Source: Candidatus Spongiisociaceae bacterium (lineage in GTDB: Bacteria > Actinomycetota > Acidimicrobiia > Spongiisociales > Spongiisociaceae). From it: a stretch of DNA of 64,000 nt. Each line of letters starts with the position of its first letter. Position 1 is the first letter of the stretch. The stretch spans positions 128,001 through 192,000 of the forward strand of contig OZ253564.1 in NCBI GenBank assembly GCA_965262915.1, in the 5' to 3' direction. Below, piece by piece: positions 1 to 64,000 of the stretch. The position numbers and the translations under genes were made by a program. Under the pieces are notes generated by a model. That model did not search any database and was not told the DNA's origin. It saw nothing but the letters and a program-made list of their open reading frames with translations.

Positions 1-73
1 GCATCAGGGTCACCCCGAGTTGATCCGGCTCGATGGGACCGTTGACCGTGATGACTTTCCCCAGGTCTTTCAT
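1..73 (-). CDS. Phosphotriesterase-related (PTER/PHP-like) protein, 5' end only (runs off window)
   Basis: Reverse strand reads MKDLGKVITVNGPIEPDQLGVTLM, nearly identical to the N-terminus of 10178-11245. GGAGG RBS upstream. Confidence 0.8.
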   Translation of the reverse strand, partial: MKDLGKVITVNGPIEPDQLGVTLM

Positions 74-177
74 GGATCCTCCGTTGTCATGTTCCGCCGA
101 CAATAGACGCAGCTATTGCACCTCGCATCACGGCCGGTCTGCACCGCCCGATATCGCGAAAGTGGATCCGGACGCGG

Positions 178-1152
178 CTACTCAGGACGACCCCCCGGTG
201 GGGGTGGTTGGCCGGCCATGTCGTAGGGGTCTCCGGCGGTCAGGTCCCACCCGTCGAGCCCGGCCTCAGCTTCTCGAGCCACCTTGTGGATGAGGCGGCC
301 GGCCTCCGAACCAGCCAGACGGTCGGCGGCGTAGCGGGACACGACGATACTCGTCCGGGCCATGTAGTACGCATGAGGTACCAGGGTGTCCAAAGACCAG
401 TCGGCATACTCGTATGACCCTGCCTCACGCCACTTCGACGCCATCTCCGGGGTCACCTCGACGAACATCCCCCGGAGATGATCCCGCTGCTCGACGGGGA
501 GAGCCCCCAACAGATTCCCGAGGTCGTGGGTGCGGGCGGGTCGGCTACCTCCGAGATGGATCAGAGCCTTGAGCGCGGTTTCCATCGCCATCTGGGCGTC
601 GGCGCATAGACGACACATACGGTTCCTCATCCCGAAGAGGTAGTAACCGGGATCACGGTCCTCCAGAGCACCTGATTCGGTGAGACCCATCACCAGTTGA
701 TCGTGCACGCCGGATAGTGCCCGGAGGGCGTTGTGGAGGCGGCCGGCAGCCTCTTCCCTGTTGGTGGCAGGCATACCGATCTCCTTCCCCCAGCGCACAC
801 CGTCCGGTTCCCGGTGATACAACGTGACAGCATCGGCGGTGATGGCACACTCCAGCGAAGTCGACACTTCCGTGGCGCGACGGGTCCACTCCGGCCAGTC
901 GGTAACATACACGAACACACGGCGACCGGCCGCCTCGTCGGCCAGCCGTCCGAGTTCGTGCGATCTCTCACGCCGGATCGAGTAGTCGAGATCGTCATGG
1001 ATCGCTACCAGGTCGATGTCGCTGTCCGGGCCCGCGTCGCCGCGGGCCACCGACCCGAACACCAGCACCTCCGACACCCCCTCCACCGCGACCGCCTCGG
1101 CTGCTCTCTCGGCGTCCGCCATGCACGGCGGGGATATCAGGGTCGTTGCCAT
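178..1152 (-). CDS. Fused minimal nucleotidyltransferase (MNT) + HEPN domain protein
   Basis: N-terminal VFGSVARGD...DSDIDL NTase motif; C-terminal helical domain with ETALKAL...RTHDL typical of HEPN. Start placed at MATTLISPP. Confidence 0.8.
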   Translation of the reverse strand: MATTLISPPCMADAERAAEAVAVEGVSEVLVFGSVARGDAGPDSDIDLVAIHDDLDYSIRRERSHELGRLADEAAGRRVFVYVTDWPEWTRRATEVSTSLECAITADAVTLYHREPDGVRWGKEIGMPATNREEAAGRLHNALRALSGVHDQLVMGLTESGALEDRDPGYYLFGMRNRMCRLCADAQMAMETALKALIHLGGSRPARTHDLGNLLGALPVEQRDHLRGMFVEVTPEMASKWREAGSYEYADWSLDTLVPHAYYMARTSIVVSRYAADRLAGSEAGRLIHKVAREAEAGLDGWDLTAGDPYDMAGQPPPPGGRPE

Positions 1153-1175
1153 GCCCGTGATCCTACCGGCGCCGG

Positions 1176-2315
1176 TCACTCGTAGGCCGGGACCGCACAT
1201 CCCGTGAACACCTCGGTCCCTTCGGTGGTAATGACCAGGACATCCTCGATCGTGTAGGCCCCAACCCCGGGGACGCCCATGATCAGCTCCAGAGTCATCA
1301 CCACGTTGGGGCGCAGAACGACATCAGGTGTCTGGTCCGCCAGCCAGGGCATCTCCACAACCTCTATCCCTATACCGTGGCTGGCGTGGATCAGGTGACG
1401 GGGATCGACCCCGTTGTCCTCGAGAACTTCCCTAATGGTCCGGTCCACCAAGCCGAAGGTCACGCCGGCTCTCATCACACCCAGGGCTGCAGCTCTGGCC
1501 TCGAGCATCCCGTGCCGGACCCTCTTCAATGCGTCGGGCGCCGGTCCGAAATGCGAGGTGCGGGTGAAGTCGGAGCGGTAGCCCTTGTACTTGGCGCCCA
1601 GATCGATCATCACGGAGTCGCCCCGGCCGATCCTTCGCTCCGTCGCGCCGTAGGTCACGCCGCCGAACCGCTCCCCGGAGGACACGATGGGGGAGTAGGC
1701 AACGTTGTGAGCGCCGTGCCCCAACATGGACTCCATCGCGGCCGCGGCCACATCCACCTCCCTCATCCCGTAGATGTTCGGGAGAACATCAACCATCGCC
1801 AGGTCGGCTATCCGGGCCGACCTGCGCACCCGGCTGACCTCCTCGTCGGATTTGACCATGCGCAGTTCGTACACGAGTCGGGTCGCGTCGACGAGTTCCA
1901 CCGCCGGTAGGGTGGCCTCCAGTCTCTTGGAGAGGTTGTGCGGAAGGAAACTACCCTCGACCCCTAAGGTGCGGACACCGCTCGATATGCGTCTTGCGAC
2001 GACAGACGCCGGGTCTTCGGGCTGGTCGTACACGACGTGGTCCAACCAGGTGACCGTATTCATGATCCCGGGACTGGTAACCGCGTAGTAGATGAACTCT
2101 GCGGAGTCCTCGGAGACGTATATGAGCTTTCCGATGCCCTGCGATGTCTCCATGGGCTGGAAGTCGACCAGGTCGATGCCCGTCAGGTACTCGAGGTTGC
2201 TCGGGCTCAGTATGACGAGCGCGTCGATGTCCGCCGCCCGCATGCTCCGGCGCAATTCCCGGATCCTGCGCGTGAAGTCCGCCAACGCGTCCTTGTCCGT
2301 TGGTTCTGCGTACAT
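1176..2315 (-). CDS. M24 family (Xaa-Pro) peptidase / creatinase-like
   Basis: Creatinase N-domain; VKSDEE, DLG...GYRSDFTRT, HGIG, TLE and IED metal-ligand motifs. Confidence 0.88.
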   Translation of the reverse strand: MYAEPTDKDALADFTRRIRELRRSMRAADIDALVILSPSNLEYLTGIDLVDFQPMETSQGIGKLIYVSEDSAEFIYYAVTSPGIMNTVTWLDHVVYDQPEDPASVVARRISSGVRTLGVEGSFLPHNLSKRLEATLPAVELVDATRLVYELRMVKSDEEVSRVRRSARIADLAMVDVLPNIYGMREVDVAAAAMESMLGHGAHNVAYSPIVSSGERFGGVTYGATERRIGRGDSVMIDLGAKYKGYRSDFTRTSHFGPAPDALKRVRHGMLEARAAALGVMRAGVTFGLVDRTIREVLEDNGVDPRHLIHASHGIGIEVVEMPWLADQTPDVVLRPNVVMTLELIMGVPGVGAYTIEDVLVITTEGTEVFTGCAVPAYE

Positions 2316-2485
2316 TCGATACTCCATCCGGGGCACTAGCAGAACGGGGCCTTCCATCCCAGGTGCCCGGCAGTACAGGATACGTCCGATCAATAAGGAT
2401 TGCTTTTGCTTCCGCTCACCGAACCGGACCAGCCCGGGAACGGTGTATATCCTGGCTGACAGGTCAGGAAGAGGGGGAACACCGG

Positions 2486-3460
2486 ATGGCAGGCCAACCG
2501 GCAATCGTCGAGGCCGGGACTCGGGGAGCGCCGGGAGTGACCCTGGGCGCTGTCGCCTTTGCCCACACCTACGACAAGGAGAAGAACCTGGGTCGCTTCG
2601 AGGGCCTCATCGAGACCGCCGCGGGGCGTGGCGTCGATCTTCTTGTCTTTCCGGAGGCGGGGCTGAACGGCGCGGCGTGGAGTGCGGCTGGGGCGTGGGA
2701 GGGACCGCCCGAAGCCCTACGCCATCATTACCAGACCTCGGAGACCATTCCGGGCCCGACGACCGACCGGCTCTGCTCCGTTGCCGGCCGGCACGACATG
2801 ATTCTGGCCGTCCACATGACCGAGCGTCATCGCCATTACGGGAAGGGTAAAGGCGGGTTGTACAGCTCGGCTGTGCTCCTCTCGGGCGAGGGGGTTCTCC
2901 ACGTCCATCGCAAGGTTCACATCGCGGGGCCCGAACGTCACGTCTTCCGCAACGGACGAGAGATCGCCGCTGTGGACACTCCGGTCGGACGCCTGGCCAT
3001 GGCGATCTGCTACGACATCGTCTTCCCCGAGACGGCTCGCGTTGCCGCGGTCGAGGGAGCGGACATCCTGCTGTTCCAGACCGCTTGGTCACAGGCTTTC
3101 GATCCGCCGTTCCTGGACCACGACCCGGCCTTCGCCGGGACATCGAACTACTCGCTCAGCTCCCTGCTGGGGGTCCGGGCGTTCGAGAACCAGATGTGGA
3201 TCGTCGTGTCGAGTGCCGCCGGGCTGGACGAACGTCTCGGTCTGACCTGGTGGGGCGAAGCGAAGATCGTGGGACCCGACGGTGTCACGCGCGTGCAAAC
3301 ACCGCTGGGAGAGGAGGGCATCGCGATCGCGTACGGCTGCGCGGTCGACGAGGAGATCATCCGCTCCCGGACCGAGACGTACTGGGGTGATAGCTTTCTC
3401 TTCGATCGGAGGCCCCGCGCCTACTCGTCCATCGCCGATGAGGACAAGCTCTATCCCTAG
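2486..3460 (+). CDS. Carbon-nitrogen hydrolase (nitrilase family)
   Basis: Catalytic triad motifs VFPE, HRKVH and ICYD; RAFENQ. Confidence 0.92.
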   Translation: MAGQPAIVEAGTRGAPGVTLGAVAFAHTYDKEKNLGRFEGLIETAAGRGVDLLVFPEAGLNGAAWSAAGAWEGPPEALRHHYQTSETIPGPTTDRLCSVAGRHDMILAVHMTERHRHYGKGKGGLYSSAVLLSGEGVLHVHRKVHIAGPERHVFRNGREIAAVDTPVGRLAMAICYDIVFPETARVAAVEGADILLFQTAWSQAFDPPFLDHDPAFAGTSNYSLSSLLGVRAFENQMWIVVSSAAGLDERLGLTWWGEAKIVGPDGVTRVQTPLGEEGIAIAYGCAVDEEIIRSRTETYWGDSFLFDRRPRAYSSIADEDKLYP

Positions 3461-3490
3461 TATGGACACACCCAAGACATGGAGGGGCTG

Positions 3491-3676
3491 ATGAAGGTCG
3501 ACCGGATCCTCTGGCTCGTGTCCGATACCGTGCGCGCCGACTATCCCGGCTACGCCGGCGGCCACGTTCACACCCCGAACCTCGACGCCCTGGCAGCCCG
3601 CTCGACGGTGTTCAACCGTCACCTGTGCCGGGTGTCAGGTGCCGGGTGTCGGGTATCAGGTGCCGGGTGCCGTTGA
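3491..3676 (+). pseudogene. Sulfatase N-terminal fragment truncated by a heptamer repeat array
   Basis: ILWLVSDTVRAD...TPNLDALAARSTVF is a sulfatase N-terminus. The frame enters repeats before the CxPxR motif and stops. Confidence 0.8.
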
Positions 3677-3718
3677 CGATCATCAAGGACTGACACCTAG
3701 CACCTGGCACCTAGCACC
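3624..3718. repeat. Inverted pair of degenerate 7-bp tandem arrays
   Basis: About 7 units of GGT(G/A)(C/T)C(A/G) at 3624-3672, then 4 complementary units (TGACACC TAGCACC TGGCACC TAGCACC) at 3691-3718. Confidence 0.85.
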
Positions 3719-3835
3719 TGTTTCCGGATGCCGGTAGTCGGGGGCGAGCACCGAGACGGGTTTTGGTTATGGTGATCACACCAACGTCACGCCTCGCGGC
3801 CCGGGTCGGGAGAGGCGGAAGGAAAGGGGACGACC

Positions 3836-4726
3836 ATGATCATCGATAGCCACGTATGGCTCTCGAAGCCGGAGCACTGGGGCGGGAAGGGCGTGATGGA
3901 CGACGCCATGTACGCGGCCGGGTGGGGCGCCCGCGGTCTGGGTACCAAGACGGGGCTCGTCCAGGGTATGAGCCCTGAGCAGATGATCGAGCGGATGGAC
4001 GAGGCCGGCGTCGACATGGCGGTGTGCCACGCGAGCAAGGTGCCTCACCTGAACTCCGAGGTCCCCCCCTCGTTCGTGGCTGCGGCGGTGGAGAAGTACC
4101 CCGACCGTTACATCGGGCTCGGCAGCGTCGACCTGTTCGGGGGCCTGAGCGCGCTGCGCGAGATGGAGGAGATCGTCGACATGGGCCTGGTGGGTATGAA
4201 GATCTCGCCCGCCAGCAGCTTCGACATGCCTCTCAACGACGTCTCGATCATGCCGATCTACGAGAAGGCGGAAGAACTAGGGATGGTCATTTTCGTGCAT
4301 ACGGGATGGTCCGGGTACTTCCTGCTCAAGAACCAGCATCCCCTCCTCCTCGACGACGTGGCGGTGCGCTTCCCCGATCTGAAGCTGTTGGTGGTCCATG
4401 CCGGGGAGAACTACTACGAGGAAGTGGTGATGATGATGCTGAAGAACCCCAACATGTACGCCAACACCGGTTGGTGGGGATTCCTGCAGCCTCTCGAGAC
4501 CAACATCCGGTTCCTCAAGTACGCCAAGCACTTCATGGTGCTCGACAAAGTGCTGTGGGGAACCGACAACTACGACTGCCGCGACGATGTCCCGTTCGTG
4601 AAGTCCCTGCCCGCTCAGGCGGCCGAACACAACATCGCCCCCGGGCTGCCGGAACTCACCGACGATGACATCGCCGACTACATGGGTAACAACGCGGCCC
4701 GCCTGTTCGGTGTAGGAGAGTGCTGA
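3836..4726 (+). CDS. Amidohydrolase family protein (Amidohydro_2), paralog 1
   Basis: IIDSHVW, GMKI, VHTG, VVHAG and LWGTD motifs; GNNAARL end. Confidence 0.9.
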   Translation: MIIDSHVWLSKPEHWGGKGVMDDAMYAAGWGARGLGTKTGLVQGMSPEQMIERMDEAGVDMAVCHASKVPHLNSEVPPSFVAAAVEKYPDRYIGLGSVDLFGGLSALREMEEIVDMGLVGMKISPASSFDMPLNDVSIMPIYEKAEELGMVIFVHTGWSGYFLLKNQHPLLLDDVAVRFPDLKLLVVHAGENYYEEVVMMMLKNPNMYANTGWWGFLQPLETNIRFLKYAKHFMVLDKVLWGTDNYDCRDDVPFVKSLPAQAAEHNIAPGLPELTDDDIADYMGNNAARLFGVGEC

Positions 4727-4815
4727 GAAACCCCCCGCTGGCCCACGGTCGATGACAAGATGCCACGTCAGCGAACGACGGGCCAGCCATTTACCTGTTT
4801 TTCAGCATTCTCCTA
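4713..4815. mobile_element. MITE-like ~103-bp element with terminal inverted repeats
   Basis: TAGGAGAGTGCTGAGAAA ... TTTTTCAGCATTCTCCTA, with internal GCTGGCCC/GGGCCAGC stem. Related to 11374-11491. Confidence 0.6.
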
Positions 4816-4856
4816 GGCACCGGCTGACCGCGTCAGAGCCCGTATAACCTCGGAGT

Positions 4857-5792
4857 ATGCGGGCTGTAGTGATGCATTCGGCCGGTTCGCCGGTCGTGAT
4901 CGAGGAGCGGGTCCCACCGAACCCCGGCCCGGGGCTCGTGGTGGAGGTACTGGCGTGCGGGGTGTGCCATACCGATCTCCACCTGCTCGAGAGCGAGCAC
5001 ACCCGCACCCCGCACGTGCTGGGCCATGAGATCGTGGTTGCCGACTCTGGCGGGGAACCGTGCCTCGTCTATGCCAGTTGGGGATGCGGGCAATGCGGAC
5101 ACTGCCGGTCAGGGGACGAGGCGATGTGTCCGAATGTGGAGATCGTCGGGGTACATGCCGATGGTGGCTACGCGCAGGCTCTGGTGATCCCCGACCAGAG
5201 CTATCTCTACCCCATCGGAGACTTGGACCCGGCCATGGCGGCGCCGCTCGCCGACGCGGGGGCTACCTCCTATCGGGCTGTTCGCAGGGCTATGCCGGCG
5301 TCCCGGGCGGTCGTCATCGGGATCGGCGGTCTGGGCCAGTTCGCAATCCAGTGGTTGCGGCTGGCGGATTGTCGCGTGACCGCCGTCGACACGGCACCGG
5401 AGAAGCGCCTCCGAGCGATCGCTCTCGGCGCCGACGAGGCTCTTCCCCCGGAAGCCGACATGGCACCCGCCCCGGTCGTCCTCGACTTCGTCGGCACCGC
5501 GGAATCGTTGGAGTTGGCCAAGTCGGTAGTGGAGCGACAAGGGAGGATCGTGATCGTCGGAGGGGGCGGAGGGACCATCGCGGTCGGCATGGAGACGATC
5601 CCCTACGAGACATGGGTCACCACGTCCATCATGGGATCTCGTCCCGATGTCGCCGCGGTGCTCGACCATGCGCAACGCGGCGACATCGAATGTCACGTCG
5701 AAGAGGTCCCTCTAGAGGATGCCCACTCGGCCCTGGACCGCTTGCGAGCCGGAGCGGTCACCGGTCGTCTGGTGCTGAAACCAACTCGTTGA
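4857..5792 (+). CDS. Zinc-dependent alcohol dehydrogenase
   Basis: CGVCHTD, GHE, CGQCGHC..C and GIGGLG motifs. Confidence 0.93.
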   Translation: MRAVVMHSAGSPVVIEERVPPNPGPGLVVEVLACGVCHTDLHLLESEHTRTPHVLGHEIVVADSGGEPCLVYASWGCGQCGHCRSGDEAMCPNVEIVGVHADGGYAQALVIPDQSYLYPIGDLDPAMAAPLADAGATSYRAVRRAMPASRAVVIGIGGLGQFAIQWLRLADCRVTAVDTAPEKRLRAIALGADEALPPEADMAPAPVVLDFVGTAESLELAKSVVERQGRIVIVGGGGGTIAVGMETIPYETWVTTSIMGSRPDVAAVLDHAQRGDIECHVEEVPLEDAHSALDRLRAGAVTGRLVLKPTR

Positions 5793-5913
5793 AGCCCCGA
5801 CGAAGCCATCGTGGCGTCCATCGTCCGAGCCATATCCAGCTCATTTCCTCGGGTCTTGAACCTGTCACGCGCATCCGGCATATCGGGTCGGATAGCGCTG
5901 GAGAGGGTCGTTC

Positions 5914-7125
5914 ATGGTGACTGAATACGACGTGGCGATCATAGGTGGCGGCATTGTGGGCCTTGCGACCGCGGTGGAACTGACGGAGCGGTTTCCTGGT
6001 CGGCAGTTCGCCGTGCTGGAGAAGGAACCGCGGGTCGCCGAGCACCAGTCGGGGCGCAATAGCGGGGTCATCCACTCCGGGCTTTACTACCGCCCCGGGT
6101 CGCTGAGGGCGGCCCTCTGCCGGGAGGGGATCGGTCGCCTGACCCGGTTCTGTGAGGAGCGCGGCGTCGATTACACGCGCAACGGGAAGGTCGTCGTGGC
6201 GACGAGCGAAGGGCAACTGCCGGCGCTCGCCGAACTCGAGCGTCGCGGCCTCGCCAACGGCCTCCGCGGACTGAGGCGTATCGGCCCTGAGGAGCTTCGG
6301 GAGATCGAACCGCACGCTGCCGGTATCGCGGCTCTCCACGTGCCCGAGACCGGGGCCGTCGACTTCGCCGCGGTGTGCCGGGCACTGGCCGGCATCCTCC
6401 GAGAGCGTGGCACGACGATCTCGACCTCGTTTTGTGTCGAAAATATCGATGTCGCCCGATCCCATGTCACGGTCGAGGGATCTCGCCGGTCCGTCACGGC
6501 ACGCGCAATCGTCAATTGTGGCGGGCTCTACAGCGATCACCTGGCAAGGGCGGCAGGCGTCGAGCCGGGGGTTCGCATCGTCCCGTTTCGGGGCGAGTAC
6601 TACGACATCACCGGTCCCAGCGCCGAACTCGTCCTGTCGTCGATCTATCCCGTTCCTGACCCGAAGTTGCCTTTCCTGGGCGTCCATCTCACCCGGTCGG
6701 CCGATGGCTCGGTGCATGCAGGGCCCAACGCGGTGCCCGCCCTAGCCCGTGAGGGATACCGCTGGGCAACGGTGCAACCCCGGGAGCTGTTCGAATGGTT
6801 GACCTACCCCGGTTTCCTGAGGCTGGCAGCCAGGCACTGGCGGTCCGGCGTCGCCGAGATCCTCCGATCGGCGAGCCGGAGTCGCTTTACCCGCTCGGCA
6901 AGGGATCTTGTGCCGGAACTCGATCCGAAAGACCTCCGACGAGGAAGGCCCGGAGTTCGGGCTCAGGCCATCACCCGCTCCGGCGGGCTCCACGACGACT
7001 TCCTCATCCAGTCCGGCGCCCGCTCCGTCCATGTGCTGAACGCCCCATCGCCGGCGGCGACATCGTCGCTGGCCATCGGAGCACGCATCGCCGATCAGGT
7101 ACAACAAGTAATCGGGCTTGCGTGA
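5914..7125 (+). CDS. lhgO: L-2-hydroxyglutarate oxidase family FAD enzyme
   Basis: GGGIVG, HQSGRNSGVIHSGLYY, FRGEY, IYPVPDP..PFLGVH, GPNA, GVRAQA and NAPSPAAT motifs. Confidence 0.9.
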   Translation: MVTEYDVAIIGGGIVGLATAVELTERFPGRQFAVLEKEPRVAEHQSGRNSGVIHSGLYYRPGSLRAALCREGIGRLTRFCEERGVDYTRNGKVVVATSEGQLPALAELERRGLANGLRGLRRIGPEELREIEPHAAGIAALHVPETGAVDFAAVCRALAGILRERGTTISTSFCVENIDVARSHVTVEGSRRSVTARAIVNCGGLYSDHLARAAGVEPGVRIVPFRGEYYDITGPSAELVLSSIYPVPDPKLPFLGVHLTRSADGSVHAGPNAVPALAREGYRWATVQPRELFEWLTYPGFLRLAARHWRSGVAEILRSASRSRFTRSARDLVPELDPKDLRRGRPGVRAQAITRSGGLHDDFLIQSGARSVHVLNAPSPAATSSLAIGARIADQVQQVIGLA

Positions 7126-7267
7126 CCAGAACCCGTGCGGTAGAGCTGACCGATACCACTGGCAACCCCCACGACGTGTTCTTCCAGTCGGTACCAACTT
7201 GCATCGGATACCGAAACGGTCGGCAGAAACTGAGACACCACTTGCAGCACCTACGTTCGGGAGCGAA

Positions 7268-7685
7268 ATGGCGGTCTGCCACACCGGCAAAGCGCCTCAC
7301 CTGAACTCCCCGAGAAGTGCGTTCGGGGCATGGAGCCGGGCGGCTGAGGTCCGCCGCCGACGGCGGGGATAGACCCGGCCCCGGTCGGCCTCGACTACAT
7401 CGCCACTCATGGCGAGCTGGAGCCGGCCGAGTCCGTCGTGGAACGGCGAGGAAAATCGTGATCGTCGGCAGTAGCGGTGGGGCGCTGCCGGCGGGCATCG
7501 AGGCGACCCTTTACGAGGCCTGCGTCACCACCTCCATCATGGGATCCTGCTTCGATGTGGCAACGGTTCCGGACCATGCGCAACGAGGAAATGTCGAATG
7601 CCACATCGAGGAGATCCGCCTCGAAGACACCACCTCGGCTTTCGACCCCTTACGTTCGGGTGCGGTGCTGGTCGGCCGATGGTGA
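7268..7685 (+). pseudogene. Decayed remnant of an amidohydrolase + alcohol dehydrogenase duplicate
   Basis: 7268-7309 encodes MAVCHTGKAPHLNS (cf. MAVCHASKVPHLNS in 3836-4726). About 7446-7685 matches the C-terminus of the ADH at 4857-5792. Confidence 0.75.
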
Positions 7686-7788
7686 GCATCGGCTGATACA
7701 CTCGGCAATCCGTCGCAGACCAACAGAGTTGGCGGGCGAAGCCCGGCGCCCATAGGACTTCGCCGTTTCCCTACCTGTGGAGTAGGCA

Positions 7789-8646
7789 ATGTCAGTAGAC
7801 CAGCAGACCGTCAAGGACTCACCGGCGGGAGGTGGGGCGCCGCCATCACGGACCCTACGGATTTCGGCCCGCACCCTCAAGACACTGGTCGTCCCGGCCG
7901 TAGCCGCCGTGATCTGGGTGGCACTCACAGAACTGACCGATATCCGTGAGGTCTTCCTACCGTCTCCATACCGTATCGGCAAGGTTGCGTGGGCCATTCG
8001 GGAGGAGCTGCTAACCGGGTTTTTAATATCTATGCAGATGATCCTCGGAGGCCTCCTTATCGGTGGCGCGCTGGGGATCATCGCCGGCCTGATATTCGGG
8101 TTGAGCCGGCATGCTCGCGATTTTTTCGAGGGCCCGGTGGACCTGATCCGCCCGGTTCCCCTCTTTGCCCTGATACCTCTCTTCATTCTCTGGTTCGGCA
8201 TAGGTAAGGCTCCGCAGATAGCCCTCGTATCGCTTGGCGTTTTCCTGCTCCTGTCGATCGTCACTATCGAGGCCATTCGTAGCGTCTCACCGGTTTATGT
8301 AAGGGCTGCGCTGACGCTCGGCGCCACCCGGAGGGACGTGTACAAGACGATTGTCGTCCCTGCGATCAGCCCCCACCTGATCGCAGGGATACGGCTTGCC
8401 GCTGCGTACTCATTCGGCCTGGACGTGGCGGCTGAGTACAGCGGCTCTCAAACAGGACTGGGCTACATAATGCTCATCCGCGGTTCCTACCTGGACACTC
8501 CGGGGGTAGTACTGATCGTGATCATCTTCGGGATTCTCGCCATCATCTTCGATCAGATCATCAAGGCCTTTTTCCGGCATGCCACAAGATGGAGCCCACG
8601 CACCCGCCGCACCGGAATAGTGAGTGATATGCTCGGAAAATCGTGA
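7789..8646 (+). CDS. ABC transporter permease, NitT/TauT/SsuC family
   Basis: FLPSP, RPVPLFALIPLFILWFG, AA.TLGA loop, VAAE and GLGY motifs. Confidence 0.9.
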   Translation: MSVDQQTVKDSPAGGGAPPSRTLRISARTLKTLVVPAVAAVIWVALTELTDIREVFLPSPYRIGKVAWAIREELLTGFLISMQMILGGLLIGGALGIIAGLIFGLSRHARDFFEGPVDLIRPVPLFALIPLFILWFGIGKAPQIALVSLGVFLLLSIVTIEAIRSVSPVYVRAALTLGATRRDVYKTIVVPAISPHLIAGIRLAAAYSFGLDVAAEYSGSQTGLGYIMLIRGSYLDTPGVVLIVIIFGILAIIFDQIIKAFFRHATRWSPRTRRTGIVSDMLGKS

Positions 8647-8683
8647 CGTAGACATGAAACCGAACAAAGAAGGAGGAGACAAG

Positions 8684-9874
8684 ATGCGGTATGCGAGGTG
8701 GACGGCAGTCGCTCTCGTTCTGGCGTTGGTCGCCGTGGCATGCGCCGATGACGAGGAGCCGACGACCACGACAGTAGCGGCGACAGCAGCACCGACAACA
8801 GCGGCGCCGGCCATGTTGAGTGACGGCATCGACGGGGAGATCGTCAAGGTTCGGGTGGCCGAAGGTGTGTCCTACGACGACGAACCGTGGATATGGGCAG
8901 ACGAGTTCGGGATCGACACCGACCTGGGAATCGATATCGAGATCATCAAGTTCACTGACTTCCCCCTCCAGGGACTGATCGGCGGGGATTTCGACATGAT
9001 GTTCTCATGCCAGGTCTGCGTCGCGTCGTCGTGGCAGAACTTCCCGGAGTACCGGGACTTCATGATCACCAACCAGTTCAAGGGCTTCATCCTGGTCGGC
9101 AGACCTGGAATGAAGACGTGGTTTGACTTTGTCGAGGAACTCGGAGGCGATGAGCAGGCGGCCACGGAGGCCTTCATCCAATCTCTCGAAGGCATGACCC
9201 TGCCCGTGTGGGATGCCGGCGACATCGCGCTCGTTGAAGCCATGATGAACCAGGGCGGCCTCACCGCTGACGATCTGAACCGGATCGGCTTCCCCGACCT
9301 GCCCAAGGCGGGGCTGGCGTTCATGGCAGGCGAGGGCGACATCTACTTCGGCACGCTGTCACAGGTGGCCCGGATGGTCTACGACCCGGAGACGGCGAAG
9401 GACTTCGTCGTGGCGGCGCCGTTCAACGCGTTCGGTCCGGGCGGGCTGTGGTTCAGCACCATGGGAACCACCCAGACCTTCCTCGACGCGAATCCGGAAG
9501 CAGCTCTGCGGTCGGTCGCGGCTTTCTATCGCGCCGTGCGTTACCTGCACGAGAAGCCGGACGCCGTCATCCCGCTGGTAGACGACAACGTGGCGATAGC
9601 CACCGGCGGAACTCTGGGAACCACCACCACCCTTGAGATCATGACCAACCTGAACTACTTCCCGACGGCCGAAGACGCCAAGCGCGACTTCTTCACCGCC
9701 GGATCGCCGCTCGACAACGAGACATCGATCGGGTTCCTGTTCGACAGGGGGGTAGCAGCAGGCGAGTACAGCGCTGATGACGACTGGCGTACCTTCCAGG
9801 TCTCGGGTGAGTGGCTCGACAAGCTGCTGGCCCGGCCGGACCTGATGGAATACGTGAACTCACCACTCGACTGA
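8684..9874 (+). CDS. ABC transporter substrate-binding lipoprotein (NitT/TauT-like)
   Basis: Lipobox LVAVAC and Thr/Ala linker; follows the permease; paralog of 27027-28394. Confidence 0.8.
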   Translation: MRYARWTAVALVLALVAVACADDEEPTTTTVAATAAPTTAAPAMLSDGIDGEIVKVRVAEGVSYDDEPWIWADEFGIDTDLGIDIEIIKFTDFPLQGLIGGDFDMMFSCQVCVASSWQNFPEYRDFMITNQFKGFILVGRPGMKTWFDFVEELGGDEQAATEAFIQSLEGMTLPVWDAGDIALVEAMMNQGGLTADDLNRIGFPDLPKAGLAFMAGEGDIYFGTLSQVARMVYDPETAKDFVVAAPFNAFGPGGLWFSTMGTTQTFLDANPEAALRSVAAFYRAVRYLHEKPDAVIPLVDDNVAIATGGTLGTTTTLEIMTNLNYFPTAEDAKRDFFTAGSPLDNETSIGFLFDRGVAAGEYSADDDWRTFQVSGEWLDKLLARPDLMEYVNSPLD

Positions 9875-9917
9875 GTTAAGGACCCGACCGGCAGCGCAGC
9901 CGGTCGCTTCGACTCGA

Positions 9918-9958
9918 AGGATGGCGTTCGGCTTCGCGGGCCGAGCGCCATCCTATTT
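9918..9958 (+). terminator. Putative intrinsic terminator hairpin
   Basis: AGGATGGCGTTCGGC-loop-GCCGAGCGCCATCCT followed by ATTT, between convergent genes. Confidence 0.55.
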
Positions 9959-10177
9959 GTATGAAGACATGCGTGCAGACCGACGGAATCGCAGCGGCGG
10001 ACCGATTGCACTGTCTGGTCCAGTTGTGGTGACCGGACACCACCTTGCACACCTTCAAGTTCCCCCGTGTGGTGTTGAACCAACATCGGGATGTCTTCCT
10101 GCATCGCTTTCCCGTTTCAGCCGGTACAGCGGTCGAAACGGCCATGCCCGGACCCATGCGGATGATCTGCTCAGCTG

Positions 10178-11245
10178 TCAGGCAGGTGACTCTGCGGCGA
10201 GAGTCAACACCCGCCGTGGGTTGTCGATCAAGATCTTGTTGATGACGTCACGGGCAACGCCATCCCTGCTCAGCGCGGGGATGATCACGTTCATGATGTG
10301 GTCGTAGCCGGGTCCCCCGAAGCCGGACAGTCTCGACTTGAGCCCGATGTCGTGGGAGAAGAGCAACTGATCTTCATGACCCTCGGAGATCATCCACTCG
10401 ACGGCTCCGACGCGATCACCGTCGGAGACGTATACCCCTTCGGTAGGGCATGGGTGTCCGAACCCGTCGAGTTCGAAGAAGGTGCCGTACTCGGCAACCC
10501 GCTTCATGTAGCGGCGGTCGTGGGTGGTCAGATCCATGTGGCCGGCGATCACTCTGGTGGGATGGACACCCATCTCTTTGATCAGCAGATCCAGGATATC
10601 GGGCATCAGCCTCAGTTCATGTAGCGCGTGAATCTGGATCGCGGCACCCGTAGCGTGGTGGGTGATGGCGGCGGCTCTCAAGACCTTCCACTCAGAGGCA
10701 GGGATCGGATCCGATGTCCCGATCTCCCCGATCAGCCCGCAACGAATATCGGTGCCATCCGCACCCTCGGTTATATCCCGGATCATGCCCTCCGCGAGGT
10801 CATGATCCGTCATCGAATCCACGTACCAGGGCTGGGCATCGTCGACGTAGTACCCGGTACCGGAGATGATGTTCATCCCGACATCATCGGCAATCTTCCT
10901 CAACCCCCATACATCCCTGCCGAGGCCGAGGTCCGAGGAGTCCACAACAGTTCGGCCCAGCGCCATTTTGAATCGCCTGATCTCCATTGCAGTGAGATAC
11001 CAGTCGGTGTTGATCAGGTTGTCTCGGTTGTGGTACGGGAACTGCCGGAGCAAGGCCGCGTTCCGGGCGGTTACCGGCGCGTACGAGTCGGATCCCAGGC
11101 CGCGATGGTTCTCCTCCAGGAACCACATGAGGCACGTGAACAGCAGATGCTCGTGCATGAGGGTGATTCCGAGTTGGTCGGGCTCGATGGGTCCGTTGAC
11201 GGTGATTACCTTGCCTTGGTCTCTCACGGCAACCTCCCTCGCCAT
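10178..11245 (-). CDS. Phosphotriesterase-related protein (PTER/PHP-like)
   Basis: TLMHEH, GTGYY, GLIGEIG, IH, GHMD, SHD, GG.GY.H and NPRR motifs. Confidence 0.92.
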   Translation of the reverse strand: MAREVAVRDQGKVITVNGPIEPDQLGITLMHEHLLFTCLMWFLEENHRGLGSDSYAPVTARNAALLRQFPYHNRDNLINTDWYLTAMEIRRFKMALGRTVVDSSDLGLGRDVWGLRKIADDVGMNIISGTGYYVDDAQPWYVDSMTDHDLAEGMIRDITEGADGTDIRCGLIGEIGTSDPIPASEWKVLRAAAITHHATGAAIQIHALHELRLMPDILDLLIKEMGVHPTRVIAGHMDLTTHDRRYMKRVAEYGTFFELDGFGHPCPTEGVYVSDGDRVGAVEWMISEGHEDQLLFSHDIGLKSRLSGFGGPGYDHIMNVIIPALSRDGVARDVINKILIDNPRRVLTLAAESPA

Positions 11246-11373
11246 ATCCTGCCGACACTAGACCGCGCCATCGGACCTACCAACCTACATACAAACACGC
11301 AGGGGGCGGGCCCGCGGTTTGATGGGGGAGTCTCTCGGAGTCTCCCTCGCGACGGCGACCCGAGGCGACTCCC

Positions 11374-11491
11374 TAGGAGAGCGATGGGAAACCCCCGTGC
11401 AAGAGGGGTTCGCTCGCTAGTCCACAACGCTCAGACGAGGTAGTTTGCCAACCAACGAACCTCGCAAGGCTCGTTTTTCAGCACCCTCCTA
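11374..11491. mobile_element. MITE-like ~118-bp element (same family as 4713-4815)
   Basis: Ends TAGGAGAGCGATGGGAAACCCCC ... TTTTTCAGCACCCTCCTA; internal hairpins with GCAA-containing loops. Confidence 0.55.
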
Positions 11492-11675
11492 CAGCACTTC
11501 TGCCAGGACCGCTCGGGCCTCGGCCAGGGTTATGGGATGGTAGGGGTCCTTGGCGATGAACTCCCTCATCTGGGTGATGGTGAAGCCGTCGCCGCCATAG
11601 TCCCGCTCGGCGGGGGTCAGTTCCTGCGGTTCCATAATCGCTCCGGGTGGGTGGGTCGCAACGAACTCCATCGAC
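11489..11675 (-). repeat. Duplicated 3' end of the gene at 12318-13130
   Basis: About 187-bp direct repeat of 12318-12504 with roughly 9 substitutions (counted by eye). Confidence 0.92.
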
Positions 11676-11718
11676 CGACTATCACTACCGACCACCACTA
11701 GGTACTATCCTAGGCTTC

Positions 11719-11949
11719 ATGGCTTCGACTCCTGTCCCGTCTGGCGATACCACTGATCGTCTCACTAATGCCGAGTGGGATTCGGTCTTCGGCCGTTGCC
11801 TCGATCAGGGCTTCGTCGGCGACTTCGACCCTGCCGAGGAAACCGAGGAGATTCTCGAGGACCCGGTATGGGTGGAACTCTTGGAAGAGGCCGAACGTGA
11901 CATGGCCGACGGTAAGGGCGTGCCCATGCTGAGGACAGCGGAGCATTGA
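11719..11949 (+). CDS. Putative antitoxin (RelB/YefM-like C-terminus)
   Basis: Small acidic ORF with EETEEILEDP...AERDMADG, directly upstream of a RelE-like toxin. Confidence 0.65.
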   Translation: MASTPVPSGDTTDRLTNAEWDSVFGRCLDQGFVGDFDPAEETEEILEDPVWVELLEEAERDMADGKGVPMLRTAEH

Positions 11950-11952
11950 TCC

Positions 11953-12222
11953 TTGCACGAGGTCGTCTGGGCACCACGCGCCCATAAGCAACGAGCAAAG
12001 CTATCTGCTCGATCCCGACGCCTCGCAGATGAACGGATCCGAGAACTAGCATCGGGTCCCGAAAACGTAGGCAAGAAACTGAGAGGGCGCTTACAACACC
12101 TGCGTTCGGCCCGCCTGGGAAGACATGCACGGATCGTCTACGAGATCGATAAGGCCCACCGGACGGTCAAGATCATGGCCATAGACACAAGAGGCGACGT
12201 ATACAAGCGCCTCGGAGGGTGA
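11953..12222 (+). CDS. RelE/ParE family toxin
   Basis: Basic 89-aa ORF with KKLRG...RSARLG..ARIVYEID...VKIMAI.TRGDVYK. Confidence 0.85.
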   Translation: MHEVVWAPRAHKQRAKLSARSRRLADERIRELASGPENVGKKLRGRLQHLRSARLGRHARIVYEIDKAHRTVKIMAIDTRGDVYKRLGG

Positions 12223-12233
12223 CAAGAGCCGCG

Positions 12234-12260
12234 CCTGCCCTCTCACATCGGAGAGGCAGG
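12234..12260. terminator. Hairpin between convergent genes
   Basis: CCTGCCCTCTC-ACATCG-GAGAGGCAGG stem-loop. Confidence 0.45.
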
Positions 12261-12317
12261 GGTCGCCTATCACCCTTAACCCCCGACTATCGAGGCTGAA
12301 GCCCGGCGGCGCCATCC

Positions 12318-13130
12318 CTACAGCACTTCCGCGAGGACCGCTCGGGCCTCGCTCAGGGTTACGGGATGGTAGGGGTCCTTGGCGATGAACTCCCTCATCT
12401 GGGTGATGGTGAAGCCGTCGCCGCCATAGTCCCGCTCGGCGGGGGTCAGTTCCTGCGGTTCCAGGATGGCTCCGGGTGTGTGGGTCGCAACGAACTCCAT
12501 CGACTTGGTGCCCGGAGGGGCGTAACCGATCCACATCGAACCGATATCGGGTCTGGCGAGGTAGTAGGGTTCCACCTCTCCATAACCGGCGTCCTCGATC
12601 ACAGCGTTGCAGCGCTCGGCCAAGTCGTAGGGGTGTATCTCGGTGAGCAGGTAGTCGTGGAAGTGCTCGATGTCGGGATCCCGCATCTTTGCGAGCATCT
12701 GCTTCCAGTGTTCGGAGGCGAAGTACCGGTCGATAACGTCATGATCCGAGTCGGTCATCCGCCGCGGTGCCACATCGTCGAGGTAGGACTGCTCGCCGTC
12801 GTCGTCCAGAAGGACGGTCCTGCCGTCGGGATCCGGCCCGATCAGCGATTCGTCACCGTATGTCCACATCAGGAAGAACGAGGGACGGTCCGCGGTGTAG
12901 TACTTGACTAGGCCCCTGTTGCCCACCACGGCATGGCCCACGTTGACGACGTTCTTCCCGACCGCCGCCAGGTACCGGTCGAAGAGGAACTCCAGGGTCA
13001 CCGGATGGATACTGGTCGCCAGCATCACCTCGTGCAGGGTTATGTCGGACCGGTGCATCAACTCGATGTTCTCCGCCCAGTAGTCGGAACGGAAGAAGGT
13101 GATCAGCTCTTCGACAGTCGATGTCATCAC
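12318..13130 (-). CDS. Hypothetical protein with an internal two-fold repeat
   Basis: 270-aa ORF with RBS, co-oriented in the operon. FFRSDYW...TSIHP and YFASEHW...TEIHP form repeated halves. Confidence 0.75.
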   Translation of the reverse strand: MMTSTVEELITFFRSDYWAENIELMHRSDITLHEVMLATSIHPVTLEFLFDRYLAAVGKNVVNVGHAVVGNRGLVKYYTADRPSFFLMWTYGDESLIGPDPDGRTVLLDDDGEQSYLDDVAPRRMTDSDHDVIDRYFASEHWKQMLAKMRDPDIEHFHDYLLTEIHPYDLAERCNAVIEDAGYGEVEPYYLARPDIGSMWIGYAPPGTKSMEFVATHTPGAILEPQELTPAERDYGGDGFTITQMREFIAKDPYHPVTLSEARAVLAEVL

Positions 13131-13251
13131 AACAACTCCTCGTTTGTGTGGTCTGCCTGCAAAATAACTTGGCGTGCTCTGGTTGCCATCGACGCCCCTC
13201 GCTGCCGGCGCATACCACGCCGCCGATTCACAGACGGACCACTAGATTCGG

Positions 13252-14469
13252 TCAGTCCCCGGTCATCAACTTGTCCAGGATGGCCGGTCCCGGGTTGACG
13301 AGTTCCTCGCCCGGAATCCGGCCCGACATTACCCCGGGCCACTTCGGTCCGGCGCCCGTTATGCAGCACACCACGAAGTCTCCGGGCTCGATCACACCCT
13401 GATCGAACAACTTCCAGGCTCCGGCGAGGGAGGCGGCCGACGCCGGTTCGGGGCTCACCCCCACCCGGGCCGCCCGACCGACAGCCTCCACGATCGCCTC
13501 GTCCGTGACCTCGACCGCCGTACCCTCCGAGTCACGGATAGCTTGGAGGGCGATCCGCCCACCCGTGTCATCAGCGATCGAGAGCGCCACGGTGTCGGGA
13601 CCGGGGTGGACCGGGACATCGTCCAAGCCCTGGTCTATAGCCTCCACAATCGGGTTGGCACCCGTCGCCTGGACCCCGTGCATGCGGGGAAGGGACTTGG
13701 TGAGTCCGAGGCGGTAGAGCTCCTGGAAGCCCTTCCATGGACCGTAGAGCCCGTCGCCGGCCGCCACCGGGAACAGGTAATGGTCCGGAGCCCTGCTCAG
13801 GGCCAGCACCGCGTCGTACGCCATGGTCTTGTACCCCTCCACTCCGTAAGGTGTCGCGACCGGCATGGGGGTCATGTACGTCGATGGATACCAGCCGTGC
13901 TCCTCGACGAAGGCTTGGAGAGGAGGTTTGCGGTTCATCTCCACGATCACGGTCGCCCCGAACAGGCGCATCCATTCCCTCTGGACCGTAGGGGCCCTCG
14001 GATCGGCCAGCACCACGCAGCGCATTCCGGCTCGGGCCGCGTACGCGGCGGCGCTCATCCCGTGGTTCCCGGTGGTGGAGCACACCACCCGATCGAACCC
14101 GAGCTGGCGCGCCATCGATATTGAAACTGAGTGGAAGCGGTCCTTGAAGGCGTAGGTCGGGTTGACGGTCTCGTTCTGCAGGTAGAGGAAGGGAAGGGGG
14201 TTCTCGTCGGTCCTGGGAACCCGGATCATCGGTGTCCCACCCTCGCCCAGGGTGACTCTCTCCTCACCTGCCCTGAGCGGGAGCAGTTCGGAGTATCGCC
14301 ATACCGACGCCGACCGCCGGGCCCACCTCTCCAGTGACACGACCGAGCGGATCGCCGCCTCCTTGTAAACCACCTCGAGGGCGTCGTGGCACTCGGGACA
14401 ACCCCGGAAGTAGGGGCCCAGGTCGTACTCGGCCCGGCACCTCGTGCAGCGCAGGCCCCGAGCGAACAT
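13252..14469 (-). CDS. Threonine synthase-like PLP enzyme (fold type II)
   Basis: CxxC...CxxC N-terminus; LGEGGTP, NPTYAFKDR, STTGN, EGYKT and EPASA motifs. Confidence 0.88.
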   Translation of the reverse strand: MFARGLRCTRCRAEYDLGPYFRGCPECHDALEVVYKEAAIRSVVSLERWARRSASVWRYSELLPLRAGEERVTLGEGGTPMIRVPRTDENPLPFLYLQNETVNPTYAFKDRFHSVSISMARQLGFDRVVCSTTGNHGMSAAAYAARAGMRCVVLADPRAPTVQREWMRLFGATVIVEMNRKPPLQAFVEEHGWYPSTYMTPMPVATPYGVEGYKTMAYDAVLALSRAPDHYLFPVAAGDGLYGPWKGFQELYRLGLTKSLPRMHGVQATGANPIVEAIDQGLDDVPVHPGPDTVALSIADDTGGRIALQAIRDSEGTAVEVTDEAIVEAVGRAARVGVSPEPASAASLAGAWKLFDQGVIEPGDFVVCCITGAGPKWPGVMSGRIPGEELVNPGPAILDKLMTGD

Positions 14470-14530
14470 GTCTCAGCCCCCCACCCGGACGGGAGCGGTG
14501 GTCACGGAACGATGGCGGCTATCGGGCCCC

Positions 14531-15481
14531 TCAACCCGCGGCGGTCGCCCACGGCTCGACATTGATTCCGTCGTCGCCGAGGGTCAGCACAGCGTCGGAC
14601 GAGAAGGCGTCGATCGGGGTCTCCTGGCCGGCATACTCTTCCAGCCAGGGGGTGCGGTAGCCGTCCTCCGACCAGAGCACCGGGAAGAAGTTGTCGTCAA
14701 AGGTCTGCTGGCCCGGGGCGAAGTAGCGGCTGTAGGCACGGTGCCGGATGCGGGGATGGTGCGTGGACGTGGCCGGGATCATATGGACGCTGTAGGACCG
14801 CCGTATGTTGCCGGCCCGGGTGTTAGGTCCGCTCCCGTGCCATATCCAACCGGTGTGGAAGGCAGCCGAACCAGCGCCGAAGACCAGGGGAACCAGTTCG
14901 ACCTTCTCGCCCTCGGGCGCGAACTGCTGTACGTAGTCGGTCCATCCATCCATGGTTTCGCGGCTGATCTGGGTGGTGCCCGGCGCCGGTTGCGGCCCCC
15001 ACTTGTGGCTCCCCCGTACGTAGACGAGGGTCCCCCCGTCGGCGTACGTGTCGTCGAGAGCGATCCAGCAGGTCCAGTTCCACACTGGGTCGACCCAGCA
15101 CATGAAGGCCGCATCCTGGTGGATGTCGAACGGCTTTCCGCCCTCCGGCTTGTACATGGCGACATCGGCCCACAGACGCGCACTCGAGGCGCCTTCCAAC
15201 TGGCACGCCAGCTTGCCGAAGGGACCACTGAAGGTGTGCTTGGCCACCACCGGGTCGGCCCGCCACAGGCCGGCCAGCACCCGGTGGGCATCCTCGGGGT
15301 CCCGACCCTTCTGCCAGTAGTACTCGTCCGGCCAATTGACCAGGTCGTGCTGCCCATCGAAGATACGGTCGTACCGCTCCCGGAGTTCCATGACCGCGTC
15401 CATGTCGATCAGGTTCTCCACGATCAGGAACCCGTCGTCACGGTATTGCTGGATCTGCGCGTCCGTGAACTGCTCAATCAT
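14531..15481 (-). CDS. Phytanoyl-CoA dioxygenase (PhyH) family Fe(II)/2OG enzyme
   Basis: YRDDGFL, HQD, WIALDD, GTLVYVRGSHKW and HGSGPN...RR motifs. Confidence 0.92.
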   Translation of the reverse strand: MIEQFTDAQIQQYRDDGFLIVENLIDMDAVMELRERYDRIFDGQHDLVNWPDEYYWQKGRDPEDAHRVLAGLWRADPVVAKHTFSGPFGKLACQLEGASSARLWADVAMYKPEGGKPFDIHQDAAFMCWVDPVWNWTCWIALDDTYADGGTLVYVRGSHKWGPQPAPGTTQISRETMDGWTDYVQQFAPEGEKVELVPLVFGAGSAAFHTGWIWHGSGPNTRAGNIRRSYSVHMIPATSTHHPRIRHRAYSRYFAPGQQTFDDNFFPVLWSEDGYRTPWLEEYAGQETPIDAFSSDAVLTLGDDGINVEPWATAAG

Positions 15482-15687
15482 TTGCCGACCTCCCGGGACC
15501 GTCGCCGCTCGCGAACTATACCCACCCAACTGCTGATGGGGTATCGACACGGTGCCAAGTCCTTCCAGGGTCAGGGACTCATGCCCGATCCTCACCGGCA
15601 CAACAGAGGCGATTGCCCTGTGGAGGCAAGAACACGCCAGTAATCAAGGCTTCGACACCGAGGACCCGGCAAGGAATAGCCACTCGA

Positions 15688-15955
15688 CTATCCGAACAAG
15701 TCGGAATGGGTGCCGGTTCGCACCAAGGTCAGCAAGTCACCCTCACATCCCCAGATCAGCAACCAGTCCGGTTCAATGTGGCACTCCCAGCAAGAGGACC
15801 AGGTCCCGGACAGGCGATGTTGCCTGTGGCGGAACTCAAGGCGCTGTCCTGCCGACAGCCGCTCCACGACGGCTCATAGTGTGCTCAGATCCTTGTTTCG
15901 CCTGAACAACGGGTTTGAGATCCTTCTCGAATCTACTTGTAGCGCGCAGCCGCAT
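15688..15955 (-). pseudogene. yafQ: YafQ-family toxin pseudogene
   Basis: Manual translation: MRLRATSRFEKDLK / frameshift / RRNKDLSTL*AVVERL...HRLSGTWSSCWECHIEPDWLLIW...RTGTHSDLFG. Confidence 0.88.
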
Positions 15956-15958
15956 GAA

Positions 15959-16216
15959 TTACTCGAACCCGGCTTTGAGTTCCTCCAAACTGGCATGCTC
16001 CGTGAGGCCCTCCCCGTCGCGCGCCTGCCGCAAAGCCTGCAGGGTCTCGGTGTTCGGGATCTTCACTGCAAACGGCAAGCCCTTCTGCAAGGTCACCTGC
16101 TTGTAGAACAGCGTGATCGCCTGCGTTACGGAAAGGCCTAACTGTGAGAACAGTTCCTCCGCCTGCAACTTGAGCTGTGGTTCGATTCGAGCGCGGATAG
16201 TTTCGGTCTTAGCCAT
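15959..16216 (-). CDS. dinJ: RelB/DinJ family antitoxin
   Basis: IRARI..LK.QAE..F.QLGLS..QAI.LF...GLPF.V.IPN.ET pattern, upstream of yafQ. Confidence 0.88.
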   Translation of the reverse strand: MAKTETIRARIEPQLKLQAEELFSQLGLSVTQAITLFYKQVTLQKGLPFAVKIPNTETLQALRQARDGEGLTEHASLEELKAGFE

Positions 16217-16246
16217 TCAGGTACTCCGCAAATCGTGATTAGGCAA

Positions 16247-16272
16247 TAATGTACCCCATTTGGGGTACATTA
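16247..16272. promoter_or_regulatory. Palindromic operator upstream of dinJ
   Basis: Perfect inverted repeat TAATGTACCCCA-TT-TGGGGTACATTA about 30 bp upstream of the antitoxin start. Confidence 0.7.
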
Positions 16273-16338
16273 GTAGCTATCGTAGATGCATCCCCGGACC
16301 ACTGACCACGAATCGGCATTGGTTGGAAGCGGGCTCAG

Positions 16339-16716
16339 TCAGCTGGCAACCTGGAAGATCAGGAGGGGGTTGCTCTCCGGATCGGTGAGTTCGACGTAGC
16401 GGCCCCACTGCCTCTTCACGAACCCACCTACCTCGATCCCGCGGGCGATGAGGCCGTCGCGGGTGGCGTCGAGGTCGTCCACCTGGAAGGCGGCGCGAAC
16501 CGACCCCCCTACCGACATGGGAAGCTCGGCGGGATGGACCGACCGGTCGAAGATCTCGACTCCCGGACCGCCCGCGTCCATGTAGACGAAGTCCACTCCC
16601 TCATCGTATTCAGGGCCAGCATTGATCTCGACGACTTCCAGACCCAAGTCGTCCCGGTAGAAGGCGAGCATCACCTCGACATCCTCTGCGTAGAGCGCCA
16701 CCGCTCCCAGATTCAC
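16339..16716 (-). CDS. VOC/glyoxalase family protein
   Basis: AFYRDDLGL, F.VDDLD and WG......DPESN motifs. Confidence 0.88.
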   Translation of the reverse strand: MNLGAVALYAEDVEVMLAFYRDDLGLEVVEINAGPEYDEGVDFVYMDAGGPGVEIFDRSVHPAELPMSVGGSVRAAFQVDDLDATRDGLIARGIEVGGFVKRQWGRYVELTDPESNPLLIFQVAS

Positions 16717-16747
16717 ATCGCCTCCTTCACAAGAAACATCGCCCGGT

Positions 16748-17800
16748 CTATACCGCGAATATCCGTCGAGGGTTCTTCACCAGCATGTCGTCGATCTGAT
16801 CCTCGGTCACCCCCAGCTCGCGCAACTGGGGCACGATCTCCTTGAGGATGTAGGCGTAGCCCTTGCCGCCGTACTCCACGAAGTGGATCTTGAGGCAGTT
16901 GTCGTGGGCGAGCATGAGTTGGTTGCTGTAACCGTCCGCGCACATCCGGGCCAGGGTCTCCACCCGTTCCCGGTCCGAGATCCAGTGGTCGCCATCGAAG
17001 AGCAGGTGCGAGTCGTTCCACGGGGTCCCCCGGAACAGGTCGTAGTCGATCGACACGCCCCGGTCCATTACCGACTCGTGGTACTCGTAATCGGGGCAAC
17101 TGCCATCCATGTGGCTCATGTACACCTTCTCGAGGTTGGCGCCTTCCTCCTCAAGGATGTCGATGTAACGGTGGGCCTCCTTCTTGAACACCATCGGATG
17201 CACGGTGAGGGGAACCCCGGTGGCCGCTTGGGCCCGGCCCCCGGCCCTGAGGACCTTTTCCTCCTGCGGGTGCAGCGGCTCGCACATGCCCAACTCGCCG
17301 ATCACGCCGGCCCGTATGTCGGTCCCCTGGATGCCCACCTCGATGTCGCTTATAAGGATCTCGGCCAGTTCGCCGACCGATGCCGTAGCGTGACCGGGAG
17401 GATGGGACGGGGCGATGTACCACCCGGTTGAGGCGACCACGTTGAGCCCGGTTGCCCGGCTCGCCTCCGCCAGGGCATCCGGCCACCAGCCCGGGATGCG
17501 GCCACTGACATCGATGATGCTCTGCCCACCGGCGTCGGCATAAATCTGCAGCTCGCGTATCGCCACGTCGAGCTCGGTCATGTTCAGGTTGTCCCTGGAG
17601 ATGTAGGGCCGCTCGGCCAGTATCTCGTACGCCTCGCGGGTCACGGGCGCCTCGGCCAGGGCCCTAATCTCGGGAGGCTCGTCAGGACCGGGAGGATCCC
17701 AGAACAGGTCGCCGCTGTCGATGATGATGTGCTCGTGGCTGAGAGTGACCCCCAGGTCCTCGGGCGGGATCTCCCCCAGAACGGTACGGACCATTGCCAT
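16748..17800 (-). CDS. Phosphotriesterase-related protein (PTER/PHP-like)
   Basis: VRTVLG, TLSHEH, GVIGELG, VHP, SHMD, AHD and NPRR motifs. Confidence 0.92.
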   Translation of the reverse strand: MAMVRTVLGEIPPEDLGVTLSHEHIIIDSGDLFWDPPGPDEPPEIRALAEAPVTREAYEILAERPYISRDNLNMTELDVAIRELQIYADAGGQSIIDVSGRIPGWWPDALAEASRATGLNVVASTGWYIAPSHPPGHATASVGELAEILISDIEVGIQGTDIRAGVIGELGMCEPLHPQEEKVLRAGGRAQAATGVPLTVHPMVFKKEAHRYIDILEEEGANLEKVYMSHMDGSCPDYEYHESVMDRGVSIDYDLFRGTPWNDSHLLFDGDHWISDRERVETLARMCADGYSNQLMLAHDNCLKIHFVEYGGKGYAYILKEIVPQLRELGVTEDQIDDMLVKNPRRIFAV

Positions 17801-17828
17801 CTTGCCTCCTCTGGAGTCTAGGACCGGA

Positions 17829-18605
17829 TCAGAACTGCGCCCCTGCCCGGTGAAGCGCGTCGATAAGCTCGGCGCGCTGATCCTGGAAGGCGGTGCTGGT
17901 GCGGAGCGACACGCCCCTCGGGTGGGGGAACGGGACATCCGTCTGGTGGAACAGCCGGCCGGGTTCGGTGGACATCACGAAGACCCGCTCGCTCATGTAC
18001 AGGGCTTCCTCCACGTCGTGGGTGACGAACAGCACCGTGGCGCGCGAGTCCTCCCAGATGCGTAGGAACTCGGCTTGGAGACGGGTCTTGGTCATGGCGT
18101 CAAGCGAGGCGAACGGCTCGTCCATCAGCAGGACGTCGGGTTCGGCGGCCAGAGCCCTGGCCACGTCCACCCGCTTGCGCATCCCTCCGGACAGCTGGTA
18201 GGGATAGGCGTCCTCTCTCCCGGTTAGCCCGACCAGGTCGACGAAACTCTGGGCCTTGGCGCGCCGCTCCGTCTTCTCGACTCCCTTGACCCTCAGGCCA
18301 TACTCCACGTTTTGGGCCACCGTGTACCAGGGGAACACCGCATCGTCCTGGAACACCATGCTCCGGTCTGGGCCGGGAGCGGTCACCGGTATGCCGTCCC
18401 GGCTGATGGTGCCGCTGGTGGGGGCCAGCAGCCCGGCCACCAGGTTGAGCAGGGTCGACTTGCCGCATCCGCTCGGGCCGAGCAGCGACACGAAGTCGCC
18501 CTCAGCCATCTGGAAGGAAATGTTGTCGAGAACGTGCAGGTCGTCGAAGTAGATGGACAGATCCTGTATGTCCAGCTTGGCCATGCCGTTGATACTTGCG
18601 TCCAT
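17829..18605 (-). CDS. ABC transporter ATP-binding protein, NitT/TauT family
   Basis: GPSGCGKST, LSGGM, LLMDEPF and VTHD motifs. Confidence 0.93.
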   Translation of the reverse strand: MDASINGMAKLDIQDLSIYFDDLHVLDNISFQMAEGDFVSLLGPSGCGKSTLLNLVAGLLAPTSGTISRDGIPVTAPGPDRSMVFQDDAVFPWYTVAQNVEYGLRVKGVEKTERRAKAQSFVDLVGLTGREDAYPYQLSGGMRKRVDVARALAAEPDVLLMDEPFASLDAMTKTRLQAEFLRIWEDSRATVLFVTHDVEEALYMSERVFVMSTEPGRLFHQTDVPFPHPRGVSLRTSTAFQDQRAELIDALHRAGAQF

Positions 18606-18681
18606 CGTCACCCTTCTCCTCCGGTAAGCAGGCAACCTACCGCCGTCAGGGTGGTCAGCGCAACAGGTGGCATGCTCATTC

Positions 18682-21600
18682 CTATCCTTCTCCCCTCATC
18701 TCCCGGCGGGTGGAGGCCGTAGCATCGGCGTCCACGGCGAGATCGTCGTAGAGGATCACGCCGTAGCGGCGCCGGGCCGCCTCGCGTCCTACCTTGCCAT
18801 TCCTCACGTCGTCGGCGACCCTATCCGGGGACCGTTCCAACGGGTCGCCCCAGCCGCCGCCGCCCGCCTGGACGTGATGGTACCGCTCGCCGACGGCCAG
18901 ACCGTCGCTGAACATGGGCGGGAGGGCCTCCTCGTCGCCGGACAGCCGGAAGACGGTGTTGCTGGAGAACCCGCCCGGCGCGCCGCCCGTCAGGCCGAAG
19001 GGCGGGTGCCGCTGGCGGTCGGAACGGATCAGCAGGGAGGTGGGTACCAGCGGCCGCCACGACTTCTCGAGGCCCAGGCCACCGCGGTGGAGACCCGCGC
19101 CTCCGCTGTCGGGAACCAGACCGTAGCGTTCGATGATGATCGGGAACTCGGCCTCGGCCACCTCGATGGGCACGTTGGCAGCCGTGGCGATGGGGTTGCT
19201 GAGCCCGTCGTTGCCGTCGTTCTCGGGGGTGGCCCCCCAGGTACCCACCAGCAACTCGAAGTAGACGAACGGCTCGCCGTCCTCGTGGTGGCCCCCGAGG
19301 ATCACCACCGTGTTGCCTCCCTCCCCGGCGGCGGGAACCCGGTCGGGAACCAGTTGGGCCAGAGCCCCGTTGATGGCGTCGAAGGCCCGGAACCCGGTGA
19401 CGCCTCTCATCGAGTTGGCGCCCGGATAGACCGCGTGGGTGACGGTCCCCGGCCTGGTCACGATCCGGACCGGGCGGAAAGCCCCCGCGGTGTTGGGGAA
19501 CTCCGAGGCGGCCGCCGACATGACGCAGTGGTAGGCGGTTGCCATGATGAACGAGCGGGTGGCGTTGAGCGAGCCCGCCACCATGGGGTCCGAGTCCGAG
19601 AGGTCAACCTCCACCTCGTCCCCGTCGATGGTCACCGTCACCCTGATGGCCACGTCGCGGCTCTCGATGCCGTCGGAGTCCATGTGGTCGGTGAAGCTGG
19701 CGGTCCCGTCCGGCCAGGTGGAGATCTCCCGGCGCATCAGGACCTCGGTGTAGTCGATGAGCCCGTCCATGAGCTCGGCCAGCCGCTCCATCCCGTATCG
19801 CTCGGCCATGGCCTGGAGTGCCCGCTCGCCTACCGAGCAGGCCGCCACCTGGGCCCCGAGATCCCCGAACAGCATGTGGGGAACCCGCACGTTGGCCCTG
19901 ATCAGCGCGTGCACCTCCTCCACCGGACGGCCCTCCCGGTAGAGGTGCATCCACGGGATGCGGAGGCCGTCCTGGAATACCTCGGTATTGTCCGTGGCGG
20001 AACTCCCCAGGAGCCGCCCACCGATGTCGCCGTGGTGGGCGGTGGCCACGCCGTAGCCGATGAGCGTGTCCTGGAAGTAGACCGGCTTGATGACGAAGAT
20101 GTCCGGCAGGTGCATGCCACCGTCGAAGGGGTCATTCATTATGAAGACGTCGCCCGGTTGCATCCGGTCGCGGAAGCGGGCCAGGAGGGCGTCCACGGCG
20201 GTGGGTACCGCTCCGAGGTGGAAGGGGATGGTCACCGCCTGGGCCACGGTCTGGGCGTCAGGGCCGAGCAGAGCGGCCGAGAAGTCCATGGCGTCGCGTA
20301 CCACGGTCGAGTGGGCGGTCCTGAAGATCGTGGTCGCCATCTCGTCCGCCGCCGAGGCCAGGGCGTTCGCCAGTATCTGGCGGGTCACCACATCGGTGTG
20401 TTCGACCGCGGCCCTGCCGTTCCCCTGGCGGGTCAGGAAGAGGGCGCCCGAGCCGTGGCGGCGTGCGATCCAGCCCGGAGGTATGACGATCGTGGTGTCG
20501 TACTCGTCGATGAGCAGCGGCCCCGCGACTCCGTTCGGACCGACATCGGTCCTCCGCCTCAGAACGGGGGTATCCAGATACCCGTCAGCCAGGGTGAAGA
20601 GGACGGCACGCGAGCCGTCGGCGAGCACGCTCTCCGCGCCACGGTCCGCCATATCCTCGCCCTGCGAAACCCGGGTGGTGCGGGGCCGGGGTCCGAAGGC
20701 GGCGAGACGGACCGCCCGGACCTGGATCGGATCTTCGGGATCCTTGCGAACGCCGTAGATCTGCTCGTGGCGGTCCTCGAATGCCGTGACCAGATCCGCC
20801 AGCGCGGCGCAGGTCATCTCCGTCCCGGGAACGGTCACCTCGATGTCAAAGCTCTGGCCCTTGTAGCGCACATCGGCGGACCGGACCCACTCGGTCACCC
20901 CGCCGGAGATGCTCGATTGCAGTTCCGCCTCCAACTCGTCGAGGAGGCGGGACATGGTGGTGACGACCGCAGGATCGCGGGCATCCAGCTCGCAGAACCG
21001 CACATCGTGGTATTCGGGCCGGGCGTAGAGGAGTCCGGCTGCCGAGAACACCCCGGCATTGGGGGGAACCACCACCGTGTCGATTCCCAACTCGGTCGCC
21101 AGGCTGGCCGCGTGCATGGGACCGGCTCCCCCGAACGCGATCAGCGCGAAGTCCCTCGGGTCCCGGCCCCGCTCCGACGAAACGGCTCGCAGTGCCCTCA
21201 TCATCCGGGCATTGGCCAGATCGTGGACGGCCCGGGCGGCCTCGTCCACCGGGATGTCGAGCGGAGCCGCAACCGATTCCATGGCCCCGCGGGCCAGACC
21301 GGGCGATATCGAGACTGCGTCCCCGGCGAGCGGTCCGGACCTCACGTAGCCGAGCACCACGTTGGCATCGGTGACCGTAGGGACGTCGCCCCCGAGGCCG
21401 TAGCAGGCGGGTCCCGGAACGGCGCCGGCGCTGCGCGGGCCGACCTGGAGACCTCCGGCCGTGTCGACCCAGGCGATGCTCCCGCCGCCGGCGCCCACCT
21501 CAGCGATGTCGATGCTCGGTACCCGCAGCAGCTCCCCGGAGCCTCGCAGCAGTCTGGAACCCACCGACAGGTCGGCGCCCACCTCGTACTCCCTGCTCAG

Positions 21601-22560
21601 GGTCACTTTTCCTTCTTCGATCAGCGACGCCTTGGCGGTGGTTCCACCCATGTCGAACGAGATAGCGTTGTCGATCCCGAGTTCCCGGGCCAGCCCCTGG
21701 GTGGCCACCACCCCGGCCGCCGGACCGGACTCGAGTGCGTACACGGGCCGGCGGGCCGCGTCGGCCGCGGTCATGGCACCACCCGAGGACTGCATGATCA
21801 GGACGGGTGAGTCGACCCCGATCCCTTCCAGACCTTCGACCAGATCCCGCACGTAGGAGCCCATGATCGGGATCACGTAGGCATTGAGAGCGGTGGTGGC
21901 GGAGCGCTCGTACTCGTTCTGCTCCCGCAACACCCCGCTGGAAATCACCACATGGACTCCCGGAAGCTCGCGCCGCAGGATCCGCGCCACCTGTTCCTCG
22001 TGGGCCGGGTACTTGTGGGCGTGCAGCAGGCAGACCGCCACCGCCTCGACCTGTTCCTCCCGCAACCGGGCGGCCACCTCCATCACCTCGGCGTCGTCCA
22101 CCGAGCGGTGGACCGTCCCGTCTGCCAGCATCCGCTCGCCGATCTCGAAGCGAAGACGACGCTCGACTATCGGTGGGGGCTTGCACCAGAACGGGTTGTA
22201 GAGGTGGGGCATCCTGACCCGCCGGAGTTCCAGCACGTCACGGAAACCCTCCGTGGTGACCATCGCCAGGTGGGCGCCCCGCCGCTCGAGGATGGCGTTG
22301 GTCGCCACAGTGGTCCCGTGTACGACCTCCAGTACCGGGCGAAGGAAAGATCCCTGAGCGTCCCCCAGCAACGCGTCGATGGCGACCGTCACCGCCTTGT
22401 CGTACGAAGGCGGGGTTGACAGGACCTTGCGGGTGGTGGTGCGGCCGTCGGGTCCCTCGACGATCACATCGGTAAACGTGCCGCCTACATCTGCGCCTAC
22501 CCGGCTACCCACGCCGGAGCCACCCCTCTTGGAGGGATGCGGTGTTTGCGCCACGCTCAT
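18682..22560 (-). CDS. Fused hydantoinase A/B (oxoprolinase / N-methylhydantoinase family)
   Basis: DVGGTFTD, HGTTVATN, ESGPAAG and DMGGTT in the A part; DFS, NDPF.GG.HLPD, HH.DIGG and GGGWGDP in the B part. Confidence 0.92.
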   Translation of the reverse strand: MSVAQTPHPSKRGGSGVGSRVGADVGGTFTDVIVEGPDGRTTTRKVLSTPPSYDKAVTVAIDALLGDAQGSFLRPVLEVVHGTTVATNAILERRGAHLAMVTTEGFRDVLELRRVRMPHLYNPFWCKPPPIVERRLRFEIGERMLADGTVHRSVDDAEVMEVAARLREEQVEAVAVCLLHAHKYPAHEEQVARILRRELPGVHVVISSGVLREQNEYERSATTALNAYVIPIMGSYVRDLVEGLEGIGVDSPVLIMQSSGGAMTAADAARRPVYALESGPAAGVVATQGLARELGIDNAISFDMGGTTAKASLIEEGKVTLSREYEVGADLSVGSRLLRGSGELLRVPSIDIAEVGAGGGSIAWVDTAGGLQVGPRSAGAVPGPACYGLGGDVPTVTDANVVLGYVRSGPLAGDAVSISPGLARGAMESVAAPLDIPVDEAARAVHDLANARMMRALRAVSSERGRDPRDFALIAFGGAGPMHAASLATELGIDTVVVPPNAGVFSAAGLLYARPEYHDVRFCELDARDPAVVTTMSRLLDELEAELQSSISGGVTEWVRSADVRYKGQSFDIEVTVPGTEMTCAALADLVTAFEDRHEQIYGVRKDPEDPIQVRAVRLAAFGPRPRTTRVSQGEDMADRGAESVLADGSRAVLFTLADGYLDTPVLRRRTDVGPNGVAGPLLIDEYDTTIVIPPGWIARRHGSGALFLTRQGNGRAAVEHTDVVTRQILANALASAADEMATTIFRTAHSTVVRDAMDFSAALLGPDAQTVAQAVTIPFHLGAVPTAVDALLARFRDRMQPGDVFIMNDPFDGGMHLPDIFVIKPVYFQDTLIGYGVATAHHGDIGGRLLGSSATDNTEVFQDGLRIPWMHLYREGRPVEEVHALIRANVRVPHMLFGDLGAQVAACSVGERALQAMAERYGMERLAELMDGLIDYTEVLMRREISTWPDGTASFTDHMDSDGIESRDVAIRVTVTIDGDEVEVDLSDSDPMVAGSLNATRSFIMATAYHCVMSAAASEFPNTAGAFRPVRIVTRPGTVTHAVYPGANSMRGVTGFRAFDAINGALAQLVPDRVPAAGEGGNTVVILGGHHEDGEPFVYFELLVGTWGATPENDGNDGLSNPIATAANVPIEVAEAEFPIIIERYGLVPDSGGAGLHRGGLGLEKSWRPLVPTSLLIRSDRQRHPPFGLTGGAPGGFSSNTVFRLSGDEEALPPMFSDGLAVGERYHHVQAGGGGWGDPLERSPDRVADDVRNGKVGREAARRRYGVILYDDLAVDADATASTRREMRGEG

Positions 22561-23456
22561 CGAGAGCCGAGCATCTCACCGACCATGCTGACCGAGGCGG
22601 CGGCTCTCGGGCTCCAGCGGGTGAAACGCTTGGCGGCGGCGCGTAAGAGGAAGTCGCTCAGCATCGCCAGCGCGGCGAAGATGAAGACGATCACGAGTAT
22701 CCCTGCGTTGTCCAGATACCGGCTCCTGCCGATCATCAGCCATCCCAGACCGACGCCGGCTCCCATGAACTCGGCCGCCACCACAAGACCCCAGGACACC
22801 ACCACCGCCAAGCGGAAACCGGCCATCATGTGGGGCAGGATGGCCGGGACCACCACTGTGCGGTAGATGTGGAAACGCGAGGCTCCGGCGGTCAGGGCGG
22901 CTCTGACGTAGATGTGGGGTACGTTGCGGACGGCCTCGGTGACCTGGATGGTGAGGATCAGGAATACCCCGAAAGCGATCAGGGCGACCCCCGTTGACGG
23001 ATCGGAGCCGAACCACAGCAGGAACAGCGGGAGGAGTGCCAGCAGGGGCGTGGGACGGATTGCGTCCAGGCTGAACTCCAGCAGGTCGCGCATCAACCGG
23101 CTGTATCCGAAGGCAAGACCGATCACCAGACCCGGAGGGGTACCGATCGCCAACCCGAGCAGGACCATGCGGGTGCTGACCCAGGTCGCCTCGTACACGC
23201 CGTCGGCGAAGGGAACCCGCTTACCGGCCAGGTAGTGGAACCCGGTACTGAATACTTCGACCAACCTCTGCGGTGGCGGCAGGTAAGCGGAACCTATCCA
23301 CCCGGCATTGGTGACCACCCACCAGATGACCAGCACTCCGAGGGGGACCAGCAGGGCCCGGACGATAGAACGGAAACGGGTACCACCGAGAACCTTCTGG
23401 TCCCCGATCCGAACCCCTGGGCGGGCCACTGTCGTGCGCCGACGTCTCAGTCTCAT
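22557..23456 (-). CDS. ABC transporter permease, NitT/TauT family
   Basis: LPPP, RPTP.LAL.PLFLLWFG, VAAE and GLG motifs. Confidence 0.9.
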   Translation of the reverse strand: MRLRRRRTTVARPGVRIGDQKVLGGTRFRSIVRALLVPLGVLVIWWVVTNAGWIGSAYLPPPQRLVEVFSTGFHYLAGKRVPFADGVYEATWVSTRMVLLGLAIGTPPGLVIGLAFGYSRLMRDLLEFSLDAIRPTPLLALLPLFLLWFGSDPSTGVALIAFGVFLILTIQVTEAVRNVPHIYVRAALTAGASRFHIYRTVVVPAILPHMMAGFRLAVVVSWGLVVAAEFMGAGVGLGWLMIGRSRYLDNAGILVIVFIFAALAMLSDFLLRAAAKRFTRWSPRAAASVSMVGEMLGSR

Positions 23457-23463
23457 CCGTCGC

Positions 23464-24336
23464 TCACCTCGTCCCTAGGACTTCCGCGACAAGACCGCCG
23501 GTGTTGGCCCGCTGCGCCCATCTGATGGTTCGCTTGATCACGGCCCTCAACAGGAAGTCCGAACTGATCGCCAGCAACGCGAAGAGGATCACCATGGCGA
23601 TGATGCGGGCGGAGTCGAGGTTGACCAGTCCGGCCAGCATCAGATAGCCCAGGCCTTGTACGGATCCCATGAACTCGGCCGCTACGTCCAAGCCCCACGC
23701 AGCCATCACGGCCAACCGCAGGCCCGCCAGTATGTGGGGGATGATCGACGGGACCACCACAGTCCGGTAGATGTGAAACCTCGACGCGCCCGCCGTCAGA
23801 GCGGCCTGTACATGGATGTGCAGGACGTTGCGGACCGCCTCGGTGGTCTGGATGGTGAGGGTCAGCATCACGCCCAGGGTCACCAGGGCGATCTGGGGCC
23901 GCATCCCTATGCCGAACCAGAGCAGGAACAGGGGGATCAGGGCGAAGATGGGAACCACGCGCAGGCCATCGAAGGAGAACTCCAACAGATCTCTGGCCCA
24001 TCGGCTGTACCCGAACACCAGACCGAAGCCGAGACCCGCCAATCCACCGACGACGATGCCGGTCACCACCATCTGCAAGGTGATCCAGAAGGCCGCGGGA
24101 ATCAGGTCCGCGATCGCCCACCAAACAGAGAAGAGCTTCTGCGGTGTCGGAAGCAGGATGGGCTTGACCAGACCGAGGTTGGTGATGGCGGTCCAGATCA
24201 CCAACGCCAGGACGGGGAGCAAGAGCGCCCGCACGACCCGGCTGGAGCGCCCGGGCCTTCGTATCCAGGCGAGGGCTCGATCCGGCAGGCCTCCGCGGAG
24301 CGATCGTGCAACTCGGCTCTCGTCCGGTCCGACCAT
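23464..24336 (-). CDS. ABC transporter permease, NitT/TauT family
   Basis: LLPTP, VPIFALIPLFLLWFG, VAAE and GLGY motifs. Confidence 0.9.
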   Translation of the reverse strand: MVGPDESRVARSLRGGLPDRALAWIRRPGRSSRVVRALLLPVLALVIWTAITNLGLVKPILLPTPQKLFSVWWAIADLIPAAFWITLQMVVTGIVVGGLAGLGFGLVFGYSRWARDLLEFSFDGLRVVPIFALIPLFLLWFGIGMRPQIALVTLGVMLTLTIQTTEAVRNVLHIHVQAALTAGASRFHIYRTVVVPSIIPHILAGLRLAVMAAWGLDVAAEFMGSVQGLGYLMLAGLVNLDSARIIAMVILFALLAISSDFLLRAVIKRTIRWAQRANTGGLVAEVLGTR

Positions 24337-24412
24337 TCCGTATCCCTCACCTTGATGTTCCGGCCTGCCCCGCCCCGTGCCGGGGTGGTCGCAGGATACA
24401 CGCCGCGCGCTG

Positions 24413-24436
24413 GGCGACAGGCGACAGGCGACAGGC
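24413..24436. repeat. (GGCGACA)x3 heptamer array
   Basis: Seen directly upstream of the lipoprotein gene. Confidence 0.7.
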
Positions 24437-24508
24437 AGAACCCGACTGGGCCCGCGTCGCCTCCATCCCTGGCTTACAATGGGCTCAGGCCGTCAAGGAG
24501 GGTGAGCA

Positions 24509-25030
24509 TTGCGGTTTCGAGCCTTACCGGTGTGCTTCGCGGCCGCGGCTCTTCTCTTCGCAGCGTGCGGTGGGGACGGGGACGGCGGTGGAGACGGTGG
24601 CGGTGGCGCGACCGAATCGGAGACCACCGTCTCGACCATCGGACAGTTCGCGGACCGGGCCGACCTGCCCACAGTGGTGTACGACGGGGACACCTGCACC
24701 TACATTGGTCCGGAGACCGTCGATCCCGGGCCGGTACGTATGACGCTGGACAACCGGAGCGGCACCCGGGCGCGCATCGACATCCTTCGCTTCCCGGACG
24801 ACAAGACGTTCGATGATCTGGTGGCCTATGTCGAGAGCGGTCAGGCGGCGGCCAACCAGGACTCCCCGGATTGGGTCGACCAGACCAGGAAGATACGCGC
24901 TCCGGCCAACCAGGTCATGGGCGCCAACCGCACCCTGTTCGACAACACCTACGGTATCCTCTGCTACATAGGGGAAGCGGAACCCTTTGAGGTTCAAGCG
25001 GTAGCCAGCTTCGAGGTAAGCGGGGCCTAA
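24509..25030 (+). CDS. Hypothetical lipoprotein
   Basis: Lipobox LFAAC, Gly/Asp linker and beta-rich domain; AGGAGG RBS. Confidence 0.75.
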   Translation: MRFRALPVCFAAAALLFAACGGDGDGGGDGGGGATESETTVSTIGQFADRADLPTVVYDGDTCTYIGPETVDPGPVRMTLDNRSGTRARIDILRFPDDKTFDDLVAYVESGQAAANQDSPDWVDQTRKIRAPANQVMGANRTLFDNTYGILCYIGEAEPFEVQAVASFEVSGA

Positions 25031-25034
25031 TTGC

Positions 25035-25107
25035 TAGTCGGGAGTCACTAGTTAATAGTCGATATTAATAGTAGTTAGCAGCGTCGTAGTTTACGACTAC
25101 CGACTAC
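25035..25107. repeat. AT-rich inverted degenerate heptamer arrays
   Basis: TAGTCGG GAGTCAC TAGTTAA TAGTCGA ... CGACTAC CGACTAC. Confidence 0.6.
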
Positions 25108-26856
25108 CTAGCGCGGTATTACCGGCAGGACTAGGCGGCTCGGGTGTTCCGTGTCGTGGAACACGGTTTGATGCGCTGATTGGAACCCGGTTTCCCGACC
25201 GATTTCGCCTCCCAGGTTGGTGTTGCGGTCGAAGCGGGGGAAGTTACTGCTCGATACCTCGAGCCGGATCCGGTGTCCTGCCTTGAACACCCACGAGACC
25301 TCCCACAGGTCGATGCCGTACTCGTAGACCTCTCCCGGCTCGATCAGGGAGGGGGACTGGCGGCCGTCCCGGCACCGGGCGCGGACGATCCCTTCGGTGA
25401 CGTTGATGGCCCGGCCGTCGGGCAACACGTCCACCAGGGTGGCGGTGAAGTCGGTATCGGGCGCCGTGGAAGCCGCGAACAGCACCGCGGACACCCGGCC
25501 GGTGCATTCGAGATCCGCGGTCAAGACATCGCCGGTGTATGCCAGTACGTCAGGCCGCTCCTCGATCGTGGACCGGTCACGGGGGCCGCTCTGGTCAACG
25601 TAGGCCACTTGGCCACCCATCGTGGGGACGGGGTCCGAGGGGTCGTACGTGTACGTGTCCGGTGGCTGCTCGGTGTTCGGCGGCTCCCGCCCTAGGACCC
25701 CGTCGCCGTGCCGCGTGTTCGCGGACCCAGCTCCGTGAAGGAACATCTCTCGGTATTCGGTGCGGGCCAATGGCCACTCGTACTCCCCGCGCCACACGTT
25801 GTCCCCGCACACGAAGAGCTGGAGGGGCGCCTCGTCGTCCACCCCGGTGGGGATTCCCCTGAGGCGCTGGTCGTACCAGTGGCGGTGCAGGTCGAAGATG
25901 TCGAGCTCGGCGTCGGGCCCGAAGTGGACATCCTGGCCCCAGTCGGCAACCCCGATACGGGTGTGGGTCCAGGGGCCGCACATGATCTTGGTTCTGGCCC
26001 GTGCCTCCGGCTGAGCGTGGGCAGTCCAGTTGACGAAGGCCTCGAACATGTGGCGGACGGTGCAGTCCCACCACCCGGTGAGGAAGTAGGACGGCGCCTC
26101 GATAGTGTCGTAGCGGTCGTTCACGATCCGCTTCCGCCAGTAGGCGTCGTAGGTGTTGTGGTCGAGGAGCTCCTTCCATATCTTCACGTCGTCGTACTCG
26201 TCGAAGGCCGTGTACAGCGGCGTCCGCTCGTACAGGTAGGAGAGGTCACCCGGGAACTCCCCGGCCTTGCCACCCCCTACCCCCATCGTTCCGGCAGGGA
26301 GGCCGGCCAGCATGGCCATCCCCTGAGCGTGGCTGGTGCGACGCCCGATCTGGAGGAAGTGGCTGGCCTGCTGGAGCAGGAAAGCGCCCTGCTGCCAGAA
26401 CAGGTCGAAACCGTCCGGCGTCGCCGCGATCGGCAGGATGCCCTTGAGTCCCTCGGAGGCCAGCGGGGCGGGGTGCATCTGGGTGAAGCCCACGTAGGAG
26501 ATACCGAACATGCCGACGTTCCCGTCGCACCACGGTTGACGGATCAACCACTCGACGGTGTCGTGCCCGTCCTCGTCCTGGACGTAGACCTCCCATACGC
26601 CGTCGGAGTCGTAGCGGCCCCGGCAATCCTGGATGACAATCGCGTACCCGGCCTCCATGAAGCGTTCCCCCCAGCCCACGTAACCGGACGGGCGCGCCCC
26701 GTCGGTCTCCGGATAGCTCTCCTTGCTATAGATGGTCCGGCACAGCAAGACGGGGAAACGATCTCCCGCTGGGGGCAGGTAGACGTCCGCCGACAGCATG
26801 GTTCCGTCCCTCATCGGCGCCCGCACATCGAACATGATCCTCTGTCCCATGGTCAT
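25108..26856 (-). CDS. CocE/NonD family hydrolase
   Basis: PMRDG, QDCRGRYDS, QPWCDG, GISYVG, GWWD, GPWTH and SSSNFPRFDRN motifs. Confidence 0.93.
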   Translation of the reverse strand: MTMGQRIMFDVRAPMRDGTMLSADVYLPPAGDRFPVLLCRTIYSKESYPETDGARPSGYVGWGERFMEAGYAIVIQDCRGRYDSDGVWEVYVQDEDGHDTVEWLIRQPWCDGNVGMFGISYVGFTQMHPAPLASEGLKGILPIAATPDGFDLFWQQGAFLLQQASHFLQIGRRTSHAQGMAMLAGLPAGTMGVGGGKAGEFPGDLSYLYERTPLYTAFDEYDDVKIWKELLDHNTYDAYWRKRIVNDRYDTIEAPSYFLTGWWDCTVRHMFEAFVNWTAHAQPEARARTKIMCGPWTHTRIGVADWGQDVHFGPDAELDIFDLHRHWYDQRLRGIPTGVDDEAPLQLFVCGDNVWRGEYEWPLARTEYREMFLHGAGSANTRHGDGVLGREPPNTEQPPDTYTYDPSDPVPTMGGQVAYVDQSGPRDRSTIEERPDVLAYTGDVLTADLECTGRVSAVLFAASTAPDTDFTATLVDVLPDGRAINVTEGIVRARCRDGRQSPSLIEPGEVYEYGIDLWEVSWVFKAGHRIRLEVSSSNFPRFDRNTNLGGEIGRETGFQSAHQTVFHDTEHPSRLVLPVIPR

Positions 26857-26931
26857 CTCCCGTACCTTCTTCTTGTCAAGGCTGATCCGCCGCGCGGAGG
26901 CAACCCGCAGTGGAAAGGTCCAGGCTACCTG

Positions 26932-26960
26932 TTGACATGACGAACCCCGCTAAGCATCAT
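26932..26960 (+). promoter_or_regulatory. Putative sigma70-type promoter
   Basis: TTGACA, 17-bp spacer, CATCAT upstream of the SBP gene. Confidence 0.4.
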
Positions 26961-27026
26961 AAGCCCAAGCGGGCGGAGACCGACGGGCGAAAGGCGCGCG
27001 CGGCCGCCCAACCAAAGGGAGGGAAT

Positions 27027-28394
27027 ATGCGTAATCGTTGGTGGAAGGGAACACTTCTTCTAGCCATCCTGGCGATGTTCGCGGTCGCCTGCGGTGGCGC
27101 CGAGGAGGAAGCCGCTGAGACCACTCAGGCTCCGCAGACAACTGCTACGACGGCCGCCATGGTCGAAGAAGAACCCATGGAAGAAGAACCCATGGAAGAA
27201 GAGGAACCCATGGAAGAAGAGGAACCCATGGAAGAAGAGGAACCCATGGAAGAGGACATGGGTCCCGACCTCAGCCACCTGAGCGCTTCGCCCGATGAGC
27301 CCAAGGGCGGCATAATCAGGATCGGCGCCACCCCCTCTTACGATGACCGGCTCTGGTCGTATGCGGCCGAGATCGGGATGGACACGCGGATCGGCCTCGA
27401 CCTCGAGATCATCCCGTTCGTGAGCATCCCCTACACGCAGCTGCAGACCGACGAGATCGACATGTTGTTCTCGTGCCAGATCTGCTACGGGACCATCATC
27501 GAGGAGTTCCCCGAGTACCGGAACTACCTGATCACCAACCAGTACCAGGGCTTCGTGCTCATCGGTAGGGCCGGCGAGACGGTGGTTTACGAAGAGGCGC
27601 TGGAGCGCTTGGGCGACGAGGACGCCGCCAAGGCCGAACTCGCCGCGTCCATGCGGGGCAAGGAGTTCGTCAAGACGGAGGGCTTCCCCACCACGTTCGA
27701 GCGGGCCCTGCTGGAGAACATCGGTCTGTCCTTCGACCCTGAGGGCCAGCAGGACGTCGATTTCAAGTACTACCCGTCCATGGAGGCGATGAACTTCGGC
27801 TACCTGAGCGGCGAGGCGGACTACTACACGGGCAACCTTTCCGCCCAGGCCCGGATGCTGTACTCCGAAGAACTGGCAGGAGAGTACGTCGTGGCGGCGC
27901 CTCTCGAGCTGTTCGGCGCCTCGGCGATCCTCTACTCGACCGAGGGTGTGCGCGCAGACTGGCTGGAGGAGAACCCGGAGACGGTGCTCCGCTCGCTGGC
28001 GATCTGGTATCGGGCCTCCCGCTACCTCGACGAGTATCCCGACATCGTGGGTAAGTTCGTCGGCGAAGAGGCCAAGGACCAGACCGGTGGCACCAGCCTC
28101 GGAGGTCTCATCACCTCCCGGATCATGACCGAACTCAACTACTTCCCGCTGCTGAACGACGCCAAGGACTACATGTTCACGCCGGGCGAGATCACCTACT
28201 TCGGCAACGTCGTGGCCGATCGTTTCGAGGCGGGACGCGAGGAGGGCTACATCGCCGAAGGCGTGGAGTGGGAGGACTACGAGGTGGAGGAAGTCTGGTT
28301 CAACAGGCTCCTCGAGCGTGAGGACCTGGTCGCCTGGATCAACGCACCGCTTGGCACCGGCGTAGGCCTCGACGGGGACGAACCCCAGGGCTAG
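27027..28394 (+). CDS. ABC transporter substrate-binding lipoprotein (NitT/TauT-like)
   Basis: Lipobox FAVAC and EEEPM-repeat linker; paralog of 8684-9874 (SYDD, FSCQ.C, FPEYR, ITNQ). Confidence 0.82.
   Translation: MRNRWWKGTLLLAILAMFAVACGGAEEEAAETTQAPQTTATTAAMVEEEPMEEEPMEEEEPMEEEEPMEEEEPMEEDMGPDLSHLSASPDEPKGGIIRIGATPSYDDRLWSYAAEIGMDTRIGLDLEIIPFVSIPYTQLQTDEIDMLFSCQICYGTIIEEFPEYRNYLITNQYQGFVLIGRAGETVVYEEALERLGDEDAAKAELAASMRGKEFVKTEGFPTTFERALLENIGLSFDPEGQQDVDFKYYPSMEAMNFGYLSGEADYYTGNLSAQARMLYSEELAGEYVVAAPLELFGASAILYSTEGVRADWLEENPETVLRSLAIWYRASRYLDEYPDIVGKFVGEEAKDQTGGTSLGGLITSRIMTELNYFPLLNDAKDYMFTPGEITYFGNVVADRFEAGREEGYIAEGVEWEDYEVEEVWFNRLLEREDLVAWINAPLGTGVGLDGDEPQG
27165..27260 (+). repeat. 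Coding tandem repeat of 15/18-bp units (EEEPM/EEEEPM)
   Basis: GAAGA(A/G)GAACCCATG repeated five times plus a degenerate unit. Confidence 0.9.
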
Positions 28395-28657
28395 ACCTCC
28401 CGAATATTCGCTATCCGTGTGGCTCCCGGCCCGTCCGGGAGCCACACCGTTTCGGAGATCTCAGATCAGGCCTCGCCTCAGGGAGGACCAAGCGGTCCGG
28501 ATCTACCGGAGAATCGGCGGGCGGCTCAACGACGGGCAGTACCGGTTCCCGGTTACCTGGCGGTCGTTGATGGAGTTGAATCCGACGGTCACCACGGAAC
28601 GGCGGAGTATCCACGACGAGAACGGTGCATCGGCAACTCATCGGACAGGAGAGCCGG

Positions 28658-28843
28658 ATGAAGCCGGCGGTTGCCGTCCATGGAGCAGAAGAGGGTGGCT
28701 ACCGGGCAGAGGTACCGGCCATACCCGGTTGTGCTACACAGGGGGAGCCCTTCGAAGAGTTGCTGATCAACCTGTACGAAGCAGTCGAGGGTTGCCTATC
28801 CGTTGATGTGGGGGCTCGGGCTTCTGAATCTCCTCGTCCGTAG
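28658..28843 (+). CDS. hicB: HicB-family antitoxin (short, orphan, possibly degenerate)
   Basis: EEGGY.AEVPAIPGCATQGE.FEELL.NLYEAVEG. No hicA seen. Confidence 0.75.
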   Translation: MKPAVAVHGAEEGGYRAEVPAIPGCATQGEPFEELLINLYEAVEGCLSVDVGARASESPRP

Positions 28844-28873
28844 GCGAAGGTGGAGCGAGACAAGCGGGCCTTC

Positions 28874-29983
28874 TCAGTAGCCCCGGGCGTCGACGGGCCA
28901 GACGGCTTCGACCACCCCGTTGCGGACGCCGATGAGGTGGTCGTAGAGGTTGACCGTGGGGTCGCAGTTGACCGGTATCAGGCGGACCTGGCTGCCTAGC
29001 GGAGGGAGGGGGCCTTCGGAAGGGGCCAGCACGCCGTGTTCATCGGCGAACCGCTTGTAGAGCGCCTTGCCCCCCTTCACCAGCGGGAGGCCGTTGCCAA
29101 GGGAGACGGCCTTGAGGCCGGCGTCGACGATCGCTATACCCGGACGCCGGCTCATCACCGTGGCGAGGACGTAGAGGCCCACTTCGAAGTCCCGGAACGG
29201 GCCTCCCAGGCGGTCCCGGTTGGCGAGGTAGTCAGCGTCCATGAACACGTACGTGCCGGGCTGGATCTCGTTGTATACCGCGGAGGCGGCCTCGAGGTCG
29301 TAGGTTCCCGTCCCTCCACCGCTGACCACCTCGCAACGGATACCGTGACGGTCCAGCAGATCCACCGACCCCTGAACCAGGTCGATGTTGCGCTGCGTAG
29401 CGGCTAGCCGCGCGGAGTGATCCCTGACGTGCTGGGCAACTCCGTTGTAGGCCTGTATGCCCGCAAAGCGGACGGACGGAGTCGCTTCCACGCGCTGGGC
29501 CAGTCGGAGCAACGGTTGGCCCGGTGGCACCCCGGCCCGGTACTCGGCCGTGTTCATCTCCACCATCACCCCGAGGGATGAACCGGCCCGGCGAACCGAG
29601 CGGCCCAGGTCGTCGAGATTGCCCGGGTCGTCGACGCACACGGTGATCGTGGCGTCGCGTGCCAGACGGGCGACGCGCCGGAGTTTCCCCGGTCCTACCA
29701 CTTCGTTGGCGACGAGGACCTCACGGATACCTCCCGCCACCATGGCCTCGGCCTCGGAGACCGTCTGCACGCAGACCCCCACCGCACCCCGCTCCAGCTG
29801 CATGAGAGCGATGTTGACGCTCTTGTGGGTCTTGACGTGGGGTCGGAGAGCAACCCCGGCCCCTCGCGCCGCCGCCGCCATCCGATCGAGGTTCCGCTCC
29901 AACGCATCGAGATCGACCACCAAGGCCGGTGTGTCGATGTCAGGCTCGGAAAGGCCCGGGCGAGCCCGGCCTCCTCGGGACAT
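28874..29983 (-). CDS. DSD1-family fold-III PLP enzyme (D-threonine / hydroxyaspartate aldolase-like)
   Basis: TPALVVDLD, RPHVKTHKS, GGGTGT, EIQPGTYVFMD, DEHG and CDPTVN motifs. The ORF's 5' extension overlaps the next gene and was trimmed. Confidence 0.88.
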   Translation of the reverse strand: MSRGGRARPGLSEPDIDTPALVVDLDALERNLDRMAAAARGAGVALRPHVKTHKSVNIALMQLERGAVGVCVQTVSEAEAMVAGGIREVLVANEVVGPGKLRRVARLARDATITVCVDDPGNLDDLGRSVRRAGSSLGVMVEMNTAEYRAGVPPGQPLLRLAQRVEATPSVRFAGIQAYNGVAQHVRDHSARLAATQRNIDLVQGSVDLLDRHGIRCEVVSGGGTGTYDLEAASAVYNEIQPGTYVFMDADYLANRDRLGGPFRDFEVGLYVLATVMSRRPGIAIVDAGLKAVSLGNGLPLVKGGKALYKRFADEHGVLAPSEGPLPPLGSQVRLIPVNCDPTVNLYDHLIGVRNGVVEAVWPVDARGY

Positions 29984-30000
29984 CGAGCCCGGAAGGTCGA

Positions 30001-30891
30001 TCAGTCCTCCCCGACCCCGTAGAGGCGAGCGGCGTTGTCTCCCAGGTAGGCGTCGATGTCCTCGTCGGTGAGGTCCGGAAGCCCGGGAGCGATGTTGAGC
30101 TCTCTGGCCAGCCGCGGGAAGGACTTGATATACGGCACGTCCTCCCGGCAGTCGAAGTTGTCGGTGCCCCACAAGCACTTGTCCAGCACCATGAAGTGCT
30201 TGGCGTACTTGAGGAACCGCACGTTGGTCTCGAGCGGCTGCAGGAACCCCCACCATCCGGTGCCGGCGTACATGTTGGGGTTCTTGAGCATCATCATCAC
30301 GACTTCTTCGTAGTAGTTCTCCCCGGCATGCACGACGATGAGCTTCAGCTCGGGGACGCGCACCGCCACGTCGTCCAGGAGGAGGGGATGCTGGAGGGCC
30401 AGCCGACCGAACCCCGACCAGCCGGTGTGGACCTGGATGATCATCCCCAACTCGGCCGCCTTCTCGTAGATCGGCATGATGCGCTCGTCGTTGAGAGCGA
30501 TGCCGTAGCTGGGCGCCGGGGTCATCTTCATGCCGACGCCACCCATGGCGGTGATCTCCTCCATCTCCCGGAGGGAAGCGACGCCACCGAGCAGATCGAC
30601 GCTGCCCATCGGGATCAGGCGGTCGGGGAACTTGGCGCACTCCGAGATCACCCACTCGGTCGGGACGTGAGTGTTGAGGGCGGGCACCTTCACCGAGTGG
30701 CAGACCGCCATGTCCACCCCCGCCTCGTCCATGATCTCCACCATCTGCTCGGCGTTGGTCCCCTTAGTGAGCCCGGTCTTGGTACCGAGCCCCCGGGCGG
30801 CCCAGCCCGCCTTGTACATGGCGTCGTCCATAACGTCCTGGTCGCCCCAGTGCTCCGGCTTCGACAGCCAGACATGCGTGTCGATGATCAT
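30001..30891 (-). CDS. Amidohydrolase family protein, paralog 2
   Basis: Close paralog of 3836-4726. Confidence 0.9.
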   Translation of the reverse strand: MIIDTHVWLSKPEHWGDQDVMDDAMYKAGWAARGLGTKTGLTKGTNAEQMVEIMDEAGVDMAVCHSVKVPALNTHVPTEWVISECAKFPDRLIPMGSVDLLGGVASLREMEEITAMGGVGMKMTPAPSYGIALNDERIMPIYEKAAELGMIIQVHTGWSGFGRLALQHPLLLDDVAVRVPELKLIVVHAGENYYEEVVMMMLKNPNMYAGTGWWGFLQPLETNVRFLKYAKHFMVLDKCLWGTDNFDCREDVPYIKSFPRLARELNIAPGLPDLTDEDIDAYLGDNAARLYGVGED

Positions 30892-31056
30892 CCCGACCTC
30901 TCCATCCTCGCCCTATGTGCTCTTCGTATCACGGTACACCCGTGACGGGCATCCTTGCCAGCGTCGACGGTGGTCCGGCTACCGTGGAAAGTCGGGTGGG
31001 CCGCCGGGCAGCAACCGGTGTGCACCGCATCGACCACCGACCCGGAGGGAGGCGAC

Positions 31057-32757
31057 ATGAGTGCCATACAGGATGTGCGGGTGGGGGTCTCGGTCATGAT
31101 CGACGTCATGGTGCCGATGCGGGACGGCGTCGCCCTGTCGGCCGACATATACCTCCCGCCCGGCGACGGCCCGTTTCCCACGCTCCTGTGCCGCACCGTC
31201 TACGGGAAGCAGAGCGGAGAGATATGCACCGACCTGGCCTACCTCCAGGAGTGGGTACCGCGCTTCCTCGGCGGCGGCTATGCGGCGGTGATGCAGGACT
31301 GCCGGGGACGTTATGACTCGGGCGGCGACTACGTCCCCTACATCTACGAGGCACCCGACGGGGCCGACACGCTGGCCTGGCTGGCCGCCCAACCTTGGTG
31401 CGACGGCAACATCGGCATGTTCGGGCAGTCCTACGTGGCGTTTACCCAGCTCCAGGCGGCCCTATCGGGCAGTCCTGCTCTCAAGGGCATCCTGCCGGTG
31501 GGTAACCAGGAGGACAACTTCGGCTACTTCCTGATGGACGGGGGTGTGCTCCAGCTGCAGAACTTCGTATGGGGCATCAACAGCGGCCGGCGCACGATGA
31601 ACTGCACCAGCTTCGAGTTCCTCGACGTCGAGGCCCTCTACCGTCACATGCCGCTGCGGGAGGCGGTGTCGGGCATTTTCCGGCCCGCCTACTGGGGTTT
31701 CCTCGACCATCCCACCTTCGACGATTCGTGGCAGACCTACGGCCTCAAGGACAAGTACGGAATGATCGAGGTGCCCGCCCAATTCGTCACCGGCTGGTAC
31801 GACAACCTGTCACGAGAGGTCTTCAAGGCGTACACCGGCCTTAAGCGAGGGGGCGGGTCGGCGGCGGCCCGTGACCTGACCCGCATCATCATCGGCCCGT
31901 GGTCGCACGACCTGGACCGGGCCGACCGCAACGGTGACGTCGACCTCGGGCACGGAGGGGAGTTCGATCTGCCCGGTCTCCATCTCGACTGGTACGACCG
32001 CCGCCTCAGGGGTATCGAAAACGGTGTGGACGATGAACCACCGGTGCGGATCTACGTGATGGGCGACGCCGAGTGGCGCAGCGAGACCGAATGGCCCCTG
32101 GCCCGCACCGAGTACCGCCCCCTCTACCTGCACGGCGAAGGCAACGCCGGATCGCTCGCCGGCAACGGGAGAGTGTCGTTGGACCCCCCGGCCGATGAAC
32201 CGCCCGACCGCTTCGTGTACGACCCGGAGAACCCCATTCCCACCCTGGGTGGGTGTGACGTGATGCTCGACAACGCCGGGCCCAAGGACCGTTCCGTCCT
32301 CCAGCAGCGGAACGACGTGCTCGTGTACAGCGGCGATCGGCTCGAGCACGATCTGGAGGTCACCGGCCCGGTGACGATGACCCTCTACGCCTCCAGCTCG
32401 GCGACCGATACGGACTTCACCGCCACCCTCTGCGATGTCCATCCGGACGGCCGGGCGATCATCGTATGCGAGGGAATCCGCCGGGCTCGCTACCGGGACT
32501 CGGTCACCGATCCGAAGCTCATGGCACCCGGTACTCCCTACGAGTTCACCATCGACATGTGGCAGACCAGCCAGGTCTTCAAGGCCGGGCACCGGATCCG
32601 GGTGGAGGTGTCGAGCAGCAACTTCCCGAGGTTCGATCGCAATCCCAACATGGGTGGTGAGCTGTGGAACGAGACATCCATGCAGCCGGCAACCCAGACG
32701 GTGTTCCACGACCGGGACCACCCCAGCCACGTGCTCCTTCCGGTCATCCCCCGTTGA
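31057..32757 (+). CDS. CocE/NonD family hydrolase
   Basis: PMRDG, GQSYVA, GWYD, GPWSH and SSSNFPRFDRN motifs. Confidence 0.93.
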   Translation: MSAIQDVRVGVSVMIDVMVPMRDGVALSADIYLPPGDGPFPTLLCRTVYGKQSGEICTDLAYLQEWVPRFLGGGYAAVMQDCRGRYDSGGDYVPYIYEAPDGADTLAWLAAQPWCDGNIGMFGQSYVAFTQLQAALSGSPALKGILPVGNQEDNFGYFLMDGGVLQLQNFVWGINSGRRTMNCTSFEFLDVEALYRHMPLREAVSGIFRPAYWGFLDHPTFDDSWQTYGLKDKYGMIEVPAQFVTGWYDNLSREVFKAYTGLKRGGGSAAARDLTRIIIGPWSHDLDRADRNGDVDLGHGGEFDLPGLHLDWYDRRLRGIENGVDDEPPVRIYVMGDAEWRSETEWPLARTEYRPLYLHGEGNAGSLAGNGRVSLDPPADEPPDRFVYDPENPIPTLGGCDVMLDNAGPKDRSVLQQRNDVLVYSGDRLEHDLEVTGPVTMTLYASSSATDTDFTATLCDVHPDGRAIIVCEGIRRARYRDSVTDPKLMAPGTPYEFTIDMWQTSQVFKAGHRIRVEVSSSNFPRFDRNPNMGGELWNETSMQPATQTVFHDRDHPSHVLLPVIPR

Positions 32758-32944
32758 ACCTGAATCCACCGACTCGTCATCGTGAATCAGCCTGGCCAGG
32801 TCATCTCTGTGGTATCCGAATCACGGACCGTTTCCTTGCCATCCAGGGCCGAAGCCGCCCTAGCCTTGGCTATCGTCGCAGATCAGAAGGACTTTCTATG
32901 TGTATCCACCCCTCCGGTGATGCACCCCCGCCGGTGGATTCAGG

Positions 32945-33418
32945 TTGAAGGAGTTCCGGCTTGCTCCCTGGATCCTGCTAGGAGTCCTGCTGTCGTCCGG
33001 GTGCCACGGGACCGGCGCCGCAGTCCAGGATCAACCGTCCACCACAGCCAAGGTCCAGGATCAACCGTCCACCACAGCCAAGGTCGAGGAGTGCTCCTGG
33101 TGTCCGGCCCCGGACGCGTTCGGAAGCACGGCCGTGGGGCAGCCAGCCTCGTCACAACCCGATCTCATGGATCGACTGCAGTCGACGGCCGGGGGCACCG
33201 CCTTTGCGGATGTCAGCGAGGACCAACTGCTGTCCGACATCCGCGCCGTCTGCGAGGCTTGGGCGGGTGACACGTCTCTGGAGGATACGACAGCCCGGGT
33301 TACTCTCGCTCGCGCCGGACTGCTGGGCGGGTCCGAATCGGAACCGGGACTGGCGGCCTACACGCAACTTCTGGAGACCAGCGCCGATCAACGCTGCCTC
33401 CGCGACCCGACACGCTGA
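32945..33418 (+). CDS. Hypothetical lipoprotein with a 30-bp tandem duplication
   Basis: Lipobox LSSGC; VQDQPSTTAK x2. Confidence 0.6.
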   Translation: MKEFRLAPWILLGVLLSSGCHGTGAAVQDQPSTTAKVQDQPSTTAKVEECSWCPAPDAFGSTAVGQPASSQPDLMDRLQSTAGGTAFADVSEDQLLSDIRAVCEAWAGDTSLEDTTARVTLARAGLLGGSESEPGLAAYTQLLETSADQRCLRDPTR

Positions 33419-33420
33419 TT

Positions 33421-33443
33421 TCAGTTGTCAGTTGTCAGTTGTC
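33421..33443. repeat. (TCAGTTG)x3 heptamer array
   Basis: Seen immediately after the lipoprotein stop codon. Confidence 0.75.
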
Positions 33444-33598
33444 TGAACCGCCCCGACACCACCCCACAAGCCCCTACAACCCCAAACCGGCCACCCCCCA
33501 GTATGAGTGAATCAGGGCTAGGTATCCTGAACGCGGCTCGGCATCGTCGCTCGCGATCCGGGCAGAGCACGCGCAAACGCTTGAATGGGGAGCATCCC

Positions 33599-34501
33599 AT
33601 GATTATTGACACCCACGTCTGGCTGTCGAAGCCGGAGAGTTGGGGCGACCTGACCATGATGGACGACGCGATGATCGCTGCTGGTTGGACCGAGATCGGT
33701 GAGAAGACGGGCCTGAACCAGGGTATGAGCGGCGAAGAGATGGTCGCCCGTATGGACGAAGCAGGCGTCGACATAGCTATTAGTCACGCGATCAAGATGC
33801 CTCATCTGAACGCCCACGTGCCGTCCGAGTTCGTGGCGGGCGAGGTGGCCAAGTTCCCCGATCGGCTGATCGGCATGGGCAGCGTCGACCTCCTCGGCGG
33901 CCTCCCCGCGCTGCGGGAGATGGAAGAGATCACAGATATGGGTCTCATCGGCATGAAGATCACACCGGCGCCTGACTACGACATGGACCTCAACGACGAG
34001 CGGATCATGCCCATCTACGAGAAGGCCGAGGAGCTTGGGATGATCATCCAGGTCCACACCGGGTGGGCCGGATACGGGTTGTTGAGCCAGCAGCATCCCC
34101 TGCATCTGGACGAGGTTTCGGTTCGGTTCCCCGACTTGAAGCTGATCGTGGTCCACGCCGGATTCAACTACTACGAAGAAGTCGTGATGATGATGCTAAA
34201 GAACCGCAACATGTACGCCGGGACCGGCTGGTGGGGGTTCCTCCAACCGTTGGAGACCAACGTGCGGTTCTTGAAGTACGCCAAACACTTCAAGGTCCTC
34301 GACAAGTGTCTCTGGGGCACCGACAACTACGACTGCCGCGAAGACGTCCCTTACATCAAGTCCTTCCCCCGCCTCGCCAAGGAGCTCAACATCGCCCCCG
34401 GCCTCCCCGACCTCACCGGCGACGACATCGACGCCTACCTCGGCAACAACGCAGCCCGCCTCCTCCAACTCGGCGGCTCCGATAAGGATCAGCAGAACTG
34501 A
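33599..34501 (+). CDS. Amidohydrolase family protein, paralog 3
   Basis: Close paralog of 3836-4726 and 30001-30891. Confidence 0.9.
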   Translation: MIIDTHVWLSKPESWGDLTMMDDAMIAAGWTEIGEKTGLNQGMSGEEMVARMDEAGVDIAISHAIKMPHLNAHVPSEFVAGEVAKFPDRLIGMGSVDLLGGLPALREMEEITDMGLIGMKITPAPDYDMDLNDERIMPIYEKAEELGMIIQVHTGWAGYGLLSQQHPLHLDEVSVRFPDLKLIVVHAGFNYYEEVVMMMLKNRNMYAGTGWWGFLQPLETNVRFLKYAKHFKVLDKCLWGTDNYDCREDVPYIKSFPRLAKELNIAPGLPDLTGDDIDAYLGNNAARLLQLGGSDKDQQN

Positions 34502-34517
34502 GGGAAGCTGGTAGCTC

Positions 34518-35571
34518 ATGGCCACCGTGCGTACCGTCCTCGGCGAGATTTCACCGGATGACCTCGGCATCACATTGAGCCACGAGCACCTGCTGCTCGA
34601 CACGTCGCATCTGTTCTGGAACGAGCCTTCCCCAAGCGATCCTCCCGAGATCCACACTCTGGCAGCGGCCCCGGTGACCCCGGAGAGTTCCGACGACTTG
34701 GCCGCCCGCCCGTATCTCTCGAAGGACAACCTGCGGATGACCGAGCGCGATGTTGCGATCCGGGAGCTGTTGTTGTACAGGGATGCCGGGGGGAAGAGCT
34801 TTGTCGATGTCAGCGGCCGGATCCCCGGCTGGCACCCCGATGACCTCGTCGTTGCCAGCGAAGCCACCGGAGTCAACATCGTCGCCTCCACCGGCTGGTA
34901 TATCTCACCTGCCCACCCGCCAAGCCACGCCGAGGCCAGTGTGGACGAACTGGCGGAGATGCTGGTCAAACACATCGAGGTGGGTATCGAAGGCACCGAT
35001 GTGCGCGCCGGGGTGATCGGCGAGCTCGGCATGACCGAGCCGCTCCACCCCCAAGAAGAGAAAGTGCTCCGCGCCGGAGGCCGCGCCCAAGCACGAACCG
35101 GCGTTCCCTTGACCGTGCATCCCATGGTGTTCAAAAAAGAGGCCCACCAATACATCGACATCCTCGAGGCGGAAGGCGCCAACCTCGACAAGGTCTACAT
35201 CAGCCACATGGACGGCAGCTGCCCCGACTACGAGTACCACGAGTCCGTGATGGACCGGGGCGTCTCCATCGACTACGACCTCTTCGGAGACACATCGTGG
35301 AACGACGCGCACCTCCTTTTCGGAGGCGACCACTGGGTCTCGGACCACGAACGTCGTCGAAACGCTGGCCCGCCTCTGCGCCGACGGCTACAGCCAGCAA
35401 ATCATGCTCGCCCAGGATCGGTGTTTGAAAACGCACTGGGTCGCCTACGGCGGCAAAGGCTACGCGTATGTTCTCACCGAGATCGTTCCCCAACTCCTCG
35501 ACGCCGGTGTCACCCAAGACCAGATCGACGACATGCTCATCGAAAACCCGAAACGAATCCTCGCCGTCTGA
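34518..35571 (+). pseudogene. Phosphotriesterase-related gene with a +1 frameshift near 35355
   Basis: Paralog of 16748-17800. The homologous C-terminus (VETLARLCADG...NPKRILAV) is in another frame. Confidence 0.85.
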
Positions 35572-35614
35572 GGCCGTGCCGCAAGGCGCGGACAACACCG
35601 AGAGGAGACGAGCC

Positions 35615-35945
35615 ATGGCCACCGTCCGAACGGTCCTTGGCGAGATTCCTTCCGATGATCCCCATTCCTTCCGATGATCCCCGTGTATGCCTGCCCCACG
35701 AGCGCATCATGACCAACTCCAGTGACCTTTTCTGGGAGCCCCCCGGACAGGACGACCCGCCGGAGATCCAGGTGCTGGCGCACGCCCCACGTCACGCTCG
35801 GGAACCGCGACCTCGTTAACGAGCGGCCGTATGTCTGCAGGGACAACCTCAATCTGACGGACCTGCTTATTGCGATCCGGGAGCTGCAGTTGTACCGGGA
35901 TGCGGGGGGCACAGCTTCATCGATGTCGGCGGCTGGATCCCCGGC
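35615..35945 (+). pseudogene. Degraded 5' fragment of another PTER-like gene
   Basis: MATVRTVLGEI, LPHER, ERPYVCRDNL pieces in shifting frames; short tandem duplication TTCCTTCCGATGATCCCC. Confidence 0.8.
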
Positions 35946-36085
35946 GCCGGGCCAAGGGCAATCGTCATTGTTCAGCATTCTTCTAGGAATTGTCACACAG
36001 AAGTCTCCCAGCGAGGACGGCCCTGCCATAGATTACCGCGACGGCTAGTGAAGCCTCTCCCGCATTCATCGCCGTCGGATTCTGA

Positions 36086-38308
36086 CTACACCAGCTGCCT
36101 GGGGAATTCATGGTTCCATGACCGCTCGAATACGGGTCGCCCAGTTTCGTAGGCTATTGCACTGTTCGATACGAAGAACCGCTCTGAACTAGACCACATT
36201 CTGCCGTTGACCTCGAGCCGCGTTTGCCACTCGTTTCGTCCGATCTCGATTTCCCATTCTGTCTGGGCCTGCGCGGACAGCGGATCATAAGTGGCGATAC
36301 TGAACGTGTTTCTTTGGATGCCACCAAACTCCAGTCCACCTGCATGAAGTCTCTTCTTGTCGAAATCCTCCACGTATACCGTCGTCACTAAGCCTCTGCC
36401 GACGTCCCGAAACGTTTCTCGGCCTTGCGGTCCTCTCCGCAACACCTGCGTAGCGACCGGTTCGGCCCACTCCGCTTCCGGAAAGGCAACGATTTCCTCA
36501 CGGTTGTTCCACGACCTGAGCGGTACGTCGAGATGGCAATCCTTCGTCTTCACCGTCAAAGTGGCCATCTTCGGCGACGGCCAAAGCCATGGCCAATACG
36601 TCGGCGATATTGCCAAGCGCAGTCGGTGACCGGGTGGAACCGCATACCCAATCGCGTTCAGAGCTATCTCCACAGTCGTGAACTCATCCGAAACCAGTGG
36701 GGCGGGCACGTGATATCCATGCCGGTGTGTGAGGTTAAGCGGCTCTTCGGAAATGAGTGGGGAGTCGGGGATCTGCCAGGGGGAGTGGTAATCCACCAGA
36801 AGTGAGGAGGGGTCCTCCATAATCGGCTGTTGATAAGCGACATCCGAGGCAGGAGGACCCCTGTGGAAGCTGATCCTACGCGCATGTGCGAGAAGTTGGT
36901 AGGCCTAGGTGAGGTTGATCTGGTGGGGATCAACGACTCGGGTGAGGGTACACCGCTTGGGGTGGTGATCGGGTCCCGCAAGCCCCGGCCGGTGTGTGTG
37001 GCATGTGGCGGGTCGGTGTGGTCGAAGGGCTATCGGACGGTTGTGTTGGTGGATTTACCGGCGTTCGGCCGGCCTGTGCGGCTGCGGTGGCGGAAACGCC
37101 GGTGGACGTGCCCGAACCCCGACTGTGAGATCAGGTCGTTCATCGAACAAGACCCCACGATTGGTCCCCAACGGGCGTTGTTGACATCCCGAGCGGCGAG
37201 GTGGGTGACCGTCGGGGTGGGTGGGCGGGGCCGTTCGGTCGACGAGGTCGCCGCAGAGCTGGGTTGTGGGTGGCATACGGTGAACAACGAGGTCGTCCGC
37301 TGGGGCGAAGCACTCCTGGGGGCCGACACCGATCGGATAGGCGAGGTCGGAGCTGTGGGCATCGACAAGAAGCGTTGTTCTGGCGGAAAGGCCGGTGGCG
37401 AACCAAGGTCTGGTGCACCTCTGTCGTCGACGTGGGAGGCCACCAGCCGGTTCGACATAGTCCCTGGTAGAACAGCTGAAAGCGCCGCAGCCTGGTTCCG
37501 ATCCCAACCCCCCGAGTGGCTCGACGGGATCCGCTGGGCGGTGTTGGACATGTCCGGTCCTTACCGGAAGGCGTATAACCGGGTGCTCCCGAACGCTGTA
37601 CAGGTAGCAGACCCGTTTCACGTCATACGCCTCGCCAACCAGCGACTCGACGACCTACGACGCCGCACCCAGAACGAAACCCTCGGGCATCGAGGCCGCA
37701 AGGATGACCCGCTGTATCGGATACGCCGCCTCCTAACCGCCGCTTCCGAGAGGATCAGCGACCGGGGTCAAACCCGGCTGCGTGGTCTTTTGGATGCTGG
37801 TGACCCCCACGGGGAGGTACGCACAGCCTGGCACGCCAAGGAGACGGTACGAGGCATCTACGGGATCGAAAGTCCCGCCCTCGCTCTCCGATACACCCTC
37901 CAACTCGCAGACGACCTCCAACACGAATCCTGCCCACCCGAGATCAACAAGCTAGGTCGCACCATCACCCGCTGGACCCCCCAGATCACCAACTGGCACA
38001 TCTCGAAGGTAACCAACAGATGCCACCGAAGCCCTCAACAACCTCATCAAACGCATCAAACGAGCAGCGTTCGGGTTACCCAACTTCGCCAACTACCGAA
38101 TCCGCGCCCTCCTATATGCGGGGAAACCCAACTGGGACCTCCTCGCCACCGTCACTCCCCACTGAAATCCGAAGAGCCGGTTAAGCGCACCGCGCGTGAT
38201 CAGGGTCGAAGCTCCGGTATCCGATACGCTGCAAAGCCGGGCCATTACCAATGCGTTGGGTTGGTCGGCCGCGAGGCGTAGTCGGACGACTGGAAACCCA
38301 AGAATCTC
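36086..38308 (-). pseudogene. CocE/NonD (peptidase S15-type) C-terminal part, interrupted by ISL3
   Basis: EILGFPVVRLRLAADQPNALVMARL...TRGALN (38308-38180) joins LNLTHR...GHRLRLAISPTYWPW (left of 36740). Confidence 0.85.
36741..38178 (+). mobile_element. ISL3-family insertion sequence with frameshifted transposase
   Basis: IRs GGCTCTTCGGAAATGAGTGGGGAG / CTCCCCACTGAAATCCGAAGAGCC; 8-bp TSD GGTTAAGC at 36733-36740 and 38179-38186; zinc finger, LDM and DPFH motifs. Confidence 0.95.
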
Positions 38309-39480
38309 GCCGAGACGTCATCCGACGTGACCCGTCGCAACAGCTCACGAGAACACGGCCCCGAAAGCAAAAAGCCAACAACTGCATCGGAGATGTCACG
38401 CACCGTCACCCCGCCGCTGAGGTGGTCGTTGAACCAGCGCATGTGCCAGGCCCGCAGGTAATACGAGCCCACGATCCACCACGTGCCATCCCCCCAGTTG
38501 AACAACGTCAAGTCTCCTTTGAGCCGGCCGTCGTGGCCCAACATCGGGGCAAGCTTGATCCGCCCCGGTGCGGGCAACGCGCTGGCAAAGAGCCGATCGA
38601 GCCACGCCGCGGCGTCGGGACCGGTGACCTCGTACCGGGAGAACCCGGCAATATCGAGGATCCCCACACCGGAACGCACCTGGCGGCACTCTTCGCCGAC
38701 GATGTCAAACGCGTTGGAGCGGCGCAACGTCGGCACCTCCACGAAGCCCTCGGGGGCGAAGTAGATCGAGACCTCGAGACCATACGAGCACCCCCACTGC
38801 GCCCCCGCCGCGGTCATCGCATCGTACGCCGGGGCCATCCGCAGCGGCCGGCCCGCCCACAACTGCTCGTTCGGGTAGGTGATCACAAACCGACGCGAAT
38901 AGAACTGCCCGGTCATCTGGCGGATGTACTCACGGTTCTGGGCGAAGGACCCGAAACCGGCCACGTCCATCGCAAAGATGTCCTCCTCCGGCTCCCCCTC
39001 GATCATCCACTCCGCCATCGACTTGCCCACGCCGCCACCCTGGAGGAAACCGGCCATCACCGCACACGCCGACCAGTAGTTGCGCAACCCAGGCACCGGA
39101 CCCACCAGCGGGTTGCCGTCCGGTGAGAACGTGAACGCCCCGTTCACCCAGCGGCTGATACCGGTGTGCTCGAGGACCGGGTAGCGGGACATCGCAAACG
39201 ACAGCTCACTCGAGATCCGATCCACGTCCGGTGGGATCAACTCCAGGCCGTAATCCCACGGCGCACCATCCATGTTCCAATGCCGGTAATCGCGCTCATA
39301 GACCCCGACCAACACCCCCTGGAGCTCCTGACGCATATAGGTATACCCCTCCAAGTCGATCATCATCGGCACCTCGAAGTCGAGCGCCGCGATCTCGGGG
39401 ATCGTCTCGGTAACCAAATAGTGATGCTGCATCGGCGAGACAGCAAGCTCCACCCCCGCCATCCGTCCCACCTGCTTGGC
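38308..39480 (-). pseudogene. Internal duplicate fragment of the GcvT-family dehydrogenase
   Basis: Near-identical to 48986-50158; lacks both gene ends. Confidence 0.92.
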
Positions 39481-39760
39481 GGTCAGGCCGGAGCGCATCA
39501 TGCTCGAACCAGCGGACTCGGCGTCACCCGGCGAGGGGTCACGCGTCTACGGGCGCATCGAGGAGATCATCTATCTCGGTGCGGTCACCCACTTCCACCT
39601 CTCGACGCCGTCGTTGGGCCGTTTGTCGAGCCAGAAGCTGTCCGACGAGGTGGCGTCGTCCCTCCACGTCGGCCAGGACGTCGTCGCCTCGTGGAACCGC
39701 GAGCACTCGCTCGTGCTGCCCGGTGGAGGGGTCGACGAGGTCGAGGCGGCCGCCGGGTAA
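39476..39760 (+). pseudogene. C-terminal TOBE fragment of a PotA-like ABC ATPase
   Basis: AVRPERI...GRIEEIIYLG..T.F...VGQDVVASW; 5' part missing. Confidence 0.7.
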
Positions 39761-39765
39761 AGGGC

Positions 39766-41346
39766 TCAGGCCCTGAGCACCGCGCCGTGGCGGGCTCCGG
39801 TCTCGGCGCCAGACACGATCGTCGGACCGCCGTTCACGATGAGGTGCTCGACCCCTACCGCCAGCCGGTTGGGATCTTCGAGGGAACCACGCTCGGCGAA
39901 CCGGTCGCCGTCGAACACCGCGATGTCGGCCCTATGACCCTCACGTAGCTCACCGCGGTCGGCCAGCCCTACGCGGCCCGCCGGCTGCGCCGTGAGCTTG
40001 TGAACGGCCTCCTCGAGGGACAGGTGCGACGCCTCGCGCACCATGTGGCGGAAGAACCACGAGGCCCAGGTGTATGCGCCGAGGAAGGTCGTTTCGGCGA
40101 GCGGCCCGTCGATGCACAGCGCGGTGGCATCCGACTCCGTCGTGCATAGAGGATGGCGGAAGATCTCGGTCAGCATGTCCTCCTCGTAGCTGTGGACGAT
40201 GACCAGAGCCGGGTGGGGATCGTCGCCTTCGGCGAGGAGAAGGTCGTAGATCGTGTCGAACACGTCGCCTCCTGGCGGAGTCAGGTCGGCCAGCGACCTT
40301 CCGACCCCCTCCGGCGACCCGTCGCTGGCGAACAAGAAGACGCGATCCCAGCCCCCCAGCCCGAACGACGAGATGATGCTCTCATAGCGCTTGAGGCGGC
40401 GTCTCGCCGCCGGATCACGCAATCGGGCCGCGAGGTCGGCCGGTCCGCCTTCGAGCGCCCACTGCGGCAGGGAGGCGCTGAGGTTGGTGATGCCGTGGAG
40501 CCGTGTGTGTGCATCGAACTGCACGTCGAGCCCGTCGGCGACCGCGGCCTCGGCGAGCCCGATCATGGCCTCCAGGGCGCCGTCGGGAGCGCCGCGGTGG
40601 GGGATCAGATGCGAGAGCTGCAGCCTGACGCCCGATGCCATCGAGGCCCTGATGCCCTCTTCGACGGCCTCGATCGCAAGCAAGTCGCGCTCCCTCTCAT
40701 GGGTGGCGTAGAGCCCGCCGCGTGCTGCGACGATGCGGCACAACTCGATGATCTCCTCTTCGGATGCATGGTGCTCAGGCAGGTACTCCAGGCCGGTAGA
40801 CAGCCCGAAAGCGCCGGCGTCCAGGGCGGCTTCGAGCAGCCTCGCCATGTCGCGGGTCTCGGAGGCCATTGCCGGTCGGGCCACATCATCGACTGCAGCG
40901 ATCCGGAGGTTGCCGTTGGGAACCAGGGTGGCAACGTTCACCACGGGGCGGAACTCGTCGAGAAGATCCAGGTAGTCGCCGAGGCTCCCCCAGTCGATCT
41001 TGAGCAGATCCTAGTACCCGTAGATGTTGCCCTTGAAGCGCTCGATGTCGCCCACGAAGGGCCCGCAGCCGTGGCCGCAGTTGCCGACCAACTCGGTGGT
41101 CACCCCCTGGTAGATCTGGCTCTGGGCCCTGGGGTCGACGAGCAGCGTGAAGTCCGAGTGGCTGTGGATGTCGACGAAGCCGGGAGCGACCACCATTTCG
41201 GCGGCGTCGAGCGTGAGCGACGCCTCCCCACTCCGCAGATTCCCGATTGCGGCGATCCGGTCGCCGTTCACACCGATGTCGGCGTTGCGGCCGGGAGCTC
41301 CCGTTCCGTCCACGACGAAGCCGCCGCTCACAACGATGTCAAACAT
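39766..41346 (-). pseudogene. N-acyl-D-amino-acid deacylase with an in-frame TAG at 41011-41013
   Basis: VDGTG, PGFVDIHSHSD, GNCG, GLSTGLEY, ATH.R and GHRADI motifs. The two ORFs share a frame. Confidence 0.88.
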
Positions 41347-41357
41347 CGGTCTTCCCC

Positions 41358-42338
41358 TCACCACGCATCGGCGTAGAAGTTGCGAGGCCACGAGTGGTCC
41401 CGCAACTTCTCGAGCACCTCAGACACCAACAGCCGCCCGTCTGAGACGGCGCAATTCTGGCCCACATGAGCCAGCGAGCGCATCCCCGGGATAACGGTGG
41501 ACACCGCGTCCTCGCTGAGACAGAAGCGCAGTGCGCCTTCGGCGAGGCTCGAGGCGTGCTCGGCGAGGGTCTCCGCTACTGCTCCGGCCCGGGCTACCGT
41601 CTCGGCCAGGCGGCCGCCTTTGAAGTAGCCGCGGCGCCAGTCACCGGCCGCAAACACGGTGTCGGAGCGGAGGGCACCAGTGAGGCCGCCCTCGTCGAAT
41701 GGAGAACGGGCGATCACGCCGATGTCGAGTTCCTCGCATCGGGGCAGCAGGCGCTCGTGTGCCGACTGGTCGAAGAGGTTGTAGATCACCTGCACGGTGT
41801 CCACCAGTCCCGATTCCAACAGGCGCAGCACCGAATCGGGCTCATGATCGTTAGTGGACACCCCGAAGAACCGGATCTTGCCCCCATTCTTGAGCGCCGA
41901 CACCGCGTCCGCCCACTGGCCCTGGTCGGTCCAGGAGTCGGCCCAGAAGTGGAATTGCTGGAGATCGATGTGGTCGGTGCCGAGACGGCGCAGGCTCTCC
42001 TCGGTGCACGATCGAATCCACCCCGGTGAATAGCAGTCCTCGACCGCCATGTCGTCGGTAGCGGGCCACACACGTGTCTCGAGCGGGACCTTGGTAGCGA
42101 CAATGGGTGTGACATCCGGTCGGCTTACGAGGACCTCGCCTATCAACTCCTCCGACCGGCCTTCGCCGTATCCGTACGCCGTGTCGATGAAGTTGACGCC
42201 CAAGTCCAAAGCGTGATGGAGGGCTTGCTTGGACCCCTCGTCGTCTCGCTCGCCCCAAGCCAGCCCACCGATGCCCCACGTCCCGATGCCGACTTCCGAC
42301 ACTTCCAGCCCGGTACACCCGAGCTTTCGGTAGCGCAT
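41358..42338 (-). CDS. Aldo/keto reductase
   Basis: GTWGIGG, FIDTA.GYG, ATK, SLRRLGTD.IDL and VIPGM motifs. Confidence 0.93.
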   Translation of the reverse strand: MRYRKLGCTGLEVSEVGIGTWGIGGLAWGERDDEGSKQALHHALDLGVNFIDTAYGYGEGRSEELIGEVLVSRPDVTPIVATKVPLETRVWPATDDMAVEDCYSPGWIRSCTEESLRRLGTDHIDLQQFHFWADSWTDQGQWADAVSALKNGGKIRFFGVSTNDHEPDSVLRLLESGLVDTVQVIYNLFDQSAHERLLPRCEELDIGVIARSPFDEGGLTGALRSDTVFAAGDWRRGYFKGGRLAETVARAGAVAETLAEHASSLAEGALRFCLSEDAVSTVIPGMRSLAHVGQNCAVSDGRLLVSEVLEKLRDHSWPRNFYADAW

Positions 42339-42339
42339 C

Positions 42340-43044
42340 TCAACCTTCCGGGGGAAGCGGATTCCACTCTTCGTAGGTCATCCCGACGGCTTGTCGAGGC
42401 TCCTTGGTGCGGACGTGGTTGTAAATGTGCAGGTACGGCCGGTAGACATGGAGCAGGGAGCGAAGCTCGCCGACGGCGTCGGACGCGTGGAAGTCGATGC
42501 GCAAATCGATGTCGGGAAACGTATCCGTCTCGGCCACCACCAGCGTGGCCGAGCGCTCGTAGAAGTCCCCGCCCTGGCCTCCGGCATCGCGACCGGCCTC
42601 CAGGCCGGCCACCAAGCGATCCTCCACAGGATTACCCGCCGCCGACTCGAACGCATCGGCCATCGCTTCGACCACCCCTTCACCCTCGAGGGCGTTCCCC
42701 GTGGCGATGTAGCCGTCGCCGATGACGTGGCCGGACCAGTAGCCTGTCCTGTCCCCGGTGTGCGCAGCGGCGACCCCGTCCGGGGTCAGCACTGCCGTCT
42801 GGCGAAAGGCGTAGTCGGGATCAACGTCGGCCAACCCAGTGACGACTTCCCCAGGAGAGAGACCGCGCTCCAGCATGCCGGTTGCCACGGGGAGCAACCT
42901 GGGATCGGCGTACGCCTGGCTGGCGATCGCGCCGACCCCAGACCGGACCACCTGACAGTACCCGCCGGCGGCGATCGAGTGGGTGGCAATGCCGACGCCG
43001 ACACGGCCCGTCGCAAAGTCACATCCGAGGATCGTGTAAGTCAT
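42340..43044 (-). CDS. DUF1028 family (Ntn-hydrolase-like) protein
   Basis: MTYTI...GVG.AT, GVGAIASQ, RQ, HTG, GN.L, AGG, SA and DLRID motifs. Confidence 0.85.
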   Translation of the reverse strand: MTYTILGCDFATGRVGVGIATHSIAAGGYCQVVRSGVGAIASQAYADPRLLPVATGMLERGLSPGEVVTGLADVDPDYAFRQTAVLTPDGVAAAHTGDRTGYWSGHVIGDGYIATGNALEGEGVVEAMADAFESAAGNPVEDRLVAGLEAGRDAGGQGGDFYERSATLVVAETDTFPDIDLRIDFHASDAVGELRSLLHVYRPYLHIYNHVRTKEPRQAVGMTYEEWNPLPPEG

Positions 43045-43084
43045 GTCGCCATTCCGCCTTTGCTGGTCATTGCTGGTCCGGGCC

Positions 43085-43256
43085 GAGCCAACCGAACTCG
43101 GAGACCGTTGACCAGGCGGTGGCATTGCGCCCCGTCCATTTCGAGCTTACGGCTCATCTCGGTGATGCCGAGCCCGGTGGGGTGATCCACGAGAAGCTCG
43201 AGTGCGCGCAGAGAGTTGACTCCGCTCAACTGTCGCGTTCTCTTTGGTTCCGTCAT
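43085..43256 (-). pseudogene. IclR-family regulator HTH fragment
   Basis: SLRALELL....GLGITEMSRKLEM..AQCHRLVNGL; no effector domain follows. Confidence 0.7.
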
Positions 43257-43345
43257 GTGGTAGCGCCGCGTGTAAACCGTTATCTTACCGGTCGCCCTGT
43301 TGACTGGGCAAAGAGTTTTGACTCTACTCATTCGGGGTGCGATTC

Positions 43346-43610
43346 ATGGATGCTGAACTGGCTGGCTGGCAGTTCTGGATCGATCGCGGCGGCACGTTCA
43401 CCGACATCGTGGCGCGCACGCCGGCAGGTAGCGTGCTCACGCACAAGCTGCTCTCTGACAACCCCAGGCACTACGACGACCCCGCCATAGAGGGCATCCG
43501 ACGGCTGATCTCCACCGATCCCGACGCCGGCCCCGTCGAGGCGGTGCGTATGGGCACCACGGTCGCCACGAACGCACTGCTCGAGAGAGCAGGCGAGCGC
43601 ACGTTGTTCG
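43346..43610 (+). pseudogene. 5-oxoprolinase N-terminal fragment
   Basis: [13 protein letters not shown]...KLLS.NP...[13 protein letters not shown], cut at the IS256 fragment. Confidence 0.88.
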
Positions 43611-44308
43611 TACGTCAGGATCTCATCTACGGCCTGATCAAGGTGATCGGCAGCATCAGTGAGTCCAGCTTCGGTGAGGTGGCCGACGACACGGTGGTGC
43701 TGGGCCCACACCTGATCCGGGTCGGGTTGGGCGAATATGGTGCGCACCGTGGTGGCGACCATCGACCCGGAGCTTTTCGGCACCTTGGTCAATAGGTTGG
43801 CCAGGTAATGGGTTCGGCATCGTTGCCACGAAGCACCGGCCATAGTGATCTCTATGGTGTCGACGAGGCCGGTGTGGTCGTCGGAGATCACCAGCTGCAC
43901 TCCAGAGAGTCCACGGGCGACCAGGGACGGAAGAAGGCGAGCCAGCCGCGCCGTCCTCTGTGGTGGCCAGGTCGAGTCCGAGGATCTCACGGTGGCCCTC
44001 TGAGTTGACGCCCACAGCGAGGAGGCAGGCGATGTTGACGATGCGGCCACGGACCTTCATCGTCAACGCGTCGGCCCACACATAGGTGTACGGGCCGGCA
44101 TCGAGGGGCCGGTCCCGGGAATCAGCGTCCATCTCGTCGAGGTCTTTGGCCATCTCTGAAACGTGGGACTTCGACAACGACGTAACACCGAGCGTCTCCA
44201 CGAGACCCTCCACTCGGCGGGTCGATACCCCACGGACATAGGCTTCGGTAACGACCTGGATGAACGCCCGTTCCGACCGGGTCCGAGCATCGAGGAGCCA
44301 CTCCGGGA
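43611..44308 (-). mobile_element. IS256 (Mutator) transposase internal fragment, frameshifted
   Basis: GVSTRRV, LSKS.VS, REILG, ARGL.GV.LVISD and WQRC.THY motifs; no IS ends seen. Confidence 0.88.
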
Positions 44309-44588
44309 CTCACCGTGGAACGAGTCGCACCTCATCTTCGGACGAGACCACTGGGTCTCGGACCAGGAGCGGGTAGAGACGCTCGCCCGGTTGTGCGCAG
44401 ACGGCTACAGCAAGCAGGTCATGATTGCGCACGACCACTGTCTCAAGGTGCACTTCGCCGAGCACGGCGGCAAGGGATGGGTGTACACTCTGACCGAGGT
44501 GGTTCCGATGCTGCGCGAGGCCGGGGTCACCGAAGATCAGTTGAACGATATCCTGGTGGAGAACCCGAAGCGGATCTTCGCCGTCTGA
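44308..44588 (+). pseudogene. PTER-like gene C-terminal fragment
   Basis: PWNESHLIFG.DHWVSD.ERVETLAR...NPKRIFAV matches 16748-17800. Confidence 0.88.
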
Positions 44589-44596
44589 GGGTTGAG

Positions 44597-44965
44597 ATGA
44601 TGAAGATCGGCGCGGTCATGCTCTACGTCGACGATTTCGACACGGCACTCGAGCTCTATCGCGACACCGTAGGCCTGGATGTTGCCGACATAGACCCCGG
44701 AGCCGGTTACCAGCCGTTGGTCGACTTCGCATTCCTGACGTCGGACCGAGCAGCGCTCGAGATATTCGATCGCGCCACCCACGGCTCCGGCATCACGGAC
44801 GATGAGGCAGGGCGGGTGCACATCGGGCTGGAAGTGGCCGATCTGGCAACGGAAAGGGACCGCCTCGACGCGATGGGCGCTACCGAGACCCGCGACTGGG
44901 GGACGTACTTCGTCCTGTCCGACCCCGAAGGCAACCGGCTACAGGCCTACCAGTTCGCAGGATGA
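44597..44965 (+). CDS. VOC/glyoxalase family protein
   Basis: Paralog of 16339-16716; DPEGN motif. Confidence 0.85.
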   Translation: MMKIGAVMLYVDDFDTALELYRDTVGLDVADIDPGAGYQPLVDFAFLTSDRAALEIFDRATHGSGITDDEAGRVHIGLEVADLATERDRLDAMGATETRDWGTYFVLSDPEGNRLQAYQFAG

Positions 44966-46203
44966 TCGACCTCACCGACGCCGGCGTAGTCGATTTCCAT
45001 GCCCACATGTCGCTCCAGATCGGTGTGGGCGAGCTGATCCGGCGCGACGTGACCACGCAACTGAACCTCTTCCACGGCACGCCGGGCACGTCATATCGCT
45101 GGGACGATCTTGAACCGGCCCCCGACTACGAGCGCGGCATGGCGCAATGGGCCCACCCGCTCAACTCGCAGTACCGCATGCTGATCAGGTACGTGGCCGG
45201 GGCCCTGGGATGCGAGCCCGATGTCGTGGAGATCGACGAAACGCTCTCTGCCACGATGGAGCAGGGCTTCAGCATGTATCTGGAATCGGTGCTCGACCGG
45301 GAGCGTATCGACCTCGTCGTGCTCGACCTGCTCGGCGAGTTGCGTGACGGGGCCGCCGGATTCCCGGACGACCGTTATGTGTGGATCTACGGAATCACCC
45401 CGTTGCTCTCTCCACTTGCCGTGATCGAGAGCGGCATCACTTCGCTCGACGACGCCATCAGGTGGGTCGACGAGTCGATCGACAGTGCCGTGGCGCAAGG
45501 GTGCGTCGGGTTCAAGAACCTGATGGGCTACTACCGCGCGCTCGACGTCTCGAGGCCCACCGCCGATGAAGCCGCTTCCGGGCTGCGCCAGGTAGCGGCG
45601 ACGCCCCCGGCCGACGTGAAAGAGTCGTTCCTGTACGGGCGTGTCGGGATCTACGACGAGGCGGCCGGGCGCGCGGCGCGGGCATACGAGGACTTCGTGA
45701 TCCGCCACATCGTCGCCCGCGCCGGCGATCTCGGCCTGCTGCAGCTGATTCACACCGGGGCCCAGTACTCGCCCAACCAGAACCTGCACGCCGCGGATCC
45801 GGCACGCTTGTTCTCCCTTTTCTCGGACCCGGCTTCGAACGGAACGACGTTCGTCATGCTCCATGCCGGGGCGCCGTACCACGAGAACGCCGCCTACATG
45901 GCCTGGCAGTTTCCCAACGTGTACGTCGACCTGTCCCACACGATGCGGATACCGGGGCGCCTCAATTCGATTCTGAGCACCATTCTGTCCATAGCTCCTG
46001 CGCACAAGGTGCTCTACGGCAGCGATTCCTACGCATCGGCCGAATGGCTCGGCTACAGCGCACACCGGATGCGGAAACATCTGGCACTCGTGCTGAGCGA
46101 TCTCTCTGCCGACCTGGAGTGGACCGAGGCGGAGGCCGAACAAGCCGGCCGGATGGTGCTCGGAGACAACGCCAGGGCCATACTGCCCGGTGTCGCTCGG
46201 TGA
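44962..46203 (+). CDS. Amidohydrolase (FluG N-terminal / nodulin-6-like subgroup)
   Basis: DFHAH, VGFK...YYR, IHTG, MLHAG, NVYVDLS and LYGSD motifs. Confidence 0.85.
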   Translation: MIDLTDAGVVDFHAHMSLQIGVGELIRRDVTTQLNLFHGTPGTSYRWDDLEPAPDYERGMAQWAHPLNSQYRMLIRYVAGALGCEPDVVEIDETLSATMEQGFSMYLESVLDRERIDLVVLDLLGELRDGAAGFPDDRYVWIYGITPLLSPLAVIESGITSLDDAIRWVDESIDSAVAQGCVGFKNLMGYYRALDVSRPTADEAASGLRQVAATPPADVKESFLYGRVGIYDEAAGRAARAYEDFVIRHIVARAGDLGLLQLIHTGAQYSPNQNLHAADPARLFSLFSDPASNGTTFVMLHAGAPYHENAAYMAWQFPNVYVDLSHTMRIPGRLNSILSTILSIAPAHKVLYGSDSYASAEWLGYSAHRMRKHLALVLSDLSADLEWTEAEAEQAGRMVLGDNARAILPGVAR

Positions 46204-46282
46204 GCGACCAGGCCCATTTCCAGGCATGTCAACGGATTTGACTCACTACTAAGGTCGGAGCCGAGCATCAGGGAGCTCGGGG

Positions 46283-46962
46283 ATGGTCCGCGAGTTCAGC
46301 GAGGAGCAGATAAAGCAGTATCGGGAAGACGGGTTTCTCATCGTCGAGAACCTGATGTCGAGAGAGGTGGCCGCGACACTCGCAGAGCGCTTCGAGCACA
46401 TCTTCGACGGACATCACGACCTCGTGAACTGGCCGGACCAGGTCTACTGGCAGAAGGGGCGTGATCCCGAAGATGCTCACCGCGTGCTGGCAGGTCTCTA
46501 GCGGGCAGACTCGGTCATTGCCAGGGAGACCTTCTCCGGTGACTTCGGGCGGCTGGCCTGCCAGCTCGAAGGAGCGTCCTCCGCTCGGCTGTGGGCGGAC
46601 GTCGCGATGTACAAGCCGGAGGGCGGTAAGCCGTTCGACATCCACCAGGACGCGGCATATATGGGCTGGGTGCAGCCGGTATGGAACTGGACCTGCTGGA
46701 TCGCGCTCGACGACACCTATGCCGATGGGGGAACCCTCGTATACGTCAGGGGGAGCCACAAGTGGGGCCCGCAACCGACGCCGGGGACTCAGATCATCGC
46801 CAAGGACATGGACAGTTGGACCGACTACGTCGGGCAGTTTGCGCCCGAAGGCGAGGAGGTCGAGTTGGTTCCCCTGGTATTCGGGGCGGGGTCGGCGGCC
46901 TTCCACACGGGCTGGATCTGGCATGGAAGCGGGCCGAACACGCGTCCCGGCAACATCCGGCG
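46283..46962 (+). pseudogene. PhyH dioxygenase paralog with an in-frame TAG (46499-46501) and 3' truncation
   Basis: Close paralog of 14531-15481, with Trp replaced by TAG. Confidence 0.9.
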
Positions 46963-47306
46963 GAAAGCTGACCGGCAAATACCGCCGGAACGAGCCCCCC
47001 CGAAAAGGAACCCGTTTGGCCGTGCTCCATCGAGCGAACCGGTTCCTCAACGACGCGAACACCCAGATCGTGGAAGAACTGCGGCGCTTCTGTTCGGAGC
47101 GCGACCACACGGTGCTGGACCTCGCCATCTCCTGGCTCGTCACCCAACCGGTCGTTGCCACGGTCATCGCGGGGGCCACCACTGCCGAGCAGATTCGGAG
47201 CAATGCCATGGCAGGGTCGTGGAAGCTGACTGCGGCCGATCTCGCCGATATCGATCGGATCACGAGATCCGGGCACGACGGTCGATTGCCGCGAATCCGC
47301 CAGTGA
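46963..47306 (+). pseudogene. Aldo/keto reductase C-terminal fragment
   Basis: LTGKYRR...LAISWL..QP.VA.VIAGAT..EQ...N pattern, fused to the PhyH remnant. Confidence 0.75.
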
Positions 47307-47340
47307 ATCCTGCGTAGCCTTTACTTCCCGAGGGTTTGGG

Positions 47341-47677
47341 CGACGACACGGTGGTGCTGGGCCCACACCTGATCCGGGTCGGGTTGGGCGAATATGGTGC
47401 GCACCGTGGTGGCGACCATCGACCCGGAGCTTTTCGGCACCTTGGTCAATAGGTTGGCCAGGTAATGGGTTCGGCATCGTTGCCACGAAGCACCGGCCAT
47501 AGTGATCTCTATGGTGTCGACGAGGCCGGTGTGGTCGTCGGAGATCACCAGCTGCACTCCAGAGAGTCCACGGGCGACCAGGGACGGAAGAAGGCGAGCC
47601 AGCCGCGCCGTCCTCTGTGGTGGCCAGGTCGAGTCCGAGGATCTCACGGTGGCCCTCTGAGTTGACGCCCACAGCGT
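47341..47677 (-). mobile_element. IS256 transposase internal fragment (copy of ~43684-44019)
   Basis: Apparently identical to part of 43611-44308. Confidence 0.88.
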
Positions 47678-48321
47678 ACACCACGTCCGTGGACGCAACT
47701 CTGATTCTCTTCGAGCCGCCGTATCCACATGTCACGCCATCGATCTCCTACGACACGAGGATCCGGCGGTCGAGCATTGAAGGCAAGCATGCTTGTGGAC
47801 CACCACAACATGTCCGATGCGAGGACGCAACCGCCCATGTAATGGACGTCGTCGGCGTAACGATCATCTGTCGAACACACACTGATGATGGCCTTTAGCG
47901 CGGGAGGTCTCAACGCTGCTACCTGGAGACTGTTGAAACCACCCCAGGAGATGCCGAACATCCCGACACTGCCCGAGCACCAAGGTTGCTTCGCGAGCTA
48001 ATCGATTACCTCTGTGGCATCCGCCTGTTCCTGGGGGAGGTATTCGTCCTCGAGAATGCCGTCGGAATTACCGCTCCCTCTCATGTCCACGCGTACTGCT
48101 GCGTAGCCATGGCCGGCAAGGTAGGGGTGACGGATCGAGTCCATCTCAATCGTCCAGTCATCCTTCCGATACGGAAGGTATTCCAAGATGGCAGGAACCG
48201 GAACCGTGGCAGCACTGGTCGGTAGCCAAATCGTCGCACTCACGCGAATCCCGTCAGACAGCGGTATCCATACATCCTTGAGAACTCGTACCTCGTGCGG
48301 GAATCCCCTTACGATTCTCAC
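47678..48321 (-). pseudogene. CocE/NonD (S15-type) N-terminal part with an in-frame TAG (47998-48000)
   Basis: WIPLSDG, EYLPYRK.D, VDMRGSG.S.G, D*LAKQPWC and GISWGG motifs. Confidence 0.88.
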
Positions 48322-48328
48322 CCGGCTC

Positions 48329-50779
48329 CTATCGACGCGTGGCCCGCGACGTTGACCCGGTGCCGCCGGTTCGCATCGCCGTGCCGTTCGGGTCGTAGGG
48401 TGAGGGGGCGATTACCCGCACACGGCGTTGGACCCCGACGATGTGGGTTGTGAGTTCGGTTCCTTCTGCGGTGTGCTCCCGGTCGATGAGGGCCATGGCG
48501 AGGCTCTTGCCGGTGGTATGGCCGTAGTCGCCCGAGGTGATGTAGCCGACCCTTCGGTCGCCGTTCCACACCGGCTCGTACCCGGTGGCGTCCGCATCGG
48601 TGGCTTCCACTTCGAGGGTGACCAGCCTCCTTGTGGCGCTGTCGTTGTCCCGCTCCTTGCGGGCCGCCCCGGAGCCGATGAAGTCGTCCTTGGACCAGTC
48701 GATCCATCGGTCCATTCCGGTCATGGCCGGGGTGTACTCCTGGCGGAACTCAGTCGACCAGACGCCGAAGCTCTTCTCGATCCGGAGCGAGAGCAGCGCG
48801 TTGTAGCCGTACTCGATCGCATCGAGACCGTCGGCGGCCTCGAGAAGGAGGCGGCGCAGGGCGATGTGCTCGGCGGCCGAGCAGTGGATCTCATACCCGA
48901 GCTCTCCGGTGACCGAGATCCGACCCACCCGGGCGCGGATCATGCCGACGTCGAGCTCACGACACCTCATGAAACGCATCCCCTCCGCCGAGACGTCATC
49001 CGACGTGACCCGTCGCAACAGCTCACGAGAACACGGCCCCGAAAGCAAAAAGCCAACAACTGCATCGGAGATGTCACGCACCGTCACCCCGCCGCTGAGG
49101 TGGTCGTTGAACCAGCGCATGTGCCAGGCCCGCAGGTAATACGAGCCCACGATCCACCACGTGCCATCCCCCCAGTTGAACAACGTCAAGTCTCCTTTGA
49201 GCCGGCCGTCGTGGCCCAACATCGGGGCAAGCTTGATCCGCCCCGGTGCGGGCAACGCGCTGGCAAAGAGCCGATCGAGCCACGCCGCGGCGTCGGGACC
49301 GGTGACCTCGTACCGGGAGAACCCGGCAATATCGAGGATCCCCACACCGGAACGCACCTGGCGGCACTCTTCGCCGACGATGTCAAACGCGTTGGAGCGG
49401 CGCAACGTCGGCACCTCCACGAAGCCCTCGGGGGCGAAGTAGATCGAGACCTCGAGACCATACGAGCACCCCCACTGCGCCCCCGCCGCGGTCATCGCAT
49501 CGTACGCCGGGGCCATCCGCAGCGGCCGGCCCGCCCACAACTGCTCGTTCGGGTAGGTGATCACAAACCGACGCGAATAGAACTGCCCGGTCATCTGGCG
49601 GATGTACTCACGGTTCTGGGCGAAGGACCCGAAACCGGCCACGTCCATCGCAAAGATATCCTCCTCCGGCTCCCCCTCGATCATCCACTCCGCCAGCGAC
49701 CTGCCCACGCCGCCACCCTGGAGGAAACCGGCCATCACCGCACACGCCGACCAGTAGTTGCGCAACCCAGGCACCGGACCCACCAGCGGGTTGCCGTCCG
49801 GTGAGAACGTGAACGCCCCGTTCACCCAGCGGCTGATACCGGTGTGCTCGAGGACCGGGTAGCGGGACATCGCAAACGACAGCTCACTCGAGATCCGATC
49901 CACGTCCGGTGGGATCAACTCCAGGCCGTAATCCCACGGCGCACCATCCATGTTCCAATGCCGGTAATCGCGCTCATAGACCCCGACCAACACCCCCTAG
50001 AGCTCCTGACGCAAATAGGTATACCCCTCCAAGTCGATCATCATCGGCACCTCGAAGTCGAGCGCCGCGATCTCGGGGATCGTCTCGGTAACCAAATAGT
50101 GATGCTGCATCGGCGAGACAGCAAGCTCCACCCCCGCCATCCGTCCCACCTGCTTGGCCCACAACCCGGCGGCGTTCACAACGTGCTCCGCGACGATGGT
50201 TCCCAGCTCGGTCACCACCTCCCACGACCCGTCACGGCGTGGGTGCAGCTCGACCACCCGGTTGTGTTCGATCACCTCGCCACCCCGCAACCGGGCAGCC
50301 TTGGCGTAGGCATGGACCACCGCCGACGGATCGATATAGCCCTCACGATCCGCCCACAGACCCCCAAGCACATCAGCGACGTTCATGATCGGACACCACT
50401 GCTCGATCTCATCCGGGTCGATCAGCCGCACGTCCTCGATACCCATCGTCTGGAACACCCGATACGCCGCCTGCAACCACTCCCACCTCTCCGGCACCGA
50501 AGCCACCGAGATGCCACCTGTCATATGCATCCCCACGTCGAGGCCCGACTCCTCCCCGATCTCCGATAGCAGATCGATCGTGTACGCCTGCAGAGCCGCA
50601 ATATTCGGATCAGCGTTGAGAGCATGCACAGCGCCGGCGGCGTGCCAACTCGACCCAGCCGTCAACACCTCACGCTCCACAATCGCCACGTCGCTCCAAC
50701 CCAGCTTCGCCAAGTGATACAGCACACTGGCGCCGACCACGCCGCCCCCGATCACCACCACCCGGTACTGCGACTTCAC
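48329..50779 (-). pseudogene. GcvT-family FAD amine dehydrogenase (dimethylglycine/sarcosine dehydrogenase-like), in-frame TAG at 49997-49999
   Basis: GGGVVG, GSSWHAAG, FSPDG and SLRIEK motifs. The duplicate copy has CAG at the stop position. Confidence 0.9.
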
Positions 50780-51030
50780 GATCCCTGCAGTCCTGGCTTC
50801 ACGTCGAGGACAGCACCCGTGGCTTCCTGGAGGACGGTTGAGCCCGCCACCATGGTGAGCGCGATCCAGCCGTTCGCTTTCTCAGCCAGAAAGAGGCGGT
50901 AGCACTCGTTCGGCATACCGTCTTCGGAATAGAAGTGCTCATGCGCCGTCGACATCATCCGGTTGCGGAGCGGCAAGTTCTTCAACGCGGGTCTGAGCAG
51001 CGGGTCGCGAAACGACATGGCGCGCATCAC
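50776..51030 (-). pseudogene. NADH:flavin oxidoreductase (old yellow enzyme; N-methylproline demethylase-like) fragment
   Basis: DPLL.P.LK.L.LRNR.MSTAHE..Y.EDGMP...AEKA.G..ALTM.AGS; most of the gene is deleted. Confidence 0.75.
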
Positions 51031-51630
51031 CTGAGCGGCAAACGCGTGTAGCGGTCCGGGCTCTCCGGATGATGGAAATGGCTCATCGGCCCGTTATCCA
51101 CAAAATGCTTGTGCCAGCGCGCCATCGACCCGGGATCGAGCTTGACGCCGAGGCCGGGGCCTTCGGGAACGCGGACGGTGTTGTTGGTCTGGCGGAAGGG
51201 TCCGCCATCGATGACGTCCCCGATCTGCCAGCGGAACAACGACTGCGACGGCTCGGTGATCCAGTGCGTCGCAGCCGTCAGATGTAGATAGGCCGCGGTC
51301 ATGATGCCGAGGTCATTTGAGTAGCACCAGAAGCCTTTGCCCATCGCCTCGCAAGCGGCGACGAATTTGAGCGTCGCCGTGATACCGCCGAGTGCCGCGA
51401 TGTTGCAGACAAAGGTATCGGGCGCCCCCAGTGCGACGGCGCGGCGCAAATCCGGCACATGGGTGGAGAAGGGGATCATCGTATGGCGGCGCAACTCCGC
51501 CATCTCCTCAAACGTTGCGACCGGGTCCTCGTAGTTGCGGATGTTGAACGCCTCGATCTCGCTCAACACCCAGCGGGCGGTGGTCAGCGACCATTGCATG
51601 TTCGAGTCGAGACGGATCATGGCGTCCGGC
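51027..51630 (-). pseudogene. Mandelate racemase / enolase-superfamily C-terminal fragment
   Basis: IRLD.N..W, YEDP, GGI and VPEGPGLGV.LD motifs; N-terminal half missing. Confidence 0.8.
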
Positions 51631-51675
51631 GAATACATAATCGGTCTTCCCATACTCCATTATCTCCCAACTAAT

Positions 51676-51704
51676 AGAGTCTCCGGGAAACCCGGGGCGA
51701 TTCA
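51676..51704 (+). mobile_element. IS3-family terminal inverted-repeat remnant
   Basis: AGAGTCTCCGGGAAACCCGGGGCGATTCA resembles IS6110/IS629-type right ends (ending CA). Confidence 0.65.
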
Positions 51705-53135
51705 CTTCGCGAATGGGTGGGGAGTAGGGGATCTGCCAGGGGGGATCGGAATCCACCAGAAGTGAGGAGGGGTCCTCCATAATCGGCTGTTGATAAGCGA
51801 CATCCGAGGCAGGAGGACCCCTGTGGAAGCTGATCCCTGCGCGCATGTGCGAGAAGTTGGTAGGCCTAGGCGACGTTGACCTGGTAGGGATCAACGACTC
51901 GGGCGAGGGTGCACCGCTTGGGGTGGTGATCGGGTCTCGCAAGCCCCGGCCGTCCTGTGAGGCCTGTGGTGGCCCGGTGTGGTCCAAGGGTGAGCGGACG
52001 GTGGTGTTATTTACCGGCGTTCGGCCGTCCGGTTCGGCTGCGGTGGCGGAAACGCCGTTGGACATGCCCGAACACCGACTGTGCGCTCAGATCGTTCATC
52101 GAGCAAGACCCCACGATTGGTCCCCAACGGGCGTTGTTGACATCCCGAGCGGCGAGGTGGGTGACCATCGGGGTGGGTGGGCGGGGTCGCCCGGTCGACG
52201 AGGTCGCCGCAGAGCTTGGTTGTGGGTGGCATACGGTGAACAACGAGGTCGGCCGCTGGGGCGAAGCCCTCCTGGGGGCCGACACCGACCGGATAGGCGA
52301 GGTCCAAGCTGTGGGCATCGACAAGAATCGTTGTTCTGGCGGAAAGGCCGGTGGCGAACCAAGCAGTGGTGCACCTCTGTCGTCGACGTGGGAGGCCACC
52401 AGCCGGTTCGACATAGTCGGTGGTAGAACGGCAGAAAGCGCCGCAGCCTGGTTCCGGGCGCAGCCCACCGAATGGTGTGAGGCTATCCGCTGGGCGGTGT
52501 CGGGTCATGTCCGGTTCGTATCGGAAGGCGTATGACAGGGTGCTGCCCCACGCCCCCGGGGTAGCGGACCCGTTCGGTGTCAGCCGCCTCGCCAACCAGC
52601 GTCTCGACGACCTACGACGAAGAGTCCAAAACGAAACCCTGGGACACAGAGGCCGCAAGGATGACCCGCTGTATCGGATACGCCGCCTCCTCACCGCCGC
52701 GCATGAGAGGATCAGCGACCGCGGTCAAACACGGCTGCGTGGCCTCCTCGATGCCGGTGACCCCCACGGGGAGGTACGCACAGCCTGGCACGCAACCGAA
52801 ACGGTACGGGGCATCTACGGGATCGAAAGTCCGGTCCTTGCTCTCCGATACACCCTCCAGCTCGCAGACGACCTCCAGGACGAATCCTGCCCACCCGAGA
52901 TCAACAAGCTCGGACGTACCATCGCCCGCTGGACCCCCCAGATCACCAACTGGCACATCTCGAAGGTAACCAACAGACGCCACCGAAGCCCTCAACAACC
53001 TAATCAAACGCATCAAACGAGCAGCGTTCGGGTTACCCAACTTCGCGAACTACCGAATCCGCGCCCTTCTCTACGCCGGGAAACCCAACTGGGACCTCCT
53101 CGCGACCGTCACTCCCCACTGAAACGCGATGAGCC
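51705..53135 (+). mobile_element. ISL3-family insertion sequence, second copy, frameshifted, left IR clipped
   Basis: Homologous to 36741-38178; right IR CTCCCCACTGAAACGCGATGAGCC; left IR lacks the first 4 bp. Confidence 0.92.
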
Positions 53136-53442
53136 CGAAAAGCTCGCTCTGCATGACGACATGCTCTTGGTCGCAACTGATCAGGGCTCGGTGGTCGGAA
53201 CGGCGATGGCCGGGTATGACGGCCATCGAGGCTGGCTCTACCGGGTAGCGGTATCACCCGAGCACCGTCGGCGAGGCATCGGCACGGCTCTGGTTCGCCA
53301 TGCCGTCGGCTCGCTGCACAAGCTGGGATGCGTCAAGGTCAACCTTCAGATACGGGCGGATAACCGCGCGGTCAGCAGCTTCTACGAATCACTCGGCTTC
53401 GCGGTCGAGGAGCGCGTCAGCATGGGCATGCGTATTCGCTGA
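53136..53442 (+). pseudogene. GNAT acetyltransferase (YpeA-like), 5'-truncated by ISL3
   Basis: VGTAMAGYDGHRGWLY.VAV.PE.RRRGIG...GC.KVNLQIR..N. Confidence 0.85.
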
Positions 53443-53530
53443 ACTATCGAGATCCACCAGCACCGGCTCGGTAGTACATCGCATCCGGCAAGGTGACCAT
53501 GCTCGCGTCCAAGGAACCGCGCGGGAAGGG

Positions 53531-54279
53531 TCACAAGTCGTTATGTAGTTCGTATGACGAGATGTGTTGGGCGCTGGAGGCTGTAAACGAACCGCCGGCC
53601 CAGTTGCTCCAACGGTGGCGTAGCCGCATGCCGGCGATCCTTGCCATTAGATCCAATTCGGCTGGCCACGTGTAGCGGAGCTTTATCGGCATCAACCTCA
53701 CGTCATCCTTACTGAGGATTAGATGGCACGAGTCTACGATTTGGTGTACCGGATTGTGACGCTCAATACTAAGTCGGCAGCGGTCGATTTCTACCGATTG
53801 AGCTGATACATTCTGTCCTCTGTTGAAGCGAGTGGCGTCCGGAACGAACGCCTCTCTTAGGAAGACACCGCGATTGGCCAAATGGCGAGCGACGTTCTGG
53901 AAACATCGGACTTGGGCTTCTTGAGTCAGTAGACCAAAGAATGTGTTGAACACTACGAAGATGAGCGAGTACTTGCCCTCGACTGCTACGTCGCTGAAGT
54001 CCCCTGGGGCGACCGGGATTTCTGCACCCCCCGGCTTTTGGTGTAGCTTTTCGACCGTCGCCTTCGAGAAGTCTATACCGTGGACTTCGACGCCCCGATT
54101 TGCTAACGGCAAGGCGATCCTGCCGGTGCCGATACCCAACTCTAGGGCTCGTCCGGTGGCTGCCAGTTCTACCAGCACGTCTACGATCGGATCAACATGT
54201 GCCGGATCGCTCAGTTCGGGATGCACCTCGTCGTGACCTCGGCCCACAGGTCACCATAGGTCGAGGCTTGATAATCCAT
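53531..54279 (-). pseudogene. Class I SAM-dependent methyltransferase with a 5' frameshift
   Basis: LELGIGTGR motif I, GD, FNT and ELDLMAR. The natural start MDYQASTYGDLWAEV is out of frame near 54235. Confidence 0.75.
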
Positions 54280-54678
54280 GTCGCTGCCCTTCTTCTGGTC
54301 GTTCCACCTGATCCGATTTCCACATCGCCACCAGGAACGAGTCTGTCCCCCTCAGTCTCGCATACGGGACCGTTGGTACAGAGAGTCGATCCTTAGCGGC
54401 CGATGACGCCCTGAGTTAGCCGGAATAGCCGTAGTGTATGAGCGATGGGCGGGATGCACACTCGAACTTGTCAGACGGCAGAGCAGGTCGTTCCACCGGC
54501 GCAGTGCTGTCGGGCGGATGACAGATGACGGATGGCGTTCACAGCGTTCACTGAGCGATGTGTAATGGTGGATCTTTAGGTAGACAAGGACGATCAGATC
54601 GTCGATCTCGCCGCGGTTCGTGAGGGCTACAAGCCCTGCCTGTCAAGGGACCAAAGGCATCGGCCCGGAGCGGAAGCG

Positions 54679-57600
54679 CTAACCGGGCGGTCCGTAGCCA
54701 CCGCCGCCCGGGGTGGCGATCTCGAACACGTCTCCCGGTCCGACCTCGGCCTGCGAGTTGCCGGCCATCTCCTCGATCCGCCCGTCGGAGCGGAAGATGC
54801 GGTTGCGGCCCACCGACCCGGGATCGCCGCCATCGACGCCGAAGGGCGCGATCACCCGGCGGGATGACAGGATGTTGACGGTCATCTCGTCACCGAACCG
54901 GACCCGGCGCACGGCGCCATCGCCGCCACGGTACCTGCCCCGCCCTCCTGACCCTTTCCTGACCTCGAAGCTATCCAGCCGGACGGGGAACCGCCACTCC
55001 AGCACTTCGGGATCGGTCAGGCGGGAGTTGGTCATGTGGGTGTGCACCGCGCTGCGACCGTCACGTCGAGGGGTCGCTCCCGCCCCGCCGCAGATCGTCT
55101 CGTAGTACTGGTAGCGGTCGTTGCCCCAGATGAAGTTGTTCATGGTTCCCTGCGACCCGGCCACCACCCCCAGAGCGCCGAAGAGCGTATCGACGATCTG
55201 CTGGCTGGTTTCGACGTTGCCGGCGATCACCGCGGCCGGGTATTCCGGGTTGATCATGGAGTTCTCCGGGAGCACGATGGTGATCGGCTTGAGACATCCT
55301 TCATTGAGGGGGATAACCGCATCCACGAGGCAGCGGAACACGTAGAGGACCGCGGCGTGCGCCACCGCCCGCGGGGCGTTGTAGTTACCCGGATGGATCC
55401 CGCTGGTCCCGGTGAAGTCCACCACGGCGGAGCGGTTCTCCCGGTCCACGCTGATCTTCACCTCGATACGGCTCCCGTCGTCCATGTCCCCCACGAAGGA
55501 CGAATCGGCCAAGGCGTCTATGACCCGGCGCACCGACTCCTCGGCGTTGTTCTGGACGTGGACCATGTAGGCGTGGACCACGTCGAGACCGTAGTGGTCG
55601 ATCACCGCCCGCAGCTCGGTGGTCCCCTTCTCGCACGCCGCCACCTGAGCCTTGAGGTCGGCGATGTTGTGCCCGGGGCTCCGGGCGGGGTAGGGTCCTC
55701 CGGCCAGCAGATCCCTCAACTCCTGCTCCTGGAACCTCCCCCCCGATACGAGGGTGAAGTTGTCGATGAGGATCCCCTCCTCCTCCACCGTCGTACTGTC
55801 CGCCGGGGCCGAACCTGGAGTCCGCCCACCGATGTCGGCATGATGTCCACGGGAGGCCACGTAGAAGATGACCGATTCCTCGGCCTGGTCGAAGACCGGT
55901 TTGACGACCGTGATATCGGGCAGGTGCGTACCGCCGTTGTAGGGAGCGTTCATCACGTAGCAGTCCCCGGGCGCCATCCCCTCGGAACCGCCCCGGTCGT
56001 GGATTATCGACTTGATCGACTCGCTCATCGAGCCGAGATGGACCGGCATGTGGGGGGCGTTGGCGATCAGGTCCCCTTGCGGGTCGAACAGTGCGCAGGA
56101 AAAATCGAGCCTCTCCTTGATGTTGACCGACACCGCGGTGTTCTCCAGGACCAGGCCCATCTGCTCGGCGATATTCATGAACATGTTGTTGAAGATCTCC
56201 AGGCGCACCGGGTCGGCGTCGGTGCCGATCGAAGTCCGCCGGGGCAGCGGGACCACCCGCTCCATCACCAGGTCGCCCGAGGCGGTGACCACCGCCTGCC
56301 AGCCCGGTTCCACCACCGCTGTGGAGGTCGTCTCGATGATCACGGCCGGGCCGGCCACCGGGTGGGCGGCGGGGATCGACGCCCGGTCGAAGAAGGGAGT
56401 GGGCACCCACCGACCCTCCACGTATGTCTCGTAGGTCTCCATCGGAGCGGGCTCCTCCGTGGCCACGGGTGGCAGACCGAGCGGCACCTCGTCGCTGTGC
56501 CCGACCACCTCCACCTGGATCGACTCCACCTCCAGGGGTGTCTCGGGAGAGAGGAAGCCGAAGCGCGCCACGTGCGCCGCCTCGAAACCACCGACAACGT
56601 CGGCCAGCGAGCCGGCCGTCACCTCCAGCGACGTGTCGGAGCCCCGGTACCTGACCCGCACCCTGCGCACCACTTCGGTGCGGTCCGTGCCGACCCCCTG
56701 GGCCCGCATGGCCGCAGTCCCGGCCGCCGCCAGATCCCCGAAGTCCCCTTCCAGCCGCGCCAGCAGGTCCTCGTCCAGCCGCCCCTCGACGGAGCGGTCT
56801 CGCACCACCCGCACATCGGCCAGCCCGATACCGAAGGCCGACAGGACCCCGGCGTAGGGGTGGCTCAGGACCCGCCGCATACCGAGGCTGTCGGCCACCC
56901 GGCAGGCGTGCTGCCCGGCCGCGCCGCCGAAGCACGCCACCGTGTAATCGGTCACGTCGTAACCCCGTTGCACCGAGATCTTCTTGATCGCGTTGGCCAT
57001 GTTCTCCACCGCGATGGCCAGGAAACCCTCCGCGACATCCTCGGGGGTCTGGGGAGTACCGGTGGCCGAAGCGATCTCGTCGCTGAGGGCACCGAAGAGG
57101 GACCGTGTGCAGCCGGCGTCGAGGGGTAGGTCGGCATCCGGTCCGAACACCTTCGGGAACAGATCGGCCTGGAGGCGTCCCAGCATCACGTTGCAGTCGG
57201 TGATGGCCGGCGGGCCCCCGTTCCCATAGCAGGCCGGTCCCGGATCGGCCCCGGCGGAGTCCGGCCCCACCGTGAGGCGGCTCCCGTCGAAGTGCAGGAT
57301 CGAGCCTCCCCCGGCCGCCACGGTGTGGATCAGCATCATCGGCGCCCGGACCCGCACTCCGGCGACCTCCGTCTCGTAGGTACGTTCCAGCTCGCCGGCG
57401 TAGTGGGACACGTCGGTCGAGGTCCCGCCCATGTCAAAACCGATCAGGCGGTCGTATCCGGCCGCCAGACCGGTTCGGACCATACCCACCACCCCGCCGG
57501 CGGGACCCGACAGGAGGGCGTCCTTGCCCTGGAAGGCGTGGGCGCCGGCCAGCCCCCCGTTGGACTGCATGAACATGACACGGGGGCGTTGCTCGGAGAT

Positions 57601-58314
57601 GGACGCCAGCTGCCGCTCGACCTGGTCTATGTAGCGGCGCAGGATGGGCGACAGGTAGGCGTCTACCACCGTGGTGTCTCCCCGCGCCACCAACTTCATC
57701 AGCGGGCTCACCTCGTGGCTGACCGATACCTGCCCGAACCCGAGCCGCCGGGCGATGGCGGCCACCCGCTTCTCGTGGTCGCGGTGGCGGTAGCCATGCA
57801 TGAACAGTATGGCCACCGAGTCGATACCCTCGGCCTTGGCAGCGACCAGCGCTTCTTCCACCGCGTTCTCATCCAGGGGAACGATCACCTCCCCGCGGGC
57901 GCCGATCCGCTCATCGACCTCGATCACCGATCCGTAGAGCATCTCCGGCATCTCGATGTCCAACTCGAACAGGTCGGGGCGGGTCTGGTAACCGATCAGC
58001 AGGGCGTCTCTGAAACCCTTCGTGGTCACCAGCACGGTCGGCTCCCCCTGGCGCTCCAGAAGGGCGTTGGTCGCCACGGTGGTGCCCATCTTCACGGAGT
58101 CGATCGGGGCCTCCATACCGGTCCGCTCCAGGAGCCTGCGGATTCCCTCGATCGCCGCATCGGGGTAGTGGCGGGGGTTCTCGGACAGGAGCTTGCCGGT
58201 GAGCACGTCTCCGCCCGGCGTCCGGGCCACCACGTCGGTGAAGGTGCCGCCCCGGTCGATCCAGAACTGCCAGCCGGCAGTATCAGACCTCGTAGTCGGT
58301 TCCTCGATGCTCAT
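54679..58314 (-). CDS. 5-oxoprolinase (ATP-hydrolysing)-type fused hydantoinase A/B
   Basis: [60 protein letters not shown] and TPGGGGYG motifs. Confidence 0.93.
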   Translation of the reverse strand: MSIEEPTTRSDTAGWQFWIDRGGTFTDVVARTPGGDVLTGKLLSENPRHYPDAAIEGIRRLLERTGMEAPIDSVKMGTTVATNALLERQGEPTVLVTTKGFRDALLIGYQTRPDLFELDIEMPEMLYGSVIEVDERIGARGEVIVPLDENAVEEALVAAKAEGIDSVAILFMHGYRHRDHEKRVAAIARRLGFGQVSVSHEVSPLMKLVARGDTTVVDAYLSPILRRYIDQVERQLASISEQRPRVMFMQSNGGLAGAHAFQGKDALLSGPAGGVVGMVRTGLAAGYDRLIGFDMGGTSTDVSHYAGELERTYETEVAGVRVRAPMMLIHTVAAGGGSILHFDGSRLTVGPDSAGADPGPACYGNGGPPAITDCNVMLGRLQADLFPKVFGPDADLPLDAGCTRSLFGALSDEIASATGTPQTPEDVAEGFLAIAVENMANAIKKISVQRGYDVTDYTVACFGGAAGQHACRVADSLGMRRVLSHPYAGVLSAFGIGLADVRVVRDRSVEGRLDEDLLARLEGDFGDLAAAGTAAMRAQGVGTDRTEVVRRVRVRYRGSDTSLEVTAGSLADVVGGFEAAHVARFGFLSPETPLEVESIQVEVVGHSDEVPLGLPPVATEEPAPMETYETYVEGRWVPTPFFDRASIPAAHPVAGPAVIIETTSTAVVEPGWQAVVTASGDLVMERVVPLPRRTSIGTDADPVRLEIFNNMFMNIAEQMGLVLENTAVSVNIKERLDFSCALFDPQGDLIANAPHMPVHLGSMSESIKSIIHDRGGSEGMAPGDCYVMNAPYNGGTHLPDITVVKPVFDQAEESVIFYVASRGHHADIGGRTPGSAPADSTTVEEEGILIDNFTLVSGGRFQEQELRDLLAGGPYPARSPGHNIADLKAQVAACEKGTTELRAVIDHYGLDVVHAYMVHVQNNAEESVRRVIDALADSSFVGDMDDGSRIEVKISVDRENRSAVVDFTGTSGIHPGNYNAPRAVAHAAVLYVFRCLVDAVIPLNEGCLKPITIVLPENSMINPEYPAAVIAGNVETSQQIVDTLFGALGVVAGSQGTMNNFIWGNDRYQYYETICGGAGATPRRDGRSAVHTHMTNSRLTDPEVLEWRFPVRLDSFEVRKGSGGRGRYRGGDGAVRRVRFGDEMTVNILSSRRVIAPFGVDGGDPGSVGRNRIFRSDGRIEEMAGNSQAEVGPGDVFEIATPGGGGYGPPG

Positions 58315-58344
58315 GGTGGGTCCTTGCGCTGCTCGGGCGGCCGG

Positions 58345-59430
58345 CTAGGTGGAGCCGCCCGGTGTGGGAGTCAGGATCCGCCTGGGGTTCTCCACCAGCA
58401 TGTTGTGTATCTGCTGTTCGGTCACCCCCAGACGCCGCAGCAATGGTACCGCCCACTCCAGCACCAGCGAGTAACCCGACCCGCCATAGCGTTTCCACAG
58501 CATCCGCATCCCCACGTCCTGGGCCATCACGATCTGGCGGTCATAGCCCTCCTTGCAGAGGATGGCTATGGAGTTGACGCGTTCGATGTCGGATGGCATC
58601 CGGCACCCACCCAGGAACCCGGGCGCGTTGATGCCCTCGTACCCGAATGTGTCGTAGGAGACGGTGGCTCCCCGGTCCAGCAGCCTCCGGTGGTAGTCGA
58701 GGTGGTCGAGACTCAGATCGCAGTGGCTGAGGTAGAAGCTGTCCAGATCGGCCCCCTCCTGCTCGATCAGATCCAGGTATGCCTCGCCCACCGTGGCGAT
58801 GCCCCCTCCCCGGGCATCGAAGATGGAAGGGTGGATGGTGAAACCCACCCCGGTCCTGATCTGGGTACGGCAGGCCGCCCGGAGGATCTTCTCCTCCTCG
58901 GCGTGATACGGCAGCGGATCCTCGGAGCAGGCACACTCGCCGATGGAGCCGGCCCTGATCCCGGTATCGCCGATTCCCTCCTCGATCTCCTCCACCATCA
59001 GATCGGCCACCTGGTCGGCGTCCATCCTCCTCACCCAGTCCGGGTGCGTCGCGTGCTTGTAGAACCCGGTGGTGGTGATGATGTTCAGTCCGGTCGCCTC
59101 CGCGATCCGGCGCAGGGCCACGGGGTCCCGGTTGAGGCCGACGCCGGTGTTGTCGACCACCGTCCTCCCGCCGCGAGCGGCGAAGTGACCCAGTTCCTCG
59201 GCGGCGATCCCCTCGTCGTTGAGCGACATGTTCTCCAGGTTGGGCGCGCCACGGCGGAGGGCGCCGAGGATGTCTATCGTGATCGGCAGGTCCCAGTAGG
59301 GGAAATCGGAGTGGTCCTCCCGGTCCGCGTAGAGGGCGGGTCCCCCGCCCGAATACACGTGTTCGTGCAGGGAGACGACTCCGAGTTCATCCGGGCTCAC
59401 GGGTCCGGTGACCGTCTGGATCATGTTCAT
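58345..59430 (-). CDS. Phosphotriesterase-related protein (PTER/PHP-like)
   Basis: IQTVTGP, LHEH, TGFY, GSIGE, IHP, SHCD, AQD and NPRR motifs. Confidence 0.9.
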   Translation of the reverse strand: MNMIQTVTGPVSPDELGVVSLHEHVYSGGGPALYADREDHSDFPYWDLPITIDILGALRRGAPNLENMSLNDEGIAAEELGHFAARGGRTVVDNTGVGLNRDPVALRRIAEATGLNIITTTGFYKHATHPDWVRRMDADQVADLMVEEIEEGIGDTGIRAGSIGECACSEDPLPYHAEEEKILRAACRTQIRTGVGFTIHPSIFDARGGGIATVGEAYLDLIEQEGADLDSFYLSHCDLSLDHLDYHRRLLDRGATVSYDTFGYEGINAPGFLGGCRMPSDIERVNSIAILCKEGYDRQIVMAQDVGMRMLWKRYGGSGYSLVLEWAVPLLRRLGVTEQQIHNMLVENPRRILTPTPGGST

Positions 59431-59737
59431 TCGCCACATCCTCCGTAAGGACAACCGGATCTTATCGGGCGCGAATGCCGTACAACGGGCGAAGTGGAAC
59501 GGCGCCGGGAACGAGACCGTGCTCGGGTTGTGCACGAGCGCGGTCTCGAGACGGATCAGCTGTGTCCGGCCGCCGTAGAAGATCGACAAGTTGTCACCAA
59601 TGACCAGTTGAGACCGTGAACGACGAGCAAACCGGTTGAAGGTCAATCACCCCAGGGCTAGGCTCGCCCGAAGGGCCGGACTGGCCTCCAGATGCTCAAA
59701 CGGACTCTGGTTGCCAGTCGGCGGGAGGAGGTTCGCA

Positions 59738-61114
59738 GTGGTGCTTCGGAGCAGGAGAGAAGTTCTCAGGGATTCGATGAAGATAGGGGGTGGTCTGGCC
59801 CTGTTCGGTGTCGCCGCTTGCGGAGATGACGAGCCTGCGGCCACGACCGCAGCAGCTACCACTGCGGCGCCGACCACGGCCGCTGCTACTACCGCAGCCC
59901 CCACCACCATGGGCAAGGAGGCGGTGACGATCTCGATCCTGACCGCCGACCAATCGGCTGTTCAGTTCTTCAACGACATCGGCCCTGACTTCGCCGCGAT
60001 GCACCCGGATTACGACATCACGTTCGATATCCCGGCCGAGCAACCGGCCGAGGTACGGCAGCGGGTTCTCGACCAGTTGGCAGCCGGTGAGAAGATCGCC
60101 GACAGCGTCGATCTCGACAGCGAGGACACGTGGAACTCGGCTCTAGCGGCGGGTCTCCACGAGTCAGGGCTGTATGACTTCACGGACGCTGCCCAACCGT
60201 GGGTGGACCAGATAGCGGGGGGTATGCGCGAGGGTAAGTTCAAGGGAAGGTTTTACGGTATTCCCGGGCTCCTGTCGGCGGTCACCTACTACTACCGTGC
60301 CGATCTCTTCGAGCAGGCCGGGATCAGTGCCGATTTCGGATCCTGGGACAATTTCATCGAAGGCGGAAAGAAGCTCAAGGCAGCGACCGGCGCCAACATC
60401 ATGATCATCGAGGACAGCACCTCGAGGCATTTTAATTACATGATGCCGCACGCCGGCGGAAACGCCTTCGACGAGGAAGGCGCAGTGAACATCGACGCTC
60501 CCGAGAATCTCGAGGCCCTCGAGACGCTCGTCCGGATGGTTCGTGAAGACATCGCCTTCACGACCAGCGAGTTCTACGGCGCCGGGACTTTCCAGGCCTA
60601 CCGGGACGACGTGATCGGCGGAGCGTACATGCCGAACTGGTACGGCGACCTTCTGCTCCCTCCGAACCTGCCTGAGCACCAGGGCAAGTTCAAGATGGCA
60701 GCGCCTCCGATGTTCGAAGCCGGTTACACCAGCGCACGGGGCGGGGCTCCCATCTACCCGGTTCTGGCCGGCCCGCATCAGGAGTTGGTGTTCGACTTCC
60801 TCGCCTTCGGGTTCCTATCGGTGGAGAACAACGTCAAGAGGTTCGAGGACTTCGCGACGCCTCCCATGAACCTGGCGGCGTACGACGATCCGGCGCTTGC
60901 CGAGGCGGTGCATCCCTACCTGGAGCAGCCCGTCGCTCCGGTATACACGGCGATGATCAAGAACTTCGCCGCCGTCAACACCCACCCCCTCCTCATACGT
61001 GCTTACGACTATCTCACCACCAACACCGTGCCGCCCGTCTTGGCGGGGGACAAGGAACCGGCAGCCGCCCTCAAGGAGGCGGCGGACGCGGTCCGGGCGA
61101 TGGCCGGAGAGTGA
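59738..61114 (+). CDS. Carbohydrate ABC transporter substrate-binding lipoprotein (Tat signal)
   Basis: SRREVL twin-arginine signal, VAAC lipobox and YYYRADLFEQAG; GGAGGAGG RBS. Confidence 0.88.
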   Translation: MVLRSRREVLRDSMKIGGGLALFGVAACGDDEPAATTAAATTAAPTTAAATTAAPTTMGKEAVTISILTADQSAVQFFNDIGPDFAAMHPDYDITFDIPAEQPAEVRQRVLDQLAAGEKIADSVDLDSEDTWNSALAAGLHESGLYDFTDAAQPWVDQIAGGMREGKFKGRFYGIPGLLSAVTYYYRADLFEQAGISADFGSWDNFIEGGKKLKAATGANIMIIEDSTSRHFNYMMPHAGGNAFDEEGAVNIDAPENLEALETLVRMVREDIAFTTSEFYGAGTFQAYRDDVIGGAYMPNWYGDLLLPPNLPEHQGKFKMAAPPMFEAGYTSARGGAPIYPVLAGPHQELVFDFLAFGFLSVENNVKRFEDFATPPMNLAAYDDPALAEAVHPYLEQPVAPVYTAMIKNFAAVNTHPLLIRAYDYLTTNTVPPVLAGDKEPAAALKEAADAVRAMAGE

Positions 61115-61279
61115 CAGACCGACACCGTCGCCCGTATCACGGACCGCGGTGTAAGAAACAGCAACTTGCTTGAGCAATGACGAGCGGACCGAGCCGTCGT
61201 TGGCGGACGGGTAACCACCGTCGTCCGACGGCGCCCGGTCTCGCCATCGCCGAGTATCCCGATATGGGACCGGGCTGAG

Positions 61280-62251
61280 TTGGGTTCCCGACCCGACCTA
61301 TCGCGCTCCAGTCCGCGGTCCCTGTTCCGCGGGTCGCGGGAGTCGCGTCTGGCGCCCTACCTCTTTCTGGCGCCGTTCCTGATCCTGTTCACCGTCTTCA
61401 CGATCTACCCGGCCGCGCTGGGTGTCTACCTGAGCCTGACCAAATGGACGGGCGCGGTCGGCCAGGAACCCGAGTTGATCGGCCTGTCCAACTACCGGCG
61501 CATGCTGAAGGATCCGTCCTTCCTTACCGCCCTCACCAATACCGTCTGGCTGGCGGTTGCCGCGGTCGTCGTGATCGTCCCGACCGCTTTGTTCCTGGCG
61601 ATGGTCCTGAACACCCACTGGATACGCCTTCGCACGTTCCTGCGAACGGCCTTCTTCCTCCCTATAGGGACGCCGACCGTTGTGATCGCCATGGTGTTCA
61701 TCGTCCTCTACAGCGAGCACTACGGGGCTCTCAACTGGTTCCTGGGGCTCGTCGGCCTTGGCCCGTTCAACTTCACGGGGACGCCGGCCTTCGTCAAACC
61801 CGCCATCGTGGGCCTCCTGCTGTGGCAGTGGACCTCGGTTCCCATGATCTACTTCCTGGCGGGTCTGCAGGGCATCCCCCCCTCCCTCTACGACGCGGCG
61901 GCGGTCGACGGGGCCGGGCCCTGGTCTTCGTTCCGCCGGGTGACGTTACCCCTCCTCCGGCCGGTGACCCTCCTGGTACTGGTGCTGCTTGTCAACGACG
62001 CCATCCGCATCTTCGACCAGATATTCATCCTCATGTTCTTCACCGGCGCTCCCTACCAGACCAGTGGTGGACCGGGTGAGCAGGGCCTGACGCTGGTCCT
62101 CTACATGTACCGGTCGGCGTTCCGGTTCAGGGAGTTGGGATTCGGGGCGGCGGTAGGAATCTCGATCTTCGTGCTGGGGCTGGGGATCGCCCTGGTCCAG
62201 CTGTGGAGGTTCGGCGCGTTGAGAAAGGAGGGCGGCGGTGCCGGCTACTGA
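61280..62251 (+). CDS. Carbohydrate ABC transporter permease
   Basis: GL.NY and LAGLQGIP..LYDAA.VDGA...F..VTLPLL motifs. Confidence 0.92.
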   Translation: MGSRPDLSRSSPRSLFRGSRESRLAPYLFLAPFLILFTVFTIYPAALGVYLSLTKWTGAVGQEPELIGLSNYRRMLKDPSFLTALTNTVWLAVAAVVVIVPTALFLAMVLNTHWIRLRTFLRTAFFLPIGTPTVVIAMVFIVLYSEHYGALNWFLGLVGLGPFNFTGTPAFVKPAIVGLLLWQWTSVPMIYFLAGLQGIPPSLYDAAAVDGAGPWSSFRRVTLPLLRPVTLLVLVLLVNDAIRIFDQIFILMFFTGAPYQTSGGPGEQGLTLVLYMYRSAFRFRELGFGAAVGISIFVLGLGIALVQLWRFGALRKEGGGAGY

Positions 62252-63128
62252 TGTCGAGCGGCGGCCGGTAGCAGTCACCACCGCGGGAGCCGGCTCGTCC
62301 CTCTACCGGCGGCGAGCAATCCGGATCCTCATCCAGGTGCTGCTGGTGCTCGCGGCCGTGGCCGCGCTCTACCCTCTCATCTTCATGGTCTCCGGCTCGC
62401 TCAAGCGGGTGTCCGAACTCACGTCCCTGCCCCCCACCCTCATTCCGAGAGCCTTCGATCCGGGCGGCTACCAGCAACTGGCAACGACCGGATTCCCCCG
62501 CTGGTTCGCCAACAGCATCGTGGTGACCGGCCTTCGGGTCGGCCTGACCATCCTGGTGTCGTCCATGGCGGCCTTCGCATTCGCGGTGTACCGTTTCCCG
62601 TTCAGGCGGACCCTGTTCATCATCGTGGTCGGGTCGTTGCTCCTTCCTTTCGAAGTGCTCTACCTACCGCTGCTGTCGCTGATGATCGACCTCGACTGGA
62701 TGAACACCTACCGGGCTCTGATCCTCCCGTTCGTCGCCAGCGGTTTCTCAGTGTTCGTGATCCACCAGTACATGGTCAGCCTGCCGTCCGAACTCATCCA
62801 GGCGGCCCGGGTGGACGGCGCGTCGGAGTGGCGTATCTACTGGAACGTCGCCATGCCGCTTGCCCGGCCCATCCTCGGAGCGGTGGGCGTCATTCTGTTC
62901 ATCCAGACGTGGAACAGCTTCTTCTGGCCCCTCATCGTCCTCCAGGACGCGGACCTGTTCGTCCTGCCGGTAGGTCTCACGGCCTTACTCGCCAGGGTGT
63001 TCCACGAGCAGGACATGTGGACGGCGGTCCTGGCCGGAAGTACCTTGATGACCCTCCCGATGGTGGTCGTCTTCCTCGTGATGCAACGCCAACTGGTGGC
63101 AGGACTGACCGAGGGCTTCAAAGCCTGA
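62238..63128 (+). CDS. Carbohydrate ABC transporter permease
   Basis: NS, LP.ELIQAARVDGA and WN.F.WP motifs. Confidence 0.92.
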   Translation: MPATDVERRPVAVTTAGAGSSLYRRRAIRILIQVLLVLAAVAALYPLIFMVSGSLKRVSELTSLPPTLIPRAFDPGGYQQLATTGFPRWFANSIVVTGLRVGLTILVSSMAAFAFAVYRFPFRRTLFIIVVGSLLLPFEVLYLPLLSLMIDLDWMNTYRALILPFVASGFSVFVIHQYMVSLPSELIQAARVDGASEWRIYWNVAMPLARPILGAVGVILFIQTWNSFFWPLIVLQDADLFVLPVGLTALLARVFHEQDMWTAVLAGSTLMTLPMVVVFLVMQRQLVAGLTEGFKA

Positions 63129-63167
63129 GCGACACGGCCTGCTCTCCCCGGCGGTTGACGCCCCCGG

Positions 63168-64000
63168 TCAGATGTCGAAGTAGGAAACCGGACCCGGAAC
63201 GAAGCCCATCAACCGCTGGTAGGTCTGGACTATCTGCCGCTCCGTCATACCGGCCAGCAGATCAGCAGTCAAGCGCTGTGGACTATCCCCGCTATAGAGC
63301 CGATCCCGGGTCGCCTGCGTTAGTAAGGCAAGGGCACGATCCTTCTTGCTCTCTATCGCCTCCAAGTAGATCCCGAAGAGCTTTGCGAGCATCCTTCGTT
63401 GTCCCGCTCGGATGCTTACAAGACGTGGGTGCTCGATCACGTAATACTTCGTAAGCTCCTTTAGGAGCGTGACGTCGGTTCTGGCCCGCTCCTCGATCTT
63501 GACGGTTCTTGCGTCATCCTCGGCGGGCTCACACAGGGAGATGGCGTTGGTGAAAGTAGTTATCAGACCCGAGGCCGCCTCCCGTAATGTATCGCGCTGA
63601 TGCCCACCGCCATCGAACGGGGCATCGAGCCGCGAGAAGCCAGGATCCAGAAGAGAGACAAGCCGCTTTCCTAGCTCTGTCTCGTCCGTCGCGAGGTACG
63701 GCTTCTCACGATGGATCGCCGCGGCTGCGCGCTCGATCTCCGGTGTCACAGGACCAGGCCGACCATAGGAACCGTACCCATGAAGATGCTCGAGCGGAAT
63801 GAGACCAGCTTTGTAGAAGTCTTCCATGTCGTGAACGGCGTAGGTGATGTCATCGGCCCAGTCCATGAGTTCGGCCTCAACGCTCCGCTGTCCCTCCTGG
63901 AGGCCCACTCCCTCCCGGGCCCACGCGAAGCTTTCGGCGTCCTCCCTGTAAGCACCCCACTTACGCCCTCGGTCACCGCCCTTCTCCCACAGCCATGGAT
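63168..64000 (-). CDS. dgt: dNTP triphosphohydrolase (dGTPase family), 3' part
   Basis: EAELMDWADDITYAVHDMED and D..AGMTE motifs; 5' end lies outside the window. Confidence 0.85.
   Translation of the reverse strand, partial: PWLWEKGGDRGRKWGAYREDAESFAWAREGVGLQEGQRSVEAELMDWADDITYAVHDMEDFYKAGLIPLEHLHGYGSYGRPGPVTPEIERAAAAIHREKPYLATDETELGKRLVSLLDPGFSRLDAPFDGGGHQRDTLREAASGLITTFTNAISLCEPAEDDARTVKIEERARTDVTLLKELTKYYVIEHPRLVSIRAGQRRMLAKLFGIYLEAIESKKDRALALLTQATRDRLYSGDSPQRLTADLLAGMTERQIVQTYQRLMGFVPGPVSYFDI

Follow-up and report, generated by a model that had tools for sequence, protein, structure and literature searches.

In this study we describe a locus of a Candidatus Spongiisociaceae sponge symbiont in which two types of PTE-family hydrolase, A and B, have a fixed place in a single old operon-like unit, with an ABC importer at one end and a minimal microcompartment shell at the other. 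On balance we favor the view that this is an uncatalogued metabolosome type, found so far only in Spongiisociaceae that live in sponges. It would degrade a sponge-holobiont metabolite that has a nitrogen ring by means of an ATP-dependent lactamase, two amidohydrolases resembling PTER, two orphans and a new subfamily of CxxC binding proteins, and a shared 49-residue tag would target an AldDH and a DUF3830 protein to a three-protein shell. The window we analyzed is a 64,000-nucleotide stretch of contig OZ253564.1, and the shell lies just outside it.

Ca. Spongiisociaceae has expanded Glu-bridged, insert-bearing PTE-family hydrolases with varied active-site linings; the host genome carries 31 PTE-family loci and the other Acidimicrobiia families sampled carry 0–2. 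Searches with tblastn and Pfam PF02126 recovered all seven loci that a first-pass annotation had placed in the window (0.39 are expected per 64 kb by chance), of which three are intact, one has only its start inside, one is frameshifted and two are remnants. Of four copies described as full-length, those at 10178, 16748 and 58345 are intact but the one at 34518 is not. PTE-A (10178..11245, minus strand, 355 aa) is 76% identical to PTE-A2, an intact 348-aa gene (G000 127027-128073) that runs out of the window with its 5' end at 1..73 (minus strand). PTE-B (16748..17800, minus strand, 350 aa) is a core gene with 92–95% identity across three genera. PTE-G (58345..59430, minus strand) is also intact and is followed by a fused oxoprolinase-family gene (whole unit 54679..59430); it has a sugar-type ABC system as its neighbor, and the nearest NitT parts are 30 kb off. 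PTE-D (34518..35571, plus strand) is a B-type paralog with a one-base frameshift at about 35354, lies in a block that has a second copy at G000 4.91 Mb, and has an intact twin at G000 4912476 (99% identity). Since the X9 run contig matches the window sequence with no gap at this position and the X13 contig is without that base, the frameshift looks like a real polymorphism; X9 may represent the sample from which the window sequence came. The last two loci are a decayed B-type 5' remnant (35615..35963, plus strand) and a B-type 3' remnant (44301..44588, plus strand) that lies behind an IS256-type transposase and is also present in L010 and L057. Both adjoin IS elements, and as each separately matches B-type genes there is no support for their being halves of one gene. 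A paralogous cluster, L020, holds A- and B-type PTEs together with an arylsulfatase-family gene, a CocE and an RNase-Z-like hydrolase.

Lysine at the bridging position of OPH and PTE-like lactonases is carboxylated. In our alignment this residue is Lys in OPH and Glu in all copies (GLIGE, GVIGE, GVIGE and GSIGE in the window), as had been noted, but E. coli Php has Glu as well. The window copies score far below the cut-offs of the NCBIfam models for OPH and phospho-furanose lactonase. They do have a PTER-like helical insert after HEH, measuring 67–71 residues compared with 67–70 in animal PTERs, 37 in Php and 41 in OPH, although bacterial Rsp3690-like and Pmi1525-like proteins have it too (67) and PTE-G is without the PY..DNL letters that were taken as part of it. 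Two quick trees set the Glu-bridged, insert-bearing branch apart from Php and OPH (support 98 and 99), and the copies fall, as the first-pass annotation anticipated, in the insert-bearing PTER/Rsp3690/Pmi1525 group and away from OPH, PLL and Php. Within that group the same two trees place them outside the PTER-containing clade (support 95 and 88), but AU tests do not reject a placement with animals (A, p 0.322; B+G, p 0.134), and in the large tree the A clade is the closest group to the PTER-containing clade (support 89).

The binuclear-site residues His27, His29, Glu174, His206, His235 and Asp303 (PTER numbering) are kept in the window copies, the Asp303 equivalent of PTE-D lying beyond its frameshift and being present in the intact twin, and the oxyanion residue Tyr131 is kept in 29 of 29 near-full genome copies. 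In PTER the sulfonate residues are Arg209, Arg238 and Tyr268, and His305 is the proton donor (PMC12873775). All four occur in 10/10 named animal PTERs and none in any of the five window copies, with the Tyr268 column falling in a gappy loop and being less sure than the arginine columns. PTE-A has His, Leu and Gly, and PTE-B has Val, Gly and Cys, at the positions of Arg209, Arg238 and His305; across the window copies the two arginines are replaced by His/Leu, Val/Gly or Ile/Leu, and His305 by Gly or Cys, with His found in just 2 of 29 genome copies, both beyond the window. The pair of sulfonate arginines occurs in 0/29 near-full genome copies versus 33/41 unnamed relatives nearer animal PTER, and it is among the relatives that have the pair, not the window copies, that true bacterial N-acetyltaurine hydrolases should be looked for.

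Among solved structures PTE-A is best matched by sponge PTER (223 bits versus 201 for Rsp3690), and PTE-B and PTE-G are best matched by Rsp3690. The latter match raises the alternative that the PTEs are phosphonate, phosphate, sulfate or carboxylate esterases like Rsp3690 and Pmi1525, for which esterase activity is stated in PMC5341072, and that the locus imports an oxyanion ester; the presence of both PTE types in L020 alongside a sulfatase and other hydrolases is consistent with this. We regard it as unlikely, however, because the window copies are excluded from the Rsp3690/Pmi1525 clade (support 100), whose neighbors are sugar-type ABC, TenA and BtpA genes, and because the sulfatase is outside the core locus.

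The locus runs from CocE through the ABC importer, the ATP-dependent lactamase, PTE-B, PhyH, a PLP enzyme and an orphan to PTE-A, and then to AldDH and the shell. Its first gene, a CocE/NonD hydrolase (25108..26856), is followed on the same minus strand by two NitT/TauT-type permeases (22557..24336), a fused hydantoinase/oxoprolinase A+B (18682..22560) from a family with 29 matches in the genome, a NitT/TauT-type ABC ATPase (17829..18605), PTE-B, a VOC/glyoxalase-family protein that is optional among relatives (16339..16716), a PhyH-family Fe/2-oxoglutarate dioxygenase with HxD...H present (14531..15481), a threonine-synthase-like PLP enzyme that scores under the NCBIfam threonine synthase cut-offs (13252..14469), orphan 1 (12318..13127) and PTE-A. 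The 269-aa orphan 1, a locus marker with 46% identity to orphan 2, has no match in Pfam, PDB or Atlas and only 15 homologs. Solved matches of PhyH are weak (SnoK and MysH), and plasmid matches of PhyH and the PLP enzyme reach only 24–38%. Two CxxC binding proteins with 38% identity to each other are encoded on the plus strand: one (27027..28394) is divergent from the operon and core in relatives, and the other is a lipoprotein (8684..9874) of the SsuA/TauA/ThiY fold with CxxC after strand 3, preceded by a further NitT/TauT-type permease (7789..8646, plus strand) that is below the TauC, SsuC and SaoP cut-offs. Domain and profile searches bear out the reported NitT/TauT-type transporter parts. 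The flank at 28874..32757 (a D-threonine-aldolase/BhcC-like PLP enzyme, amidohydrolase_2 and a second CocE) is conserved in G002, G005 and G022, and a variable block between PTE-A and PTE-A2 (1176..7125; M24 peptidase, carbon-nitrogen hydrolase, amidohydrolase_2, Zn alcohol dehydrogenase and L-2-hydroxyglutarate oxidase) has no match in the G015 and G006 stretches. Sarcosine/dimethylglycine-dehydrogenase-like genes at 38245 and 48329 are split in the window and non-core. A promoter and terminator scan gave signals no more than in shuffles, and contigs from RNA runs cover parts of the locus, among them 1.3 kb of the 27027 gene in a relative, a coverage that we do not take as evidence of expression.

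PTE-A2 is the first gene of the arm that leaves the window on the left, where it is followed by Cucumopine_C, GFO, orphan 2, AldDH, BMC-H, BMC-P, BMC-T and DUF3830 genes. BMC-H (PF00936) and BMC-P (PF03319) are contiguous and over cut-off with AldDH (PF00171) adjacent, which is the combination that defines a metabolosome main locus (Sutter 2021); BMC-T is a CcmP-like match under cut-off, seen on the L039 ortholog. The AldDH and the DUF3830 protein have a common 49-residue N-terminal domain (45% identity), which none of the other genes predicted in the genome carries. Because the PTEs are without this tag, they may act outside the shell.

The order permease-permease-hydantoinase-ATPase-PTE-B is found in 12 of 17 loci, with PhyH and the PLP enzyme next in 10/10 of those 12 that are long enough to show them, and the gene order from PTE-A2 to DUF3830 is kept in 7/7 relatives fetched. 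G015 has the whole gene set in a single run of about 23 kb, and gene order is unchanged in the distant locus L039. The two arms are split by insertions in G000, G022, G020 and others and are on different contigs in G021. Among 29 family genomes, which are related and hence non-independent, a PTE-B ortholog occurs in 13, the orphan in 14 and a single-pentamer shell in 13; PTE-B and shell occur together in 12 and neither occurs in 15. The exceptions, both of them fragmented, are G024, where the shell comes with no PTE-B match, and G439, where PTE-B comes with no shell. Across genera the locus proteins are 79–95% identical while fourfold-degenerate sites match at 46–72%, compared with 41–65% for rpoB, dnaK and recA. 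Conservation of the proteins alongside synonymous divergence like that of housekeeping genes indicates that the locus is old and under purifying selection, and gives no sign of recent transfer between genera.

This conservation bears on whether the region is an assemblage of scavenging hydrolases, unrelated to one another and rich in mobile elements, in which the PTE-shell link reflects hitch-hiking. The 33–53 kb part of the window is indeed full of IS elements, toxin-antitoxin genes and remnants and contains one recent duplication, and other hydrolase families are expanded in the genome too (amidohydrolase_2 with 20 matches, CocE with 12). Such a process fits PTE-D, both remnants and perhaps PTE-G, but it is improbable for the A/B arm, whose gene order is fixed, whose presence is close to all-or-none and which is under purifying selection. 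The claimed clustering of the paralogs with NitT/TauT genes holds for the A and B types (6 of 29 copies), which go with the same importer, and fails for the 23 of 29 copies that are away from NitT parts; the paralogs belong to a genome-wide expansion.

A model of the 8684 binding protein built with 123 sequences reached pLDDT 95 (a single-sequence fold, at pLDDT 37, was useless). Foldseek ranked TauA first, and VIA ranked SsuA first (Z 24.9, rmsd 3.0, 283 aligned), with TauA at Z 21.8 and thiamine, ThiY, PqqT and CmpA binders tied. Judged from this model, the fold fails to separate sulfonate binders from binders of thiamine, pyrimidine, PQQ or bicarbonate. The ligand residues of TauA/SsuA sulfonate-binding proteins are Gln30, Gly61, Gly79, Thr132, Glu106 and Asp205 (PMC6906117). 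Neither window binding protein matches the TauA model TIGR01729 (cut-off 304 bits), the best score in the genome being 37 bits, elsewhere. With the 8684 protein as sole query, a PDB sequence search gave no match. The binding protein also has no plasmid match, and at E 1e-25 a search of 400 other Actinomycetota genomes, in which no more than 4 candidates were scored for each genome, gave none. CxxC is present in 35/61 of the closest binding-protein rows versus 1/62 distant rows.

These results weigh on the first-pass proposal that the island imports and de-acylates N-acyl-taurines, with paralogs dividing the acyl range. Several observations agree with it, namely the sponge PTER match of PTE-A and the position of the A clade, the AU tests that leave the window copies with animals unrejected, the TauA and SsuA ranks of the model, the arylsulfatase-family gene in L020 and a true xsc in the genome. 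We nevertheless find it quite improbable, as the PTER signature, His305 included, is absent from the window copies and the arginine pair from all 29 near-full genome copies, the binding proteins are under the TauA cut-off, xsc is about 300 kb from the window with no PTE or NitT neighbor, and the release of taurine calls for neither the lactamase nor the dioxygenase nor the orphans. On present evidence the substrate is probably not taurine-based.

The reading that we slightly prefer is that the A/B locus supplies de-acylation steps within a metabolosome pathway that is so far uncatalogued and acts on a small cyclic amide. The CxxC binding protein would deliver a small nitrogenous compound containing a cyclic amide for import, CocE would remove an ester or amide group, and the ATP-dependent hydantoinase-family enzyme would open the ring. 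PTE-B and PTE-A could then hydrolyze the acyl-N or ester bonds that are left, using the binuclear chemistry of PTER-type enzymes, after which the PhyH dioxygenase, the PLP enzyme and the GFO dehydrogenase would convert the skeleton to an aldehyde for oxidation by AldDH inside the shell. We infer both how the steps are ordered and what kind of substrate is used; no locus enzyme has a close characterized relative that would show the substrate. Degradation of host creatinine or N-methylhydantoin is suggested by the solved structure that matches the lactamase best (N-methylhydantoinase), by the dehydrogenase-like genes at 38245 and 48329 and by the existence of papers on creatinine use in sponge microbiomes. 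It is the least probable of the alternatives, since those dehydrogenase-like genes are split and non-core and since that route is not known to require a dioxygenase, a PLP lyase, the orphans or a shell.

A metabolosome pathway of this kind would place bacterial relatives of PTER, of whose natural substrates little is known, in a defined pathway. It would also mean that an abundant lineage of sponge symbionts devotes an organelle to one compound, for which the binding protein is a direct handle for fishing from sponge extract. If this is true, the 29 paralogs would be a natural library of how pockets of the PTER type change substrate.

Among known systems, animal PTER, an N-acetyltaurine and N-acetyl-beta-alanine hydrolase (sponge PTER PDB 9EFA/9EFB; PMC12873775, PMC11374699, PMC13311154), likewise has the binuclear site with the bridging Glu, the helical insert and Tyr131, and PTE-A is 35–39% identical to its animal matches. 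It differs in that Arg209, Arg238, Tyr268, His305 and the gate Phe34 are all replaced in the window copies, which also belong to a set of many paralogs in one genome and have an operon context. The bacterial PF02126 esterases Rsp3690 (PDB 3K2G) and Pmi1525 (3RHG/4QSF) have the Glu bridge and insert, and their relatives are likewise without the PTER arginines, but they form a separate well-supported clade whose neighbors (a sugar-type ABC importer, TenA, BtpA and ribokinase) include no shell. N-methylhydantoinase (PDB 7HK5/9H03) is, like the lactamase, a fused A+B ATP-dependent cyclic-amide hydrolase that aligns over residues 11–1255 at 672 bits; the likeness is moderate and at family level, and the rest of the locus is unlike the creatinine route. 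The first-pass annotation knew of no described bacterial locus with this layout, but an N-acetyltaurine system that also combines an ABC importer with an amidohydrolase is annotated in Ruegeria pomeroyi (naaSTR, naaABB'CC'; PMC4334477). By gene layout, naa has two ATPases with tpa and tauABC close by, whereas the present locus has a single ATPase, with no identified taurine genes in its vicinity, and in addition a lactamase, a dioxygenase and a shell. With regard to microcompartments, the portion of the catalogue text searched (Sutter 2021, PMC8217296) contains no PTE, orphan, DUF3830 or Cucumopine_C cargo, and the MIC2 cargo described there (lactate/malate dehydrogenase, a 6-phosphogluconate-dehydrogenase-like protein and glutamine synthetase) is not among the annotated locus genes. 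The ring-opening dioxygenases of the ARO microcompartment are likewise not among the annotated genes of the present locus; ARO (Sutter 2021, PMC8217296; PMC10470539) is itself actinobacterial, with a non-acylating AldDH and, in type I loci, a hydantoinase B gene.

The seven phosphotriesterase-family (PTE, PF02126) loci proposed in the first-pass annotation all contain PTE sequence by tblastn and Pfam, but their intact state differs from what had been described. PTE-A (10178–11245), PTE-B (16748–17800) and PTE-G (58345–59430) are intact genes, as is PTE-A2, which starts at positions 1–73 and continues outside the window, while remnants lie at 35615 and 44301. PTE-D, at 34518, had been taken as full-length but carries a one-base frameshift near 35354. 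At this site the window sequence is matched by one DNA run and the extra base is absent in another; an intact twin (99%) lies within a duplicated block at 4.91 Mb of the host genome (G000). Blocks of 0.6–4.8 kb between 33517 and 50158 are 97–99.9% identical to G000 at ~4.911–4.921 Mb, a recent duplication fragmented by ISL3 and IS256-type elements.

Against an expectation of 0.39 loci per 64 kb the window holds seven, and PTE expansion is a trait of the Ca. Spongiisociaceae family to which the host belongs. PF02126 has 31 matches in G000, is present in 19 of 24 other family genomes (maximum 25 matches), and gives 0–2 matches in 16 genomes from other families of the same order, a tally that takes in G039 with its one match. 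Across a class-wide sample it occurs in 12 of 120 other genomes with ≤2 matches each. Near relatives of PTE-B (92–95%) come from Ca. Spongiisociaceae, Ca. Spongiisocius and Acidimicrobiia. Other large families in G000 are hydantoinase (29 hits), amidohydrolase_2 (20) and CocE (12). Five PTE copies lie at 832–855 kb of G000, and a second cluster (861802–870326) holds CocE, a class III aminotransferase, an alcohol dehydrogenase, an enolase-superfamily-like enzyme (by eye), and D-threonine-aldolase-like and threonine-synthase-like paralogs, the last at 62% to the gene at 13252.

PTE-B belongs to a locus of conserved gene content and order with intact catalytic motifs. Of 17 loci, 12 keep the run permease, permease, hydantoinase, ATPase, PTE-B, and in 10 of them PhyH and a PLP enzyme come next. 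Beyond the window's left edge, PTE-A2 is followed by Cucumopine_C, GFO, the orphan protein 2, AldDH, BMC-H, BMC-P, BMC-T and DUF3830, a minimal H/P/T microcompartment operon (L021:8829–16074, G000 120828–128073) in which Cucumopine_C and DUF3830 are separate genes. This arm was present in 7/7 relatives fetched. In the related genome G015 both arms form one run with only one A-type gene, so the simplest reading of the window's PTE-A is as a duplicate at the side of an inserted block. At L039, a distant locus, the gene order is the same, with two additional genes: a class III aminotransferase and one that is aspartate-dehydrogenase-like. Of 29 family genomes, 13 carry PTE-B, 14 the orphan and 13 a single-pentamer shell; PTE-B and the shell occur together in 12 and neither in 15, the two mismatches being fragmented assemblies. 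Two of the 15 have a different, three-pentamer microcompartment locus (G008:C19:42346–45261; G011:C310 and C375). Locus proteins are 79–95% identical between genera, with 46–72% at synonymous sites, comparable to housekeeping genes.

Inserted in the locus are a fused nucleotidyltransferase-HEPN gene (178–1122), which recurs nearby in several relatives, and a RelB antitoxin gene (15959–16216). At 11489–11698 the orphan gene's C-terminal region is partially duplicated (~90%), and a predicted lipoprotein with no Pfam match (24530–25030, + strand) sits on the opposite strand within the operon and is fast-evolving (50–63% in relatives). Distant homologs of the binding protein (P0011, 32%) and of the orphan (P0031, 41%) come with the same length for the longest contig (10984), a hint that the locus extends beyond Spongiisociaceae.

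We consider it somewhat probable that these genes form a pathway from import through ring opening and PTE de-acylation to an aldehyde oxidized inside the shell. The ABC system would import the substrate, the hydantoinase (18682–22560; best solved match N-methylhydantoinase) would open its ring in an ATP-dependent step, and PTE-B and PTE-A would de-acylate the product; oxidation and elimination would then yield an aldehyde, to be oxidized within the shell by AldDH. The latter is betaine-aldehyde-dehydrogenase-like at 547 bits, below the cut-off, as scored on the L039 ortholog. That the PTEs instead act on oxyanion esters appears unlikely, and that the locus is a chance collection is rather doubtful.

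An island importing and de-acylating N-acyl-taurines had been proposed earlier; an import-and-breakdown locus stands for types A and B, but the substrate is improbable on active-site residues. In sponge PTER, the animal N-acetyltaurine hydrolase, the text of PMC12873775 has the sulfonate held by His206, Arg209, Arg238 and Tyr268 and the proton donated by His305 (the corresponding mouse residues are given in PMC11374699 and PMC13311154). Our alignment of 129 rows held every genome locus except two remnants (29 of 31), 10 of 23 named animal hits and 4 of the 18 closest PTE-A orthologs, with 3 fragments dropped. All four PTER signature residues (Arg209, Arg238, Tyr268 and His305) were present in 10/10 animals and none in any of the five window copies, and both sulfonate arginines were found in 0/29 genome copies. 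Of 41 metagenomic proteins, most without a name, that branch with animal PTER (P0217–P0300, e.g. P0227, P0229, P0250, P0277 and P0241; one carries a thaumarchaeal name), 33 have both. The Tyr is also kept in 32 of these 33, and His305 is replaced. Judged by sequence, the two-arginine proteins make more promising candidates for N-acyl-sulfonate hydrolases in microbes. In R. pomeroyi, a system for N-acetyltaurine made up of an ABC importer and an amidohydrolase is already annotated (PMC4334477). G000 has a true xsc (485398–487110, 857 bits) with no PTE or NitT neighbour and, judging neighbours by eye, no adjacent gene recognisable as a taurine transporter or an aminotransferase.

The Glu and the extra segment after HEH, the two marks noted earlier, are both present but not specific to animal PTER. 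Glu at the bridging position is also found in Php, and the insert, 67–71 residues long in the copies where Php has 37 and OPH 41, is common to proteins like bacterial Rsp3690 and Pmi1525, which a citing paper describes as esterases (PMC5341072); the two marks therefore define a broad group. Against solved relatives PTE-A scored 223 bits with sponge PTER, 201 with Rsp3690, 163 with Pmi1525 and 113 with Php, while PTE-B and PTE-G matched Rsp3690 best (225 and 201 bits), then PTER (185 and 157). In quick trees, whose sampling was biased toward PTE-A, the window copies fell within the insert-bearing group and outside the branch holding animal PTER, with PTE-A closest to that branch and PTE-B and PTE-G elsewhere. 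AU tests, which give the N-acyl-taurine reading some room, did not reject grouping with animals for PTE-A (p 0.322) or for PTE-B plus PTE-G (p 0.134); the case against N-acyl-taurines lies in the residues and not in the tree. Creatinine as the substrate is the least probable of the readings.

Alongside the favoured import, ring-opening and de-acylation pathway stand two CxxC lipoprotein binding proteins, at 8684 and 27027, from a four-member subfamily in G000; in their alignment, CxxC is seen in 35 of the nearest 61 rows. The structure predicted for the 8684 protein (pLDDT 95) has an SsuA/TauA/ThiY fold. Foldseek ranked TauA first; VIA put SsuA at the top (Z 24.9, rmsd 3.0, 283 aligned), and in the VIA ranking binders of thiamine, pyrimidine, PQQ, bicarbonate and taurine tie near Z 22 at 11–15% identity. 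The TIGR01729 profile matched neither protein (for TauA ligand residues see the text of PMC6906117). The association of PTEs with NitT/TauT transporters held for types A and B but not for the remaining copies: NitT-type parts lie within 10 kb of 6 of 29 copies, every one of type A or B. A PTE lies within 10 kb of 3/4 CxxC binding proteins vs 0/9 other NMT1-family ones. Other PTE copies adjoin peptide-type ABC systems or mixed catabolic genes (137 of 250 predicted neighbours scanned). Downstream of the 27027 lipobox, 27160–27260 encodes an acidic EEEEPM-type repeat linker of strain-variable length. A paralogous mini-cluster (L020:5782–15744, G000 57781–67743) contains a CxxC binding protein, a permease, an arylsulfatase-family gene, CocE, tandem A-type and B-type PTEs and an RNase-Z-like hydrolase.

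Among papers outside subscription (the family's description is a subscription paper), none was found on a sponge symbiont and phosphotriesterase, or joining microcompartment, phosphotriesterase and hydantoinase; among the matches listed for the family name was one nomenclature paper. The word "phosphotriesterase" is absent from the text and one supplement of a 350-genome sponge Actinobacteriota study (PMC11706023). The portion of the BMC catalogue's text and supplements covered, as distinct from its locus diagrams, describes no type with this cargo (PMC8217296); the ARO microcompartment is treated in PMC10470539. AldDH and DUF3830 have in common a 49-residue N-terminal domain found nowhere else in the genome, which may be a cargo tag, and in the catalogue's description MIC2 has an extension comparable to this domain (PMC8217296).
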